A stretch of 64,000 bases of DNA. Source: Deltaproteobacteria bacterium (GTDB taxonomy: Bacteria > SAR324 > NAC60-12). Within the stretch, counting starts at the first letter, position 1; each line of letters starts with the position of its first letter. Under the pieces are notes generated by a model. It was given only the letters and a program-made list of their open reading frames with translations. It did no database searches and was not told the DNA's origin. Both the position numbers and the translations under genes were made by a program. The DNA is taken from the NCBI GenBank assembly GCA_038150265.1, contig JAYOTF010000001.1, positions 32,665 through 96,664 on the forward strand, written 5' to 3'. Positions 1-64,000 of the stretch are shown in pieces.

Positions 1-717
1 CCTCGGCACAATCCCGAATTCACCCTGCTCGAGTGGTACCGGGCCCACGCGTCGCTGCAGGCCATCACGGCCGATCTGGAAGCCCTGCTGACCACGCTGC
101 GGCAGGGCCTTCCGGAACCGGCTCTGGCGCTCGAGTCCCTGGACTGGACCCGGCCGTGGCCCCGGAAGACCGTCTCTGAGGTGTTTCGGGATTTGCTGGG
201 AATGGAGCTGGAGCCTCCGGAGGGTCCGCTGCTCACAGCCAGTGCCCTCCGGCAAGCCGCTCAGGAAGCCGGGCACCAGACGGGCCTGGAAGGCGCCGAC
301 ACCTTTGAAGAGGTCTTCTTCCGGCTTTGGGATCAGCTGGAGCCTCAGCTGGGACAAGCAGCGCCCGTTTTTGTGCACGACTGGCCCCTCCCGCTGGCCA
401 GCCTGGCCCGTCCCTGTCCGGATCATCCCGGCTTTGCCGACCGCGTGGAGCTCTACATCCGGGGACTGGAGTTGGGAAATGGCTTCGGAGAACTGACCGA
501 CTCGCAGGAGCAGCGCCGCCGCTTTCAGCAGGATCTGCAGAATCGTGTGCAGGCCGGGCGCCCGGAGGTGCCGCTGGATGAAGCCTTCCTCGAGGCGCTG
601 GCTCAGGGCCTGCCCCCGAGCGCCGGCATGGCTGTTGGCGTGGACCGCCTCGTCATGCTCCTCACCGGAGCGCCCCACATCCGGGACGTCCTTGCCTTTG
701 CGTGGAACGAGCGGTAA
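1..717 (+). CDS. epmA: EF-P lysine aminoacylase (class II LysRS-like), 5'-truncated by window edge
   Basis: Frame 1 is open from base 1 and reads HNPEFTLLEWYR (class II motif 2). It also has ELYIRGLELGNGFGELTD and GLPPSAGMAVGVDRLVM (motif 3), with the short C-terminus typical of EpmA/GenX. Confidence 0.85.
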   Translation, partial: PRHNPEFTLLEWYRAHASLQAITADLEALLTTLRQGLPEPALALESLDWTRPWPRKTVSEVFRDLLGMELEPPEGPLLTASALRQAAQEAGHQTGLEGADTFEEVFFRLWDQLEPQLGQAAPVFVHDWPLPLASLARPCPDHPGFADRVELYIRGLELGNGFGELTDSQEQRRRFQQDLQNRVQAGRPEVPLDEAFLEALAQGLPPSAGMAVGVDRLVMLLTGAPHIRDVLAFAWNER

Positions 718-757
718 CCTTCCTGCTTCCCGCTTTTCCTTCACGACTCCTCACAGC

Positions 758-1369
758 ATGACCCTCATCTCGGCCACCCTGACCCTGCTCCTCATCATGG
801 ATCCCCTTGGGAACATCCCCACGTTCCTGTCGGTCCTGAAGACCATTGAGGACGAAAAGCGACGGCGGCAGGTGCTGATCCGCGAGCTGATGCTGGCCCT
901 GCTGGTGCTCCTGACATTTCTCTTTGCGGGAAAGTATGTGCTGCTCTGGCTGGGGCTACGCGAGGAGGCGGTCCGGATTGGAGGAGGCATTGTGCTGTTC
1001 CTCATTGCGATCCGGATGATCTTTCCACCCGTCAGTGGCGGAGTGATGGGCGAGCTTCCGGGGGGAGAGCCGTTTCTGGTGCCGCTGGCAGTCCCGATGA
1101 TCGCCGGGCCGTCTTCGCTGGCGGTGCTGATTCTGCTCGGAAATTCGGAGCCTGAGCGGTGGCTGACCTGGTTGGCGGCGCTGATGATTGCGTGGGGCGT
1201 CACCAGCACCATCATGATGGGATCCACCCTGCTGTACCGGTTGCTCGGACAAAAAGGGTTGGTCGCCCTGGAGCGCCTGATGGGCATGGTGCTGGTCACC
1301 CTGGCGGTGCAGATGCTGCTGGACGGCACCGCCTCGTACCTGGGGAAGGCCTCGCTGGGGTTGCTCTGA
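758..1369 (+). CDS. MarC/YhgN (NAAT) family membrane protein
   Basis: MDPLGNIPTF, GGIVLFLIAIRM, VPLAVPMIAGP and ERLMGMVL motifs; about 6 hydrophobic segments; ATG at 758. Confidence 0.9.
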   Translation: MTLISATLTLLLIMDPLGNIPTFLSVLKTIEDEKRRRQVLIRELMLALLVLLTFLFAGKYVLLWLGLREEAVRIGGGIVLFLIAIRMIFPPVSGGVMGELPGGEPFLVPLAVPMIAGPSSLAVLILLGNSEPERWLTWLAALMIAWGVTSTIMMGSTLLYRLLGQKGLVALERLMGMVLVTLAVQMLLDGTASYLGKASLGLL

Positions 1370-1375
1370 CGCGGG

Positions 1376-1651
1376 TCAGGTCCCGAGCGAGAACATGTGC
1401 TCGAGGTCATGCCGGGAGTAGGTCCGGAAGGCAATCAGCGTCTCGGTCGCAGTGATGCCATCCAGGGCGCCAATCTTCTCGGCCATCGTATCTGCAACCG
1501 CCTCCATCGACTTCACCCGGATCATGCACACCAGGTCAAACCGCCCAGCGACCGAAAACACTTCCGACACCTCCGGCAGGTCCACCAGGGTCTGAGACAC
1601 GGACTTGATCTGCGCCCGTTCCACGTTGAGTAACACAATTGCGGTAATCAT
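1376..1651 (-). CDS. Lrp/AsnC ligand-binding (RAM) domain protein, stand-alone
   Basis: MITAIVLLNVE...EVFSVAGRFDLV...GITATETLIAF pattern; GAGGAAGG RBS before the ATG at 1651. Confidence 0.85.
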   Translation of the reverse strand: MITAIVLLNVERAQIKSVSQTLVDLPEVSEVFSVAGRFDLVCMIRVKSMEAVADTMAEKIGALDGITATETLIAFRTYSRHDLEHMFSLGT

Positions 1652-1774
1652 AAGCCTTCCTCTTCTCACAAAGGATCAAATTCATCCGGACCCCTTGGCA
1701 CCGTCGCCAGCAGGGTCCTGTCGGGTCTGCCTCATCACATCTTGGAGTCCGGGATAAGGCAAGCTGAAGCCGGA

Positions 1775-2566
1775 CTACCAGACCGTCTTGATCAGGCCGC
1801 CGTCCACGGCAATGGTGCTGCCGGTGAGGTAGCTTGCGGCCTCTGACAGCAGAAAGGCGCCGGCCCGCCCGAACTCCTCAATCGTCCCATAACGTCCCGT
1901 CGGAATCGTGGCTGCCGAGCGAGCCTGCACTTCTGCCACCGGAATGCCCTGGGCGTTGGCCCGAGCCTGGTCGAGGCTCCGGACCCGGTCGGTGTCAATG
2001 CGTCCGGGCATGAGGTTGTTGATGCGGATGCCCTCCGGAGCCAGCTGATGCGAGAGGCTCTTCACGAGGCTGGTCACTCCAGAGCGCATCACATTCGAGA
2101 GCAGCAGCACGTCAATCGGCTCCTTGACCGAAGACGAGGTCACCGTCAGGATGGAGCCCCCGCCGCGCTCGCGCATCGATGGCAAGGCTCCGCGAATCAT
2201 CCGGACTGCGCTCAGCAGGTTCAGCTCAAAGGCCGCCTGCCAGTCGTCATCAGTAAAGCGGTCAAATGAGCCGGCAGGAGGACCTCCGGCATTGACCACC
2301 AGCAGGTCCACGCCTCCGAACTGCTGCTGCGTCTGGGCAAACCAGTTCTCAATGGAAGCGGGATCAGCGGCATCGAGCACCGTTCCCAGGGTTGCCGCGC
2401 CGGTGCTTTCCCGGAGGTGCCGGGCAGCGGCGGCAATGGGTTCTGCAGACCGGCTTCCCAGCGAAACCGAGGCTCCCTCCCGGGCCAACTCCTGGGCAAT
2501 GCCAAAGCCCAGGCCCTTGCTGGAAGCGGCCACCATTGCCACCTTTCCCTTCAATCCTAAATCCAT
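1775..2566 (-). CDS. Short-chain dehydrogenase/reductase (FabG-like)
   Basis: AASSKGLG Rossmann motif, NAGGPP, PGRIDTDR, YLTG...VDGG; GAGGAG RBS. Confidence 0.92.
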   Translation of the reverse strand: MDLGLKGKVAMVAASSKGLGFGIAQELAREGASVSLGSRSAEPIAAAARHLRESTGAATLGTVLDAADPASIENWFAQTQQQFGGVDLLVVNAGGPPAGSFDRFTDDDWQAAFELNLLSAVRMIRGALPSMRERGGGSILTVTSSSVKEPIDVLLLSNVMRSGVTSLVKSLSHQLAPEGIRINNLMPGRIDTDRVRSLDQARANAQGIPVAEVQARSAATIPTGRYGTIEEFGRAGAFLLSEAASYLTGSTIAVDGGLIKTVW

Positions 2567-2573
2567 GATCTCC

Positions 2574-4202
2574 TCAAGGTTCTTGGGGTGAGCGGTTCAG
2601 GAGGCCTCCCAAACCGGAGGCGATCAGCAGCACCAGCCACACCAGGGCCACTGCCTCTCGCTGATCGCGATAGATCGAATCATAGGAGCGCAGCGGAATC
2701 GTCTCCACCAGGGCCCCTTCCGTAAACAGGCCCAGCCGCTCTGACTGAGGACGCCCCGTGACCTCCAGGAAGACGCTCTTTCCGTTGTTCGAGGCCAGCA
2801 GAACCGGGAGGCGGTTCTCAATGGCCCGCCACCGCAAGATCGCTTCCATGTTGTCAGAAGCCGTGGTTTTGCCAAACCACGCCAGGTTGCTCAGGTTCAC
2901 AGCAAAGCGGGCGCCATTCTGGCTCAGGCGCCGCAGCGTCTCGGGCGCAAAGATGTCAAAGCAGATCGGCCCGGCCACCGCCTCGCCCGCCAGGGGGAAC
3001 ACCGTAAACTCGGTTCCGGGCTCAAACTCCGACATGTTTGGAATCTGCTCCCGGAGCCATGCTGCCGCGCCCGGGAACCAGTCGGAAAACGGAATCATCT
3101 CGCCAAACGGAATCAGGAAGACCTTGCGATACCGTCCCAGCTCCTGACCGTTCGGTCCGAGCAACGCCGAGATGCCATGGAAGCGCCAGCGCCCATCTCG
3201 CCGCTCCCAGTCGATGGACGCCACCATGAGGAACACCTGCTGCTCGCGGAGGAAGGCCCGGACCCGCTGCAAGGGCGCCGCATCTTTGAAGAGGGCCCCC
3301 GGATAGACCGACTCTGGCCACACCAGCAGGCGCGGCCCCTCAAAGGGGGGGCTCGCCTCGAGGGCCTGGCGGGAGTCGGCCAGCAGGGCCTGCAGGTTGG
3401 CTTCACGGTCGGAGTGGGCCAGGTCGGGATTGGAGGCGAGCTGACGCAGCGAGAAGTTTGGCTGCAGCGTCACCACCTGCACTTCCGGAGCGGGCTCTGA
3501 GGTTGACAGGTCAGCCAGCCGCCAGCTTCCGTACGCCCAGGCCCCTCCCCACGCCAGGGCCAACACGAGAGCGGGGGCCACCAGCGCCTTCAGGGGCTGC
3601 TGGCCCTGTTGCCAGCGGAAGACTTCCAGCAGAACCAGCGCTGTGCCCAGGCTCAGGACCCCCATCCCAGGCGCGCCCCAGACGTCAGCCATCTGCTCCA
3701 CCACCGGCAGCCCTGAAAGCGAGAGGCTCCCGAGGTTCCAGTGAATCAGCCGCGGCCAGAAGGCGTCCACACCAATTGCCCAGAGCAGCCGGAACGGAAG
3801 CCCCCGGATCGTCCGGAAGCGGGTTCCCAGCAACGGCAGGGCCAGCGCCACCCACAGCAGCACCCCGGCCTCCAGGCCGTACCCCACGCCCGTGACCAGC
3901 CAGGCGACCGGAAGCGGCAGCCCACCAAAGACATGGGCGCTGTTGGTGATCCAGTGTGCTGCCAGCAGGGCGCCGACGCCACCAACCAACCAGCAGCTCA
4001 GGAAGCTGGTCCGGAGCTGCGCCTGCCACGAAGCCGCCGGTTGTTCCAGCATCCAGAGCAGAAGCGCCAGTGCGCCAATTCCAACCAGTGGAACCGGATA
4101 ACCCGGAGAGCCGATTCCCAGCAGGACCCCAGCCAGCAGCAGCCCTCCCCAGCGTCCGGATCGGGTCTGGAGGAACCCGTTTGTGCCCGGTTGCCGCTTC
4201 AC
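2574..4202 (-). CDS. lnt: Apolipoprotein N-acyltransferase
   Basis: N-terminal TM helices plus a CN-hydrolase domain with QPN, VWPES, YRKVFLIPFGE and ICFD (E-K-C triad) and RAIENR. Confidence 0.92.
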   Translation of the reverse strand: MKRQPGTNGFLQTRSGRWGGLLLAGVLLGIGSPGYPVPLVGIGALALLLWMLEQPAASWQAQLRTSFLSCWLVGGVGALLAAHWITNSAHVFGGLPLPVAWLVTGVGYGLEAGVLLWVALALPLLGTRFRTIRGLPFRLLWAIGVDAFWPRLIHWNLGSLSLSGLPVVEQMADVWGAPGMGVLSLGTALVLLEVFRWQQGQQPLKALVAPALVLALAWGGAWAYGSWRLADLSTSEPAPEVQVVTLQPNFSLRQLASNPDLAHSDREANLQALLADSRQALEASPPFEGPRLLVWPESVYPGALFKDAAPLQRVRAFLREQQVFLMVASIDWERRDGRWRFHGISALLGPNGQELGRYRKVFLIPFGEMIPFSDWFPGAAAWLREQIPNMSEFEPGTEFTVFPLAGEAVAGPICFDIFAPETLRRLSQNGARFAVNLSNLAWFGKTTASDNMEAILRWRAIENRLPVLLASNNGKSVFLEVTGRPQSERLGLFTEGALVETIPLRSYDSIYRDQREAVALVWLVLLIASGLGGLLNRSPQEP

Positions 4203-5573
4203 TTAGAACGAGACCAGGTGACCAAGATTGAACGTAATGCCCAGGTACACCGTGATGCCGAGGATGTCGTTGGCCGTGGTGATGAACGGTCCGGTGGCCA
4301 GGGCCGGGTCAATGTGGAGCCGCTTGAGCAAAATGGGGACAGACGCGCCAATTGAGGCAGCAATGCAGACAACCGCAATCAGGGCGAGTGAGGCACTGAG
4401 CGCCGTGGTGGGATTCCGGGTGATGAACCAGTTCATGAAGCCCAGCAGCGTGGCACAGATGACCCCATTCACCAGGGCCACCCGCAGCTCCTTCCAGAGC
4501 CGGATCAGCAGGTCGGTCGTCTGAATGGCCCCCGTCGCCAACCCCCGGACCATGATGGAAGAAGACTGGATGCCCACGTTTCCTCCGAACGCGGCAATGA
4601 GCGGAATGAAGTAGGCCGTCTCCGGCATGGTGGAAAGCGCCTTGCCAAAGCCGTTCATGACCAGCGCCGCAAAGAAGCCCCCGACCATGCTGAGGAACAA
4701 CCAGGGCAGGCGCTCTCGTGTGGTCCGGAAGATGGAGGTTTCCATGACCTCCTCACCGCCGGTTCCGGCAAACTGCCCCATGTCCTCATGATGCTCCTCG
4801 TAGAGGACGTCCACGAGGTCGTCAATGGTGATGCGTCCTGCGAGCCGAAGGTGCTTGTCAATGACGGGCACCACAACGAGGTCATACTCCTTGGCCACCC
4901 GCGCAACCTCTTCCTGGTCGAGGTCAATGTCCACCGCCACCACGTCCGGATTCATGATCGTGGCAATGGAGACGCTCCGGTCGGCAAGGAGGAGTTCCGT
5001 GACGGAGACGGTGCCAATCAGGTGTTGAAACTCGTCGACCACATAAGCGGTATAGAACATTTCAAAGCCCTCACGCTGCGTGTAGCGCTGGATGCTCCGA
5101 ATGGCCTGATCCACCGACTGATCCTTGCGGATGGCGACCACGTAGGAGGTCATCAGCCCGCCGGCGCTCTCCTCATCATACTGCAGGAGGTTGTGGACGT
5201 CGGCTCGGTCTTTGGCAGGGAGCGACTCCAGCAGCGCATCAGCCTGCGTATCGTCGAGGATGGACACGATGTCTGCGGCATCGTCATCATCCATTTCCCC
5301 AATGATTCCGGAGAGTTGCTCGTGGGTCAACTCTCCCACCAGGTCAGAAAGAACGGCGGAAGAGTCGTGGAGGTTGGAAAGGACGTCGGAGGCCTTCTCA
5401 GGCCCGAGTTGCTCAAAGACCACCAGCTGGTGCTTGAGCTTGAGCTGGAGGAGGATCTGGGCGATCTCCACGGCGTTGAGGGTATCCAGCAGGCTCCGGA
5501 GAACCTGAGGACGCCCTGTGGTAATCAGGCGCTTGACGACCTTGTCATAGCGGGGGTCGTGCGTTTTCGCCAT
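4203..5573 (-). CDS. mgtE: Magnesium transporter MgtE
   Basis: N domain, CBS pair (ESAGGLMT, GRITIDD), GGNVGIQS and DPALATGPFITTAND. Confidence 0.95.
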   Translation of the reverse strand: MAKTHDPRYDKVVKRLITTGRPQVLRSLLDTLNAVEIAQILLQLKLKHQLVVFEQLGPEKASDVLSNLHDSSAVLSDLVGELTHEQLSGIIGEMDDDDAADIVSILDDTQADALLESLPAKDRADVHNLLQYDEESAGGLMTSYVVAIRKDQSVDQAIRSIQRYTQREGFEMFYTAYVVDEFQHLIGTVSVTELLLADRSVSIATIMNPDVVAVDIDLDQEEVARVAKEYDLVVVPVIDKHLRLAGRITIDDLVDVLYEEHHEDMGQFAGTGGEEVMETSIFRTTRERLPWLFLSMVGGFFAALVMNGFGKALSTMPETAYFIPLIAAFGGNVGIQSSSIMVRGLATGAIQTTDLLIRLWKELRVALVNGVICATLLGFMNWFITRNPTTALSASLALIAVVCIAASIGASVPILLKRLHIDPALATGPFITTANDILGITVYLGITFNLGHLVSF

Positions 5574-5596
5574 GGGAACTCGTCGGCGAAGGAGGC

Positions 5597-7090
5597 TCAG
5601 TTCCAGCGAGAGACGAGATCAGTGAGGAGCCGTACCCCGACTCCGGTGGCCGAACCGCTGGGGTGGTAGTCAACGTGCTTGACGCTCCAGGCGGCTCCGG
5701 CGATGTCCAGGTGCACCCATGGCGTGTCGCCCACGAAGTGCTCCAGGAAGGCGCCCCCGATGATGGTTCCGGCATCTCCGTCTCCGATGTTCCGGAGGTC
5801 CGCGTGCTTGCCTTTGAGAGACTCGGCATATTCCGGATAATTCGGAAGCTCCCAGACCCGTTCGCCACTGACGGAAGCGGCCGCCCGGACCTGATCCATG
5901 AGCGCCGCGTTGTTGGTCACGGCTCCACAGGCCTGGTGGCCCAATGCAATGATGCAGGCTCCGGTCAGGGTGGCCAGGTCCACAACGGCCTGAGGCTTGT
6001 ACTGATCCACCACATACGCCAGGGCATCTCCCAGCACCAACCGGCCTTCCGCATCGGTATTGAGGATTTCCACCGTCTTGCCGTTGTAGGCCTTCACAAT
6101 GTCTCCGGGACGCTGGGCCTTGCCGTCGGGCATGTTTTCCGAGGCAGCCACAATGCCAATCACGTTTACCTTGGGCTTGACCTGCGCAATGGCCTGCATG
6201 GCGCCAATGACCGCTGCGGAGCCACACATGTCAAACTTCATCTCGTCCATGCCCTTGCCCGGCTTCAGCGAGATGCCACCGGAGTCAAAGGTGATGCCCT
6301 TGCCCACCAGCGCCACGGTTTCTTCCGCCTTTTCGTGGTGGTACTCCATGATGATCAGCTTCGCCGGCTCTTCTGCGCCCTGGCTGACTCCCAGCAGCAT
6401 GTTCATGCCGAGCTTCTTCATGTCCGATTCTTCCAGCACACTGAACTTCAGCTTCTGCTTCTTGGCCATCGCTTCAGCGCGCTTGGCCAGCTCCTTTGGC
6501 GAGAGCACATTCGGCGGCGTGTTCCCCAGGGTCCGGGCAAAGTTGGTGGCTTCTGCACGAATCCCTCCGTTCTTGACCGCCTTCGCATCCGTGGTGCCTT
6601 CCGGATCCACCAACCGCACCTTGACGCTCTTTGGCGCGTCTCCCGAGTCACCGGTCTTGTACTCGGTAAACTCATAGGCGCCCAGGCTCAGGCCTTCGGC
6701 AATGATCTCTCCCACGGGCTTGGCCGTCACCAGCCCCAGAAACTCCGGAACCGGCGTCACGACTTCCGCCACCTTCAGGGCGCCCAGTTGCTTCCCGGCC
6801 TTTCCGGCGGCTCGGCGCAGCGCTTCGGCGTCCAGGTCCTGCTTGGGTCCCAGCCCCACCAGCAGCACCTGCCCCAGGGCCTTGGCAGCGGTCACAACCT
6901 GATGCGTGCTCCCTTTCTTGCCAGAGAAGACCTTGAGCTTCTTGGCAGCGTCCAGCTGGCTGAGCACCTCTTCCGGAAGTCCTCCCAAGCCACATGCGGT
7001 CCAATCCAGGTCTTCGGCCACAAAGGCCAGGAGCGCCCCGGCTTTTTCCTGAGCCAGTTCTTTTGTGCTGTAGTCGAGTTTCAGTTCCAT
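5597..7090 (-). CDS. pepA: Leucyl aminopeptidase (M17)
   Basis: VGKGITFDSGG, MKFDMCG, NTDAEGRLVLGD, DLATLTGA and HLDIAG. ATG at 7090 chosen for its AAGGA RBS. Confidence 0.95.
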   Translation of the reverse strand: MELKLDYSTKELAQEKAGALLAFVAEDLDWTACGLGGLPEEVLSQLDAAKKLKVFSGKKGSTHQVVTAAKALGQVLLVGLGPKQDLDAEALRRAAGKAGKQLGALKVAEVVTPVPEFLGLVTAKPVGEIIAEGLSLGAYEFTEYKTGDSGDAPKSVKVRLVDPEGTTDAKAVKNGGIRAEATNFARTLGNTPPNVLSPKELAKRAEAMAKKQKLKFSVLEESDMKKLGMNMLLGVSQGAEEPAKLIIMEYHHEKAEETVALVGKGITFDSGGISLKPGKGMDEMKFDMCGSAAVIGAMQAIAQVKPKVNVIGIVAASENMPDGKAQRPGDIVKAYNGKTVEILNTDAEGRLVLGDALAYVVDQYKPQAVVDLATLTGACIIALGHQACGAVTNNAALMDQVRAAASVSGERVWELPNYPEYAESLKGKHADLRNIGDGDAGTIIGGAFLEHFVGDTPWVHLDIAGAAWSVKHVDYHPSGSATGVGVRLLTDLVSRWN

Positions 7091-7209
7091 GAACAATCCT
7101 TGAAAGACAGTGCCGGGAGCACTCGTGGTTGTGTTGTCTGTAAAAACCGCCAAAATAGAAGAAAGGAGCTGGAACGCTCAAGCCAAATTCCCTTTTGCTG
7201 CAAATCGAC

Positions 7210-8037
7210 ATGCCTGAAGGCCCTGAAATTCGGCAAGCTGCCGATCGGCTGGACCGAGCGGTGGGAAAGCGGATCTGCACGGAGCTCTTCTTTGAGTTTG
7301 AGCGACTCAAGGTGTATGAGCCCGAGCTGACTGGACAGACCATCACGCAGGTGACGTCTCGGGGAAAGGCGTTGCTGACGCGCTTTGCCAACGGCTGGAG
7401 CATTTATAGCCACAACCAGCTTTACGGACGCTGGATGGTGCGGCGGCCGTATGCGTTTCCGCAGACGAACCGGCAGCTCCGGCTTGCTCTTCACACCGAC
7501 CACCGCTCCGCGTTGCTCTACAGCGCCTCTGACATTGAGGTCCTCCGGACCGATGAAGAGGCCCAACACCCGTTTCTGCAAAAGCTGGGGCCCGACCTGC
7601 TGGACGAAACCTGCACCGTGGAAGAAATTGAGGACCGCCTGCAGGCCCCTTCCTTCCGGCGCCGGCAACTGGGAAGCCTGCTGCTCGACCAGGGCTTCCT
7701 GGCAGGGCTGGGCAACTACCTCCGGAGCGAAGTCCTCTTTGTTGCCGGCCTGGCCCCTCAGCAGCAACCGCAGCACTGTGTCCCGGAGTCGCTCCGGCGC
7801 CTGGCCACCGCCTGCCTGGACCTCACCCGGCAGTCGTACCAAACGGGCGGCATCACCAACGACCTCAACGCGGCTCAAGCCCTGCAGGCCCAGGGACAGC
7901 CCCGGAATCAGTACCGGCATTGGGTGTTTGCCCGCGAGCATCGCCCCTGCTGGATCTGCGCAACCCCCATCGTCCGGACGAACTCCGCGTCTCGCCGGCT
8001 TTACTTCTGCCCCTCCTGCCAACCCGCTGCCGCATGA
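7210..8037 (+). CDS. nei: Endonuclease VIII (Fpg/Nei DNA glycosylase)
   Basis: N-terminal MPEGPEI, RGKALL, HNQLYGRW, H2TH motif LLDQGFLAGLGNYLRSE and C-terminal CxxC...CxxCQ zinc finger. Confidence 0.95.
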   Translation: MPEGPEIRQAADRLDRAVGKRICTELFFEFERLKVYEPELTGQTITQVTSRGKALLTRFANGWSIYSHNQLYGRWMVRRPYAFPQTNRQLRLALHTDHRSALLYSASDIEVLRTDEEAQHPFLQKLGPDLLDETCTVEEIEDRLQAPSFRRRQLGSLLLDQGFLAGLGNYLRSEVLFVAGLAPQQQPQHCVPESLRRLATACLDLTRQSYQTGGITNDLNAAQALQAQGQPRNQYRHWVFAREHRPCWICATPIVRTNSASRRLYFCPSCQPAAA

Positions 8038-8480
8038 AGATCTACCTGGAAACCCCGGTTGCCGGCCACTTCCGGGACGTGTTTGCCCAATTCGACCAGT
8101 CCCTCTTTGTGAAGCTGACCCCACCCTTCCCGCCAGTGGAGCTGCAGCGCTTTGACGGCAGCCGCGTCGGCGATCAGTATCACATCGACCTCAAGCTTCC
8201 GTTCCTGCGCCAAACGTGGCAAGGTCACATCACTGAAGCCGGAGAGACCGAGACCGAGTGCTGGTTTGTCGATGAGGGCCTCCAGCTTCCCTTCTTTCTC
8301 CAATCCTGGCACCACCGTCACACGGTCCGGCAACAGGGAGACCACTGTGTCATCATTGACGACATCACCTACGAGGCCCCGTTTCGCTGGCTCACGTACC
8401 TCCTGCACCCCAGCATGTGGCTCCAGTTTGCGTACCGAAAGCCCCTCTACCGTAAAGTCTTCGGCGCCCCGCCCCGCTGA
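8034..8480 (+). CDS. SRPBCC/START-like ligand-binding domain protein
   Basis: LTPP, FVDEG..LPF...WHHRH and IIDDITY pattern; ATGA overlap with the nei stop. Confidence 0.75.
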   Translation: MKIYLETPVAGHFRDVFAQFDQSLFVKLTPPFPPVELQRFDGSRVGDQYHIDLKLPFLRQTWQGHITEAGETETECWFVDEGLQLPFFLQSWHHRHTVRQQGDHCVIIDDITYEAPFRWLTYLLHPSMWLQFAYRKPLYRKVFGAPPR

Positions 8481-8537
8481 CCCCTCAAAGGGACTCGTTT
8501 GAATTTTGCTATCCTTAACTTCATTGAAGGCATCCTC

Positions 8538-11225
8538 ATGAAAGCAGAAGCCCCCAAGGCCATCCGACTCGCCGACTACACCCCCCCGGCTTTTGAAGTC
8601 GAGTTCATCGACCTGTACGTGGAGCTGCACGACAACGAGACCCTGGTCACCGCGACCCAGAAGCTCCGGAGGCTCGGCGATCAGCCTGCCCCGCTGGTGC
8701 TCAATGGACAGGAGCTGGAGCTGCTGGAGGTCGCTCTGAACGGAGAACCCCTTGCTAGGGGCGCCTACCAGGTCAGCGACGACGCCCTCACGATTCCGGA
8801 AGCGCCAGCTGAGCTGACCCTGCAAACCGTGGTGCGGATTCATCCGGAAAAGAACACGGCGCTGGAAGGCCTCTACCGCTCCGGGAGCATGTTCTGCACG
8901 CAGTGTGAGGCAGAGGGCTTCCGCAAGATCACCTACTTCCAGGACCGTCCGGACGTCATGACCCTCTTCACCACCACGGTGGAGGCGGATGCCACGAAGT
9001 ACCCCGTGCTGCTTTCCAACGGCAACCCCGTCGATTCCGGAACCCTCGAGGAAGGCCGGCACTGGGTCCGCTGGGAAGACCCGTTCCGCAAACCAGCCTA
9101 CCTCTTTGCTCTGGTCGCCGGAGACCTCGGTGTGCTGGAAGCCGCCTTCACCACCGCGTCCGGACGCTCGGTGGCGCTGCGCATCTACTCTGAGCACGAA
9201 AACGTCCCGCGCCTCGGGTATGCCATGGAGTCCCTCAAGCAGTCCATGAAGTGGGACGAAGAGCGCTTCGGGCGTGAGTATGACCTCGACATCTACATGA
9301 TTGTCGCCGTCAACGACTTCAACTTCGGCGCCATGGAGAACAAGGGCCTCAACCTCTTCAACGCCAAGTACGTGCTTGCCGATCCGGAGAGCGCCACCGA
9401 CAGCGACTTCTACCACATCCAGGCCGTGATCGCGCATGAGTACTTCCACAACTGGACCGGGAACCGTGTCACCTGCCGGGACTGGTTTCAGCTCAGCCTC
9501 AAGGAAGGCCTCACCGTGTTCCGGGACCAGGAGTTCAGCTCCGACCTCAATAGCCGACCCGTCAAGCGCATTGACGATGTGAACGTGCTCCGGAACCATC
9601 AATTCCCGGAAGATTCCGGCCCCATGAGCCACCCGGTCCGTCCAGATACCTACCAGGAGATCAACAACTTCTACACGGCCACCGTCTATGAAAAAGGCGC
9701 CGAGGTCATCCGGATGATGTACAACCTGCTCGGACGTGACGGCTTCCGCAAGGGCATGGACCTCTACTTTGAGCGGCATGACGGCCAGGCGGTGACCTGC
9801 GACGACTTTGCAGCAGCGATGGAAGCCGCCAACGCGGTGGACCTGCAGCAGTTCCGGCGCTGGTACTCCCAATCCGGAACCCCGGAGTTGAAGGCATCCG
9901 GCCACTACGATGCCACCGCCCAAACCTACACCCTCACCGTGGAACAGTCGGTCCCGGATACCGTTGGGCAAAACGGCTTTGGCTTTGCCGCCAAGCAGGC
10001 AGCAGGTGCGGAGGCTCTGCAGAAGCAGCCCTACCACTTTCCGCTGGAAGCCGGCCTGCTCGGCGCTTCCGGAAACCCGCTTCCGCTCTTTGTGGCAGGC
10101 GCTGCTGACGGCCAGGAAACGGCGGTTCTCGAAGTCCGGGAGGCGCAGCAGGAATTCGTCTTCACACAGGTTCCGGAGCCGCCCATTCCCTCGCTGCTGC
10201 GTGGCTTTTCCGCTCCGGTCAAGCTGCACTTCGACTACACGGATGCCCAGCTTGCCTTCCTCATGGCGCATGATGCCGACCTCTTCAACCGCTGGGAAGC
10301 CGGCCAGACGCTGATGGTCCGGATCGCCCTCCAGCAGGTGGAGCGCCTCCGAAACGGCGAGCCCGTGGCGCTTCCGGAGGTCCTGCAGGCCGCCTTCGGA
10401 AGCCTGCTGGCTGATGCGGCCACCACCGACGCTGCGCTGCTGGCCCAGGCCCTGACCTTCCCGGATGAGCGGTACCTTGGCGAGCAGATGGACGTGGTGG
10501 CCGTGGAGGAAATCCACCAGGTCCGGACCCGGCTGCTTCAGCAACTCGCCGAGGCCTTCTCGGAGCCACTGTGGCAGCTGTACCACCGGTTGAACACTCC
10601 GGAACCCTACCAGCCCGATGCAGCCAGCATGGGACGTCGGGCGCTGAAGAACCGCTGCCTGTCGTACCTGACCTGCCTTGAAACCAAGGAGGCTCGGCAG
10701 CAAGCGTACACGCAGTTCCGTGAGGCCACCAACATGACCGACGTGTCCGGAGCCCTTGCGGCGCTCATTCATCAGCCCTGCCGGGAGCGCGAGCAGGCCC
10801 TTGCGCTCTTCTACGAGCGCTGGCAGAACGACCCGCTGGTCATCACCAAGTGGTTCACCTTGCAGGCCATGTCGTCGCTGCCCACCACGCTGGAGACGGT
10901 CCGGACCCTGCTGGCACATCCAGCGTTTGACCTCAAGAACCCGAACAAGGCCCGGGCCTTGATTGGGGCCTTTGTGCACTCCAACCCCACTCAGTTCCAT
11001 GAAGCCTCCGGAAAGGGGTACCGCTTCCTCACGGAGCAGGTCAAAACCCTCAACCGCCTCAACCCGACGATTGCAGCGCGGCTGGTGGGCGCCTTCAACG
11101 CGTGGAAACGCTACGATGCCGATCGGCAGGCCATGATGCAGGCTCAGCTGGAGGAGATCAACCAGATCTCCAACCTCTCCGGAGAAGTCCAGGAAGTCGT
11201 CTCCCGGGCGCTGGCTCAGGCATGA
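8538..11225 (+). CDS. pepN: Aminopeptidase N (M1)
   Basis: TQCEAEGFR, GAMENKGLN, HEYFHNWTGNRVTCRDWFQLSLKEG (HExxH...E) and YEKGAEVIRM. Confidence 0.97.
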   Translation: MKAEAPKAIRLADYTPPAFEVEFIDLYVELHDNETLVTATQKLRRLGDQPAPLVLNGQELELLEVALNGEPLARGAYQVSDDALTIPEAPAELTLQTVVRIHPEKNTALEGLYRSGSMFCTQCEAEGFRKITYFQDRPDVMTLFTTTVEADATKYPVLLSNGNPVDSGTLEEGRHWVRWEDPFRKPAYLFALVAGDLGVLEAAFTTASGRSVALRIYSEHENVPRLGYAMESLKQSMKWDEERFGREYDLDIYMIVAVNDFNFGAMENKGLNLFNAKYVLADPESATDSDFYHIQAVIAHEYFHNWTGNRVTCRDWFQLSLKEGLTVFRDQEFSSDLNSRPVKRIDDVNVLRNHQFPEDSGPMSHPVRPDTYQEINNFYTATVYEKGAEVIRMMYNLLGRDGFRKGMDLYFERHDGQAVTCDDFAAAMEAANAVDLQQFRRWYSQSGTPELKASGHYDATAQTYTLTVEQSVPDTVGQNGFGFAAKQAAGAEALQKQPYHFPLEAGLLGASGNPLPLFVAGAADGQETAVLEVREAQQEFVFTQVPEPPIPSLLRGFSAPVKLHFDYTDAQLAFLMAHDADLFNRWEAGQTLMVRIALQQVERLRNGEPVALPEVLQAAFGSLLADAATTDAALLAQALTFPDERYLGEQMDVVAVEEIHQVRTRLLQQLAEAFSEPLWQLYHRLNTPEPYQPDAASMGRRALKNRCLSYLTCLETKEARQQAYTQFREATNMTDVSGALAALIHQPCREREQALALFYERWQNDPLVITKWFTLQAMSSLPTTLETVRTLLAHPAFDLKNPNKARALIGAFVHSNPTQFHEASGKGYRFLTEQVKTLNRLNPTIAARLVGAFNAWKRYDADRQAMMQAQLEEINQISNLSGEVQEVVSRALAQA

Positions 11226-11608
11226 AGGCGCTGCTGACCAGCCTCTTGCTGCTTGTGCCCCTTCTCGCATCAGCAGAGGTGCGCTTCACGCTGCAAAAGG
11301 GGCGGCTGCCGCAAGGGCCAATGGAGGACTTCTCCACCCGCGTTCCCCCCAAGGCGGGCGACCTGGGTTTTGTGCAGGTCGGAGACTTCGGGTGTGAGCT
11401 GGAGCGCCTGACGGAGCTGTATGACGAGGTCATCTGGGTGCATCAGGTCCGGGTGCGGTGCACGCTGCCGCAGGAACCGGCTCATGCCATTGGCTTTGGG
11501 GTCGTCTGCAACACCGGCTCCGAGAACCGCGACAAGGCCCACCTGACCCTCCGGAGTCCAGACGCCGAGTGGCTGCTCAACCTGCGGTGCGAAAACCAGG
11601 AGCCCTGA
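11222..11608 (+). CDS. Hypothetical secreted protein (4 Cys)
   Basis: Signal peptide MKALLTSLLLLVPLLASA; ATGA overlap with the pepN stop. Confidence 0.7.
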   Translation: MKALLTSLLLLVPLLASAEVRFTLQKGRLPQGPMEDFSTRVPPKAGDLGFVQVGDFGCELERLTELYDEVIWVHQVRVRCTLPQEPAHAIGFGVVCNTGSENRDKAHLTLRSPDAEWLLNLRCENQEP

Positions 11609-11687
11609 ACCCGTTCAACGGAGCTTGCAGGTTTGCCTCGACTCCCGGAGAATCGGTGCACCTGATTCCCGTCCCTGTAGAGAACTG

Positions 11688-12173
11688 ATGCGAGACCTGA
11701 CGTTACGCGAACAGATTTTGATTGCCATTATGCTGGCCCTGATGGTGGGGCTGGTCGGGACCTGGCTGAACCAGCAGGTGCTGCAGGAGCAGACCCGGCT
11801 GGAGGAACAGCTCGCGTCTCGCAAGCAGCAGCTGAATGAAATTCGGCGGCTCAGCGACGAATGGCAGGGGCTCCAGCAAGAACCCACAGCTCCCCTGATG
11901 AAGCAGCCCCTCAGCTCGTTTGTCGAGGGCATTGCGCGAGACATTCGGGTTCAGGACCACCTGCAGATCAATGCCCTCAGCAACCCTCCGGAGGGCACCG
12001 AAGGCGTGCAGGTGCTGCTGGACCAGCTGCAGCTGGATGACCTGATGGCGGTCCTCTACCGGCTGGAGAACAACCGTCCGGTGCTGCGTCTCTCTCAGCT
12101 GGACCTCAGTGTTGCCCCCGGAAGTCGCCTGGTTCGGGCTTCGTTTCAGGTCCACAAGCCCTCTGGAAGCTGA
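11688..12173 (+). CDS. Type II secretion GspM/PilO-like inner-membrane protein
   Basis: LTLREQILI followed by one TM helix, a coiled coil and a ferredoxin-like C-terminus (LMAVLYRLEN...LRLSQLDL). Lies next to a GspN-like gene. Confidence 0.7.
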   Translation: MRDLTLREQILIAIMLALMVGLVGTWLNQQVLQEQTRLEEQLASRKQQLNEIRRLSDEWQGLQQEPTAPLMKQPLSSFVEGIARDIRVQDHLQINALSNPPEGTEGVQVLLDQLQLDDLMAVLYRLENNRPVLRLSQLDLSVAPGSRLVRASFQVHKPSGS

Positions 12174-12200
12174 CGTGGCTTCTCTTCCTGCAAGGTCCTC

Positions 12201-13100
12201 ATGCGCTGGCTGAAACGTCTCCTCATCACCCTCCTGATCCTCATCCTGCTTCCTGCAGCGGCGTTTTGGGGGCTCAAGCAAAACTTTCCCGGAGACAACG
12301 TGGCGCAGGTGCTCGAAGCCCAGGCGCTGAGCCAGGCGGGCCTGCCCCTCAAGGTGGCTCCCCTGCAGCTCGGGTGGACGCAGCTGGAGCTTCCGGAGGT
12401 GGCCCTGCTGCCACCGGCTACGTGGCGTCAGGCCCCGCAGGTGAAGCTGGTGGTGCTGGAGCAGCTGCGGGCGCCCTTCCTTCCGTTGCTTTCTCAGGAG
12501 GCTCGTTTGGAGGGAGAAATGCATGGCGGAGCCTTGAAGCTCACCGCCTCCGGACTGCCTCAGCCGCATCAGGTTCGGGCTCAGCTGGAGGGCCTGCAGC
12601 TCAACCGGATGCCGCTGGTGGCGCTCTTTCCGTATGGGACCCTTTCCGGAACCGTCTCCACCGAGGTTGAGGTCCGGAACGTCACCCCACTGCTCCGCCG
12701 GCAGACCTCGCTTCCGGAAGGGGACTTGAAAGGGAATATCACCAATCTCCGGGTCCGGCTTTCCGGGCTGGACCTGATCCTTCCCGGCATGGTGGTTCCG
12801 GACCTCGTCTGGCCGCTCATTCGCTACGACGTCACCCTCGGCGAGCAGTGGGTGTTGAACGAGTTGACGCTGCAGGGAAGCGTCAACGGTACAGTGACGG
12901 GCACAATCCGTCCGAATGTCCAAAAACCGGCAGACTCGCAGCTGGACCTCCGGGCCCAGATCACGCTGCCGGCAGAGATTCTGCAAACTTTGGGACCGCT
13001 GGCGCTCATGCTGCGGCCCTATCAGTGTGGTGTGGAACTTCGGGTTCGCCTGCAAGGCACCCCGGCCCGGCCCATCACCCGACCTGGAGCTTGCTCATGA
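12201..13100 (+). CDS. Type II secretion system GspN-like protein
   Basis: N-terminal anchor followed by NFP, a beta-rich body and a C-terminal LRVRLQGTPARP motif typical of GspN/AsmA-like proteins. Confidence 0.65.
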   Translation: MRWLKRLLITLLILILLPAAAFWGLKQNFPGDNVAQVLEAQALSQAGLPLKVAPLQLGWTQLELPEVALLPPATWRQAPQVKLVVLEQLRAPFLPLLSQEARLEGEMHGGALKLTASGLPQPHQVRAQLEGLQLNRMPLVALFPYGTLSGTVSTEVEVRNVTPLLRRQTSLPEGDLKGNITNLRVRLSGLDLILPGMVVPDLVWPLIRYDVTLGEQWVLNELTLQGSVNGTVTGTIRPNVQKPADSQLDLRAQITLPAEILQTLGPLALMLRPYQCGVELRVRLQGTPARPITRPGACS

Positions 13101-14161
13101 ACTGGAAAAAATGGATCCTTACCGGCCTCGCAGTAGTTCTTGCTGGAGCCGGACTCACAGGTGGCTACGCCTGGCACCTCTACCACAGCCCGGCCAGCAC
13201 CGTCTTTTCAGAAGAACCCGCCCGCATTCTGGTCCCACGCGGGACCGTCTTTTCGGAAGTCACCGACCAGCTCCGGGAGCAGCAGATGCTGGCCCACCCG
13301 CAGCTTTACAGCTTCCTTGCCAACTGGATGAAGGCTCCGGTCCGCCTCCAGATCGGAGAGTTTGAGCTCTCCCGGAACATGACCACCGCTCAGGTTCTGG
13401 AACACCTCATCACCGGACGGGGCATCCTGAGACGCGTCACCATTCCAGAGGGAAAGACCTTCCGGGAAATTGCCCAGCGCCTGGGCTCGGCAGGCCTGGG
13501 TGACCATGACCAGTTCCTCGCCCTCAACAGCGATCCGGACCTGCTCGACAAGACCGGCGTCCCTGAGGTGACCTCGCTGGAAGGCTTCCTCTTCCCCGAG
13601 ACCTACTTCTTCTCCCGGGCTCAAAGTCCACGGGAGATCCTCGGGGTGATGATCGATCACTACCGGAACGTGGTCACCGATTCGATGCGGGAACGGGCGC
13701 AGGAGCTTGGACTGAACGAGTACCAGCTGCTCACCCTGGCCTCCATTGTGGAGAAGGAAACCGCCAATCCGCGGGACCGCGACAAGATTTCCGCCGTCTT
13801 TCACAATCGCCTCCGCAAGCGCATGCGCCTCGACAGCGACCCCACCGTGATTTACGGCATCCCGGACTTCAACGGCAACCTCACCCGCAAGGACCTGCGG
13901 CAGGATCATCCGCACAACACCTACACCAATTACGGGCTGCCCCTCACGCCCATCAGCAATCCGGGCCTGGATGCCATCATGGCCACCCTCTACCCGGCGA
14001 AGGTGGACTACCTGTACTTTGTCGCCCGTGGAGATGGAACCAGCCACTTCTCGAAAACCCTCCGGGAGCACAACCGAGCGGTCTCGTACTACCAAAAGAA
14101 CCGACGCAACCGGCAGCTGATGCGCGACAACAAACTCAAGCTGCTGAAACAGGACACCTGA
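13097..14161 (+). CDS. mltG: Endolytic transglycosylase MltG (YceG)
   Basis: VTIPEG, LEGFLFPETY, LASIVEKE, VFHNRL..MRLDSDPTVIYG, NTY..GLP..PI.NPG and YLYFVA. Confidence 0.96.
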   Translation: MNWKKWILTGLAVVLAGAGLTGGYAWHLYHSPASTVFSEEPARILVPRGTVFSEVTDQLREQQMLAHPQLYSFLANWMKAPVRLQIGEFELSRNMTTAQVLEHLITGRGILRRVTIPEGKTFREIAQRLGSAGLGDHDQFLALNSDPDLLDKTGVPEVTSLEGFLFPETYFFSRAQSPREILGVMIDHYRNVVTDSMRERAQELGLNEYQLLTLASIVEKETANPRDRDKISAVFHNRLRKRMRLDSDPTVIYGIPDFNGNLTRKDLRQDHPHNTYTNYGLPLTPISNPGLDAIMATLYPAKVDYLYFVARGDGTSHFSKTLREHNRAVSYYQKNRRNRQLMRDNKLKLLKQDT

Positions 14162-14195
14162 CCTCGGGTTTCCCTCACCTTTTCAAGGAGCCAAC

Positions 14196-14924
14196 ATGAG
14201 CCTTCAGACCCAGACCCTTCCCTACTCAGCCGGATCGGCCTCGATGCACGGCTACCTCGCTCACAGCGACTCGCTTTCCGGACCAGCCCCCGCCGTGCTC
14301 GTGTTCCCCGAGTGGTGGGGCCTGAACGACTACATCCGGTCCCGGACCGAACAGATGGCAGAACTCGGCTACGTGGCCCTGGGGGTGGACATGTATGGAG
14401 AAGGCCAGACCGTGGACCATCCGGAGCAGGCTGCCGCACTCATGAACGGCGTCCTCAATGATCCGGACGCCCTCAAGGAGCGCTTGCAGCAGGCGTACGC
14501 CACACTGGCGAGCCACCCGGCAGTGGATCCGAACCGAATCGGGGCCATCGGCTACTGCTTCGGAGGCGCGCTGGTGCTCAACATGGCTCGCTTCGGCATG
14601 CCCCTCAAAGCGGTCACCAGCTTCCATGGCGCACTGGATTCGGCTCACCGGCCAGCCCCCGGAAGCGTTCAGGCCAAGATTCTCGTTTGCCACGGCGCTG
14701 CTGACCCGTTTGTTGGAGAAGAGTCGGTGGCCGCGTTCAAGGCAGAGATGGAGGAGGCCCAGGCTGATTACGAGTTCATCGCGTATGACAACGTGGTCCA
14801 TGGCTTCACGAACCCGGCAGCGACGGAGCGTGGAGAGAAGTTTGGGCTGCCTCTGAAGTATGATGCCGACGCCGACCAGGCCTCGTGGAACTCCATGAAG
14901 GCCCACTTCACCAAGCACCTGTAG
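14196..14924 (+). CDS. Dienelactone hydrolase family protein
   Basis: PEWWGLN, GYCFGG nucleophile, HGA.DP and HGFTNP; AAGGAG RBS. Confidence 0.93.
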   Translation: MSLQTQTLPYSAGSASMHGYLAHSDSLSGPAPAVLVFPEWWGLNDYIRSRTEQMAELGYVALGVDMYGEGQTVDHPEQAAALMNGVLNDPDALKERLQQAYATLASHPAVDPNRIGAIGYCFGGALVLNMARFGMPLKAVTSFHGALDSAHRPAPGSVQAKILVCHGAADPFVGEESVAAFKAEMEEAQADYEFIAYDNVVHGFTNPAATERGEKFGLPLKYDADADQASWNSMKAHFTKHL

Positions 14925-14927
14925 GCT

Positions 14928-15791
14928 TCAGTCCAGGCGCTCGAAGAGGACGTTCCGGAACTGGATGGTCCACTGGAACACGTTGCTTCCGCAGCTTCCG
15001 GGGAAGGTGGCCATCGACTCGGTGGTAAGCGTCCAGGTCAGGTCACGGCCCCAGTCCGGGTGGGGCAGTTCGAGAAGGGGAATCTCGCTCAGGTCAAAGG
15101 TGGTCCCATCCAGGCTGAGGGAAACGTAACGTCGGGCTTCGAGATCGGCCACCAGCTGCAGCGTGTGCCAGTCCAGATCCGGTGTCAGGTGCGCCTCCGT
15201 GCTTTCCAGTCGCAGGTAGCTGGGGGCTTCGGCACTTGTGTACACCCGGAACCGTCCAAAGTCAGCGGCCCACGGGTTGAGATCCCAATAAATGGCCGCT
15301 TCCAACGACACCTTTTCGGTGTTGTCCCACACCTCATTTCGCCCATCCCAAAACTGAATCATCTGGTGCATCGCGTCCCCGTTTTGTACCTGACTCACAA
15401 CCGGACGGGGGAGTTCCTTCAAACGGAACTGATACGTGTAGCGGTAGGTCCCCAGCGCAAACGAGGCGTTATCGGAGAAGCGGTCGACAAACTGCTTCCC
15501 GCCAATGGCGTTGACGTACAGCCCTTCCCCCCGGACGTTGCTGGTCACCTCACCGTAGTCGGCAAAGGATTCAATCGCCACATCCTCTGCCGAGCAGGTG
15601 CAGCTCAGCGTGCCGCCAGGGTTGCACTCGGGAAAGACGGTGTGTCCAGACAGGTTGGACGATTGATAGAGCGGCGTCCAGGAGGATGCAGGGGGGTCTT
15701 CAGCAGGGGGGCTGCAGGCGAGCAGGAAGGCCAGCCCTCCCCCAAGGAGAAAGAGACGGAGCGAAGCATTGAGCTTCTGCCAGTGCAGCAT
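14928..15791 (-). CDS. Hypothetical lipoprotein, possible lectin/ConA-like beta-sandwich
   Basis: Lipobox-like LLAC after a hydrophobic stretch; aromatic, beta-rich body (DLDWHTLQLVADL). Confidence 0.65.
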   Translation of the reverse strand: MLHWQKLNASLRLFLLGGGLAFLLACSPPAEDPPASSWTPLYQSSNLSGHTVFPECNPGGTLSCTCSAEDVAIESFADYGEVTSNVRGEGLYVNAIGGKQFVDRFSDNASFALGTYRYTYQFRLKELPRPVVSQVQNGDAMHQMIQFWDGRNEVWDNTEKVSLEAAIYWDLNPWAADFGRFRVYTSAEAPSYLRLESTEAHLTPDLDWHTLQLVADLEARRYVSLSLDGTTFDLSEIPLLELPHPDWGRDLTWTLTTESMATFPGSCGSNVFQWTIQFRNVLFERLD

Positions 15792-15815
15792 GGGGAAGGA
15801 GCGGAAAAGAGGCGA

Positions 15816-15831
15816 GGCCCCGGAAGGGGCC
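15816..15831 (-). terminator. GC hairpin after the 94-aa gene, possible intrinsic terminator
   Basis: GGCCCC-TTCC-GGGGCC on the minus strand, followed by TCGCCTCTTTT. Confidence 0.35.
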
Positions 15832-15840
15832 AGGGGGGAG

Positions 15841-16125
15841 TCAGGACTTGGGCGTCATCTGCTCAATATTGTGCATCCATTCTTCCGTCATCTTGCGCAT
15901 CTCGGCCATCATCTGATGGGTGTTGCGGAACATCTCGTCCACCATGTTGAGGTGAACCTCCTTGATGCCCTTGACCGTTGACCCCATGGGGGTGTGCTCA
16001 ATGGCCGAGTAGGCGGACTCCAGGGCCTGACGCTGGAAGGATTCAATCTCCTCCAAATTCTTCTGGTACTGGTCGGCCCAGCTTTGGAAGGACTGCTTCA
16101 TGGTATCCATTGGTTGATTGCTCAT
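15841..16125 (-). CDS. Small alpha-helical protein, phasin-like
   Basis: 94 aa, Met/Gln/Glu-rich amphipathic helices; GAGGT RBS before the ATG at 16125. Confidence 0.6.
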   Translation of the reverse strand: MSNQPMDTMKQSFQSWADQYQKNLEEIESFQRQALESAYSAIEHTPMGSTVKGIKEVHLNMVDEMFRNTHQMMAEMRKMTEEWMHNIEQMTPKS

Positions 16126-16236
16126 TTTACCTCTACGGAAAGTGGACAGGAGCGGGATGGACAACGAACTGGGCACTACAAATATAGGAGCTCCGCACAA
16201 AACGCAAGGGTCGATCCCGCTGGATACCTTAGGGTT

Positions 16237-18537
16237 TCAGTGATTTAGGGCGGCCCAAACGCGCTGTGGGGTCAACGGCATCTCCAGATGCGTCACCCCC
16301 TGCTCTCGCAAGGCGTCCAGCACTGCGTTCACAATGGCCGGAGTCGCCCCCACGGTCCCCAACTCTCCAACGCCCTTGGCGCCCAATGGATTGGTTTCGC
16401 ACGGCACGCCTGGGTGCAGTTCCGTCTGCAGCGAAGGCAGGTCATCTGCACGGGGAAGTGCATAATCCAGAAAGGTGGAGTTGACGAACTGTCCGGATTC
16501 GTCATACACCGCATCCTCCAGCAAGGCCTGCCCCAGCGCCTGCGCCATGCCACCATGCACCTGCCCGGCAATGATCATCGGGTTGATGGCGTTGCCCACA
16601 TCGTCAACCGCCACAAGGCTCTGCAGCTGGATTTTTCCAGTTTCCGGATCAACCTCGACTTCCGCGACCTGGGCGCCATTGGGCCAGCTTGGCACCGGAA
16701 TCCTGGTGCTGGAAGTGGTTGAGATCGTTTGGTCCGGCTGCTGCTCCGCCAGTTCCAGCAGGCCCACGCCAATGTCGGTTCCGGTCACCGTGAAGCGTCC
16801 GTCCTGATAGATCAGGTCCTCCGGAGCGGCCTCCAGTGCCTCGGCAGCCAGTTTGCGGGCTTCCTCCAGAAACACTTCTGCGCCTTCCTTCACAGCAGAG
16901 CCGCCAATGTAGAGCGAGCGAGAGGCGTAGCTTCCCATGCCCTGCACCCGATCCGTGTCTCCCTGAAGCACCTGAAGCTGCTCCAGCGGCAGGTCGAGGG
17001 ATTCGGAGAGCAGCTGCAGGTACGTGGTGATGATGCCCTGCCCCATGGCCTGGGTTCCCGAGTAGCAGGTCAGGCCCTGAGGCGTGGCTTCCAGGCGGAC
17101 CTCTTCTTTCCACTCCGCCCCAGTCCATTCGATGTAGCACGACAGCCCGCGTCCCCGGAGCTTTCCCGTCGCCTGTGACTGGGCCTGCCGCGCGGCAAAG
17201 CCGTTCCAGTCCGAAACCTCAATGCAGCGATCCAGCACCTCGCCAAACTTGCCGCTGTCGTACACCTCCTTCATGGGGGTCGTGTAGGGGAAGGCATCAG
17301 CGGCAATGAAGTTCCGGTGCCGCATCTCCACGGGGTCGATGCCCATCTCACGAGCCGCCTGGTCCATGAGCCGTTCCATGAGGTAGATCGACTCCGGACG
17401 TCCGGCCCCACGGTAGGCGCCCAGCGGAGCCGTGTTGGAGGCATAGGCGGTGGCCTGCAGGTGAAACGCCGGGACGTGGTACAGCGAGGTTGCCACCTTG
17501 GGACCAATCATCAGTGGAATCGCCAAACCAGCTCCGGTGGGGTAGGCGCCCACGCTGCCTTGGGTCTCAATCCGGAGGCCCAGCACCCGCCCATCTGCAG
17601 CACAGGCCAGCTCGGCATGGCTGATCTGGTCCCGTCCGTGGACTGTGGCCACAAACTCCTCGCTCCGGGTCCCCCGCCACCGGATCGACCGCTTCAGCTT
17701 GGCGGCGGCATAGGCCACAATGACGTCTTCCGGATAGAGCCCGGACTTGATGCCAAAGGCTCCTCCGACGTCTTCCACAATCACCCGCAACGTCTCCTTG
17801 GGCACGCCCAGCGTCGCGGACAGTCCACCGAGGAGGCCATGAACGTTTTGGCTCCCAAGCCGCAGGGTGCGCCGTCCGGTTTCCGCATCATACTCGCACA
17901 GCACCGTCCGGGGCTCGAGGGCATTGCCCACCAGCCGGTTGTTCCGGAGGTCCAACTTGCTCACATGAGCCGCTTGGGCAAAGGCCTGCGCCACGGCTTC
18001 GGCATCACCAAATTCCTTGTAGGCCACTGCGTTGCTGGGGCAGCCTTCCCAAATCGCAGGCGTGTTGGCTTCCACCGCCTGTTCCAGTGAACCCGTCACC
18101 GGCAGCTCGTCGTAATCCACCTCGACCAGGCTGGCTCCATCGGCGGCCTGGGCCTGCGTCTCTGCCACCACAGCCGCCACGATTTCACCGACGTGCCGGA
18201 CGACATCCCCAGCGATGGCATGCCGGTCCGGGTGCACCATCGGCTCCCCATCCGGACGCGTGAAGCCCTTCACGGCCGGAAAGGGGTTGACCCCATCGGC
18301 GGCCAAATCCGCTGCCGTGTACACGGCCACCACGCCGGGACTCTGTCGTGCGGCCTCCAGGTCAAGGGACGCCACACGGGCATGCGCAACGTAGGAGCGC
18401 ACCAGGTGCACATGCAGCTCCCCAGCCGATGCGCGATTATCCGTAAATTTGCCTTTTCCCGTAATCAGGCGATCATCTTCAACACGACGGAGGGAATCTC
18501 CGGCTCGCGACTTTCCACGGGTAACGGCTTCAGTCAT
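16237..18537 (-). CDS. Xanthine dehydrogenase family molybdopterin-binding subunit (form II CoxL-like)
   Basis: RRVEDDRLITGKG, VGGAFG, AYRGAGRPE, MGQG, GQVHGG and GAKGVGE motifs. Confidence 0.93.
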   Translation of the reverse strand: MTEAVTRGKSRAGDSLRRVEDDRLITGKGKFTDNRASAGELHVHLVRSYVAHARVASLDLEAARQSPGVVAVYTAADLAADGVNPFPAVKGFTRPDGEPMVHPDRHAIAGDVVRHVGEIVAAVVAETQAQAADGASLVEVDYDELPVTGSLEQAVEANTPAIWEGCPSNAVAYKEFGDAEAVAQAFAQAAHVSKLDLRNNRLVGNALEPRTVLCEYDAETGRRTLRLGSQNVHGLLGGLSATLGVPKETLRVIVEDVGGAFGIKSGLYPEDVIVAYAAAKLKRSIRWRGTRSEEFVATVHGRDQISHAELACAADGRVLGLRIETQGSVGAYPTGAGLAIPLMIGPKVATSLYHVPAFHLQATAYASNTAPLGAYRGAGRPESIYLMERLMDQAAREMGIDPVEMRHRNFIAADAFPYTTPMKEVYDSGKFGEVLDRCIEVSDWNGFAARQAQSQATGKLRGRGLSCYIEWTGAEWKEEVRLEATPQGLTCYSGTQAMGQGIITTYLQLLSESLDLPLEQLQVLQGDTDRVQGMGSYASRSLYIGGSAVKEGAEVFLEEARKLAAEALEAAPEDLIYQDGRFTVTGTDIGVGLLELAEQQPDQTISTTSSTRIPVPSWPNGAQVAEVEVDPETGKIQLQSLVAVDDVGNAINPMIIAGQVHGGMAQALGQALLEDAVYDESGQFVNSTFLDYALPRADDLPSLQTELHPGVPCETNPLGAKGVGELGTVGATPAIVNAVLDALREQGVTHLEMPLTPQRVWAALNH

Positions 18538-18600
18538 GAATCTCCATGAGGGTCAAATTGAATCGATAAGCTGATCGAGTGTATCAAAAGGAACTTCAGC

Positions 18601-18629
18601 ACCTTAGCGACCTGACTCAGTCAAGTCAA
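18601..18629 (-). promoter_or_regulatory. Putative sigma70 promoter of the CoxL-like gene with an overlapping palindromic operator
   Basis: Minus strand reads TTGACT (18629-18624), 17 bp spacer, TAAGGT (18606-18601). The imperfect palindrome GACCTGACT-C-AGTCAAGTC spans 18609-18627. Confidence 0.5.
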
Positions 18630-18848
18630 CACCGCCCTGCGTGTCTCCGGACCCGCTCCCGCTCCTCCTGCTTCCGGGGAATCCGGGCAGCCTGGGTCTG
18701 GTGCTGGCAGTCTGATGAAAAAATACCATTCAATTTGAGTCAGTTACCTGAACCACCGGATTCCGGCATTCTTGCTTTACTTCCCCTCTGGGTCCGGTAA
18801 GCTGACGGTTCCGCCACCCTGAATTTTCCTGCTCACCGAGGAAACCGG

Positions 18849-19496
18849 ATGAAGGCTCGACTCGCCCTGCTGCTGACTTTTCTTTCCAGTTCCGTTCTGG
18901 CCCAGACTCCGGAGCTGCTTGGCAACGAATCCATGCATGGGGTCAGCTTCGGACTCGAAGCCCCCGGAATTGCGCTGTCTTACGACCTCACCCTGGGCCC
19001 CCCACTGCAGCTTCACTTCTTTGGCGCCCTCAATACCGACCGCTCCTCCTCGCTCCTGAACGGCACCGACATCCAGACCACCCGGAGCCTGGTTGGCGCC
19101 TCCGTCCGCTTCTTTCCCAGCGACGAGTGGGGGGTGTTCATTGGAGGAGGAGGCGGGAGCTTTTCGGCCAGGCAAACCGTTGATCAGAGCATTACCTGCT
19201 TCACCCTGACCGCGCTGAATCCCAGCATCTGCACCGGGAAGGAAGGCTCCACGCTTGCGCAAACCACCACCTCGGAACTTTCTGGAACGGCCGTCTTCGG
19301 AGAGGTGGGCTGGCAAGGTGGGAACGGGCTTTACTTCACGCTGGGAGCACGAGCAGGAAGCGTCTCCGTCGCTGAAGAAACCGACCGGACGGATGAAGTG
19401 CTGGATGTTTCGGATGACCGCCAAACCGCCGATGACCAGTGGGCCAACGCCCGAGCCCTCAGCGGGGCTGTGGTGACGATGGGGGTTCACTTTTGA
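18849..19496 (+). CDS. Hypothetical outer-membrane beta-barrel protein
   Basis: Signal peptide ending VLA, alternating beta-strand pattern, C-terminal MGVHF, and a Cys pair in a predicted loop. Confidence 0.7.
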   Translation: MKARLALLLTFLSSSVLAQTPELLGNESMHGVSFGLEAPGIALSYDLTLGPPLQLHFFGALNTDRSSSLLNGTDIQTTRSLVGASVRFFPSDEWGVFIGGGGGSFSARQTVDQSITCFTLTALNPSICTGKEGSTLAQTTTSELSGTAVFGEVGWQGGNGLYFTLGARAGSVSVAEETDRTDEVLDVSDDRQTADDQWANARALSGAVVTMGVHF

Positions 19497-21460
19497 GCAA
19501 AAGGCGCCTGCCGAGGGGAGGACTGAAACGGGGCCAGCAGTTCCGGAATGCGAGCAGCACGGTTGCTGTACACCGCCTCTCGCACCGCGAACGCCAGGGC
19601 CTGCAGCGGTGTGTCGTACCCCTGACAGAGACGCCCCAGCTGCTCCGCAGCGTCCACCAACTCTGCTGATTGATACCGTGGCAACGTTTGCAGCACCTCC
19701 AGCAAGCGCTGGGCTTCCTGCTGCTGCTCCGGAGGCAACGGACCTAAACCTGACTCCCTGCCCGGCAGAAGATCGGCCAGGGTCTGCTCCAATGCTTCGA
19801 GTTGCAGAGGCTTCGGCAAAAACGCATCCGCGCCTGCCCGCTGTGCTCGCAGTTGAGCTTCTGGAAACACGTCGGCACTGCACGCAATGATGGGGGTCGT
19901 GTGCCCGGCGGCACGAATCTGTCGGATGGCTTCCCAGCCATCCAGTTGTGGCAGGTGCAGATCCATCAAAATCAGATCGAACGTACCTTCCCGAGCCCGC
20001 TGAACACCAGCCCGGCCGTCCTCCGCCAACACCACTTCGTTTCCGGATTCCTCCAAAAATTGCTGCACGAGCACCTGGTTGACCGCGTGGTCCTCCACCA
20101 CCAGGATGCGCACTCCGGACACGCGTCCGCTCAACGGCCTTCCCGGCGCCGGCTGAGGTGCCTGTTCGTTCAGGCAAGGGAGGGTCACCGTGAAGACCGT
20201 CCCCGTCTCGGGGGTGCTGTGCAGGGCCACGTGCCCTTGCAGCAAGAGGCACAGTTCTCTGACAATCGCCAACCCCAGCCCGACGCCTCCATGTTCGCGT
20301 CGCACAGAACCATCCCCCTGCACAAATGGCTGGAAGATCGCCCGCTGCTGAGCTTCTGGAATGCCGGGCCCCTCGTCTCGCACTCGCACCACCAACTGAT
20401 CCGGTTGCCATTCGGCTTCCAGCCACACCGGGGTCTGCGGGTGTGTGAACTTGATGGCGTTGCCCAGCAGGTTGGAAAAGATCTGGTGCAGTTTCAGACG
20501 GTCGGAGTACACCACCTCCGGAACCTTCGCACTGAGAGTGTAGTGCAGCTGAACTCCATGCGCTTGGGCCAAATTCTGGTGCGAGTGATAGAGATGCCGC
20601 AGGAAGTCTGCCATCCGGATAGGCTCATGCTGAACCTCCATGCGTCCAGACTCAATGCGCGACAAATCCAAAACGTGGTCGACCAATTCACGCAGGGTGG
20701 CACTGCTGCTGAGGATGTTCTCAAGCGGTGATACCAGCTCAGGATGGTTCCGGATTTCAGGGCGACGCAGGAGCAGCTGGGCAAATCCGGAGATGGCATT
20801 GAGCGGGGTCCGGAACTCGTGACTCATGTTTGCCAGAAAGCGGGTTTTGCTGGCATTCGCCTGCTCGGCCGCCTCCTTTGCCTGGGCCAGGGCCACCTCG
20901 GCCCGTTGCCGCTCTGCCAGTTCCAGCTGAAACTGTTCACGCAGCACTTCAATCTCTTGGGGCTCTGGACTGGAGAAGGCGGGCTCTTCTGGTTTCCCCT
21001 GACGCTCCTGCTCCGCCAGCTTCCGGACGTACGCGACCGCTTGCGCTTCATCCGGATGAAAACTGATGTTCAGGTCGGGAGTGAAGAGGGTGACAAACCG
21101 TCCAAGGCCCCGCCAGACACCAGAGGCTTCAATGAAGGCAATGCCTCCTAGGCGGTCTTGGGTTAACTCCGCTTCCTGCTTCATGCGCTTGCGTGCTCCT
21201 GAGGCGAAGGTAACGCTTCCGGAAACGACCGTGTAGCAGCGGCACGGTGCCTGATGCTCAGCCAAGGCGTCCAGCACGCGATCTCGGATGGCAAACTCGC
21301 CTCGGAGCGCCTCTTCATCGATGTGCCCGGAGATGCGGATGCGAAACAGAGTGCCTTCCAGATGCTCCGTCTCGGTGGTGTAGCTCCCGTTTGAGTGACA
21401 ATATCTTAATTCATCAGGCTGGATGCCGAGGCGTTCCAGCGTAATCTCATCCCAGCGCAT
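19487..21460 (-). CDS. Cytoplasmic hybrid sensor histidine kinase (STAS/SpoIIAA-like input, HisKA, HATPase, REC)
   Basis: FLANMSHEFRTPLN (H box), NLLGNAIKFT, DEGPGI, GGVGLGL; REC domain VVEDH...LMDLHLP..DG...KP; no TM segment. Confidence 0.93.
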   Translation of the reverse strand: MRWDEITLERLGIQPDELRYCHSNGSYTTETEHLEGTLFRIRISGHIDEEALRGEFAIRDRVLDALAEHQAPCRCYTVVSGSVTFASGARKRMKQEAELTQDRLGGIAFIEASGVWRGLGRFVTLFTPDLNISFHPDEAQAVAYVRKLAEQERQGKPEEPAFSSPEPQEIEVLREQFQLELAERQRAEVALAQAKEAAEQANASKTRFLANMSHEFRTPLNAISGFAQLLLRRPEIRNHPELVSPLENILSSSATLRELVDHVLDLSRIESGRMEVQHEPIRMADFLRHLYHSHQNLAQAHGVQLHYTLSAKVPEVVYSDRLKLHQIFSNLLGNAIKFTHPQTPVWLEAEWQPDQLVVRVRDEGPGIPEAQQRAIFQPFVQGDGSVRREHGGVGLGLAIVRELCLLLQGHVALHSTPETGTVFTVTLPCLNEQAPQPAPGRPLSGRVSGVRILVVEDHAVNQVLVQQFLEESGNEVVLAEDGRAGVQRAREGTFDLILMDLHLPQLDGWEAIRQIRAAGHTTPIIACSADVFPEAQLRAQRAGADAFLPKPLQLEALEQTLADLLPGRESGLGPLPPEQQQEAQRLLEVLQTLPRYQSAELVDAAEQLGRLCQGYDTPLQALAFAVREAVYSNRAARIPELLAPFQSSPRQAPFAQK

Positions 21461-22341
21461 CAGGATTGCCGGAGGAAGGTTTCCAGTTCCTCCAGCTTCA
21501 GGCGCAGGCGCAGGTCCATGTCAGGATCCGGAAGCTTGAGGCGTAGGACAAAGGTGGCGGTCTGCACCACGTTTCGCCAACGGGGATGGCGTGGAAGGCG
21601 TTCGAGGGAGAGGTACTTTTCGAGGGTACGGGGGTAGGCCCCGCCGTCCGGATCACGCGAGACGGTCCAGAGTCCACTTGCTTCTGCAAGCTCGACCACC
21701 CCGGCACCGGTCCCAGATTCCCACAGCCGGACTGCCAGCTGTAGGGTTTCCACCAGGGCTCGGCGCACAGAAGGTGGCTCGGTTGCCGAAGAGGAAAGCA
21801 GCTCCGGAAGCTCGGCAAACACCTCAGCCGATGCTTCCGTCAACAGAGATGGACTGCGATGAAACAGTCCTTGGACTTCATGGACCATCTGATCCATCTG
21901 CCCCAGTCGTTGCTGAAGTACCAGATGCAGCTTCCGTTGAGTTCCCAGCTCCTCTAGCAGCCGGCGCTGAACTCGCTCCAGTCGCAAGGCCGCTCCCACC
22001 CGGGCTCGGAACTCCACAGCCCCAACCGGTTTGCGCAGAAAATCCCGGGCGCCAGCATCCAGGCATTCAGCAAGGAGGCTTTCCGAATCATCAGCGGTGA
22101 TCATGATCACAGGCAAGCGACGGTGCTGTGGGTGCCCCTGCAGACGCTTCAGCAGTTCCAGTCCCCCACCTTCCGGAAAGTGGACATCCAACAACAGCAG
22201 CTCAATCGGCTCCTGCGCCAGAATGTTGCCGACAAACTCCAGTCCCAGCGCAAACTGGCAGGTGTGCCCCGACTGCCGAACCAGCGCCTGAAGCTGCTGC
22301 ACCGTCGCTGCGTCGTCATCGACAATCAGAAGTTTGGCCAT
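21460..22341 (-). CDS. Response regulator with C-terminal ChiS-family DNA-binding domain
   Basis: REC domain (IVDDD, LLDVHFP, FLRKP), coiled coil, then LAEASGLW...RTLEKYL....LP..PRWR.V. One-base overlap with the kinase start. Confidence 0.85.
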   Translation of the reverse strand: MAKLLIVDDDAATVQQLQALVRQSGHTCQFALGLEFVGNILAQEPIELLLLDVHFPEGGGLELLKRLQGHPQHRRLPVIMITADDSESLLAECLDAGARDFLRKPVGAVEFRARVGAALRLERVQRRLLEELGTQRKLHLVLQQRLGQMDQMVHEVQGLFHRSPSLLTEASAEVFAELPELLSSSATEPPSVRRALVETLQLAVRLWESGTGAGVVELAEASGLWTVSRDPDGGAYPRTLEKYLSLERLPRHPRWRNVVQTATFVLRLKLPDPDMDLRLRLKLEELETFLRQS

Positions 22342-22521
22342 GATTTCTCCCAGGTTGATTGCTACAAGCCCGTTCTAGGCACTCCCCCTCTGAGTTGCAA
22401 GCGTTGGTCACGCTTTTACAGGTTTTGACAGAAGCGAACAGGCAAGGAGATTGTGCTTACAGATCCTTTTCTTGACAATGGCTTTTTTGCCCCGAACTCC
22501 CCTTCTTTCAGCAAGGTGATC

Positions 22522-23706
22522 ATGAATAAGCTCTTCCTCGTTTTTGTCTTGGGAACCAGCCTAGCCCTTTTCGGTTGCAGTGACAGCAACAACGGTTCAA
22601 CCGCCTCAGCAGATTCCTCCGGGTCGGCCATGACCATGGCTTTTGTGCAGACGACAACGGCCATGGAAACGGTTACAGACCTGCAACCGGCTGCTCGCTC
22701 TGCCGGAAAGGCATTTAGCGACAACGGCACCGACCTCTGGAACGCGACCGCCTCGGAAGTCTTCTGGGACGACACAGCCAGCTCCCCAACGTTGATCAGC
22801 CCGAAAGCATGGATGCGGATTCAGCTTGATGCAGATGCGCAGCGGAGCAATGGCTCGAAGATTTCCATCTTCGGTCGGTTCCGGGAAGCCCTGACCTTCT
22901 TTTGTGCCGTGGGTCTGGGGTTGGACAGCAGCCAACTGGACGCTGACAACTACCCCGAAGATGGTACCCTGACCATGAGCATTACCACTGAAACCGCAAC
23001 CGCGTTCCGTTCCTCCTGCGGCATTGAAGACGCGATGAATTATGTCGGTGGTGATCTGAAGATGATTGTGACCACACCGAGCGACACCACGGCCTACGAC
23101 AAGCAGGTGGTTCTGACCCTACCAACTGGAGGGACCCAGACTTTTCTGTTGCGTTCCGACGGCAGTGAGATCAATGTGGCCACTCTGGAGGTCAACAGCT
23201 ACGGAATCAGCCGCACCGTTGTCGATTACGACTTAAGCAACCTTTTGCTGAAAGTCGAGTACCTCTCGGCTCCGGACAACAGTACGCTTGGGGAGAGCGA
23301 CACCCTTTACACCTACCGCTTGCTTGTTGATCAGGCCAACGATGAGGCGCACCTGATGATGGGCTTTCATGAAGAGCATCCATCCGGCAGCGATAAGGAC
23401 GTGCGCTACATCCTGGCCGGGAAACCTGTGCTGGGCAATCAGTACTCGCTGACCTTGGAATCGACCGCCTTGAATTCCGGGCAGTACGAAGCGTGTGTCA
23501 GTGCTACTAACGGCACCCTGGTGTCAGACAACAGCAGCTGTGGCGATGGTCTGACCACCGTTGCAGGAATCGATGTGGACGGCTCCGTCGTGGATGGCTT
23601 TGCCGGTAGTTGGAACCCTGGCCATTACAACACCGTCGGTGCCGCGACGACCCGACTGAGCTTCACCAAAGCAACTTTCGCTTCGGCCTCCTTCAGCCAG
23701 GACTGA
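22522..23706 (+). CDS. Hypothetical Ser/Thr/Asp-rich lipoprotein
   Basis: Lipobox LFGC, AAGGTG RBS, visibly lower GC than the neighbouring genes. Confidence 0.8.
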   Translation: MNKLFLVFVLGTSLALFGCSDSNNGSTASADSSGSAMTMAFVQTTTAMETVTDLQPAARSAGKAFSDNGTDLWNATASEVFWDDTASSPTLISPKAWMRIQLDADAQRSNGSKISIFGRFREALTFFCAVGLGLDSSQLDADNYPEDGTLTMSITTETATAFRSSCGIEDAMNYVGGDLKMIVTTPSDTTAYDKQVVLTLPTGGTQTFLLRSDGSEINVATLEVNSYGISRTVVDYDLSNLLLKVEYLSAPDNSTLGESDTLYTYRLLVDQANDEAHLMMGFHEEHPSGSDKDVRYILAGKPVLGNQYSLTLESTALNSGQYEACVSATNGTLVSDNSSCGDGLTTVAGIDVDGSVVDGFAGSWNPGHYNTVGAATTRLSFTKATFASASFSQD

Positions 23707-23733
23707 AACCAGGAAGGCGCCCGCTTGCAGGTC

Positions 23734-23766
23734 CCAGATGCTCGGGTGCCCCACCGAGCCATCTGG
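23734..23766. terminator. Intergenic stem-loop, possible terminator or mRNA stabiliser
   Basis: CCAGATG-CTCGG...CCGAG-C-CATCTGG inverted repeat downstream of the lipoprotein gene; only a weak U tract. Confidence 0.35.
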
Positions 23767-23876
23767 CTTCCACTCGGGTGACAGGCCCCACTTTTTTCCG
23801 AATTGTTTGGAGTCTTTGGGGCAAACTCACTATCCTTTAGGTTCGTTGCCCGCTGCCCTAGATTCAGGTTTGAGCC

Positions 23877-24512
23877 ATTTTTCGTCGATCCGTTTTTGTT
23901 CTCCTTCTGGCACTGTTCCTTGTTTCCGGAACCCTTTCGGCTCAGGATGCGGTTGAGCTTCTGAGCGGACGGGCCGAGCTGCAACGGGGCAGTCGCCTGC
24001 TAGAGGTGACTGCTCGTCCGGAACCCCTGGAAGCCGGAGACGTGCTGAGGACCTTTGAGGAAGGACGCCTGCAGCTGCAGTTCCGCAGTGGAGACACCCT
24101 CACCCTTGCGCCTGACACCGAGGTTCGTTACGAGCCGTCGGCGCGTGAACCCCAGTCCTTCACCCTCACCCTCAAGGGCCAGGTTCTGGCTCGCATTGCC
24201 CCATTGCAGGGGGCACGACGGGTGATCCTCCGGACCCCCAACGCAGCCGTTTCGGTGCGGGGAACTGAGTTTGTGGTTCAGTTTCTTCGTCAGGAAACTG
24301 CCGTTGGCACCCTGGAGGGCCTGGTGGAGTTGACCGCGTTAGGAGGAGGCTCCATTGAAGTCCCTGCCGGAAGCCGCTCTGGAGTCAACGCCTCCGGAAC
24401 CGTGCTGCCGCTCTCCGAGTTTGCCGGAGAGATGCTCAAGGACTTCGAGTTTGCCGGAGAACAGATGGACCCCAGTGGCGCTGCAGGAGAACGCATTGAC
24501 CTGAGTCGCTAA
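23877..24512 (+). CDS. FecR domain protein, probable non-canonical ATT start (ORF track start is GTG 24006)
   Basis: FecR motifs GDVLRT, TPNAAVSVRGTEF and LEGLVEL. The frame is open back to TGA 23871 and encodes a signal peptide IFRRSVFVLLLALFLVSGTLSA. Confidence 0.8.
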   Translation: MFRRSVFVLLLALFLVSGTLSAQDAVELLSGRAELQRGSRLLEVTARPEPLEAGDVLRTFEEGRLQLQFRSGDTLTLAPDTEVRYEPSAREPQSFTLTLKGQVLARIAPLQGARRVILRTPNAAVSVRGTEFVVQFLRQETAVGTLEGLVELTALGGGSIEVPAGSRSGVNASGTVLPLSEFAGEMLKDFEFAGEQMDPSGAAGERIDLSR

Positions 24513-24532
24513 CCCTCAGCCGAGGTTTTGCC

Positions 24533-25768
24533 ATGTTGATGCGCGCGTGGCTGGCGTTCCTGCTGGCCTTCTCCCTGTCCCTTCCCCTCTCTGCAGCCGA
24601 TCTCTTTCAGCTGACGGTCACTTCCGGGGGCACTTCCGAACAGCAAAGCTACAGCTCTGCAGGAGACCTTCCCAACTACGATACCATTCAGCAGCAGTTC
24701 ACCAATGTGAGCGACTGGAACACCAGCGCGCTCGACCTCACCCTGAACTACCGGGGCATCGACCTGGTGGCCACCTATGCCCAAAACAGCACCACCGTCT
24801 CCTTTGAGATTCCGGAGCTGAATCGCTCCTGGACCTTCACCGGGACTTCCCGGACCAGCAGCTGGGATCAGCTTTCGGATGCCCTCGCCCAGCAAGAGGA
24901 CCTGGTCAACGAGCTGCTGCGGCTAATGGCCAAAACGACGCCCAATGATCCGGTCGCAGGGAATCCTTCCAGCCTGATGGATGGGTTGGTGACCACCGAC
25001 TTCAATGCCGTCTTCCTTGCTGAAGACCCTGCGCCTGTTTCGCCTGTCAGCTCAGGCGTCACCAGCGTCAGCGCAGACACCACGGAACAGGCCGAGGCGC
25101 CGAATACCGCTGGAATCGGACTCGGCTACAGCAGCTACGAGCAGGGCAGCTCCAGCGTCAACACGACGCTGCTGCCCCTTTCGTACACGTGGATGCTCGA
25201 TGCGCAGGGCGACCGCAAGCTCACCTTCCGCTTTCCGCTTTCCCAGGTTGAAGTGGATGGCGTCTCTGGCTATGCGGTGGGACTCGGCCTGAGCTACTTT
25301 CACACCATGAACCCGAACTGGTCACTGACCCCCGCCTTCAACTACGGCGTCACAGCCTCGGAAGGCCTTGGTTCCGGAGGGGCCCTCATCAGCCTCGCCG
25401 TGACCAGCATCTATGACCTGGAACTCAGCCCGGTGACCCTGCGATTCGGCAACCAGGTGGGCCAGTATCAGTCGCAGCCCCTCAGCGTGGGCGGCACCAC
25501 TTACGATGCCAACCTCTCCAACGTCGCCTTCCGGAACGGCCTCATCGTCCAGTTCTCCACAGACCAGTGGGTCGCCAACTCACAGCTGGAGCCCTATGTG
25601 ATCGACACCCGCTACACCGGCACCGAGCTTTACATCATGCAGTACTACGAGTTTGGCCTGACCTTCAATGGGTGGCTCTTCCCTGGCTCCTTCCTGACGC
25701 TCAATCAGCTCAGCGCCGAGGACGGCAAGGCCAGCGGCACCAGCCTTCTCTTCCGTGCCCTCTTCTAA
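24533..25768 (+). CDS. Hypothetical outer-membrane protein (N-terminal domain plus beta-barrel)
   Basis: Signal peptide ending LSA, Ser/Thr linker, amphipathic beta strands and a C-terminal Phe. Confidence 0.75.
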   Translation: MLMRAWLAFLLAFSLSLPLSAADLFQLTVTSGGTSEQQSYSSAGDLPNYDTIQQQFTNVSDWNTSALDLTLNYRGIDLVATYAQNSTTVSFEIPELNRSWTFTGTSRTSSWDQLSDALAQQEDLVNELLRLMAKTTPNDPVAGNPSSLMDGLVTTDFNAVFLAEDPAPVSPVSSGVTSVSADTTEQAEAPNTAGIGLGYSSYEQGSSSVNTTLLPLSYTWMLDAQGDRKLTFRFPLSQVEVDGVSGYAVGLGLSYFHTMNPNWSLTPAFNYGVTASEGLGSGGALISLAVTSIYDLELSPVTLRFGNQVGQYQSQPLSVGGTTYDANLSNVAFRNGLIVQFSTDQWVANSQLEPYVIDTRYTGTELYIMQYYEFGLTFNGWLFPGSFLTLNQLSAEDGKASGTSLLFRALF

Positions 25769-25817
25769 CCCGATCCAGCCGTTGCTCTGAAGCAGCGGCT
25801 GCCCTCTGCTGGATGCC

Positions 25818-26201
25818 ATGAGCCGCTGGATGTTCCTGATGCTGATGACCCTGGGAGCAGGCTTGCCCCTGGCTCAGTCCCCTCCGGTCGGCTCAGCAAG
25901 TGGTGGCGGATTCTTTCTGTACCGAGAGCCAGTTGAGCAGTACTGGAACGACTGGGCCGCATTTCCACTGCTGGACCCGGCGGAGCTTCCTGCCTCCGGA
26001 CAGGTTCGGATCACGATCACCGGCGAGGGCAAGACGGCGTCCTTCATTGGCAACCTCAGCCTCAACTGTGCAAATGGCCGGTTCTTTTGGGAAAGCGCCG
26101 GTGCGGAATCGACCTTTCTGACCGGAGTCGATCAAATCAACGCGAGGGTGCCAGCCCCCGTCCTCCGCAACGCCGTAACGCTCTTCTGCCAACCTCGCTG
26201 A
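25818..26201 (+). CDS. Hypothetical secreted protein
   Basis: Signal peptide and two Cys residues; fills the gap between flanking genes on the same strand. Confidence 0.65.
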   Translation: MSRWMFLMLMTLGAGLPLAQSPPVGSASGGGFFLYREPVEQYWNDWAAFPLLDPAELPASGQVRITITGEGKTASFIGNLSLNCANGRFFWESAGAESTFLTGVDQINARVPAPVLRNAVTLFCQPR

Positions 26202-26271
26202 GGTCTCCCTCCCCCAAACGCCCCTCCGGAAGCGTCTGCATTTTTTCCTTGCAGGGTTTTGCCAACTCGAT

Positions 26272-26291
26272 AAATTAGTATTTACTAATTT
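26272..26291. promoter_or_regulatory. Perfect inverted repeat, candidate metal-responsive operator
   Basis: AAATTAGTA-TT-TACTAATTT in an AT-rich patch 21 bp upstream of the Fe(III)-binding protein ATG. Confidence 0.6.
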
Positions 26292-26312
26292 TTTAATTAA
26301 CCCACCCTAAGG

Positions 26313-27347
26313 ATGAACGTCATGTGGAAAAAATGGGCCGGTGCCTTGGCAGCGCTGTTGGTCGGAACCTCTGTTTGGAGCGCCGAAATCAATGTTCTCT
26401 CAGAGCGTCAGGAGTTTCTGCTCCGGCCATTTCTGGAGCGCTTTGAGCAGGAGACCGGAATTGAGGTCAACGTTTCGTACCTGGGGAAGGGAATGCTGGA
26501 ACGGCTTCAGCAGCAGCCAGGCGCCATTGACCTGGTTCTGACCACGGACATTGCCAACCTGAACGCCATGGCAGAGGCCAACCTGTTTGAGCCGTTTGAC
26601 TCGGCGGTAATCGAGCAAAACGTCCCCGCGCAGTTTCAGGATGCAGAAAACCGCTGGACGGCGCTGACGGCACGCGCCCGGATCCTTTACTACTCCCTGG
26701 AGCGGGTCAAGCCAGAGGAGCTGGACCGCTACGAAGACCTCGCCGACCCAAAGTGGAAGGAGCGCATCTGTGTCCGCTCTGGGTACCACAACTACAACGT
26801 GGCGCTGGTGGCTTCCTTGCTGGAACACCATGGCGTTGAAGAAACTCGGGCGTGGCTGCAGGGCCTCAAGGACAACCTCGCCCGGCGGCCTCAAGGGAAC
26901 GACCGGGGACAGGTGAAGGCCATTTATGAAGGGCTCTGTGATGTTTCTTTGGGGAACACCTATTACATGGGCGCCATGCTCGCCGATCCGGAGCAGCAGA
27001 GTTGGGCGCAGGCGGTGGGCATCTTCTTCCCCAACCAGCAAGACCAGGGCACTCACATGAACATCTCTGGCGGTGCGCTGGTTCGAGACGGACAGCACCT
27101 TCCGGAAGCTCAGCAGCTGCTCGAGTTCCTGGTGCAGAAAGAAGCGCAGTACCTCTATGCCCAGGCCAACCACGAGTATCCGGTGCGACCCGGCACGCCG
27201 CTCTCCGAAATCGTCCGGAACTTCGGGAGGGAGCAGCCGGGCGTGCAGGAGGGGGTGTTCAAGCAGGACGACCTTGCGCTGAGCAAGGTCGCACATCGAC
27301 GTGCCGACGCCATCCGGTTGCTGGACGAAGTCGGCTTCGACCAATAA
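26313..27347 (+). CDS. Fe(III) ABC transporter substrate-binding protein (FutA/FbpA-like)
   Basis: Signal peptide; FEQETGIEV, RSGYHNYN, GNDRGQVKAI, NTYY (iron-binding tyrosines), GTHMNISG and NHEYPV. Confidence 0.9.
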   Translation: MNVMWKKWAGALAALLVGTSVWSAEINVLSERQEFLLRPFLERFEQETGIEVNVSYLGKGMLERLQQQPGAIDLVLTTDIANLNAMAEANLFEPFDSAVIEQNVPAQFQDAENRWTALTARARILYYSLERVKPEELDRYEDLADPKWKERICVRSGYHNYNVALVASLLEHHGVEETRAWLQGLKDNLARRPQGNDRGQVKAIYEGLCDVSLGNTYYMGAMLADPEQQSWAQAVGIFFPNQQDQGTHMNISGGALVRDGQHLPEAQQLLEFLVQKEAQYLYAQANHEYPVRPGTPLSEIVRNFGREQPGVQEGVFKQDDLALSKVAHRRADAIRLLDEVGFDQ

Positions 27348-27385
27348 CCGAGCCTCACCCGATCAGCACATCCGGGGCGGCTGCG

Positions 27386-27420
27386 TCCGTCCATGACGAA
27401 CAGCAAACGCAATGGACGGA
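27386..27420. terminator. Hairpin between convergent genes
   Basis: TCCGTCCAT...ATGGACGGA inverted repeat between the Fe-binding protein and cysK stops. Confidence 0.4.
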
Positions 27421-27428
27421 AGAGGGCC

Positions 27429-28397
27429 TCAAATTTCAGCCGTCACCAGGGCTTCGGCTTCCTGACGGGCCACATCGGCCAGCGGGGTGCTCAGGTAGCG
27501 CTCCGCAAAGCTGGCGCAGATGACCACGATCTTCTTGCCCGCCATCTCCGGACGCGCTCCCACCTGCAAGGCGGCCCAGATCGCGGCTCCGGAGGAAATC
27601 CCCACCGGAATGCCTTCCACGACTCCCATGCGACGCGCAGTTGCAAAGGCGTCCTCATTGGTCACCTGCACGACCTCATCAAGGAGGTCCACGTTCAGGT
27701 TTTCAGGAATGAACCCGGCCCCGATTCCCTGAATTTTGTGGGGTCCGGGCTGCCCTCCACTGATGACCGGGCTGGCGGCGGGTTCCACCGCAATGGCCTG
27801 AAAGGACGGCTTCCGAGACTTGATCACGTCGGCAACTCCGGTGATGGTTCCCCCCGTTCCCACGCCAGCGATCAGGGCATCCACCTCGCCCTCGGTGTCG
27901 TTCCAGATCTCCAGCGCCGTCGTCTGACGGTGCACCTCCGGATTGGCGGGATTGTTGAACTGCTGAGGCATGAAGCCCCGCGCGCCCTGCTCCGCGACAA
28001 TCTGCTCGGCTTTCGCAATCGCGCCCCCCATGCCCCGTGCGCCCGGAGTCAACACGATCTCGGCCCCCAGCATCCGGAAGAGGATCCGTCGCTCCACCGA
28101 CATCGTCTCTGGCATCGTCAGAATGAGCCGATAGTTTCGGGCCGCACAGGCAAAGGCCAGCCCGATTCCGGTGTTTCCAGAGGTGGGCTCCACAACCACA
28201 CCATCCGGAGGCAGCAGGCCTTCCGCCTCGGCCGCGTTGATCATCGCGACCCCAATGCGGTCCTTCACACTGGACATTGGGTTGAAAAACTCGCACTTGG
28301 CATACACCTCGGCCGCCAGACCTTCCGTTACTTTATTCAACCGAATCAAGGGGGTATTCCCGACACTTCGGGTCACATCCGTTACCAGCATACGCAT
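27429..28397 (-). CDS. cysK: Cysteine synthase A
   Basis: GNTPL, SVKDRI (PLP lysine), TSGNTG, GVGTGGT and HKIQGIG. The alternative ATG at 28391 has better RBS spacing. Confidence 0.96.
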
Positions 28398-28459
28398 CCA
28401 CTCCAGCTATAGGTCCAATCAAACAACGGGAAACAGGCCTCCATTTTCAGCGAACGCCC

Positions 28460-28501
28460 TTCAATTTTCAATATATTAAAATAATTCCAATTTAAGATAA
28501 T
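28460..28501 (-). promoter_or_regulatory. AT-rich upstream region of cysK
   Basis: About 40 bp of nearly pure A/T in a high-GC background, directly after the modC stop. Confidence 0.4.
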
Positions 28502-29614
28502 TCACTCAAATGGGTCCAGTGGGCTCCCGCTGGTGCCGACGTCCCGCTGCGCAATGGCAACGGATTTGATGATGGCAAAGCAGAGCGTGCCCGGAGCCAA
28601 CGCCAGCGCTTGAGCAGACCGTCGGGTCAGGCGCGCCAGCAGTCGGTCGGTCCCGGACTGCAGCACCACGATCACACCGGGTCCGGACCCTTCATGGATG
28701 CTGATGACCGTCGCCGGGAGCTGATTCAGGGCGCTGATCTGTTCCGGAGGTTTCAGGGAAAGAATGACCTCATGGGCCAGAATGCGCAGGCGGAGCTCGC
28801 TTCCGGGAGCCGCCTGGCACTGAGGAAGCAGCAGGCGTCCGGAACTGACAGACAGCTCGGTCAGACCGTCGTCGTGGTGCTGGAGGACCTTTGCCGCAAC
28901 CACGGCCCCGGCTTCTCGGATGCCAAGCGTGGGCACCACCTCGGGATCCGAAAGCACCTCGGCTGCCGGTCCGGAACGCACAATTTTGCCGTTTTCCAAA
29001 ATCACCACCGTGGTGGCGAGGCGTCCGACCTCGGCCAGGGAGTGGCTGACGTAGAGGATCGGGATGCGTGTTTCATCCCGGAGGCGCTCCAGGTAAGGCA
29101 GAATTTCCGCTTTCCGGGGCTCATCCAGCGCTGCCAGGGGCTCATCCATCAGCAACAGGCGAGGTCCACTCAGCAGCGCCCGACCGATCGCGACCCGTTG
29201 CTTTTCTCCTCCTGAGAGCGCCCCGGGCTTCCGTTTGAGGAGGTGCTCAATGCCAAGCAGCGTCACCACCCGTTCCACCGGGACCAGGTCTGCGTCCCGT
29301 GGGGCAAACCAGCGCCCAAACTTCAGGTTTTGCTGCACGGTCAGGTGCGGAAAGAGCCGACCTTCTTGAAAAACGTACCCCATTCGGCGACGGTGGCTCG
29401 GCACCGTGAGCCGCTGCTGACTATCAAAGAGGCATTCCCCCTGAAGCACCAGGCGTCCGGACTGAGGCCGAAAGAGTCCGGCCACGGCATTCACAACCGT
29501 GGTCTTGCCCGAGCCGGAGCGTCCGAACAGCACCGTGACGCCTTCCGGAGCAGAAAAGGAGACATCGAGCGCAAAGCGGGGAAACTGATGCTGCAGGGAA
29601 ACCTCAAGGCTCAT
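28502..29614 (-). CDS. modC: Molybdate ABC transporter ATP-binding protein
   Basis: GRSGSGKT, LSGGEKQR, LMDEP, YVSH and C-terminal TOBE domains; ATG at 29614 overlaps the modB stop. Confidence 0.95.
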   Translation of the reverse strand: MSLEVSLQHQFPRFALDVSFSAPEGVTVLFGRSGSGKTTVVNAVAGLFRPQSGRLVLQGECLFDSQQRLTVPSHRRRMGYVFQEGRLFPHLTVQQNLKFGRWFAPRDADLVPVERVVTLLGIEHLLKRKPGALSGGEKQRVAIGRALLSGPRLLLMDEPLAALDEPRKAEILPYLERLRDETRIPILYVSHSLAEVGRLATTVVILENGKIVRSGPAAEVLSDPEVVPTLGIREAGAVVAAKVLQHHDDGLTELSVSSGRLLLPQCQAAPGSELRLRILAHEVILSLKPPEQISALNQLPATVISIHEGSGPGVIVVLQSGTDRLLARLTRRSAQALALAPGTLCFAIIKSVAIAQRDVGTSGSPLDPFE

Positions 29615-30306
29615 GATCCGGAAATCCTCCGGGCCACTGACTGGGCAAGCCACTCCGAAGCAGCCAGCGCCCCAAAGGCGATGAGCACCGAAACCAGCAC
29701 CAGGCGCAGGGCTCCGCTTTCTCCTCCTGGCACCTGCAGGAGGGCGTAGATTGCAGAGGGCAGGGTCTGGGTTTCTCCCGGAATGCTGGAGACAAAGGTG
29801 ATGGTGGCCCCAAACTCCCCCATGGCCTTGGCAAAGGAGAGGATCGCGCCAGCCACGATTCCGGGCAGAATCAACGGAAGCGTCACCAGCACAAACGTCA
29901 GGAACCGGTTGGCCCCCAGCGTCTGGGCCGCCTGCTCCAGCTTCGGGTCCACGGCCTCCAGTGCGAGGCGAATGGCCCGGACCATCAGCGGAAAGCCCAT
30001 CAGGCCACACGCCAGAGCTGCACCGGTCCAGCGAAAGGCAATCACCACCCCGAAGGCTTCTTCAAGAAAGGCCCCCAACGGTCCGCGTCTTCCAAACAGC
30101 ATGAGCAGCAGGTAGCCCGTCACCACCGGAGGCAGAATCAGCGGCAGGTGGACGAGTCCGTTGAGCAGCTGCTTGCCACGGAAGTGGGTTCGTGCCAGAA
30201 GCACCGCCACGCCAATGCCCAGCGGGAGGCTCACCAGTGTGGCCCACAGCGCCACCTGGAGCGACAGCCGAACCGCCTCCCATTCTTCCGGACTCAACCC
30301 GTTCAC
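29611..30306 (-). CDS. modB: Molybdate ABC transporter permease
   Basis: LPLILPPVVTGY, EQAAQTLGA and GEFGATI. Confidence 0.95.
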   Translation of the reverse strand: MNGLSPEEWEAVRLSLQVALWATLVSLPLGIGVAVLLARTHFRGKQLLNGLVHLPLILPPVVTGYLLLMLFGRRGPLGAFLEEAFGVVIAFRWTGAALACGLMGFPLMVRAIRLALEAVDPKLEQAAQTLGANRFLTFVLVTLPLILPGIVAGAILSFAKAMGEFGATITFVSSIPGETQTLPSAIYALLQVPGGESGALRLVLVSVLIAFGALAASEWLAQSVARRISGS

Positions 30307-30308
30307 AG

Positions 30309-31133
30309 CTATTTGATCTCCGGTTGCATGGGTGGAGGAAGGACCGTGAAGCCCTGGGCCTCAAAGAGCGCCTGGGCGGCAGAGGAACTCAAAAACGCCA
30401 GAAAGTCGGCGGCTCCTGCGGTGGTACTCTCGGCCAGTTGGGCCACCGGGTAGACAATCGGTGGATGCGTGTCGGCAGGAAAGGTGGCCAAGACGCTCAC
30501 CCGAGGCTCCGCCCGAGTATCCGTCTGATAGACCACGCCCAAGGGGGCCTCCCCTCGGGCCACCAGCGCCAGGGCCGACCGGACGTTATCCGACTGCACC
30601 ACCTGGCGCTTCACCGACTCCCAAAGCCCCAGCGACTGCAGGGCGGCTTTTCCGTAAATACCCGCTGGAACCGAATCCACCAACGCCATTGCCAGGCGTT
30701 CCTCACCCAGACGCGCCGGGAGGGCCTGCGGATCCTCCAGCGCCAGCGGTTCCGAAGCTCCGGACCCGATCAGCACCAGCTGATTGCTCAGCAGGTTCCG
30801 GCGAGTGCCCGCCTGGAGCAGGCCTTCCTGATCCAGCACCTCCATCCAGCTGAGGTTGGCCGAGATGAAGAGATCGGCCGGTGCCCCGCGTTGAAGCTGT
30901 CGGGCCAGCGCAGAACTTCCCGCATACGAAAGGGCCACCGGCTGGCCGGTCTCGGCTTCCCAGTTTGCAGCAACGGCATCCAGGGCATTCTTCAGGCTGG
31001 CTGCAGCAAACACCAGCAGCCGCTCCTGCGCCGCAAGGGGCGTCGCTCCAATCAGCAGCCCCAGCAGCAGCAGCCAAAGGGGTCGGAAGCGGAGGCGAGT
31101 GGGGGGTGAGTCAGAAGCAGGTGGCATGGTCAT
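30309..31133 (-). CDS. modA: Molybdate ABC transporter substrate-binding protein (start uncertain: 31127, 31133 or 31172)
   Basis: FAAASL, AGSSALARQ, ADLFISA, VPAGIYG and HPPIVYP; signal peptide. Confidence 0.93.
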   Translation of the reverse strand: MTMPPASDSPPTRLRFRPLWLLLLGLLIGATPLAAQERLLVFAAASLKNALDAVAANWEAETGQPVALSYAGSSALARQLQRGAPADLFISANLSWMEVLDQEGLLQAGTRRNLLSNQLVLIGSGASEPLALEDPQALPARLGEERLAMALVDSVPAGIYGKAALQSLGLWESVKRQVVQSDNVRSALALVARGEAPLGVVYQTDTRAEPRVSVLATFPADTHPPIVYPVAQLAESTTAGAADFLAFLSSSAAQALFEAQGFTVLPPPMQPEIK

Positions 31134-31302
31134 TTCAAGCAGGTCGGGGGAGCCGGTGGCGTTTTTCCACACATGCTACCCAACTTTGTCCGCAAAGAAA
31201 AAACGATATGAGGGGAGTCATCGGTTTCGGGCCTGTGGTACGCGCTTTGCTTTGCTGTGAGAAAGTTATTCGCACTGTAACCTGAAACCTGAAAGCCCCG
31301 CG

Positions 31303-32076
31303 ATGACGTCCATTAACAGCCTCGTAAATGCCGCTGGCGCCCTGGAGCGACAACTGGATACGGTTGCCAACAACCTGGCCAACGCCAGCACCACTGGCTT
31401 CAAGGCCGACCAAGCCGCTTTCAAGGAAGTGCTGGCCACGGTGCAGCGGGTGGCTCCTGAGTCCACTGAGGAATCCTTCCTTTCACACGAGTACCTGGAC
31501 CAGTACGTGGGCATGGACCGTTCCTCGGTGCAGGTGGATGAGATTGGCAAGGACTTCTCTGTGGGTCGCCTCCGCCAGACCGGCAACAAGCTGGACCTGG
31601 CTCTGGAAGGCACCGGGTTCTTCACCCTGGAGACGCCGCAGGGCATGCGCTACACCCGCGCCGGGAGCTTCAAGCTGGACAACGAGGGACGCATTGTCAC
31701 CTTCGAAGGCAACCGGCTCATGGGCGAAAACGGCGCGATCCGGGTGAATGGCTCTCAGGTGCAGATCAGTGACGCTGGACAGGTTTCGGTAGACGGCGAG
31801 GTCGTGGACACCCTCCGGCTGACCGAGTTCCGACGCCCGCAGAACCTGCAGAAACTCGGAGGGAACCTCTATGCCCCCCTCCACCAAGACGACGTTCCCA
31901 TCCCCGCTCAGAACACCGCTGTCAAGCAGGGGATGCTTGAGGACTCAAACGTGAATACGGTTTTGGAGATGACCCGAATGATCTCCGCGCAAAGGGCCTA
32001 TGAATCCGTTCAGCGGGCCATGAGCAACGTAGACAAACTCAACGAACGTGCCATTTCTCTGGCACGGGTCGGCTGA
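31303..32076 (+). CDS. flgF: Flagellar basal-body rod protein FlgF
   Basis: ANNLANASTTGFK, TGNKLDLALEG.GFF, YTRAGSF and LEDSNVN; directly upstream of flgG. Confidence 0.9.
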   Translation: MTSINSLVNAAGALERQLDTVANNLANASTTGFKADQAAFKEVLATVQRVAPESTEESFLSHEYLDQYVGMDRSSVQVDEIGKDFSVGRLRQTGNKLDLALEGTGFFTLETPQGMRYTRAGSFKLDNEGRIVTFEGNRLMGENGAIRVNGSQVQISDAGQVSVDGEVVDTLRLTEFRRPQNLQKLGGNLYAPLHQDDVPIPAQNTAVKQGMLEDSNVNTVLEMTRMISAQRAYESVQRAMSNVDKLNERAISLARVG

Positions 32077-32109
32077 ACCCTGGATGATTGATTGAGGAGA
32101 TAGAACGCC

Positions 32110-32898
32110 ATGATGCGAGCACTCTACACGGCCGCCTCCGGAATGGGCGCCCAACAGCGACACATTGACACGGTGGCCAACAACCTGGCCAACGTCAACA
32201 CCACTGGCTTCAAGAAGAGCAAGGTCCACTTCCAGGACCTGCTTTATCATAACGAGCGCTCTGCTGGAGTGCCGTCCTCTCTGTCTACTCAGGTCCCCGT
32301 TGGCCTGCACGTCGGACACGGGGTGAAGTATGTGGCCACGGAAAAGGTTCACACGCAGGGGAGCGTTCAGAACACTGGAAACGACCTGGACCTGAGCATT
32401 GATGGCATCGGGTACTTTCAGATCCTGCAGCCCAATGGCATTGTGGCCTACAGCCGCGATGGTCACTTCAACATCGACGGCCTCGGACGCCTGGTGACCA
32501 ATGACGGCATGATCCTCGATCCGGAAATCAACATTCCGCAAGACACCCGGAAGATTGAGATCGGTTTCGATGGCACCGTGTCGGTTTACCTGCGTGATGA
32601 GACTCAGCCGGAAGCAATCGGCAGCATTCAGCTCGCCCGCTTCACCAATCCAGCAGGACTGACGCCAATCGGCAAGAACCTCTACATCCCGACCCCGGCA
32701 TCGGGGAACCCGATTGTCGATGCCCCCGGATCCAACAGCATGGGCAAGCTCAACCAGGGCTTCCTGGAAATGTCCAACGTCTCCCTCGTTGAGGAAATGG
32801 TGGACATGATTACGGCGCAGCGGGCCTATGAGGTCAACTCAAAAGCCATTCAGGCATCCGACGAGATGCTGCAGACCGCCAATAACCTGACCCGCTAA
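32110..32898 (+). CDS. flgG: Flagellar basal-body rod protein FlgG
   Basis: MMRALYTAASGM, ANNLANVNTTGFKK, FQDLLY and EEMVDMITAQRAYEVNSK. Confidence 0.96.
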   Translation: MMRALYTAASGMGAQQRHIDTVANNLANVNTTGFKKSKVHFQDLLYHNERSAGVPSSLSTQVPVGLHVGHGVKYVATEKVHTQGSVQNTGNDLDLSIDGIGYFQILQPNGIVAYSRDGHFNIDGLGRLVTNDGMILDPEINIPQDTRKIEIGFDGTVSVYLRDETQPEAIGSIQLARFTNPAGLTPIGKNLYIPTPASGNPIVDAPGSNSMGKLNQGFLEMSNVSLVEEMVDMITAQRAYEVNSKAIQASDEMLQTANNLTR

Positions 32899-32916
32899 CT
32901 TTAGTGAGTTGACGTG

Positions 32917-33888
32917 ATGAACCGGATGCTTCGTGCCCTTGCTCTCTTCCTGCTGATCCCTGGGGTCCTCCTTGCTCGTGAGTACACCGAGGAGCAACAG
33001 ATTCGAGTCGTGTTTCAAGACTCGGCCGTTGTGGAAGGAGACGAGTACCAACTGAACGAGGTGGCCACCCTGGAGGGCATCGACTACGGTTTGATTGAGC
33101 GCTTTGGCAAAATCAAGGTCGGTCGGTCCCCACTACCAGGACGAAGCCTGACGGTGACCCGGTCGCTCATCGAATCCCGTCTGCGGGCAGCCAAGCTCGA
33201 CACCAAGCGCCTCACGTACCCGAGCGGACAGTCCACCAAGGTCACTCGTGCCGCTCTGAAGATTCCGGGGGAAGACCTGGACCAGGTGGTGCTGCAGTAC
33301 ATTGAGGACCAGCATCCGGATGAAGAAGTGAAGCCCCGCTTGCTCTCCAAGAGCCGCGATGTCTTCCTTCCCCGTGGAGAGGTCAGCTACGAAATCAAGG
33401 AAAAGGGCACCTTCGTCAAGGAAGCCGGCTACCGGACTTATGACATTCAGCTGAGCATCAACGGTGAGCTGGAAAAGACCGTTCCGGTGCGGGTGTACCT
33501 GAAGATGTACAAGGAAGTCTTTGTAGCCAAGGACACCATCAAGCGAGACGAGGTGATCGAAGAAGCCGACCTCATCAAGGTCCGCCGCAATGTCGACCGC
33601 CTGACTTCGACTTATGTAACCGACAAGCAGCAACTGGTGGGCAAGGTCGCCTCGCGTGCGATTGGCTCCAACCAGGTCATCTCCGGAAACAGCGTGGTCA
33701 TTCCTCCGGTTGTGAAAGAGGGAGACCGGCTGCTGATCGTCTATGAAACCGAAAACCTCGTCCTCTCGGCCCAGGGGGTTTCCATGGCCAAGGGTCGAGT
33801 TGGCGACCGAATTCCTGTCCGCAATGTGGACAGCAAGACCGTTGTGTACGCGCAGGTACGCGATAAAAACACTGTTCAGGTAAACTGA
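32917..33888 (+). CDS. flgA: Flagellar P-ring formation chaperone FlgA
   Basis: Signal peptide, SAF domain and C-terminal G..GDRIPVRNVDSK; follows flgG. Confidence 0.88.
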   Translation: MNRMLRALALFLLIPGVLLAREYTEEQQIRVVFQDSAVVEGDEYQLNEVATLEGIDYGLIERFGKIKVGRSPLPGRSLTVTRSLIESRLRAAKLDTKRLTYPSGQSTKVTRAALKIPGEDLDQVVLQYIEDQHPDEEVKPRLLSKSRDVFLPRGEVSYEIKEKGTFVKEAGYRTYDIQLSINGELEKTVPVRVYLKMYKEVFVAKDTIKRDEVIEEADLIKVRRNVDRLTSTYVTDKQQLVGKVASRAIGSNQVISGNSVVIPPVVKEGDRLLIVYETENLVLSAQGVSMAKGRVGDRIPVRNVDSKTVVYAQVRDKNTVQVN

Positions 33889-34670
33889 TGCGCTCCCTTT
33901 CCCATCCCATCCGTCGTTTTGCCGCATTCAGCCTGCTGGTGGCCGTGACCCTGGGAGGGTGCCGGACGGCAGCCCCGCCTCAGATGCAAGCGGATACCAA
34001 GGCCAATGAAGCGCTTCGTCAACGCCAGGAACAGCTGGCCAGTGACCCGATGCGACAGCAGCGCCGTCGTCCGGTCAACACTGCTGCCAATCCGTATGAA
34101 GGGTCTTTGTGGACGCATGAGTCTTCCTTCGGGAACCTCTTCCGCGATCACCGGGCTCGGTTCCGAGGAGACCTCCTGAGCATCCGGGAACTGGCCTCCA
34201 TTGTGAGCGTGCCTCCTGCTCAGGGGCAGCCCCAACAGGCCGCCGCCGATGCTCAGGGCGCACCGACCCCTGCTGGTCAGGCCAACACGGTGCTGGAAGC
34301 CATGACCCTCCGGGATCAGATCGAGCAGGAACAAAACGACATCCTGCGCTCCCTCGACACCATCTCCGCCCGTGTCGTTCGGGTGCTCTCTGACGGCAAC
34401 ATGCTGATTCAAGGACAAAAGATCGACTACCGCCAACGCAACCAGGTTCGGTACATCACGACTGTAACCGGGGTGCTGCGTCCTGCTGACGTGGATGACT
34501 CCAACATCGTCTCGGCCACCAAACTGGCCAACCCCAATGTTCAGATCAAGCGGCAGCAATCGAGCGCCTTGATTCGGGAGCGGCTGCAGCAGCTGAGCCC
34601 CGTCGTGGGGCAGCAGGAAGCGAACCTCGCCGGTCGCCTGAGCGAGTTTGCCAGCCAGCCCAACCAGTAA
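33888..34670 (+). CDS. flgH: Flagellar L-ring protein FlgH (divergent)
   Basis: Lipobox LGGC, GSLW...LFRDHRA..GDLL, ISARVVRVL.DGNMLIQG.K and TGVLRPADV...N.V. Confidence 0.85.
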   Translation: MRSLSHPIRRFAAFSLLVAVTLGGCRTAAPPQMQADTKANEALRQRQEQLASDPMRQQRRRPVNTAANPYEGSLWTHESSFGNLFRDHRARFRGDLLSIRELASIVSVPPAQGQPQQAAADAQGAPTPAGQANTVLEAMTLRDQIEQEQNDILRSLDTISARVVRVLSDGNMLIQGQKIDYRQRNQVRYITTVTGVLRPADVDDSNIVSATKLANPNVQIKRQQSSALIRERLQQLSPVVGQQEANLAGRLSEFASQPNQ

Positions 34671-34770
34671 CGCAAAAAAACATTTTCCTTTTTTGCTTGG
34701 TTTTGGATATAGCTAAGGGGAGTCTCCGAACACCAGCTTCACCCGAACTGAAGAAGCCCCTCAACTCCCC

Positions 34771-37700
34771 ATGGCTGACACCGGAAAAGCAGCACGTCCT
34801 CAATTAGACCTCCAGTTGGAGGCGCTCACCTCCCTGAACGCTCACGTTCCCTGCAATCCCCAAGGCAGCTCAGCCGCTTCCGCTCTCCGTGGCCTCCTTC
34901 AGGATCTGCAGAAGACCACGTTCACCGATGCCCTCAAGAAGTCTTACTCGGCAGAGCGCCTTGAGAAGATCCGGGACTACGCCCATCAGGAGTTTGCCGC
35001 GATGGGCCGCACAAACCGGCGGCGCATGGAAAGCCTCGTGGGCCTCGCCAGCGAGGACATGCACAAGACCATGTTCGAGGCGCTGTTCCTCTTTGATGTC
35101 AATGCCGAAGGCAACACCCTGAGCGTTGAGGAGAAGACCAAAGACTTCGACGAGTCCGGAAAGCCCATCTACCAGACTCACACCTACCCTGTCTTCTTCC
35201 CCAAGGCGCCTCATGGCATCTTCGGTGTGGAACGCTTCCTTCCGGAGAGCGTCCGGCACGAGGAGGAAGGGGGCATTCACCACTACCTCAAGGAAACCTA
35301 TCCGGACCTGGTGGGGCAGTTCCAGCAAGCCACCGACACGCCCATCAAGGCCCTGACCACCATCGGCAGCCTCGGCGGCATTGGGCACAAGCCCGACTCC
35401 GACATGGATGCCCAGATCATCCTCGACACCTACCCTGAGCATCCGCACTGCTGGAATGACGGCGACTTCTTTGTCGCTCTCATCATGCGGATCATCGACG
35501 ATTTCTACAAAACCTACTGGGAACGGGTCCTCAAACCCGAACGGCGCCACGAGCTGCACGAACAGGCCTGCAACATCCTCCTTGAGCAGTATGCCGACGG
35601 CCTGAGTCCGGAAGAGCAACGGGTCGTAGACCTGATCTTTGAGAGCAGCTTCCGGCAAGAAAGCCGCAAGCTCATGCAAGAGGAGCTCAAGCAGCTGTCT
35701 CCAGACGAGCAGGGCAAGCTGTTCCGGCAGCAACTCGCCATGACGCTCCGGGACTTCCCGGATGCCGAGTCCCTGTTGCCGCAGCTCCTGAAGTTCTTTT
35801 CGTTCCTGAAGCAACCCGCCGCTGAGTTGCAGGGCCAGCTCTTTCGCTTTTCGCTCAAGCAGTTGACTCCGGACAAGGTGACCCTCTGGCTCACCCAGTA
35901 CTACCGGGAGCAGTTTTTGGGAGTGGAGTCGGCCCGTCAGGTGCTGAGCCAGGCCGGTGTGGAAGAGGCCCCGGAACCCCAGCAACGCAAGGCCCTGGTG
36001 GAGCACATTCAGGGAAACCCGCTGGTTGGCGAACTCGCAGTGGCGTTCATGAACGAGATCGTCTCCCGGATCAGCCACGATGCCCGCTCCAAGGTTCCGG
36101 AGGTGGTGCAGATCCTCAAGAGCCAGTTTCCGGGCATTGCCGAGGCCATTGAAAAGGACTTTGTCCAGAAGCTCTGGGCCAAGCTGGATGAGAGCTTCCG
36201 GGAGCACATGGGCAACCTGATTGAGGCCTTCAACGACTGGGAGGCCAAACAGAAGGAGGTTGCGCTCGAGTACCCGATTCACCAAAAGGTGTACCAGGCT
36301 GAAGCCTACCTGACCCAGAAGTACCCCAGCACAGAAATTCACTTCTTCACCAACATCCTCCGCAAGCAACGGGCCGGGCAGCACACCCCCTTTCTGGTGT
36401 CCCCGGAAGGCAGCATGGCCTACTCGCTCATGCTCAACGACTTTCTGCTCAACCCGGCAACGGTCCTCTGTGGCACCATGCCCATGCCCTTTGACCTGCC
36501 CCGGGAGTTCAAGCTGTTTGCCTCCGTCGGCATGTTCCCGGGAGAGGAGTGGACGCTCAAGCAGTACCTCGACCCCAACGCTCCGCTTCCGGGAGAAGAG
36601 CCTGCTGCTCCGCAGGGGGAAGGCGAAGCCACTGAGGAAGCAGCAGCTCCGGAACCAGCGGATCCAGGCGAGTTTGAAGCCTTTGAGCTCCGGACCCTTC
36701 CGAACTGGGGAGAGACCGCCATTCCACGGGAAAAGTTTTTGGAGCACGCCCTGCCCATCTTCCTCCGGGAGAGCGAGAAGGTCAGCCACCGGAACCTGCC
36801 CAAGGCCTTGCTCAACTGCTGGTGGCTGGAAATGATCGTGGTCCTGGACGAAGAAGATCAGCCTCCGACCAGCCTCACGCGCCTGCTGTGGAATCCAGAC
36901 CGCCGGCACTTCGTGCAGGAAAACATTGAGGGGGAAATCACCGATGCCCTCCTCGACATGGAGAGGAAGTACCCTCAACTGGTCCTCGACCCCTGGTGGC
37001 TCAAGTTCACGGAAATGTTCGCTCGCTTTGAAAGCTATGAGCAGGATGAAGACCGTCCCGACTTTTCGCTGAGCACCCTGAGCATGATCCAGAAGCAGAT
37101 CCTCTTCTGCTTTGCGCAGCACCTCCGGCTTTCTGACATCATCAACTACGAGAATCAGGGAAAAGCCGTCTGGCTGGACGAAAACGCCAACTGGCGGGCG
37201 CACGCCATGGTGGACTACTACAACTACTTCTTCAGCAATCCCCGGGAGCGTCAGGAGCTGATCCGCTTCATGCAGGGCCGAGACGATGCCGGAAACCGGA
37301 TGGAAAAGTTGCTCAAGCAGCTCTTCCTGGAATCCATGCAGCGGGTCGAGAAGAAGCTCTGCTCCATTGGCAAATCCCATGCGCTGCAAACCATCACCAC
37401 CCAGCTTCAGCAGCTCTCCAGGGAAGAGGTCAACACGGAAAAGGCCTCCAAGTTCCTCAATCCGCTCCTTGCCCTCGTGAACCAGCGAGTCAGCATTGAG
37501 GACCGCAAGGTGCTGCTGAAGGTCAAGAACAAGCAGCCCCTCAACAAGCTGGAAAAGCTTCAGGCGACCCTCATTTACGAAGACCACCAGAAGATGAAGA
37601 ACGTCGTCATGAACATTGCCGACTACTTCAAGCAATTTGGGGTGCAGCTGGATGAAACCTGGGTCCGCAAGGCCATCATTGAGTCCCGGGTCCGCATCGC

Positions 37701-38613
37701 GGGTGACCCGCTGGAAAACGTCATCTTCAAGTACCACTTTGAGCGGAACTTTGAGCGCAAGCCCTTCCAGGTGCCGCTCCCCATCTCCAAAAGCCTCAGC
37801 ATTCCCCGGTCCCGCATCAAGCTGGACTACAGCAAGGACAGCGGCCGCTGGAGCTTCAGTTCCATGATGAGCCGCAAGGATTCCGGAGGAGGCAGCGATT
37901 CCACGCTGCCCATGTTCCACTCGCATCTGGCAGAAGGGATCGCCCGGTGTGTGCTGAGCGGGTACATCGGATTTGGAGGCCGGAGCCTGACGTCGTTTGA
38001 CAAGTCCGCCAGCATGTTCCGGAGCGAAACGGCCACCAACCCCATCACCGGGCAGGACCTGATGAACCTCAGTCAGGAGATCGCCAACTTCTTCGGCAAG
38101 ATGCACGTCAAGTCTCGGGAGTTGCTGGAAAATGTTCACTACATCCGGGATGTCTTCATCGCCTGTCACGTCAACCGCTTCAACACCCTCTCGCTCGTGG
38201 TCCGGGACAACCTGGCGGAGCAGTTTGTAATCAGCTTTGACATCCGGGACATCAAGATCCCCAAGGTGCCGGCGAACCTGAAGATGGGCTTTGACGAAGA
38301 GCTCCCCAAGTTCTTCATGCGCCTCAACCACCGCCAGTGCCGGATGCTGCTCCTGAAGCACCTCGCGGCCCTGCGGATCCCTCTGCTTGCCGAGCACCCC
38401 CCTCGCCTGCGAACCTGGGTCAACCCCGGGAAGTTCGACCTCCCAGTCGCGCCCAAGTTTGCCATGATCTACATCAACGGCATTGCCAACGCGCTGCTTC
38501 CGTCCACTAGCATTGGCACCCGAGAGTTCCTCATTCCCCCCCCGTTGGCCACAACGTTTGACGAAATGGGACGCGAGGCGATTCGCCTGCACACAGAAGG
38601 CTCCTCCTCATAA
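34771..38613 (+). CDS. Large class I adenylate cyclase-like nucleotidyltransferase (1280 aa)
   Basis: GSLGGIGHKPDSDMD (Pol-beta-type GS...DxD), EIHFF, GSMAYSLMLNDF, PKALL and LDPW, in the same order as the CyaA class I conserved blocks. Confidence 0.7.
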   Translation: MADTGKAARPQLDLQLEALTSLNAHVPCNPQGSSAASALRGLLQDLQKTTFTDALKKSYSAERLEKIRDYAHQEFAAMGRTNRRRMESLVGLASEDMHKTMFEALFLFDVNAEGNTLSVEEKTKDFDESGKPIYQTHTYPVFFPKAPHGIFGVERFLPESVRHEEEGGIHHYLKETYPDLVGQFQQATDTPIKALTTIGSLGGIGHKPDSDMDAQIILDTYPEHPHCWNDGDFFVALIMRIIDDFYKTYWERVLKPERRHELHEQACNILLEQYADGLSPEEQRVVDLIFESSFRQESRKLMQEELKQLSPDEQGKLFRQQLAMTLRDFPDAESLLPQLLKFFSFLKQPAAELQGQLFRFSLKQLTPDKVTLWLTQYYREQFLGVESARQVLSQAGVEEAPEPQQRKALVEHIQGNPLVGELAVAFMNEIVSRISHDARSKVPEVVQILKSQFPGIAEAIEKDFVQKLWAKLDESFREHMGNLIEAFNDWEAKQKEVALEYPIHQKVYQAEAYLTQKYPSTEIHFFTNILRKQRAGQHTPFLVSPEGSMAYSLMLNDFLLNPATVLCGTMPMPFDLPREFKLFASVGMFPGEEWTLKQYLDPNAPLPGEEPAAPQGEGEATEEAAAPEPADPGEFEAFELRTLPNWGETAIPREKFLEHALPIFLRESEKVSHRNLPKALLNCWWLEMIVVLDEEDQPPTSLTRLLWNPDRRHFVQENIEGEITDALLDMERKYPQLVLDPWWLKFTEMFARFESYEQDEDRPDFSLSTLSMIQKQILFCFAQHLRLSDIINYENQGKAVWLDENANWRAHAMVDYYNYFFSNPRERQELIRFMQGRDDAGNRMEKLLKQLFLESMQRVEKKLCSIGKSHALQTITTQLQQLSREEVNTEKASKFLNPLLALVNQRVSIEDRKVLLKVKNKQPLNKLEKLQATLIYEDHQKMKNVVMNIADYFKQFGVQLDETWVRKAIIESRVRIAGDPLENVIFKYHFERNFERKPFQVPLPISKSLSIPRSRIKLDYSKDSGRWSFSSMMSRKDSGGGSDSTLPMFHSHLAEGIARCVLSGYIGFGGRSLTSFDKSASMFRSETATNPITGQDLMNLSQEIANFFGKMHVKSRELLENVHYIRDVFIACHVNRFNTLSLVVRDNLAEQFVISFDIRDIKIPKVPANLKMGFDEELPKFFMRLNHRQCRMLLLKHLAALRIPLLAEHPPRLRTWVNPGKFDLPVAPKFAMIYINGIANALLPSTSIGTREFLIPPPLATTFDEMGREAIRLHTEGSSS

Positions 38614-38620
38614 AAAAGCG

Positions 38621-38649
38621 TTTTCAATCGAACGGTTTCAACGTATAGT
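38621..38649 (+). promoter_or_regulatory. Putative sigma70 promoter
   Basis: TTTTCA, 17 bp spacer, TATAGT, located 40 bp upstream of the ATG at 38690. Confidence 0.45.
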
Positions 38650-38689
38650 GTCTCAAAGCAAAAATTCGTGTTCTAGCTTTTGAGGATGC

Positions 38690-39916
38690 ATGGCTAAAGA
38701 ACTATCTGAAAATAAAGAAACTCCTAATATTAACTTCCTGGAATACCAACAGGAGCTTTTCGGAATCGTGGACGATATCAAGGCGATGACCAGTAAGTCC
38801 GCGTTCAAGAAAATGTTTGGAGGCAAGAAGGAAAACTCTCACGCGGACGGCAGCACGATCGCCTCTGCCGCAGAGGACAGCAAGGAGATCTCCAAACTCG
38901 CAGGTGACCTCCGCAAGGACCCGACCAACTCCATGGTTCGCGCCCAGTTGGTCAACGCCGTGGCCAACCACAAGAAGGATCACAAGCTGAGCACCATGCG
39001 GGAATTGATGCTCCAGGCCGCCATTCCGGTTTACCTTGGGGACATCTCGCCGCCGTTGCTGCAGGTCTGCATCTTCATGTACCGCGCTTACCTCGAGAAG
39101 CTCCAGAACGTTCACAAGCAGAGCATGATGTCCATCCGCTCGTCGGTCCTCAAGAACGTCAACATGTCTGGCGTGGATGTCAGTGACGAGCAGGACGATG
39201 CCAACGTTCGCAACACCGAAGCCATGATGATGGAGATCCGGGTGGCGGAAGCGCTGATGGAACGCTGCGAGGAAGCCCTGCAGGTTGTGAAAACCAAGCT
39301 GCAGGTGACCCTGTCTCGTCAGGAAATCGAAGATGTGACGGCTGAAGGCAAGGCCGCAGCGTCCTTCTTTGGTGGAGGCGGAGGCGATGACGACAAGGCG
39401 GCCACCCAGAAGCAGAACATGATCATCGGCAAGAGCGTGCAGGTGATCGAAGCCATCAAGCAGGTGCCGCTCCTGCAAGGAGCCGGACTGCAAATGGCCC
39501 AGCAGCTTGGACGCATTGACAACAAGCTGTCTTACCCGCTGGTCATGGAAGGACGCCTGCACATGCAGGTGCTGCGTTACTTCCTGCTCCGCCTGGAAAA
39601 TGGCGACCGCACCGCCCGGGACAACATGGCTCCGACCTACAACAAAGCCGTTGTTGCCTACCGGAAGGCCATGAAGCTGGTCTCCAAGTCGAATCCCAAA
39701 AAGGCCGACCTCCCGGTCCTCACCGAGTTTGCCAACGTCACCCACTACGGTTTTGTGCATCGAGATCTGATGCGCTTCACCAAAGACGGCGTCATGGCCC
39801 TGGTGAAGCTCGGAAAGGATGCCGTCGATGCTGCGGTGATGGTCGACGAAAGCTTTCAGCCGCTGCAGGGACGCCTCGAAAGCTCCCTGAATCAGCTCGA
39901 AAACTCACGTCGCTGA
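38690..39916 (+). CDS. Hypothetical all-alpha cytoplasmic protein (408 aa)
   Basis: Long ORF with strong codon bias and a GAGG RBS; no family motif recognised. Confidence 0.85.
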   Translation: MAKELSENKETPNINFLEYQQELFGIVDDIKAMTSKSAFKKMFGGKKENSHADGSTIASAAEDSKEISKLAGDLRKDPTNSMVRAQLVNAVANHKKDHKLSTMRELMLQAAIPVYLGDISPPLLQVCIFMYRAYLEKLQNVHKQSMMSIRSSVLKNVNMSGVDVSDEQDDANVRNTEAMMMEIRVAEALMERCEEALQVVKTKLQVTLSRQEIEDVTAEGKAAASFFGGGGGDDDKAATQKQNMIIGKSVQVIEAIKQVPLLQGAGLQMAQQLGRIDNKLSYPLVMEGRLHMQVLRYFLLRLENGDRTARDNMAPTYNKAVVAYRKAMKLVSKSNPKKADLPVLTEFANVTHYGFVHRDLMRFTKDGVMALVKLGKDAVDAAVMVDESFQPLQGRLESSLNQLENSRR

Positions 39917-40861
39917 TTGACCCCGTTTCTCCAGACGCTCCACACGCAGCTGCAACGCACCTGTGGGCGCCTCCGGAACTGTCAACTCCTCCTCTGCGTC
40001 AGCGGCGGCTCTGACTCCATTGCCCTGCTCCACGCGCTCAACCAGCTCCAACGCCTCTGGGGCTGGTCCTTTCACGTTCTTCACTTCCACCACCACCTGC
40101 GTCCAGAAGCCGACGACGAAGCAGCATTCGTGGCCGAACAAGCCGCAGCGCTCCGCCTCCCCTTCCATCTGTTTCACCACCATCACCTGCACGGAAGCGG
40201 ACTGCAAGCCAGGGCACGGACCTGGCGACGAGAAACCGCGCTGCAGCTCCGGGCGCAACTCGGAGGCGGCTGGATTGTCACCGCCCACCATGCGGACGAC
40301 CAAACGGAGACCCTCCTCCTCAAGCTCCTTCGCGGCACCCACCTCTCCAGCATCCGCGGGATGGCGTGGCTGGAAGATCCCTTTGCGCGTCCGCTCCTCG
40401 GGTGCTCCAAAGCCGCTCTGCAGCAGTTCCTCATGCAGCAGCAGCAGCGCTGGATGGAAGATGCCTCCAACAGCAAACCCGACTACCTCCGGAACCGAGT
40501 CCGCCACGAGTTGATTCCTCTGCTGGAAGCCCTCACCCGCCATGGCCTGCAGGAACGCCTCCGGACCCTCGAAGCCCAAAGCACGCTACTGCAAGAGTGG
40601 CTGGAGGCCGAAAGCCAGCCCCCTCCGGAAGGCCCTGAACTCGCTTGGACACCGCTTGCCGATCAGGCTCGGTTGCTTCAGGAGACGCACCTGTACCGCT
40701 TCTTCGAGCAGCACCTGCCACAGCCTCCGGATTATCGAATCATTGGGGAAATTCGGGAGCAACTGGAACGCCGGACGCCTTTCCGGCAGTCGCTCCCCAA
40801 GGGGTGGGAAGCCGCATGGGACGGAACCGTCCTTCGGCTTCAGGTGGTCAGTCGACCTTGA
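39917..40861 (+). CDS. tilS: tRNA(Ile)-lysidine synthetase (short form)
   Basis: SGGSDS PP-loop, HHHLR, TAHHADDQTET, RPLL and EDASN...RNRVRH. Confidence 0.92.
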   Translation: MTPFLQTLHTQLQRTCGRLRNCQLLLCVSGGSDSIALLHALNQLQRLWGWSFHVLHFHHHLRPEADDEAAFVAEQAAALRLPFHLFHHHHLHGSGLQARARTWRRETALQLRAQLGGGWIVTAHHADDQTETLLLKLLRGTHLSSIRGMAWLEDPFARPLLGCSKAALQQFLMQQQQRWMEDASNSKPDYLRNRVRHELIPLLEALTRHGLQERLRTLEAQSTLLQEWLEAESQPPPEGPELAWTPLADQARLLQETHLYRFFEQHLPQPPDYRIIGEIREQLERRTPFRQSLPKGWEAAWDGTVLRLQVVSRP

Positions 40862-41360
40862 CCAGTTCGACCTCAAACTCCAGGGTGGCATTCGGAGGAA
40901 TCGCATTCCCGGCTCCCTGGGAGCCATAGGCCAGCCGAGCAGGAATCATGACCCGCCACTTGTCACCCTCCTTCATCATCTGCAGCGCCTCGGTCCAACC
41001 AGGAATCAATCCATTGACCGGGAAACTCGCCGGCTTGCCCCGCTTGTAAGACGAATCAAACTCCGTTCCATCAACCAGCAGGCCCCGGTAGTGAACGGTC
41101 ACCCGGTCCGACATCGTTGGAGAGCGTCCGTCTCCGGACTTCAGGACCTCGTACTGGAGGCCACTCTCGGTGGTCACCACGCCTTCCTTCTTCTGGTTTT
41201 CCACCAGCATCTCTTCGTTCTTGGCAATGAACTGCTGCGCGGCTTCTTGATTGGCCATGCGTTTCTGAGGATCAAATTTGTCCCCAATCATGGCTCGGAA
41301 AAAAAAGGCTCCGACTCCAATCATGATGATGACGGCAACCAGGGTCTGACTTCGGTTCAT
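40848..41360 (-). CDS. FKBP-type peptidyl-prolyl isomerase (FkpA/FklB-like)
   Basis: TESGLQYEV, VHYRG.L.DGTEFDSS, IPGWTEAL, LAYG and IPPNATLEFEVEL; N-terminal anchor. Confidence 0.95.
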   Translation of the reverse strand: MNRSQTLVAVIIMIGVGAFFFRAMIGDKFDPQKRMANQEAAQQFIAKNEEMLVENQKKEGVVTTESGLQYEVLKSGDGRSPTMSDRVTVHYRGLLVDGTEFDSSYKRGKPASFPVNGLIPGWTEALQMMKEGDKWRVMIPARLAYGSQGAGNAIPPNATLEFEVELVKVD

Positions 41361-41366
41361 CGGTCC

Positions 41367-42194
41367 TCACGGATTTCGGGTAAATTTCGAGAAATCAGGG
41401 GCCCGTTTTTCAACATAGGCGTTTCGCCCTTCCTGCCCTTCTTCCGTCATGTAGAACAGCATGGTCGCATTCCCGGCCAGTTCCTGCAGGCCCGCCTGCC
41501 CATCGCAGTCCGCATTGAGAGACGCCTTCAGGCAGCGCAGCGCAATCGGAGAGAGGCGCAGCATCTCTCGGCACCAGTTGACCGTCTCTTCCTCAAGTTG
41601 CTCCAGCGGAACCACTGTATTCACCAGGCCCATCTCCAACGCCTGCTGAGCGTTGTACTGGCGGCAGAGGAACCAGATTTCGCGGGCCTTCTTCTGTCCG
41701 ACAATCCGCGCCAGGTAGCTGGAGCCGTATCCTCCATCAAACGAGCCGACCCGAGGCCCCGTCTGACCAAAGACCGCGTTTTCGGCCGCGATCGTCAGGT
41801 CGCACAGCACATGCAGCACGTGTCCGCCTCCAACTGCGTACCCAGCCACCATGGCCACCACCGGCTTGGGGCAGGTCCGGATCTGTCGCTGGAAGTCCAA
41901 AACGTTCAGGCGGTGGTGCCCGGTCTCGTCATCCTTGTACCCTGAGTCACCACGGATGCGCTGATCGCCTCCGGAACAGAACGCCTTGTCTCCTGCTCCT
42001 GTCAGAATGATGGCTCCCACCTGGGAATCCTCACGGGCGTCATTGAGGGCCTGGCTCATCTCCCGGACGGTCAGAGGCCGAAACGCGTTCCGAACCTCCG
42101 GACGGTTGATGGTGATCTTCGCCACCCCTTCATCTGACTTGTGGTAGAGAATATCGGTGTACTCTCCAGCCGAGTGCCAGTAGTTTTCTTGCAT
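41367..42194 (-). CDS. menB: 1,4-dihydroxy-2-naphthoyl-CoA synthase
   Basis: [27 protein letters not shown] and EEGQEGRNA. Confidence 0.97.
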
Positions 42195-42206
42195 GAGTCT
42201 CTCTCT

Positions 42207-43958
42207 TCAGGATGAAACAGAAAAGGAAGTACGAAGCACCTGCTGCCACTGCTGCTGGGCCTGTACGTTGCCCTGACGGGATGTGATGATTTCCAGAATG
42301 GCTGAACGTCCGGAGCGAACCAGTTCCCGGTACGCCTCCAGGCATCCTGAAAGCGTGGTGGAGGCGTGGTACTCCAGCCCAAACAGCTCAGCCGCCTTTT
42401 CAAAACTCCACACGTGCGGGGTTCCGAAAAAGCGCTCAAAGACGTCGGCCTGCTGCGCAATCGGCAGAAAGGAAAAGATGCCGCCGCCACGATTGTTGCT
42501 GATGACCAGAATGAGGGGCTGGTCCGCCTCCTGACACAGCGCCAGGGAGTTCAGGTCGTGGAGGGCAGAAAGGTCCCCCAGCCACAGGGTGGTGGGCCGC
42601 TGCTTTCCACAGGCAAAGCCCAGCGCACTGGCCACGAGGCCATCGATTCCGCTGGCCCCTCGGTTCAGGGCCACCGGTACGGCGTTTCCCGCTCCAGAAC
42701 CGTAGAAATCGACCATCCGGACAGGGAGGCTGTTCCCGATGAAGAAGGCATGATCGTCCGGAATCTCCTCTGTCAGTGCGTGCGCCAGCTGCAGCTCGTT
42801 CGGCAGCTCCTGTTCTTTGGCAAGGTGCTGGGCCAATTGAGTGGCCACCTGCTCATCGGCCTCCTTCCATTGCTTCAGCCATGGCGAGTCTGTTGGCCCC
42901 TCCGGAAGGCGGCGCACCAGGCCATCGGCAAACAGCTCCAGGTCTCCGATCAGCCGCTCGGAAAACTGAAAGGAGGAATCAAGCCGTTCCGAATGGTCGG
43001 CCACCCACACCATCCGTTCCACCGGGTGCTCTTCCCAACGCGTCAGCCACCGTTTGGAGGTGGGGGGAAACCCGAGGTGCCAGACCTCTTGTGGCTGCCA
43101 CCGGCTTCCAGGAAGTCCTTCCAGCAGCAGCTGATCGTAGTGCGTGATGCGATTCGGAACCCCACGCCCAAGCCGTAATCCGGAGGTGACATCAGCAAAG
43201 ACAGGCCAGCCCAGACGCTCAGCCAACTGCTGCACTGCCGGCAGAGCCGCTTCTGGCATCCGCCCCAGGCTCAGCACCCCTTGCTCGGGAAGCTGCTCCA
43301 GCAGTTGCTCCAGGTCGGCCTCATCAGGCAGCAAACGCGCGGCTCCCATCCGCACCCAGGGCGCGCGGCTCTTCTCCCACCGCTCCGGAGCCGCATCCGC
43401 ATGCAGCATCAGGTCTTCCAGAGCCGAATGGAAGGGTTCCCGGAAGGGCAGGTTCAGGTGAACGGGTCCGGGAAGCGGGTGCTGGGTTCGGTGAATCGCC
43501 TGATCGAGTGCCGAAAGCAGGGCCTCTGTCTTGACGCTCGGGCCTGGGCATCCGGGGTCATGGAACCAGCGGACGTAGTTGCCAAACAGCTTGGACTGAT
43601 CAATCGTCTGATTGGCGCCCGAGTCTTTTAATTCAGGAGGACGGTCTGCAGAAAAGATGAGGAGTGGAAGCTGTTCAACAGAAGCTTCAATCACGGCTGG
43701 CAGGTAGTTGGCAACCGCAGTGCCCGAGGTACAGATCAGGACTGCAGGCTTTCCGGTCGCCCGTGCATACCCGAGGGCAAAGTATCCGGAGGCACGTTCG
43801 TCAACAAAGACTCGAGCCGTGACGCCATAGTTTCGAGCCACCGCTGTGGTGAGAGGGGTTGAGCGAGAGCCTGGGGAAACGCAGAAGGTGTCCACGCCGT
43901 TGCGACGGCACTCTTCGACAATCAGGCGACCCCACAAGGGGTTCCAGGCAGATTCCAT
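42207..43958 (-). CDS. menD: SEPHCHC synthase
   Basis: SPGSRSTPL, DERAS, CTSGTAVAN, GANQTIDQ, NRGASGIDG and GDLSALHD; TGATG overlap with menF. Confidence 0.96.
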   Translation of the reverse strand: MESAWNPLWGRLIVEECRRNGVDTFCVSPGSRSTPLTTAVARNYGVTARVFVDERASGYFALGYARATGKPAVLICTSGTAVANYLPAVIEASVEQLPLLIFSADRPPELKDSGANQTIDQSKLFGNYVRWFHDPGCPGPSVKTEALLSALDQAIHRTQHPLPGPVHLNLPFREPFHSALEDLMLHADAAPERWEKSRAPWVRMGAARLLPDEADLEQLLEQLPEQGVLSLGRMPEAALPAVQQLAERLGWPVFADVTSGLRLGRGVPNRITHYDQLLLEGLPGSRWQPQEVWHLGFPPTSKRWLTRWEEHPVERMVWVADHSERLDSSFQFSERLIGDLELFADGLVRRLPEGPTDSPWLKQWKEADEQVATQLAQHLAKEQELPNELQLAHALTEEIPDDHAFFIGNSLPVRMVDFYGSGAGNAVPVALNRGASGIDGLVASALGFACGKQRPTTLWLGDLSALHDLNSLALCQEADQPLILVISNNRGGGIFSFLPIAQQADVFERFFGTPHVWSFEKAAELFGLEYHASTTLSGCLEAYRELVRSGRSAILEIITSRQGNVQAQQQWQQVLRTSFSVSS

Positions 43959-45358
43959 CAGGCTTGTACCAGCAGCGATGCCCACGACCGGAGCTTGCTC
44001 TCAATCTCCTGCCACTCCTTTTCAGGTTCGGAGCCCTCGACAACGCCTGCGCCCGTATACACCCGCAGGGTACGGTTGCTCAGGAGTCCGGACCGCAGTG
44101 CAACGGCAAACTCCGCTGCATCTCGACTCACCCAACCAATTGGCCCCGCGTACCACCCGCGGTCAAACGGCTCCAGGCGCCGGATGTGGCCCAAGGCGGC
44201 TTCGTTCGGGGTTCCGGAAACCGCAGGCGTGGGATGAAAGGCCGGGAGCAGGTCTTCATCCTGAACCGTCTCCTGAAGCTTCCCTCGGACCCGGCTCCGG
44301 AGGTGCTGGACGTGAGTCAGTCGCAGGCTTTCCAGGTACGACAGCCGCTCCGAGCCACCGCAGAATTGCTCCAGCAGGGCCTCCAGGCGCGTCAGCACCA
44401 TCAGGTGTTCACGCTGCTCCTTGGGGTGGGTCCGCAGCTCTTCAGCCAGCTGCTCGTCTTCCTCCGGAGTCGCGCCCCGTGGACGTGTGCTGGCCAGAGC
44501 CTCGCTTTGGAGCTGACGCCCTTCACGCTGAAAGAGCCGCTCTGGCGTGATGCCGAGGAAGGCCTGATTCTCCTCACGCTGAAAGCAGAAGTGGAAGGCT
44601 TCCGGAGCCTTCTCACGAAGCGCCCAAAGGAGCTGGACCGGATCTGACGGCGAGGCCAGCTCAAACTCCGCGCACCGGGCGAGGACCACCTTGCTCAGCT
44701 CTCCGGATTCAATCAGCTTCAATCCTTCCGTCACCATGGCCTCCCAGCCTGGCTGCTCAGGATGATTGCGGCGTCGGTGGAAGCTAAACGGAGCCGGGGT
44801 CTGTTCCCATGCAGGGCGCAGAGCGGCCAGGCGCTGACGGAGCATCTTGAGGACGGTCCACTCTTCTGACGGATCCTCCCGCCGGACCACCTGGCAAACC
44901 AACCAGTGCTGGCTCTCTCGCTCTTCCAGCACAATTTCCGGAAGCACAAACCGCGCAGCGCCCCACGCCTGCCACTCCGGAGACAGAAAGGCTTTCGGGT
45001 CAAAGCGCAGGCCTCCCAAAAAGCGAGCCTCTGGAGGCGCCTCCTTGAGCAGGGCTGCCAGCTGATGCATCACCTCGCGGTAAGGCGTTTCTGCAACGGA
45101 TTGGACGCACCACGCCTCACCAATGCCTGCCAATTTTTCACGCTGAGATCGGTCGGTCCAGTAGGTTCGCTGGGGATGCGGCTGAGCCACCAGCCAGCTG
45201 AGGGGGTCCAGAGCCTGGACCGGTTGTTCCAGACGCACCACGGTCTTCGCCTTCTGGGCGGGATGTCCCACCTTGAGCCAGCGGTCAATTTGGTCCAGAA
45301 GCAGCCCCTGAGCCTCTTCCAGGTTGGGGAGCGCAGAATATGCGGGTGCAGACAGCAT
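43958..45358 (-). CDS. menF: Isochorismate synthase
   Basis: KVVLAR, TPERL, EALAST, EQREH, HPTPAV, DRGWYAG, EFAVALRS and GAGVVEGS; in operon with menDB. Confidence 0.92.
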   Translation of the reverse strand: MLSAPAYSALPNLEEAQGLLLDQIDRWLKVGHPAQKAKTVVRLEQPVQALDPLSWLVAQPHPQRTYWTDRSQREKLAGIGEAWCVQSVAETPYREVMHQLAALLKEAPPEARFLGGLRFDPKAFLSPEWQAWGAARFVLPEIVLEERESQHWLVCQVVRREDPSEEWTVLKMLRQRLAALRPAWEQTPAPFSFHRRRNHPEQPGWEAMVTEGLKLIESGELSKVVLARCAEFELASPSDPVQLLWALREKAPEAFHFCFQREENQAFLGITPERLFQREGRQLQSEALASTRPRGATPEEDEQLAEELRTHPKEQREHLMVLTRLEALLEQFCGGSERLSYLESLRLTHVQHLRSRVRGKLQETVQDEDLLPAFHPTPAVSGTPNEAALGHIRRLEPFDRGWYAGPIGWVSRDAAEFAVALRSGLLSNRTLRVYTGAGVVEGSEPEKEWQEIESKLRSWASLLVQA

Positions 45359-45483
45359 GAGGATTCGTTGTTTGATCGTTGGTCTACCAAACAACAGGTT
45401 GGCATTTTTTGCAGAAGAAACAAGGACGGATGTCAGTGCTTTTCCTCCGGAAGACGGGGGTTCGCTCCAGAGGAAATCAGCAC

Positions 45484-46494
45484 TCAGACGACCTCGGAAC
45501 CTCCGGACCCGGCGATCACCAGCTTGCCTTCTTCTTCCAGCTTCTTGACCACTTTGATGATCTTTTGCTGGGCGCCTTCTACGTCTGAAACCTTGACGGG
45601 GCCCAGATTCTCCAGGTCGTCCCGAACCATCTCGGAGGCACGGGATGACATGGAGCTGAAGATCAGCTCACGAACGGCATCACTGGCGGTCTTGAGGGCC
45701 AACACCATGTCTGCCTGGTCCACATCCTTGAGAACCGTTTGCATCTGCTTCGAGTCGATCAACGTGAGATCCTCGAAGGTAAACATCAGCTCACGGATGG
45801 CCTCAGCGAGGTCGGGGTTCGACTCCTCAATCGTTGCCAGGATCCGCGTTTCCGTCGCCTTGTCCACAGCGTTGAGGATTTCTGCAACCGGGGCCACGCC
45901 ACCGACTTTGGTAATGACGGAGCTGGCCGCCTTCATTTCGTCATTGAGGACTTCGTTCAGCTCGGTTACCACCCCAGGCGGAATGCTCTCCAGCGTGGCC
46001 ATCCGGTACATGACATCCGCCTGAAGGTTTTCAGGCAGGGTCCGCAGCACTGAAGACGACTGGTCGACATTGTTGAGGTACGAAAGGATCAGAGCAATGG
46101 TCTGGGGGTGCTCGCTCCGGACGTAGTTGGAGATGGTCACCGGGTCAACGTAACGCAGTGCGTCCAGCCCGCCTTCCTCCTGTCCGGAACGCAGGCTGCC
46201 TTCCAGCTCCTTGGCTTTGTCCGCTCCCAACGCCTTGGTCAGCGCATTCTTGACGAAGTCAGGAGATTTGTCGAGGTAGACCCCTTCTTCCTGCATCACG
46301 GAGTTCCGGTAGAACTCTTCAAGGACGATGTCGATCTCTTCAGGAGAAACATCATTGAAGCGGGTCATGAAGTAACCCACCTGTTGGATCTCCTGCTCGT
46401 CCAGGTTTTTCATGATTTCTGAGGCGCCCTCTTCTCCAAGGGTGAGGAGGAGGATGGCCGCTTTCTTGGGGCCGGTCAGTTTGCCAACGCTCAT
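45484..46494 (-). CDS. fliG: Flagellar motor switch protein FliG
   Basis: KAAILLLTLG, EHPQTIALILS, GG linker, MFTFEDL and GPVKVSDVEGAQ. Confidence 0.96.
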   Translation of the reverse strand: MSVGKLTGPKKAAILLLTLGEEGASEIMKNLDEQEIQQVGYFMTRFNDVSPEEIDIVLEEFYRNSVMQEEGVYLDKSPDFVKNALTKALGADKAKELEGSLRSGQEEGGLDALRYVDPVTISNYVRSEHPQTIALILSYLNNVDQSSSVLRTLPENLQADVMYRMATLESIPPGVVTELNEVLNDEMKAASSVITKVGGVAPVAEILNAVDKATETRILATIEESNPDLAEAIRELMFTFEDLTLIDSKQMQTVLKDVDQADMVLALKTASDAVRELIFSSMSSRASEMVRDDLENLGPVKVSDVEGAQQKIIKVVKKLEEEGKLVIAGSGGSEVV

Positions 46495-46541
46495 GGTACT
46501 CCTTATGGTTCCGCGCTGGCAGTGTGACTAGTGGGGGACAG

Positions 46542-47633
46542 CTACGCGGCTTCCATCAACTTGACAAAGCGTTGGAAGAGGTACTGTGCATCGTGAGGGC
46601 CAGGCGCGGCTTCTGGATGATACTGCACGGAGTATGCCGACCCACTGACCGCTTCAATTCCCTCAACGGTCTGGTCGTTGAGGTTCCGGTGGGTGACCCG
46701 AACACTGGAAGGGAGGGAGTGTTCTTCAACGGAAAACCCGTGGTTGTGGCTGGTGATCTCAATCTTTTCGGTTGCGTAATCCATCACCGGGTGGTTCCCC
46801 CCGTGGTGCCCGCATTCCAACTTGTAGGTCTTGCACCCGAGCGCCAACGACAGGATTTGGTGTCCCAGGCAGATGCCGAAGATCGGCTTTTGGTTCAGCA
46901 ACTCCTTGACCGCCTCCACGGCTTCCGAGACCGCAGCCGGGTCTCCAGGACCGTTGGACAGGAACACGCCATCGGGCTCGAGCGCCAGCACTTCGGCGGC
47001 CGTCGTGTTCCAGGGCACAACCGTGACCGACATGCCCAGGTCTGCCATCAGGCGGAGGATGTTGTGCTTGATGCCAAAGTCGTAGGCCACCACCTTGAAG
47101 CGTGGGGGCGTCCCACTCGACGGCCAGAAGTAGGTCTCTCGGGTCGAAACACGCCGGGCCAGGTTCTGTCCCTCCATCGACGGAAGCGTCAGTGCTTCTT
47201 CCCGGAGGGTGTCCAGGGTTCGGTGAGAGGCAACCGGTGCAATGATGCCGTTGCACTCGCCTCCGGACCGAATGGCGCGGACCAGCGCCCGGGTGTCCAC
47301 TCCTTCCAGAACCGGAATCTTGTTTTCACACAGCCAGTCCTCCAGCGAACTGGAGGCGCGCCAGTTACTGGTCGCCAGGCTCAACTCCTTGACCACGAGC
47401 CCGGCCGCATGCACGGTGGCGGACTCCATGTCTTCCGGGTTGATGCCATAATTCCCAATGTGCGGGTAGGTCATGGTGACAATCTGTCCGGTGTAGGACG
47501 GGTCCGTCAGGATCTCCTGATACCCGGTCAGGGACGTGTTGAAGATCACCTCCCCTTCTGCTTCAAGAGGAGCGCCCCGGAGTTTGCCACGAAAGTACTG
47601 GCCGTTGTTGAGAACGAGCAGGCCGTCGGTCAT
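46542..47633 (-). CDS. carA: Carbamoyl-phosphate synthase small subunit
   Basis: FNTSLTGYQEILTDPSY, LSNGPGDP, GICLGHQ and QYHPEA.PGP.D. Confidence 0.97.
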   Translation of the reverse strand: MTDGLLVLNNGQYFRGKLRGAPLEAEGEVIFNTSLTGYQEILTDPSYTGQIVTMTYPHIGNYGINPEDMESATVHAAGLVVKELSLATSNWRASSSLEDWLCENKIPVLEGVDTRALVRAIRSGGECNGIIAPVASHRTLDTLREEALTLPSMEGQNLARRVSTRETYFWPSSGTPPRFKVVAYDFGIKHNILRLMADLGMSVTVVPWNTTAAEVLALEPDGVFLSNGPGDPAAVSEAVEAVKELLNQKPIFGICLGHQILSLALGCKTYKLECGHHGGNHPVMDYATEKIEITSHNHGFSVEEHSLPSSVRVTHRNLNDQTVEGIEAVSGSAYSVQYHPEAAPGPHDAQYLFQRFVKLMEAA

Positions 47634-47639
47634 GTGATT

Positions 47640-48002
47640 TCAGTCTAGGATGATCAGCTTTTCAGGATCAGGCTTCACCGGCTCCCCTTCTTCAGGCGAG
47701 CAGGACAGAGCCGTTGAGTAAAGAGTAGTGGCCATGCGGTGGGCTTCCGTCCGTTCCACCCGGATGTGGGTTGCCCGCAGGAGGCCCGCCTTGTTTTGCG
47801 TCTTCCGCAGCGCCTGACGGTAGGGGTTGTGTTCCCCCACCAGCGCCACCGCCTTGAGGTCCCCGAGCCGGATGCAATTGGGAGGCAGGATCTCTGCCTG
47901 CATGAGCTGCACCTGCTGTCCCTGCGGAGTCAGTTCCACTGCCAGGGGGCTGCACCCACCCAGCAAGAGGGCGAGGCCGATGATTTTCAGAAACGGTTTC
48001 AT
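47640..48002 (-). CDS. Small lipoprotein, DUF4156-like
   Basis: Lipobox LGGC, LTPQGQQV, C..LG, NKAGLLRATH and a C-terminal Cys. Confidence 0.65.
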   Translation of the reverse strand: MKPFLKIIGLALLLGGCSPLAVELTPQGQQVQLMQAEILPPNCIRLGDLKAVALVGEHNPYRQALRKTQNKAGLLRATHIRVERTEAHRMATTLYSTALSCSPEEGEPVKPDPEKLIILD

Positions 48003-48004
48003 GC

Positions 48005-49879
48005 TTACTCACTGAAGAGGCGTCCGCCTGTTTGCCGAGTCAGGACGTGGAGCCACGCGTCATTGCGGCGCAAGTCATGGGCTTCCAACCAGTCTCCCAC
48101 CACCACCAGAGGCAAGGTGGCGTCTCGCATGTCAGAACAGCCGCAGGAGAGGTTCAGCTCATACTGTCCGGGCGGCAGATCCGACAGACGAATATAGGTG
48201 GTCTGGTTGGAAACTGCCAGCGCTTCCTCATAGACTTTTTGCCCCAGCTGCTGCTCCGTGACAGTCAGTTGCACGGTGTCGGAATGAGTGGGCAGGTGCA
48301 GGGTGCCTTCGATGGATTCAGAACGGTGCCGGGGCCGGAGGGACTGCAAGGCCCAGAACATGCGCTGACGTTCATGAAGCGGCTGGTACAGCAGAGACTG
48401 CCAAAAGAGGGCGTAGCGGTGATCGGTCACGGCACTGGAAGGCTCATACCGCCAGCGCCAGCTGATCGGATCCTCCACCCAATCCACACGGCCCAACCGA
48501 AACGGGGTCCGACGCAAAACCGTGGAAGCGTCCTCCGCCCCCTCCAGTTGCTGAAAGCTCGTCTGCTGCTGCAGGTAATCTGCCGGAAGCAGTGCGGTCT
48601 CGGCAAACTGCCACGTCGGCTCATGGACCGGTTGCAGCTCCAGGCGCTCATCTGCCGTCAGGAACAGCTCCTGATAGCCCTGCCCCGACGACTGCTCTCC
48701 CCCCAGCGCAATGATGCGTCCACCTCCCGCGAGGTAGCGCTGAAACGCACGCTGAAACTCCGGATTCCTCAGGTACTTCTTGATGTCGAAGTTCTGGAAG
48801 ATGACCGTGTCCATCTTGAACAACTCACGCAGAAACAGCTCCCGGACGGGAAACTGAATCAGCGCCAACTCTTCTTCCGGAACATTCTGGGCATCCTCAA
48901 ACGGATCCCGGAGGATGAAGAAGGCGATCAGGTCCAACTCCGGAAGCGTCTTCAGCAAACGCCTCAGGTGCAGCACGTCCCACCCGGGACGCCCAGCGAT
49001 GTGGAGCACCTTCAAGCGAGCCGTCCGGACGGTCAGTGGCAGGTAAGCCAGGTTGTCGTGAACGTTGGCCTCATTGCCGACCGGAATCAGCCTCAGCGAC
49101 AGCAGCGACTCTCCAGTCCGGGTAGGCGTCCACTCCAGCTCAATTTCTTCCTGATGCCGTCCCTGAGGCAGCTGCAGCGACCGTTGGGTCAGGACGGACT
49201 GGCCGTCCATCAGGATCAGGCTGGTCATGGAAGGCGCCTCCAGGTCCGACTGCACCTCCACCACCATCCGTGTGGACTGATTCACAAAGGCCACCCGCGG
49301 GTTCGCCAGCTTCCCGAGCCAGGTCTCCTGACGACGTGGGGGATCCGGGAACCAGGCATGGAGCACCCAGCCAGCTTCCTTTGCGTCCTGAGCCAGGCGA
49401 CGGGGCAGCTCAGCACTCCGGGTGTCGTTGCCATCACTGATCAGCAGCAGCTCGCTCCCCTCCGGAATGCCGCCTTGGCGAATGAACCGCCCCAGGGCCT
49501 CTTGAAGCGGTGACTCTTCCGGAGAGGCACCCGGCTCAAAGAGGTTGAAGTAGTGAGGCTGATGTTCCGGAAAATGCTGGTCCAGCACCCCTTGAAAAGA
49601 CGAAGGCAGCCCTGCGGCCTCCGACCCCTCAGCCGACAGGCTCAGGGTCTGTTGCACACTGGCACTGCGGTCCACCAGCACATACAGGGGCTTGGGGGGA
49701 GGAGCAAAGGTGGCGCTGGCGGCCTCCACCAGCAGCAGCAAGGCGGCCAGGAGGAGGACTCGTCCCCCCAGGCTCGCCCACGACAGGGCATCACGCCGGC
49801 GGCGGAGCAGCACGATGCTGTACCCCGCTGTGGCAACAGCAAGGGCAAACCAGAGGAGGGTGTAGGTAACGGGCATCAC
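48005..49879 (-). CDS. Membrane-anchored protein with vWA-like and glutamine-amidotransferase-like domains
   Basis: Two N-terminal TM helices, VDRSAS and LISDGND (MIDAS-like), Ig-like segment, then LIAFFILR...ELALIQFPVRELF. Confidence 0.75.
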   Translation of the reverse strand: MMPVTYTLLWFALAVATAGYSIVLLRRRRDALSWASLGGRVLLLAALLLLVEAASATFAPPPKPLYVLVDRSASVQQTLSLSAEGSEAAGLPSSFQGVLDQHFPEHQPHYFNLFEPGASPEESPLQEALGRFIRQGGIPEGSELLLISDGNDTRSAELPRRLAQDAKEAGWVLHAWFPDPPRRQETWLGKLANPRVAFVNQSTRMVVEVQSDLEAPSMTSLILMDGQSVLTQRSLQLPQGRHQEEIELEWTPTRTGESLLSLRLIPVGNEANVHDNLAYLPLTVRTARLKVLHIAGRPGWDVLHLRRLLKTLPELDLIAFFILRDPFEDAQNVPEEELALIQFPVRELFLRELFKMDTVIFQNFDIKKYLRNPEFQRAFQRYLAGGGRIIALGGEQSSGQGYQELFLTADERLELQPVHEPTWQFAETALLPADYLQQQTSFQQLEGAEDASTVLRRTPFRLGRVDWVEDPISWRWRYEPSSAVTDHRYALFWQSLLYQPLHERQRMFWALQSLRPRHRSESIEGTLHLPTHSDTVQLTVTEQQLGQKVYEEALAVSNQTTYIRLSDLPPGQYELNLSCGCSDMRDATLPLVVVGDWLEAHDLRRNDAWLHVLTRQTGGRLFSE

Positions 49880-49941
49880 AGTCGTCCAAGTGGGTTGGCC
49901 CTCATTGTTGCTTTAACCCGTCCCAGTTTCAAACATGAATT

Positions 49942-51051
49942 TCAGGAATCGAGACGACAGACCTCCGGGAACTCCTGCAAGAACCGCTGAAACAGCTGCC
50001 ACAGCTCGCTGGCCGACGTCTGTTTGCGGATCTGGCACCGCCCCATGCCAGCGAGCAAAATGAAGCTGACCCCTCCTTCTGCGGCCTTCTTGTCATGAAG
50101 GATGAGGCGCTCAAACTGCTCTGCCGTCAACGAAGGAAGCGTGACCTGTGGAAGCAGCGGCACCAGGAAGTCTCGGACCCGGAGCCAGTTTGCTTCTGAA
50201 AGATGGCTCCACTGCCGAGAGGCAAACGCGGCAAACAGCATCCCGACCCCAACCGCTTCTCCGTGCAGCCAGGTGCCATAACCGGCATGCGTCTCCACCA
50301 GGTGTCCCAGCGTGTGCCCAAAGTTCAGGGTCGCCCGGAGCCCGGCTTCCGTCTCATCCTGCTCCACGACATGCGCTTTGACGCGGCAGGAGCGCCACAC
50401 GGCTTCTTCGAGAAACTCCGGGTTCAGCGGCAGCAGCGGCTGCGTCTCCAGAAAGGCAAGCAGGTCGGCATCGTGAATCAAGCCATGCTTGGCCAGCTCA
50501 AAGTATCCGGCTCTCAGTTCACGTTCCGGAAGCGTCTGGAGGAAGTTCAGGTCGATGCAAACGTGTTCCGGCTGCTTGAACACGCCAATCATGTTCTTCC
50601 CAAGCGGGTGGTTCACGGCCGTCTTCCCGCCGACGCTGCTGTCCACGTGCGCCAGCAGGGTGGTGGGTACCTGAATGAACGGAATGCCCCGCATGAAGGT
50701 CCCTGCGGCAAACCCAACCATGTCTCCAATCACCCCACCGCCAAAGGCGACCAGCAGCGTCTTGCGGTTCGCCGACGCTTCCATGAGGAAGTCATACACC
50801 TGGTTGAGCACTTCCAGCGTCTTGTAGGCTTCCCCGTCCGGAAGCACACAGGTCTGCACCTTCAGGTCCCGACCCGCAAGCGCGTTCTCAATCCAGTTCG
50901 GGTAAAGTGCCGCCAGGGTCGTGTTGGTCACCGCAACCACATGAGTGGCTCCTTGGCGCGCCACTGCAGCCGCCAGGTCTTCCTCCAGCACCGAGGCTCC
51001 GATCGTGATCGCATACTCCCTTCCGGGCAGTTGAACATTGAGTGTCTTCAT
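49942..51051 (-). CDS. aroB: 3-dehydroquinate synthase
   Basis: DGEAYK, GGGVIGD, PTTLLAHVDSSVGGKT, LNFGHTLGH, HGEAV and DKK. Confidence 0.97.
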   Translation of the reverse strand: MKTLNVQLPGREYAITIGASVLEEDLAAAVARQGATHVVAVTNTTLAALYPNWIENALAGRDLKVQTCVLPDGEAYKTLEVLNQVYDFLMEASANRKTLLVAFGGGVIGDMVGFAAGTFMRGIPFIQVPTTLLAHVDSSVGGKTAVNHPLGKNMIGVFKQPEHVCIDLNFLQTLPERELRAGYFELAKHGLIHDADLLAFLETQPLLPLNPEFLEEAVWRSCRVKAHVVEQDETEAGLRATLNFGHTLGHLVETHAGYGTWLHGEAVGVGMLFAAFASRQWSHLSEANWLRVRDFLVPLLPQVTLPSLTAEQFERLILHDKKAAEGGVSFILLAGMGRCQIRKQTSASELWQLFQRFLQEFPEVCRLDS

Positions 51052-51136
51052 ACCGTCTTTCCTGGCAGTGGCTTGACTCTCTGAGTCGTGAGAGTCACGA
51101 TGAATGAGGTTTCACAACAACAATTTGACGAGCGCT

Positions 51137-51469
51137 ATGAACGATAAAGAGTACCTGAAGCGAACCGCTGATCTGTTTCGTGACGTCGAGGATTTTCTGG
51201 GAGACTACGAGGACGAACTGGACTACGACCGGACGGCAGACAAGCTGGAAATTTTGCACGAGGCCAGCCGGCGGAAAATTGTCCTCAATACGCAACGAGC
51301 CATTCATGAGGTCTGGCTGGCGGGCAATGCCCGAGGGTGGCACTTTGGTTTTGATCCGGACCAGGCGGTGTGGTTTGCTCAAGCCGAGCAAGAGGAATTC
51401 TGTGCCTGCTTCTCCCACCTGCTCAGCGAACACCTGGGGCGCCCCGTCCAGTTTGCTCAGTCGGCGTAG
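51137..51469 (+). CDS. cyaY: Iron donor protein CyaY (frataxin)
   Basis: Acidic N-terminal helix and IVLNTQRAIHEVWLA...GWHF; alternative ATG at 51104. Confidence 0.88.
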   Translation: MNDKEYLKRTADLFRDVEDFLGDYEDELDYDRTADKLEILHEASRRKIVLNTQRAIHEVWLAGNARGWHFGFDPDQAVWFAQAEQEEFCACFSHLLSEHLGRPVQFAQSA

Positions 51470-51945
51470 GTCTTTTCCTCAATCTCCAGGATTGCCGAAA
51501 CGGGCAGGGCACCACTTTCCGTGATGGTGCGCCGGGACTTGTCTTTCTGGAAGGCTTCGAATTCCGCGCGGCGTTCCAGAAACTCCCGGTAGCACCGGAC
51601 GTCTGAGACCCGCTTTCGGCAATCCTTGATCCGCATCTCCACCCGCTCAATCAGCTCCCTGGAGCGTTTCTCTTCCTTCAGTTCCAAAAAGGCCTTCCCC
51701 GCCTCCCGATAAAACTCTTCGGCCAGCTCCAGGCGCTTCTCGGCGTCTTCTCGCTTGTTCTTGTACATCGACTCCTCAGCCAGCCGGAAGTTCGACCATG
51801 CGATGTTCCGCATGGTATCCGGTGTGTAGACGCCGCCCTGCTTGGTGCGCTCAAAGTACTCAATGGCCTGCAAAAACGCTTGCTGCGCCATGAAGCGACA
51901 AGCGGTATCGAAGTTGAGCTTAATCGCTGAATCGTTATTCATCAT
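51457..51945 (-). CDS. Hypothetical TPR-like helical protein
   Basis: AIEYFE and AEEFYREA helical-repeat pattern; overlaps the rlmE stop. Confidence 0.65.
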   Translation of the reverse strand: MMNNDSAIKLNFDTACRFMAQQAFLQAIEYFERTKQGGVYTPDTMRNIAWSNFRLAEESMYKNKREDAEKRLELAEEFYREAGKAFLELKEEKRSRELIERVEMRIKDCRKRVSDVRCYREFLERRAEFEAFQKDKSRRTITESGALPVSAILEIEEKTYAD

Positions 51946-52528
51946 TCTGTTTCTGCTGACCCAGTAAAAAAATTTCTACACTCTCCTGTCGGGAGCTTTT
52001 TGGCTTCACGATCTTGACCTGCTGGAAGCGTTCTCGGAAGTACTGCTTCAGTTCTTCAAATGGAGCCCCCTGAAACGCCTTGACCAGCAAGCTGCCCCCT
52101 GGCCGTAAGGTAACGTCAGCCAAGGCCAGCACCTGCAGGTTCAGGGCATGAGATCGATCCGCGTCCATGGAGCGGATTCCGCTGGTTTTGGGGGCCATGT
52201 CGCTCAGGATGAGGTCCACCGGATCCGGAAGCCATTCCGGGTCGACCCCCACCTCAAAGACATCCCCCTGAATGGCACGGGCGTGTTCCGGAAGCTTCAC
52301 CGTGACCGGCTTCAGGTCGAGGCCAATGACTTCCCCCTGAGGCCCAACCCGTTTTGCCGCATACTGCATCCACGAGCCCGGACTGCAGCCCAAATCCAGC
52401 ACGCGCATGCCACTGCGCAGCAGGTGGTGCTTGCGGTCCACCTCTTCCAGTTTGAAGGCGGAGCGGGCCACATAGCCCTGCTGCTTGGCCTTGTGAAAGT
52501 AGTGGTCCTGAACCTTCTTCACAGCCAC
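51935..52528 (-). CDS. rlmE: 23S rRNA Um2552 methyltransferase
   Basis: ARSAFKL, DLGCSPGSW, ILSDMAP, VKAFQG and KPKSSR.ESVE (K-D-K-E tetrad). Confidence 0.95.
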   Translation of the reverse strand: MAVKKVQDHYFHKAKQQGYVARSAFKLEEVDRKHHLLRSGMRVLDLGCSPGSWMQYAAKRVGPQGEVIGLDLKPVTVKLPEHARAIQGDVFEVGVDPEWLPDPVDLILSDMAPKTSGIRSMDADRSHALNLQVLALADVTLRPGGSLLVKAFQGAPFEELKQYFRERFQQVKIVKPKSSRQESVEIFLLGQQKQNDE

Positions 52529-53817
52529 CCCTGATCGGCAAAGCTCACGTAGCGTCCTTCCCCAATGACGAGGTGATCCAGCAGGGGAATCCCCAAAATC
52601 TTCCCAGACTCCACCAGGCGTTCTGTGATGCGGTGATCTTCCGGGGAAGGTTCCGGATCGCCAGAAGGATGATTGTGGAGGCAGATGATCGCAGCCGCTC
52701 GATGCTCCAGGGCGCCGGCAAACACCTCTCGCGGATGGACCAGGCTACGGTTGAGCAAGCCTTGAGTCACCACACGTTCGTCCAGGTACTGATGCTTGTT
52801 GTCGAGAATGACCACGATGAACTGCTCCTGCTTCTTGTCACGCAAGCGCTGTTGAAAATGCTGAAACAGGTCTCGGCTGCTCCGAAACGCCTGCCCCGGC
52901 TGCAAGGCGGTGGTGCCATACCGCTGGCACACCTCCCGGAGGGCATGAAGCCGCCTTCTGAGCTGAGGATCCGACACCTTCAGGTTAAGGTTCTCTGAAG
53001 CCAGGGCGGCGACCAACGGCCGGCCGGTCATCAGAGGCTCCAATGAGGCGAGCTCCCCTTTTTCACACTGCAAAATCCAATCCAGCAGCTCAAGCGTTTC
53101 TTGCGGAAGGTGTCCGGACGGAGCGGTGGTTTCCGGAAGCTGCGACCAGCGACAGCTTGACTGCAGCGGGCACGTGTCACAGCGCGGGACCTTGCCACAA
53201 ATGGCAGCGCTCAGGTGTTCCCACTCGCCTCCAAACCACGCCGCAGCCTGATCGGCCCTTTCCGGCGATGGCCACCCTTCTGCTGCACGACATGCTGCCA
53301 CCCAGGCACGAGCATGACCGGGCGTTTCGGTTCCTTGCTGGTAGCGCGCCCAGGCACGAGCCGCGCTCCAGCGGTACGGAAGTGAAACACCGTGCGCCGC
53401 CAGCCAGCTCACGGCTTCCCAGCTCCTGTCCTCCGGGAACAGCCGCCACCAGGCTTCCAGCACCTCGGGCTCCTGAAATCGCCTCGGATCCAGTTGCGTC
53501 TTCCGGACCAGCGTCAGCAGTTGCTGGAGCCACTGGGTCCAGTGCTCTTCTTCCAGAGTCCAACACTGCCGCACGCCCGCACGGATCTCTTCCTCACGGA
53601 AGTAGGCCGGATCCAAACGCCGGGCCAACTCATAAAAAGGAGCCAACTCCTCGCGGGAAGCATGTGGCGTCCACGGCACTCCAAAAAGCGGGAGGCAGGC
53701 ATCCAGCAACTCGGACACCCAAGTGACGTAACTCCACCCAGGAGCAGGTGCGGGCCTCCTTACCCAGGCTGGAGGCGAGTGCTCCTCAATCCCCTTCAGT
53801 TGTGCAAAGAAATCCAA
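52519..53817 (-). CDS. radC: RadC/JAB-domain protein with long N-terminal extension carrying a 4-Cys motif
   Basis: C-terminal EQF..ILD, VHPREVF, HNHPSGDPEPSPED and LLDHLVIG; upstream CGKVPRCDTCPLQSSC. Confidence 0.88.
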   Translation of the reverse strand: MDFFAQLKGIEEHSPPAWVRRPAPAPGWSYVTWVSELLDACLPLFGVPWTPHASREELAPFYELARRLDPAYFREEEIRAGVRQCWTLEEEHWTQWLQQLLTLVRKTQLDPRRFQEPEVLEAWWRLFPEDRSWEAVSWLAAHGVSLPYRWSAARAWARYQQGTETPGHARAWVAACRAAEGWPSPERADQAAAWFGGEWEHLSAAICGKVPRCDTCPLQSSCRWSQLPETTAPSGHLPQETLELLDWILQCEKGELASLEPLMTGRPLVAALASENLNLKVSDPQLRRRLHALREVCQRYGTTALQPGQAFRSSRDLFQHFQQRLRDKKQEQFIVVILDNKHQYLDERVVTQGLLNRSLVHPREVFAGALEHRAAAIICLHNHPSGDPEPSPEDHRITERLVESGKILGIPLLDHLVIGEGRYVSFADQGWL

Positions 53818-53865
53818 TAAGGGCCTCTTTTCACTGATGTTTGGCGGGTTGAACTGAGTATATAT

Positions 53866-55869
53866 TTATTCTGAACGTTCAGAAAACGCGAGCCGAAGCT
53901 CTCCCCAGGGAGTCAGCGCCCACTGTTGATCGACCCGGCAGATCAAGGACTGACGCGCATGCATCTCATGAAGCAGATGCTCCAGAGAAACCCGTTCCTC
54001 CACCTGAATGGGGTCGCCTGCGCGAATGTTGCGGAGGACCTCCAGCTCAGCACGTCCCTGAGGCTTGGAGTCGTCCTTGAGGTCACGCAGGAGCGAACGA
54101 AACAGCTGTTCCTCCACCTGCTCCAGGCGTTCCTGGTGCGAACGCTGTCCCCGGATGTACAGGGTTGCCTTGTCTTCCGTTCCGGAATTCCGGATGAAGA
54201 GCAGGGCCTCAATGCTCTGGTGCGACCAGACACCAATCGCCAGCATCGTAGGTTCTTCGGGCAAGAAGAGCTCTTTCTGCTCTGCCTCGGGCCACGTTGC
54301 CTGGAGAACCGTCTTCATTTCCTGAAGCAGTCGTTGACGCACGGGATGCCCCGGGAGCAGCGCCTCACTTTTCACATAGTACACCGGACGGCTCCGCTGG
54401 TGCCCATTTTCATAAGGCGTTTTCAGGGAGTCCAGCGTTGCGAGCACCGAACTCCAATCAAGCGAGGCCAGCAGGTTCAGGCCCGTCTTGAGGCCATTTC
54501 CCACGTACACCACCCGCTCGGTTCCCGAGTCGTCCTGAAGCCACCCGGGCGTAATGACGTGTCCGGACTCCTCATAGCCCAGCCCGAAGTCCGGGTAATC
54601 CAACTCCTCGTCAGCCAAGCGAGCCCTTGCCTGACGCACCAGAAGCGACAGGTGCAGCGCGTCATGCCGAGAGTCCGTTTCCATCGCATCCATGGCCTTC
54701 AGGAGGGCGTCCACTTCCGGCACAGCGTCTTCGAGCAAGGCGGCACGCTGCTCCCACTCATTCCGAAGCGCCTGCCAGAGGATCCACTTGTCTCCCACGG
54801 CACACTGGGTGGCTTTCCAGCCACGAGCCCGTGCTGCCCGGAGCGCCTCCAGGTCACTCTCCACGGTGTTCACAAACCGCTTGCCCGTCATGTGTTGGGC
54901 CATCAGGAGGGCGCAGGAGTCTCCGGTGTTGATGCGGATGGTGTCTGCTTCGGGGTCGTAGTACATCAGGAAGCAACGGTCGCCATCGCCATCAAACACC
55001 AGCCCCAGCGCCAGCGTCTCCTTGCGGTGGTACTTGCAGGAGCGTCCCTCGTCGAGAAGCACTTCCAGCGCCTCGTACCCCTGAAAGCGTCCGGACTCCA
55101 CCTCTTCCGGGCGCACCTCCTGGAGGCCCTCCAGATCGGCCACACCGGAACGGGCGTTGATGCCTTCAAGGTTGGCATTGACGACGCGGTGCGGGAGGCC
55201 CTCCAGCAGCGAGGAAAGGACTGGGGCATAGGCGCCATTGGCCGCATCCGCCACCAGCACCAGCTGCTGAGGAAGCTGAGGAAGCCACGAGTTTCGGAAA
55301 TCCCGGCAAAATGCAGCGAAGGCCTCACGGGCGCTGTCCTCTGCTTCTCGCAGCATGCCCTCGGGCTCCAGTTGCTGGAGCAGCGTCCACGGGGTTTCTC
55401 CCAAATGCCGCGTTAGGCGGCGGTCATCCTCTGGAAAGAGCTTGAGGGCATCTCCGCCGAGGAAGACCTTGATGCCGTTCTGGTGGGAGGGGTTGTGAGA
55501 GGCCGTCAGCATCAAGGCGAGAGCCGCCTGACGCTTCACCAGGTACAGCGCCACGGCTGGAGTCGGCTGAATGCCCACCACCACAGCGTGGAGCCCGGAC
55601 TTCCGGACACCTCGGACCGCCGCCTGATTAAAGACTCCGGAAGCATCTCGTGTGTCCCAACCCAGGATGACTTCCTCCCCGGGATTCGCCCAGCCGGCTT
55701 CCAACACCATCTGACAGGTCGCATACGCGTACAGTTCAAAGAACTCTTCCGTCAGCACGCCTTGCTCCAGGAACACCTCTAGCGGACCACGACCCGGGAA
55801 TTCAGAGGCGAGGTGAACGGGACCGCGAATGCCATCCGTCCCTTGAATGCGATCAGGAAGTGGTTTCAT
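53866..55869 (-). CDS. Phosphohexomutase, GlmM-like, extended
   Basis: GTDGIRG, TASHNP (phosphoserine), DGDGDR, VGDKWI, GYEESGH and RNSGTE; adjacent to glmS. Confidence 0.85.
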   Translation of the reverse strand: MKPLPDRIQGTDGIRGPVHLASEFPGRGPLEVFLEQGVLTEEFFELYAYATCQMVLEAGWANPGEEVILGWDTRDASGVFNQAAVRGVRKSGLHAVVVGIQPTPAVALYLVKRQAALALMLTASHNPSHQNGIKVFLGGDALKLFPEDDRRLTRHLGETPWTLLQQLEPEGMLREAEDSAREAFAAFCRDFRNSWLPQLPQQLVLVADAANGAYAPVLSSLLEGLPHRVVNANLEGINARSGVADLEGLQEVRPEEVESGRFQGYEALEVLLDEGRSCKYHRKETLALGLVFDGDGDRCFLMYYDPEADTIRINTGDSCALLMAQHMTGKRFVNTVESDLEALRAARARGWKATQCAVGDKWILWQALRNEWEQRAALLEDAVPEVDALLKAMDAMETDSRHDALHLSLLVRQARARLADEELDYPDFGLGYEESGHVITPGWLQDDSGTERVVYVGNGLKTGLNLLASLDWSSVLATLDSLKTPYENGHQRSRPVYYVKSEALLPGHPVRQRLLQEMKTVLQATWPEAEQKELFLPEEPTMLAIGVWSHQSIEALLFIRNSGTEDKATLYIRGQRSHQERLEQVEEQLFRSLLRDLKDDSKPQGRAELEVLRNIRAGDPIQVEERVSLEHLLHEMHARQSLICRVDQQWALTPWGELRLAFSERSE

Positions 55870-57686
55870 CCGACAGTCACCGATTTGGCAAGGTTTCTGG
55901 GCTTGTCAATCGCCCGTTTCAGCTCCAACGCCGTGTAGTAGGAAAGCAACTGAGCCATGACCATCTGTAGCAATGGTGCCGTAAAGGTCGACTCGGAAGG
56001 GAGCACAATCGCATGGTGCAGAATCGACTGGGCCCTTTCATCTTCCTGGAAGCAGAAGCCCACCACCGTTCCTCCCCGGGTCCGGATCTCCTCCATCGCG
56101 ATCAGGGTTCGGTCGTGCAGGCCCTTCTGCTCAGGAGGAGGAATGAAGAAGAGGGAGTGAACAGACGGCTCAATCAGGGAAAGGGTGCCGTGCTTCAGGA
56201 AGCCAGCAGGCATGCCCTCCGCATGCTGATAGGTCACCTCTTTCATCTTCAAGGCCGACTCCATGGCCACCGGGTAGTAGATCCCACACCCCAGGAACAG
56301 CCAGTTCTGCACCTGATGCGTCTGGCGAGCCAGGTTGCGCAGGAAGCCAGACTGCTCATTCAGAGACGCCTCCACGGCTTCCGGAAGTGATTCAAGCGCG
56401 GCCTGGTGGCCCCTTGCCTGTTCCGGAGTCAGACGCTGGGTCCGGACTCCCAGCTCCAGGGCCGTTCGCATCAACAGGATCACCTGAGCCAGGGCGGCTT
56501 TCGTTGAGACAACGCAGATTTCCGGTCCGGACCCCTGCATGACGACATGGTCCACCAGCATGCTGATGGAAGAGCCCATGACGTTGACCACAGCGCCGGT
56601 CTTGGCTCCCTGCCGCTGCGCATACTGCAACGCGGTTTTGGTGTCATAGGTTTCCCCAGACTGAGAGACCGCGATCACGGCGTCTCCGGACTGGATGGAA
56701 GACACTTCGGCAAACTCATCAGAGCTGATCGTGGGCAGGTAGCGCCCCGCCATTTGTGAAAACAGGTACTGAGCGATCTGGGCCACATAATAAGTGGTGC
56801 CCACGCCCATCAGGTACCCCTGCTGAGAATCTTCCAGAATCTGCGCCAGCCCCTGAATTGAAGGATCCGGAACCTTCAGGGCCTGTCGAATGGTATGAGG
56901 CTCATCGAAGATTTCCTTGAGCATGTAGTGCGCAAAGCCTCCTTTCTTGGTGGTCTCTGTGTCCCAGTCCACCATCAGGACCGACTTGTCCACCGGCTGC
57001 TGGTTGGAGAGCTGCTTGACGGCACACGTGTCGCGCTTCAGCACCGCGTACTCACCGTCTTCCAGCACCAGGGCCCGGCGAGTGTACTCAAGGAAGGCAT
57101 TGATGTCGGAGCCGATGAAGTTTTCATTCACTCCCAGCCCAATCACCAGCGGTGACTCGTGTTTGGCGCAAAACAGCGTTTCGGGCTCATGAGGGGTCAT
57201 GAGGATCACGCCAAACGATCCCTCTACCCGATGAAGTGCAGCGACAAAGGCTTCCTCCACATCTTCACAGGTCTGGTAAGCCACCTGAACCAGATTGACC
57301 AGTACCTCCGTATCGGTCTGGGAGTGGAAGGTGATGCCCTGGCTCTTCAACTCCTCACGCAGCTCCTGGTAATTGGAGATGATGCCATTGTGCGCAAGCG
57401 CAAACTCGCCGTTCATGGAGCGATGCGGGTGCGCATTTTCCGGTGTCACACCGCCGTGGGTGGCCCAACGCGTGTGCGCAATGCCCAAGGCGCCTTGAAG
57501 CGCCAGCAGGTCTTCCTTGGCATTGACCTCGTCCACGCCCCCTGTGCTCTTCCGGATGTGCAGCGTTCCCTCATGAAGGGTGCCCATGCCACAGGAGTCG
57601 TACCCTCGGTACTCCTGACTCCGGATGGAAGAAAGCAAACGCCGAGAAATGGGCTCGGCGCTAACAATTCCACTAATGCCACACAT
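55866..57686 (-). CDS. glmS: Glutamine--fructose-6-phosphate transaminase
   Basis: MCGI, EYRGYDS, HTRWATHG, SQSGET, LKMKE and PRNLAKSVTV. Confidence 0.97.
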   Translation of the reverse strand: MCGISGIVSAEPISRRLLSSIRSQEYRGYDSCGMGTLHEGTLHIRKSTGGVDEVNAKEDLLALQGALGIAHTRWATHGGVTPENAHPHRSMNGEFALAHNGIISNYQELREELKSQGITFHSQTDTEVLVNLVQVAYQTCEDVEEAFVAALHRVEGSFGVILMTPHEPETLFCAKHESPLVIGLGVNENFIGSDINAFLEYTRRALVLEDGEYAVLKRDTCAVKQLSNQQPVDKSVLMVDWDTETTKKGGFAHYMLKEIFDEPHTIRQALKVPDPSIQGLAQILEDSQQGYLMGVGTTYYVAQIAQYLFSQMAGRYLPTISSDEFAEVSSIQSGDAVIAVSQSGETYDTKTALQYAQRQGAKTGAVVNVMGSSISMLVDHVVMQGSGPEICVVSTKAALAQVILLMRTALELGVRTQRLTPEQARGHQAALESLPEAVEASLNEQSGFLRNLARQTHQVQNWLFLGCGIYYPVAMESALKMKEVTYQHAEGMPAGFLKHGTLSLIEPSVHSLFFIPPPEQKGLHDRTLIAMEEIRTRGGTVVGFCFQEDERAQSILHHAIVLPSESTFTAPLLQMVMAQLLSYYTALELKRAIDKPRNLAKSVTVG

Positions 57687-57691
57687 AGTTT

Positions 57692-58882
57692 TTACAGGCT
57701 GAGGTTATCAGAATGAATGGTTCCACTGGGCACCAGGGCCCCCGGAGAAATGGTGTGCCGGGCTCCAATGATGGATCCGTCTCCAATGAAGGCTCCGGCT
57801 TTTTGCAGCTGAGTGTCAATCGTCCCCTCGGCCAGGGAACAGCGAACGGTTTGCTGATCCCAGTGGTGGTTGACCGTCGTGACGCCTGACCCGAGCTGCA
57901 CCCCTTCGCCAACCACGCTGTCTCCAATGAAGGAAAGGCGACCCAGGTCACTGCTTCCAAAGATGACGCAATTTTTCAGCTCAGATCCATACCCCACAAC
58001 CGAAAGCGGCCCTACTGCGCTATGGTGCCGCACCAACGTGTTGTTGCCGATGTAGCTGTTTTTGCCAATGAAGCACGGCCCCTTCAAAACCGTCCCGGAC
58101 TCAATCACCACGTTTTCTTCCACCACCACGGCCCCTTGAATCTGAACATTGCCCATCAGCTTGGCGGAGGCGTCAATGGACGCGTGTGTCCAGGTGTCCA
58201 TCACCATCTGGTTGGCCTCAAGGATGTGCCAGGGGTAAATGATGTCAATCCAGCCCTCTTCCCAAATCGTGGCCTGCACCTTGGTCGCTTCCAGAAGCTG
58301 CTGGAGCGAACGCGCCATGTCTCGTTCGCATGCCTCCAGGCAGGAAAAGATCTGAGGCGTCAGGACAAAGACCCCGGCCAACACGTAGTTGGCCATGGCC
58401 CCCTGTGGCTTCTCCACCAACCGTGTGATGCGCATCTCGTGGTCAAGGTACACATTCCCGAAATCGCGGGAAGAGGGGGGAAGCGCAACCGTCGCCACCG
58501 ATGCGCCGGAGCCCGAATAAGCCTGCAGCGCGGCCTGATACGGGTTTCCGTGAAACAGGGTGTCGCCGTACACCAGGAGGAAGGACTGGTTCTCCAGCTG
58601 AGGGCGGCACACCTCCAGCGCATGACCAATTCCCAGCACAGGCTCCTGCACCACGTAGTCCAGGTGCAACCCCCAGGCAGAGCCATCTCCAAAGAAACGC
58701 CGGAGCGCATCCTGCTGATGATTGACCACCAGCAGCACCTCCCGGATCCCCGCCTCGCCCAGTGCCTTGAGGGTGTACTCCAGAATGTAGTGCCCGCCCA
58801 CCCGAATCATCGCCTTGGCTCGGGTTTCGGTAAAGGGCTGAAGCCGCGGGCTGTTGTTGGCGGCAAGAATGACTGCTTTCAT
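57692..58882 (-). CDS. Archaeal-type GlmU-like sugar-phosphate nucleotidyltransferase/acetyltransferase
   Basis: MKAVILAA N-terminus, VEKP, WIDI.YPW.ILEAN, hexapeptide repeats (ELKNCVI, FIGDSVVG) and K.GAFIGD. Confidence 0.85.
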   Translation of the reverse strand: MKAVILAANNSPRLQPFTETRAKAMIRVGGHYILEYTLKALGEAGIREVLLVVNHQQDALRRFFGDGSAWGLHLDYVVQEPVLGIGHALEVCRPQLENQSFLLVYGDTLFHGNPYQAALQAYSGSGASVATVALPPSSRDFGNVYLDHEMRITRLVEKPQGAMANYVLAGVFVLTPQIFSCLEACERDMARSLQQLLEATKVQATIWEEGWIDIIYPWHILEANQMVMDTWTHASIDASAKLMGNVQIQGAVVVEENVVIESGTVLKGPCFIGKNSYIGNNTLVRHHSAVGPLSVVGYGSELKNCVIFGSSDLGRLSFIGDSVVGEGVQLGSGVTTVNHHWDQQTVRCSLAEGTIDTQLQKAGAFIGDGSIIGARHTISPGALVPSGTIHSDNLSL

Positions 58883-58885
58883 GGC

Positions 58886-59569
58886 CTATCCTTTCTCTGC
58901 TGAGGTCACATGAGACCGCATGAAGTCGAGCGCCTCCTCCACGGTCCGGTTCGTCGTATCCACCAAAATGGCATCCTCGGCCTGACGTAGCGGCGCAACC
59001 GTCCGGTTCCGATCCCGCTCATCTCGCTCCTGAAGCGCCTGGAAAACCGCCTCAAACGTCGTGGTTTCGCCCTTGGCCTGAAGCTGCTCCAGGCGACGCT
59101 GCGCCCGGACTTCCGGATCAGCATCTACAAAAAACTTGAACGACGCCTCCGGAAAGATCACGGTTCCAATGTCCCGCCCCTCCAAAACAGCCCCCGGGTC
59201 GCCGTGCTCCTGCGCACTGAACACCACCCGGCGCTGCTGCTCCTTCATGGCCTCCCGAATTTCCGGGAACTGGCTGATTCGAGAAGCCAGCATCGACGCC
59301 TCTTCGGTCCGGATGGCGGCGGTCACGTCTTCTCCATTGCAGAAGAAACGGGAGGCCTCTACATGAATCTGGGTGGAGGCGCCGATCTCCTGGAGCACCG
59401 TGGAGGTTTCCTGCTGACCGCGCTGCTGCCACACCAGCCCCAGGCACCGGAACATCGCGCCGGTATCCACGTAGAGGAAGCCCAGTTGCTCGGCCAGTTG
59501 CCGGGCCAAGGTGCTCTTGCCCACACCAGTGGGACCATCAATTGCGACAATGTGAAAGGGAGGGTTCAT
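58886..59569 (-). CDS. cmk: Cytidylate kinase
   Basis: AIDGPTGVGKST, DTGAMFR, EGRDIGTVIFP and RDERD.NR.VAPL. Confidence 0.96.
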   Translation of the reverse strand: MNPPFHIVAIDGPTGVGKSTLARQLAEQLGFLYVDTGAMFRCLGLVWQQRGQQETSTVLQEIGASTQIHVEASRFFCNGEDVTAAIRTEEASMLASRISQFPEIREAMKEQQRRVVFSAQEHGDPGAVLEGRDIGTVIFPEASFKFFVDADPEVRAQRRLEQLQAKGETTTFEAVFQALQERDERDRNRTVAPLRQAEDAILVDTTNRTVEEALDFMRSHVTSAEKG

Positions 59570-59589
59570 GTGCGTTTCACGTGAAACAT

Positions 59590-62250
59590 TCAGGGTTTTG
59601 CCAGCTCATCCAGACGCTTCTGAATGAGTTGCTGCCACTCCGGAGCCTCAAACTCGCGGAGCATCTTCTTGTAGACCGCCCGAGCCTCGGTCGGACGCTT
59701 CAGGGCCCAGTAGCTTTCGGCCATCATCCGGTTCACCTCAAAGCGCTCAGCAGTGGAAAGGCTCCGGTCCAGGTAGATCACCTTCAGGTTCGCAGCGAGA
59801 GACTCGCTGTGCTTCTCCATCCGGAACGCCAGCTGCCCACGTTCCTTCAAGATCCGGAGCTGACGGGTCGCTTTCTGATCATCTTCCGAGGCCCCGTTTG
59901 CCTGCTCAGCTTCTGACATCCAGCGTTCCGCCTGATCCCATTGCTGCAGGTCCTGATGAATCTGACCGAGTCGCAGGAACAGCTCTACCCGTTCCCCCAC
60001 CTTCAGGTCAACATTTTGCTGAGCCTGCTGCTCGTAATGGGCCGCCAGTTTTCGCAAATAAGGCGCCGCCTGGTCCGGATGCCCCTGTTTCACGTGAAAC
60101 GCGACCAAGCGCTCCAGTACTTCAATGGCCACTGAATCCGTCTCATTTTCAGCAAGAAGCTCTTGGGCAACCTTCAAAAACTGTTCCGACTGCTCCAGTT
60201 GCTGAGCAATGAGCAGGAGCTGAAAGCGCATGGGGCGGAGCCGCTCAGGCGCCGCAGTGCCCATCGCCAGCAAGTAGCTTTCTCGTGAGTCTTCCCAGCG
60301 CTGAAGACGGTAAAGGGCATCTGCCTGTTGCTCATAAAGCCAGGCCTGCTGCTCCGGAGTCCAGGTTGAGAGGGGGAGGGTCTTGCTCCAGCGAACCAGT
60401 TCGGCGTCTTGCCCGAGGTCCTGAAGAGCCCGGACCCGTAACTCCGCCAGCTCAAAGACCGGATGCGGCTTCAGTTCGGCAACCAGCAGCGGATCCGCTT
60501 CCTTGGCGCGCTCCAGGGCCAGGAGCGCTTTCGCCTGCATCACCGTCAGACGGACGGGGCGAAGCGGTTCCGGATACTCCTGCCGAATGCGCTCCACCAG
60601 CTGCAGCACGGCCTCGGGCTTCTCCAGAGACTGCTGAGCCTGCGCCTGAAAGAGCAGGGCCTCTTCCAGCAAAGGCGACTCCGGATCCGTCTGCTCCAGC
60701 TCCTGGGTCAGAGAAATCGCACGCCCCCACTCCTCCTGATCGAGCAGCAGGGCGGCTTCCAGCAACAGCCGATCATCGGCCCGCTCAACGGTTTCCGGAA
60801 TCTGCCGCAGGCTGAGCAGCACAAAGCGTGAGGACTGCCCGCGCTGATGAACCAGCACAGCGTTCCAGAAGAAGTACTCCGGAAGCCGGGGGGACTCCGG
60901 ATACTTTGCGAGCAACGCCTGATTTTCTTCCCACGCGGCATCCCAGTTCTGGCGCCGAAGGTCGTAGTTGAGGCGAAAAAACGTGGCCCATTCCTTGGTT
61001 TGCGCAGTACGAGCCGTCTGTTCCGCACGTTTGAAGCCATCGTAAGCGGCCTCGTTCCGACCTTGCTGAAAGAGCGCGTAGGCACGCAGCAGCTCGTATT
61101 CTCCTTCCCAGCTTTTGAGGTCATCCACTGGAAGGGTCAGCCGCAGGATCCAGCCAAACTCCTGGGACGCCGTTGCACTCCGGACCATGTCTTGAGCCTG
61201 ACGGATCCGGATTTGGGGATCGCGGATTTGATTGAGAATCTCCAGAGCCGTGTCCCACTGCTCCTGCTGGAGGGCAAGCCGTCCACGAATTCGCTGCGTC
61301 CAGTCGTTGGTTCCGCTGTGCTTCTCCAGTTGCCCCACCCATTCTTCCACGGCGTCCCAGCGCTTCTCCTGGATTTCCGCCGCAATCCGGAGCTGAAGGA
61401 GGTCCTTCATGATGGGAGCGTTGTAGTCCTTCTGGAACCGCTCATCCACAAAGGCTCGGAGCGCCTCCCACTGCTGCTGCTGGTAGTACTCCTGTGCCAG
61501 AAACAGGAGGGCCTTGGGTGTGGGAGTGCTCCGGACCCAAAGCTGGAGGGTTTCTTCAGGAGCCCCGGTTTTCAGGGTCTTCTGAAGCAAAAACTCCAAT
61601 TCCCAGAAATAGGGGGAAAGCGTGGGATCCGTGGCCCAGTCGTTTCGGGTTGCTTCCAGCCACTCCAGCGCCTGATCACCCAGGCCCTGACGCCCCAGTA
61701 GCCACGCCTTGGTGTACTGGGCCTCAGTGGTCAATTCGTAGAGATTGCGGTTCAGCAACGCCTCCACGGACTTCTGGGCGTCCACCAGATCACGGACCGG
61801 AGTGTTTCGCTGGTTCGCGCTCTTCAGCTCGTGGATGCGAACGTAGGCCTGCGCGCTCCAAAACAGCGACCGACCGTACCAGTCGGAAGTGGGGTTGCCC
61901 GCTTCCTCTTGCTGAATCGTGTAAAAGTCCTTCAGCGCCTCCTGGAGGCTCTTGATGTTGTTCGAGAACAGCTTCCGGTAAGCAACGTGAAACCGCTTTC
62001 CGGATGAGTCAAACCACCCAGGCTCAGGAGGCTCATACTGGCTGGGAAACAGGGCCTGCCACTGGGGCAAGGGCGGGAGTTCCAGCTGAGGAAGCGTGAC
62101 CAGCTCTTCTGACCCTCCAGAAGGCGTATAAGCAGGAATTTCAAATGGGTAGCGCCCAGCACGGCTCTCAACAAAAGTGGGGAGGTCGGCAGCCTGAGCA
62201 AGGGAAGGGAGGATCCATAACAGCAGTCCAATCCATCCGAAGCGACGCAT
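59590..62250 (-). CDS. Large exported TPR-repeat protein
   Basis: Signal peptide ending AQA; repeated TPR-like helices with YPESP/DPESP turns. Confidence 0.8.
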   Translation of the reverse strand: MRRFGWIGLLLWILPSLAQAADLPTFVESRAGRYPFEIPAYTPSGGSEELVTLPQLELPPLPQWQALFPSQYEPPEPGWFDSSGKRFHVAYRKLFSNNIKSLQEALKDFYTIQQEEAGNPTSDWYGRSLFWSAQAYVRIHELKSANQRNTPVRDLVDAQKSVEALLNRNLYELTTEAQYTKAWLLGRQGLGDQALEWLEATRNDWATDPTLSPYFWELEFLLQKTLKTGAPEETLQLWVRSTPTPKALLFLAQEYYQQQQWEALRAFVDERFQKDYNAPIMKDLLQLRIAAEIQEKRWDAVEEWVGQLEKHSGTNDWTQRIRGRLALQQEQWDTALEILNQIRDPQIRIRQAQDMVRSATASQEFGWILRLTLPVDDLKSWEGEYELLRAYALFQQGRNEAAYDGFKRAEQTARTAQTKEWATFFRLNYDLRRQNWDAAWEENQALLAKYPESPRLPEYFFWNAVLVHQRGQSSRFVLLSLRQIPETVERADDRLLLEAALLLDQEEWGRAISLTQELEQTDPESPLLEEALLFQAQAQQSLEKPEAVLQLVERIRQEYPEPLRPVRLTVMQAKALLALERAKEADPLLVAELKPHPVFELAELRVRALQDLGQDAELVRWSKTLPLSTWTPEQQAWLYEQQADALYRLQRWEDSRESYLLAMGTAAPERLRPMRFQLLLIAQQLEQSEQFLKVAQELLAENETDSVAIEVLERLVAFHVKQGHPDQAAPYLRKLAAHYEQQAQQNVDLKVGERVELFLRLGQIHQDLQQWDQAERWMSEAEQANGASEDDQKATRQLRILKERGQLAFRMEKHSESLAANLKVIYLDRSLSTAERFEVNRMMAESYWALKRPTEARAVYKKMLREFEAPEWQQLIQKRLDELAKP

Positions 62251-62252
62251 GG

Positions 62253-63338
62253 TTACCTTTGAGAAAGGGGTGGGTCGGGGAGGGTCTGACGGAACTCAAT
62301 CAGCGCCTGGGTGGCTGCATTCAGGTCTTCGGCAGAAAGCCGGAGGGCGTACTCGTAACGAGCCATGGCGTGTTGGTAACGCGGGTCATAGTAGTCGGTC
62401 AAGAGGATCTGTGCCAATTCTTCCAAATGCCCATGCTTCAGGCAGTGACGCAGGTGCTCAACGCGCTTGGCACTCAGTGCCATTTTGAGGGTCTGCAGGA
62501 TGGCATCAACCTCCTGGACGTCAGCCTCGCTGCGGAGGGCGTAGTCTTCAACCGTTCGCTGCACCCGGGTTTCCAAAGAGGCCTCCAGCAGCACCGTCAC
62601 GCCTTCCCGGAGGGTCTGGAACACGGGCTTGGGAATGAAGACGGGCCCGACCTTTCGGCTCTCCCCCTCTACAAACCAGTGAGCCCCAGCAGGCAGAGCC
62701 TGGATCTGTTGCAGCATCAGGCCCTCAAAGTTGCGCTGCGTCCGGGGGTGGAGGTGCAGGGCGCCAAACAGTGAGCTGCGGTGCTGGGCCAGCCCTTCCA
62801 GGTCCAGGTGATCCGGGAGCCCTCGCAAGATGCGGGTCTTGCCAACACCGGTTTGCCCATGCAGCACAATGAAGGAGCCCGTGAAGGCGCCCAGCTCCTT
62901 CAGGACATGATTGCGGTAAGCCTTGTACCCGCCCTGAAGCTGCTGAACCCGGTACCCCTGCGCCTGCAACAGGCGCACAACCGAGGCGGAGCGCATTCCT
63001 CCACGGGCACAGTAGACAATCAGCGGCTGTTCCTGCAGCGGAAGGAAGGGCTCCAGAAATTCCTGAACCTTCTCGGAAACCAGGTCCTTTCCGCGCTCAA
63101 CGGCCACCTGAGGTCCCACCTGTTTGTAGAGGGTCCCGATCTCCGCTCGCTCCATGCCACTGAACAGGGGGATGCTCTGGGCACCGGGAATGGCGCCTTG
63201 CTGAAACTCTTCAGGCGTCCGGACGTCGACCAGCTGGTGACCCGACTGCAGCGCCGCTTCCGTTGAGAGGCTCTCGAGGTCTCCCTCCAGAAAACGATCA
63301 ATCCCGGCCCGGAAGGTCGCTGCAGTGGTGGTGGTCAC
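62253..63338 (-). CDS. mnmH: tRNA 2-selenouridine synthase
   Basis: Rhodanese domain DVRTP.EF..G.IPGA and [10 protein letters not shown]-loop [24 protein letters not shown] and YYDPRY. Confidence 0.95.
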
Positions 63339-64000
63339 TCTTCACCATCTTCCGCAACCGGTTCGGCTTCCTCACTCACTGGAAGCAGGCTGTGCCGCTC
63401 GCGCACCAATCGCTCCAGTTCTTCTGAAATCTCAGAGTGTTCCTCCAGAAACCGGATGGCGTTGTCTCGGCCTTGCCCAAGACGCTCCTTGTTGTAGGAA
63501 AACCACGTTCCGCTCTTCTGAACCAGTTCCAGCGCCACGGCATAATCCAGCAGCACTCCAAACTGAGAGATGCCCTTTCCGTAAATCAGGTCAAACTCTG
63601 CAGACCGGAAAGGCGGGGCCAGCTTGTTCTTGACCACCTTCACCTTCACCCGGTGCCCCTGCACCTCGTCGCCCTGCTTGATCTGAGTGGTCTTGCGGAC
63701 GTCCAGGCGAATGCTTGAGTAAAACTTCAGGGCCTGGCCACCGGTCGTTGTTTCCGGATTGCCAAACACCACGCCAATCTTTGACCGCAACTGGTTGATA
63801 AAGATGAAGATTGTGTGGGATTTAGAGACCGACCCTGTCAGCTTCCGGAGGGCCTGTGACATCAAGCGGGCATGCAGGCCCATGTGGGAGTCGCCCATGT
63901 CGCCGTCCAACTCGTTCTTGGGCACCAACGCGGCCACCGAGTCCACCACCACAATGTCCGCCTTACCAATCCGGACCATCTGTTCTGCAATCTCCAGGGC
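63335..64000 (-). CDS. recA: Recombinase RecA, 5'-truncated by window edge
   Basis: [46 protein letters not shown] and KNKLAPPF; frame open to base 64000. Confidence 0.98.

Follow-up and report, generated by a model that had tools for sequence, protein, structure and literature searches.

The hexamer TCCGGA is a lineage-specific palindromic word in one family of the phylum SAR324, kept at the level of double-stranded DNA and not explained by codon usage, dipeptide content or base composition. Its occurrences are phased with the helical repeat, which suggests recognition of the word from one side of the B-form double helix.

Excess of TCCGGA in the window, the genome and the phylum

In the window, by which we mean the whole analyzed stretch of 64,000 nucleotides (positions 1..64000), TCCGGA was found 208 times (~1 per 308 bp). 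One hundred dinucleotide-preserving shuffles gave 22.53 ± 4.54 copies (maximum 37), and none reached 208. The GC content of 60.6% sets the zero-order expectation at one copy per ~3.06 kb, or ~21 copies, corresponding to a ~10-fold enrichment. The original prediction, which had been made on the letters of the window, estimated 10–20 fold; the enrichment is real, and its size by the GC-based expectation falls at the lower end of that range. Comparison palindromes were far scarcer: ACCGGT (14 copies) and AGGCCT (29 copies), which have the same composition as TCCGGA, as well as GCCGGC (26 copies) and CCCGGG (23 copies). The features of the window discussed here are the following.

8499-11225, + strand: pepN-like aminopeptidase N gene (Pfam Peptidase_M1, DUF3458, DUF3458_C), with 20 TCCGGA in three reading frames
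16237-18537, - strand: CoxL-like molybdopterin-binding dehydrogenase subunit (Pfam Ald_Xan_dh_C, MoCoBD_1, MoCoBD_2), with 8 TCCGGA
1685..1690, no strand: intergenic TCCGGA, between a MarC-family ORF (545-1369, +) and a short-chain dehydrogenase ORF (1775-2566, -)
5791..5837, no strand: TCCGGA pair 41 bp apart (~4 helical turns), with the same spacing at 27547/27588, 36648/36689, and 42716/42757

Every copy that had been placed at 111, 216, 417, 972, 1011, 1423, 1685, 1978, and 2034 was found at its position, including the one at 1685 in the spacer between the two ORFs. The predicted counts also held, with 20 copies within 8538-11225 of pepN, where ACCGGT occurs once (at 10585), and eight in the CoxL-like gene (16492, 16643, 16820, 17393, 17571, 17729, 17943, and 18251). 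Reading of the sequence confirmed the three frames in pepN (CTC CGG AGG at 8665, ATT CCG GAA at 8795, and TCC GGA at 9159). Named genomes scanned with pepN gave matches in Gammaproteobacteria and other groups at 47–60% identity, which was uninformative on taxonomy. No cognate enzyme had been noticed in the window, and a Pfam scan of 15 window ORFs did not contradict this.

The source genome (G000; 3.39 Mb, 97.8% complete) contains 9,711 copies (~1 per 350 bp, ~2,860 per Mb), which places TCCGGA at the top of all 4,096 hexamers, at 8.67x the zero-order expectation. Coding regions hold 8,446 copies, compared with 2,029 ± 42 in 20 synonymous-codon shuffles (4.16x), and the individual frames showed 3.9x, 3.2x, and 5.2x. 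In the same test, 14 other palindromes ranged from 0.23x to 1.40x. Intergenic spacers were enriched in tandem (8.8x), divergent (7.6x), and convergent (10.6x) arrangements. The synonymous shuffles and the intergenic excess bear out the earlier argument that codon or dipeptide preference does not explain the copies. They are not confined to one frame (each 3.2–5.2x), and the observed/expected ratio after codon-usage correction, at 4.16, is not near 1, as it had been predicted to be if the motif were spurious.

The excess is a property of the complete hexamer. CCGG without T/A flanks was observed at 0.74x, with one flank at 1.78x, and with both at 8.67x, which is twice the 4.3x given by independent flanks; the probability of A following TCCGG is 0.54, against a background of 0.19. 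The signal is restricted to the 6-bp palindrome and does not extend to an oriented, non-palindromic word of ~9–12 nt, as in uptake sequences. The sites also lack the conserved flanks and the mainly intergenic location of REP/MITE-type elements, since sequence outside the hexamer carries <=0.08 bit per position and 8,446 of the 9,711 sites lie inside called genes.

The maximal-order Markov ratio for TCCGGA was 1.22, still corresponding to ~1,750 excess sites (rough z ~20). We rejected this model as a sole test because its expectation derives from TCCGG and CCGGA, 54% of whose occurrences are the hexamer itself; the ratio is low because these sub-words are mostly TCCGGA. Taken at face value, it would favor a compositional, codon-usage or assembly artefact. 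That reading is vanishingly improbable, being already refuted by the synonymous shuffles, which show the 4.16x excess in all frames, by the spacer enrichment, and by replication in a second genus. In addition, enrichment occurs at 43–61% GC, six sequencing runs from three studies contain the same DNA (one may be the source sample), and independent assemblies of relatives share the trait.

Relatives were scored against GC-based expectations from sampled DNA. Within the family, related genera of similar GC content differ in the strength of the trait, from ~1x to 11.5x (G003, 1.1x at 46.8% GC; G044, 11.5x at 43.2% GC), and the sister palindromes ACCGGT, CCCGGG, and GCCGGC lie at the expected frequency or under it. 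This gradation makes the responsible factor findable through phylogenetic profiling of full proteomes. AGGCCT was discarded as a normalizer for relatives, being ~4x depleted in G013 (254 copies vs ~1,027 expected). The f7 genomes G069 and G079 were not counted as independent cases, as CCGG is in general excess in them (2.4x) and every NCCGGN palindrome stands at 1.4–3.4x; nor was G066, whose TCCGGA share of WSSSSW words was neutral in sampled DNA. The genomes purged of the word were rejected as evidence of TCCGGA-specific restriction: CCGG as a whole is low, at 0.10x in G084, which carries an HpaII-type pair, and at 0.21x in G023.

Occupancy, retention and helical phasing

Among the 20,383 positions of the source genome at which the protein sequence allows the motif, 8,444 (41%) are occupied, with occupancy reaching 0.82 in V-R-T contexts. 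Occupancy is uniform, with chi2/df = 1.00 across 2,245 genes and values of 0.41–0.43 in all five codon-bias quintiles, and the copies are evenly spread (mean 14.5 and variance 16.5 in 5-kb windows). Uniformity and independence from this expression proxy would be equally expected from a genome-wide mutational or repair drive.

The original prediction had proposed examining site conservation across orthologs. For 1,020 positions permissible in both the source genome and its congener G002 (78% DNA identity), the congener shared 244 of the 420 sites occupied in the source genome (0.58) and carried the motif at 123 of the 600 unoccupied ones (0.205). Observed retention was 0.47, 0.65, and 0.59, whereas the component codons, where they lie outside motifs, predict 0.28, 0.35, and 0.22. 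Retention of TCCGGA sites is about double that of their codons. The other 176 of the 420 sites (42%) are absent from the congener, and therefore no single site is important. The orthologous-site differences between these two genomes showed no dominant deamination-type signature, and one-off variants, including the deamination products TCTGGA and TCCAGA, were not depleted in the source genome. Together, the enrichment in all frames and intergenic DNA, the 41% occupancy, and the retention above the codon level support the predicted existence of a system that generates or maintains the motif. Genome-wide excess, presence in every frame and in non-coding DNA, and above-baseline ortholog retention are features of a highly iterated palindrome.

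The DNA-level constraint reaches the proteins, in which TCCGGA-permitting dipeptides are enriched in step with the word. The value for P-E falls from 1.65–1.68 in strongly enriched genomes to 1.27–1.36 where enrichment is intermediate and 1.04 where the word is purged, whereas the reversed dipeptides do not track motif enrichment. In practice, TCCGGA-rich genomes will give anomalous results with codon models, k-mer binning signatures, and methods based on restriction.

The spacing between copies showed a spectral peak at 10.5–10.6 bp. The phasing reached z = 18.5 against within-gene permutation and z = 30 against a null matched exactly for amino-acid context, with 0 of 200 replicates attaining the observed value in each case. 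Under both nulls, spacing at helical multiples thus exceeded protein-coding demands, as in a phased array. The signal was strongest at 12–60 bp (z 19), decreased at 60–120 bp (z 10.5) and 120–180 bp (z 4.1), and was not significant further apart, except for an isolated excess at 400–500 bp (z 4.9). It was present alike in same-frame and cross-frame pairs. Phased pairs were distributed over 1,257 genes; removal of the 250 most pair-rich genes left z = 14, and random halves gave z ~15 each. Spacings of 11–17 bp were avoided (37 pairs vs 150 expected under the amino-acid-context-matched null). At the spacing of the window pairs, d = 41, the genome holds 41 pairs vs 26.6 expected, and at d = 42, it holds 44 vs 37.1.

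The period is specific to the word, with a relative amplitude of 0.217 for TCCGGA vs 0.006 for AA/TT, and no coupling to AA/TT periodicity was seen around the TCCGGA sites. Phasing was replicated in genus g12 (G013; 780 kb, occupancy 32.8%), with a best period of 10.55 bp (z = 7.1, 0/200), and was also present in G002 (z = 4.0); the sample from G007 comprised only 15 pairs. Intergenic pairs showed a weak phase preference (quintiles 87, 64, 72, 80, and 99; 402 pairs). Pair frequencies were modulated by just ~±15–20%, and therefore phasing explains the arrangement of the sites and not the bulk of the 8.7x excess.

Candidate mechanisms

The mechanism is narrowed by the bare 6-bp word, the lack of matches to a C5 methyltransferase, Vsr or MutH, the binomial, expression-independent occupancy, and the 10.5-bp phase between neighbors. 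Neither a repair drive working site by site nor an uptake filter leads one to expect a phase relation. Among the mechanisms originally listed, a nucleoid-protein site fits best, because forces that treat each site in isolation would not give rise to phasing. We tentatively favor TCCGGA as the docking site of a putative protein that recognizes B-DNA from one side, an explanation to which we assign somewhat less than an even chance. An abundant dimeric protein would dock on TCCGGA from one face of B-form DNA and associate with further copies of itself docked at integral multiples of the helical turn. If each such site conferred a slight benefit, or were protected by the binding, ~40% of the ~20,000 permissible positions, together with non-coding DNA, could be held in the TCCGGA state, while single sites would be gained and lost over time. 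We infer that the protein reads the word, that it forms dimers and self-associates, and that the word is maintained by selection, not mutational drive.

A search of the source genome for a histone-fold protein found none. Among its small basic ORFs, of which 28 of 34 were scanned, we detected one HU, one AbrB-like, and one WGR protein. The AbrB-like protein was rejected as the reader: non-enriched genera have it, and it was not found in the three genomes of g12, a strongly enriched genus.

The source genome gave no match to C5 methyltransferase (PF00145), Vsr (PF03852), MutH, or N6_Mtase (PF02384); control genomes matched PF00145/PF03852. It contains two N4/N6-type (PF01555-type) methyltransferase genes, neither of which follows the trait. 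The C45 methyltransferase, beside a reverse transcriptase, was rejected as the cause: it is accessory, with a true orthologue only in G001, and is missing from equally enriched relatives. An order-conserved methyltransferase, characterized by motif I VLDPFMGGGT, motif IV ITSPPYPG, and a long charged N-terminal repeat, is present in 32 of 44 f1 and 18 of 19 f2 genomes. The best PDB matches of its motif IV region are 'DNA cytosine-N4 methyltransferase' chains (8s9n and 8s9m, E ~2e-5). The length of its N-terminal tail correlates with motif density (Spearman 0.83, 27 genomes) and is 293–399 aa in g1, 222 aa in g12, 167–234 aa in g11, 84 aa in g2, and 69–149 aa in others; the tail in G002 consists of ~350 aa of EDRPRR-type repeats. 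This enzyme also occurs in the non-enriched genus g2 (7 of 9 genomes) and in the CCGG-purged G023, and was not found in G011 (3.0x enriched, 95% complete).

A wider reading, which is possible but doubtful, is that the SAR324 family has a sequence-specified chromatin. An abundant self-associating protein would sit on TCCGGA, and selection for phased docking would rewrite synonymous codons at four of ten permissible positions and shift the dipeptides of the proteome. The family's own methyltransferase, whose charged repeat tail of 170–400 residues would have been acquired precisely by the genera with the highest enrichment, might act as the reader or as a licensing writer.

The same enzyme is the candidate for a HIP1-like methylation ratchet, in which a solitary methyltransferase would mark TCCGGA or CCGG and methyl-dependent repair would convert near-cognate sites, with the motif accumulating without function. 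Elhai 2015 provides a precedent in the available part of the article (PMC4390886), and the order-conserved methyltransferase is the sole sequence-specific DNA enzyme found conserved in the group. Its resemblance to cytosine-N4 methyltransferase chains, the tracking of motif density by its tail, and the uniform, expression-independent occupancy would all suit such a drive. We nevertheless consider the ratchet unlikely. Perhaps two or three independent lineages underlie the tail correlation, the enzyme is found in non-enriched and purged genomes and not in the enriched G011, and the source genome gave none of the C5 methyltransferase, Vsr, MutH or N6_Mtase matches. Neither a dominant deamination signature nor depletion of one-off variants was observed, and a per-site drive predicts neither helical phasing nor the avoidance of 11–17 bp. 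Of the mechanisms in the original prediction, a solitary methyltransferase with biased repair fared worst, since neither PF01555-type enzyme tracks the trait. Under the remaining one, an uptake or recombination signal for conspecific DNA after the DUS/USS model, competence machinery would prefer TCCGGA DNA and recombination would spread the word. The parts of PMC13756078 available describe HIP1 as boosting transformation in a way that depends on methylation and as correlating with DNA-uptake genes; ComEC is present in the source genome, and the density of 1 per 350 bp with an even spread would suit a tag of 'own' DNA. However, ComEC was rejected as a discriminator, because each of the 35 high-quality genomes of the phylum has it, irrespective of motif status (enriched, neutral or purged). 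A 6-bp word offers little specificity, and uptake predicts neither the 10.5-bp phasing nor the out-of-phase avoidance, making this account improbable.

Two further explanations address the phasing itself. In non-adaptive shielding, an abundant protein would bind TCCGGA, and bound sites would mutate less with no benefit to the cell, cooperative same-face binding shielding in-phase sites best. This predicts the same phasing and uniformity as the docking-site explanation, and it fits a rapid turnover with retention just ~2x baseline. Shielding, however, lowers only loss, and raising occupancy from ~10% (2,029/20,383) to 41% needs a roughly six-fold lower loss rate; it also leaves the below-null out-of-phase spacings (37 vs 150) and the enrichment of permitting dipeptides unexplained, and we give it a low probability. 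Alternatively, TCCGGA might be bendable or kinkable, and its phased placement might tune curvature or supercoiling with no dedicated reader, as thought for A-tracts. The fading of the phasing within ~180 bp does resemble the A-tract periodicity described in the available text of PMC3940949. The absence of AA/TT coupling (amplitude 0.006, with no periodic pattern around the motif) and the expected or lower frequencies of ACCGGT, CCCGGG, and GCCGGC make intrinsic mechanics very unlikely, and the range from ~1x to 11.5x among related genera at similar GC points instead to a trans-acting factor.

Comparison with known systems

To our knowledge, highly iterated palindromes have been debated for thirty years in cyanobacteria only, with no agreed function. 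TCCGGA adds a second case, independent of the first, from a marine lineage that is abundant and uncultured. Uptake sequences (Neisseria DUS and Pasteurellaceae USS) are short words that are over-represented genome-wide and evenly spread, within and between genes; they are non-palindromic, 9–12 nt in length, and linked to a known receptor. TCCGGA shares the even, genome-wide over-representation and differs in being a 6-bp palindrome for which ComEC is non-discriminating. In Dcm/Vsr very-short-patch repair (CCWGG, E. coli), a methyltransferase-linked repair bias shifts word frequencies, requiring a C5 methyltransferase and Vsr, with effect sizes far below 8.7x. The TCCGGA genome has 0 matches to PF00145 and PF03852, and TCTGGA/TCCAGA are undepleted. 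TCCGGA is also the recognition site of BspEI/Kpn2I/AccIII, and restriction sites are normally avoided in genomes. Such avoidance is seen for CCGG overall in other members of the phylum (G084, with its HpaII-type system); the source genome shows the opposite.

The likeness to HIP1 that had been proposed at the outset is apt as a description. According to the available parts of PMC4390886, PMC5861425, and PMC13756078, HIP1 (GCGATCGC) and the alternate cyanobacterial HIPs (GGGATCCC, TCGATCGA, and CAGGCCTG) are, like TCCGGA, short palindromes far above expectation in coding and non-coding DNA. HIP1 likewise spread through substitution and not insertion, is retained at orthologous positions above a neutral baseline, and differs in abundance among related lineages. 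HIP1 is an octamer of cyanobacteria tied to DmtC and DmtA, whereas TCCGGA is a hexamer in another phylum, with no GATC/CGATCG core and in a genome with no C5 methyltransferase match. For one protein of this genome, the nearest homologues carry the name SAR324 cluster bacterium. An early gel-shift search with HIP1 gave no specific protein complex (Robinson et al. 1997, as cited in the available part of PMC13756078). The density of TCCGGA is ~2,860 copies per Mb, compared with roughly one HIP per kb in the accessible text of PMC4390886. Its period is 10.5 bp, while that reported for HIP1 is 10–90 kb, and the words 'helical' and 'helix' are absent from Xu et al. 2018.

Phased A-tracts, as far as the available text of PMC3940949 describes them, have a 10–11-bp periodicity that decays over one to two hundred bp. 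TCCGGA shares the helical periodicity and its decay with phased A-tracts and nucleoid-protein arrays. Unlike them, it is one exact 6-bp GC-rich palindrome, present once per 350 bp and mostly inside genes, where it biases codon and dipeptide choice.

Abundance of TCCGGA in the genome and in its genes

The assembly of the genome under study (GCA_038150265.1, hereafter G000) contains 3,393,712 bases in 87 contigs, with 61.2% GC and 97.8% completeness. TCCGGA occurs in it 9,711 times, or once per 350 bp, and ranks top among all hexamers. The observed/expected ratio was 8.67 at zero order and 7.57, 3.95, 2.39, and 1.22 at successive Markov orders up to four, the order-four model still leaving ~1,750 sites in excess. 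An A followed TCCGG in 54% of cases, versus a background of 19%, and CCGG was found at 0.74-fold with neither flank, 1.78-fold with one, and 8.67-fold with both, twice the 4.3-fold predicted for independent flanks. This flank dependence indicates that the enriched unit is the whole palindrome and that its sub-words inherit the excess; the full palindrome is what the underlying force recognizes. The finding thus stands under the maximal-order Markov model proposed with the original prediction, for which the value is 1.22. The positions flanking TCCGGA hold at most 0.08 bit, and the hexamer is therefore not part of a longer repeat.

The window, at G000:C1:32665-96664, holds 208 copies, against 22.53 ± 4.54 (maximum 37) in 100 dinucleotide-preserving shuffles. 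The original prediction had estimated a 10- to 20-fold enrichment; the value is approximately ten-fold, with a zero-order expectation of about one copy per 3.06 kb (window GC 60.6%), so that the lower end of the estimate held and the higher values did not. Its placements of individual copies were all borne out on re-counting, as were its tallies for two genes:

8499-11225, + strand: pepN, with 20 copies of TCCGGA and a single ACCGGT, at 10585
16237-18537, − strand: CoxL-like gene, with 8 copies of TCCGGA

The copies at 8665, 8795, and 9159 occupy three reading frames as quoted, and the copy at 1685, described as intergenic, is located between two ORFs. Separately, three long ORFs of the window showed no Pfam match at E ≤ 1e-5: 34771-38613 (+, 1,280 aa), 48005-49879 (−, 624 aa), and 11703-13055 (−, 450 aa).

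Gene calling in G000, by a simple model based on ORFs and codon usage, gave 2,569 genes (85% coding); the calls and start codons are approximate. Within these genes, TCCGGA was present 8,446 times, versus 2,029 ± 42 after within-gene synonymous-codon shuffling. The excess, attributed by the original prediction to something other than codon preference, persisted at 4.16-fold and in all three frames (3.9-, 3.2-, and 5.2-fold). Fourteen other palindromes ranged from 0.23- to 1.40-fold in the same test. Intergenic enrichment was 8.8-fold in tandem, 7.6-fold in divergent, and 10.6-fold in convergent spacers. Other strong word biases of G000 include TA (0.31-fold), CTAG (0.05-fold), TATA (0.07-fold), ATAT (0.12-fold), and CGCG (0.44-fold), TTCGAA and TCGCGA at 0.23- and 0.36-fold of synonymous shuffles, GAGCTC at 0.43-fold under the order-four model, and a near absence of the ATA codon.

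TCCGGA occupies 8,444 of the 20,383 positions allowed by the encoded residues (41%), rising to 0.77–0.82 where only common codons are needed (I-R-T, F-R-T, V-R-T). Across 2,245 genes the occupancy was purely binomial (χ2/df 1.00), and it remained at 0.41–0.43 in each of five codon-bias quintiles. It was lower only within the first 120 nt of genes (0.22–0.33), to which the approximate start codons may contribute. The density was even, with a mean of 14.5, a variance of 16.5, and a minimum of 3 copies in 5-kb windows. The force acts on the DNA site by site and uniformly, independent of the expression proxy.

Helical phasing of neighboring sites

The pair-distance spectrum of TCCGGA in G000 showed a peak at 10.5–10.6 bp, equal in strength to the 3 bp peak. 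When occupancy was permuted among permissible positions in the same gene and frame, the phasing power was 1,279 versus 126 ± 62 (z 18.5, 0/200 permutations); a stricter null, confined to the same amino-acid context, gave 59 ± 40 (z 30, 0/200). Spacings of 11–17 bp were represented by 37 pairs versus 150 expected under the context-matched null. The z score decreased from 19 at 12–60 bp to 10.5 at 60–120 bp and 4.1 at 120–180 bp, beyond which phasing was not significant except for an isolated excess at 400–500 bp (z 4.9). The amplitude was about ±15–20%, the signal was present in same-frame and in cross-frame pairs, and intergenic pairs displayed the same preference weakly.

The signal was distributed over 1,257 genes, with z 14 after removal of the 250 most pair-rich genes and z ~15 in either random half. 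With multiples of 21 excluded, in-phase pairs numbered 1,412 versus 979 anti-phase. The relative amplitude of the period was 0.217 for TCCGGA versus 0.006 for AA/TT, and the normalized power was 23.8 versus at most 5 for control hexamers, except CCGGAG/CTCCGG (10.7), which overlaps the motif. In G013, a genome of another genus (780 kb sampled, 56.6% GC, occupancy 32.8%), the best period was 10.55 bp (z 7.1, 0/200), and z was 4.0 in G002, a relative from the same genus as G000. Neighboring TCCGGA sites affect each other by helical phase. Phasing accounts for the arrangement of sites, not for the size of the excess.

Distribution, turnover, and effect on proteins

The collection holds 88 genomes of the phylum; the relatives were sampled (20–780 kb) and are mutually non-independent. 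One G000 protein has its closest homologues in entries named SAR324 cluster bacterium. Whole-genome counts were normalized by GC from the sampled DNA, because ratios to the control word are misleading where a genome is poor in that word too. Strong, hexamer-specific enrichment was observed in genus g1 (G000, 8.7-fold; G002, 6.9-fold), genus g12 (G013, 7.5-fold), and part of genus g11 (G044, 11.5-fold at 43% GC), a genus whose values range from 1.5- to 11.5-fold. ACCGGT, CCCGGG, and GCCGGC were at or below expectation in the strongly enriched genomes, except ACCGGT in G044 (2.2-fold). Intermediate but still hexamer-specific values were obtained for genera g4 (4.1-fold), g3 (3.8-fold), g10 (3.0-fold), and g6 (2.0–2.4-fold) and for the genome G040 (4.6-fold), and no enrichment for genus g2 (G003, ~1-fold) or G041 (1.5–1.75-fold).

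Two departures proved to concern CCGG in general. In family f7, CCGG is in 2.4-fold excess and all NCCGGN palindromes are raised 1.4–3.4-fold; this pattern, found in G069 and G079 (samples L230-L235) for all four palindromes, differs from the TCCGGA-specific effect and is weaker. The near absence of TCCGGA in G084 and G023 is a general avoidance of CCGG (0.10- and 0.21-fold). G084 carries an HpaII-type restriction-modification pair, a C5 methyltransferase (350 aa) adjoining an RE_HpaII protein (359 aa; E 1.9e-119), at G084:C5:127578-131510 (locus L057). CGCG is at 0.05-fold in this genome. G086 and G087 carry other C5 methyltransferases, the G084 and G087 enzymes sharing 28% identity. In G013 (L178-L217), AGGCCT is under-represented about four-fold (254 in 3.4 Mb versus ~1,027 expected at 56.6% GC), which may reflect restriction avoidance; GGCC stands there at 0.60-fold.

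Contig C1 of G002 is collinear with C1 of G000 at 78% DNA identity. We compared 170 orthologue pairs, with a residue identity of 88.8% and a codon identity of 60.8% at same-residue positions; in these, both genomes permit the word at 1,020 shared positions. Sites occupied in G000 were also occupied in G002 in 244 of 420 cases (0.58), versus 123 of 600 unoccupied positions (0.205). Frame by frame, retention was 0.47, 0.65, and 0.59. The component codons, as measured outside motifs, predict 0.28, 0.35, and 0.22, and other hexamers at these positions gave 0.16, 0.34, and 0.18. The comparison across orthologues suggested in the original prediction thus finds the motif kept about twice as well as its codons, yet 42% of G000 sites are not common to G002; it is the density that is maintained, not particular sites. 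The site differences between the two genomes fell over all six positions, with no dominant deamination signature.

The dipeptides permitting TCCGGA increase with enrichment across the sampled genomes: S-G, P-E, and P-D were at 1.37–1.50, 1.65–1.68, and 1.36–1.42 in G000, G013, and G002, at 1.16–1.19, 1.27–1.36, and 1.21–1.26 in intermediate genomes, and at 0.95, 1.04, and 0.82 in genomes that avoid CCGG. A small sample of genomes at ~1-fold fits this trend imperfectly (S-G 1.31, P-E 1.41). The reversed dipeptides showed no parallel trend.

Candidate proteins and explanations

No match to PF00145 (C5 methyltransferase), PF03852 (Vsr), PF02384 (N6_Mtase), or PF02976 (MutH) was found in the 97.8% complete G000 assembly. 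Vsr-like nucleases, raised by the original prediction, are among the enzymes not found. Two PF01555-type methyltransferase genes are present, on contigs C45 and C51; the latter has a longer orthologue in G002:

G000:C45:1404-5096 (L001), head to tail: RVT_1 reverse-transcriptase ORF (469 aa), beta-class N6_N4 methyltransferase (258 aa, TSPPYW), and a 311-aa ORF
G000:C51:2-1387 (L002), cut by the contig end: order-specific methyltransferase, with motif I, ~170 residues, then ITSPPYPG
G002:C16 (L005 451-2643): orthologue of the C51 enzyme, 730 residues, the first ~350 being EDRPRR/EDRPRY-type charged tandem repeats

The C45 methyltransferase has a full-length orthologue only in the relative G001 (71% identity). 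The equally enriched G002 has only short partial matches and G013 lacks the gene, and it is therefore not the cause of the excess; its locus looks like an accessory defence-type island. The best PDB matches of the C51 motif IV region are DNA cytosine-N4 methyltransferase chains (E ~2e-5). The C51 enzyme is restricted to the order (32/44 genomes of family f1, 18/19 of f2, 0/24 of other families). Seven of the nine genomes of g2, which is not enriched, have it, as does the CCGG-depleted G023; it was not found in G011 (3.0-fold enriched). For several g11 genomes the search reports one in-frame stop within the match. A long N-terminal tail marks the three genera richest in TCCGGA, the tail being short in the others, and tail length correlates with motif density (Spearman 0.83 over 27 genomes). 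Because these genomes cluster by genus, the correlation comes down to perhaps two or three independent contrasts and is a lead rather than a result.

As a putative reader of TCCGGA, we tentatively rank first an architectural DNA-binding protein, since the phase relation is what cooperative dimer binding would give: a dimer binding one face of B-DNA cooperatively could let sites influence each other in a phase-dependent manner. No histone-fold protein was found in G000. Among its small basic ORFs (28 of 34 scanned), most were ribosomal, and HU, AbrB-like, and WGR proteins each occurred once. The AbrB-like protein was rejected as the reader, being not found in three of three g12 genomes and present in non-enriched genera. 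These searches yielded no reader.

A methylation-linked ratchet, operating through the conserved methyltransferase, ranks after the architectural protein and seems rather unlikely; a repair drive on single sites does not readily give rise to a phase-dependent influence of neighbors. The same difficulty meets an uptake filter, and we regard an uptake or recombination signal as improbable; ComEC was present in 35 of 35 high-quality genomes whatever their motif load. Non-adaptive shielding of sites by a bound protein appears just as improbable, and intrinsic DNA mechanics slightly more so.

Lexical searching of open-access papers and bioRxiv retrieved no paper on TCCGGA over-representation or helically phased iterated palindromes. 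In its Introduction, PMC13756078 names four highly iterated palindromes, all of them cyanobacterial octamers, and the periodicity published for HIP1 is 10–90 kb.
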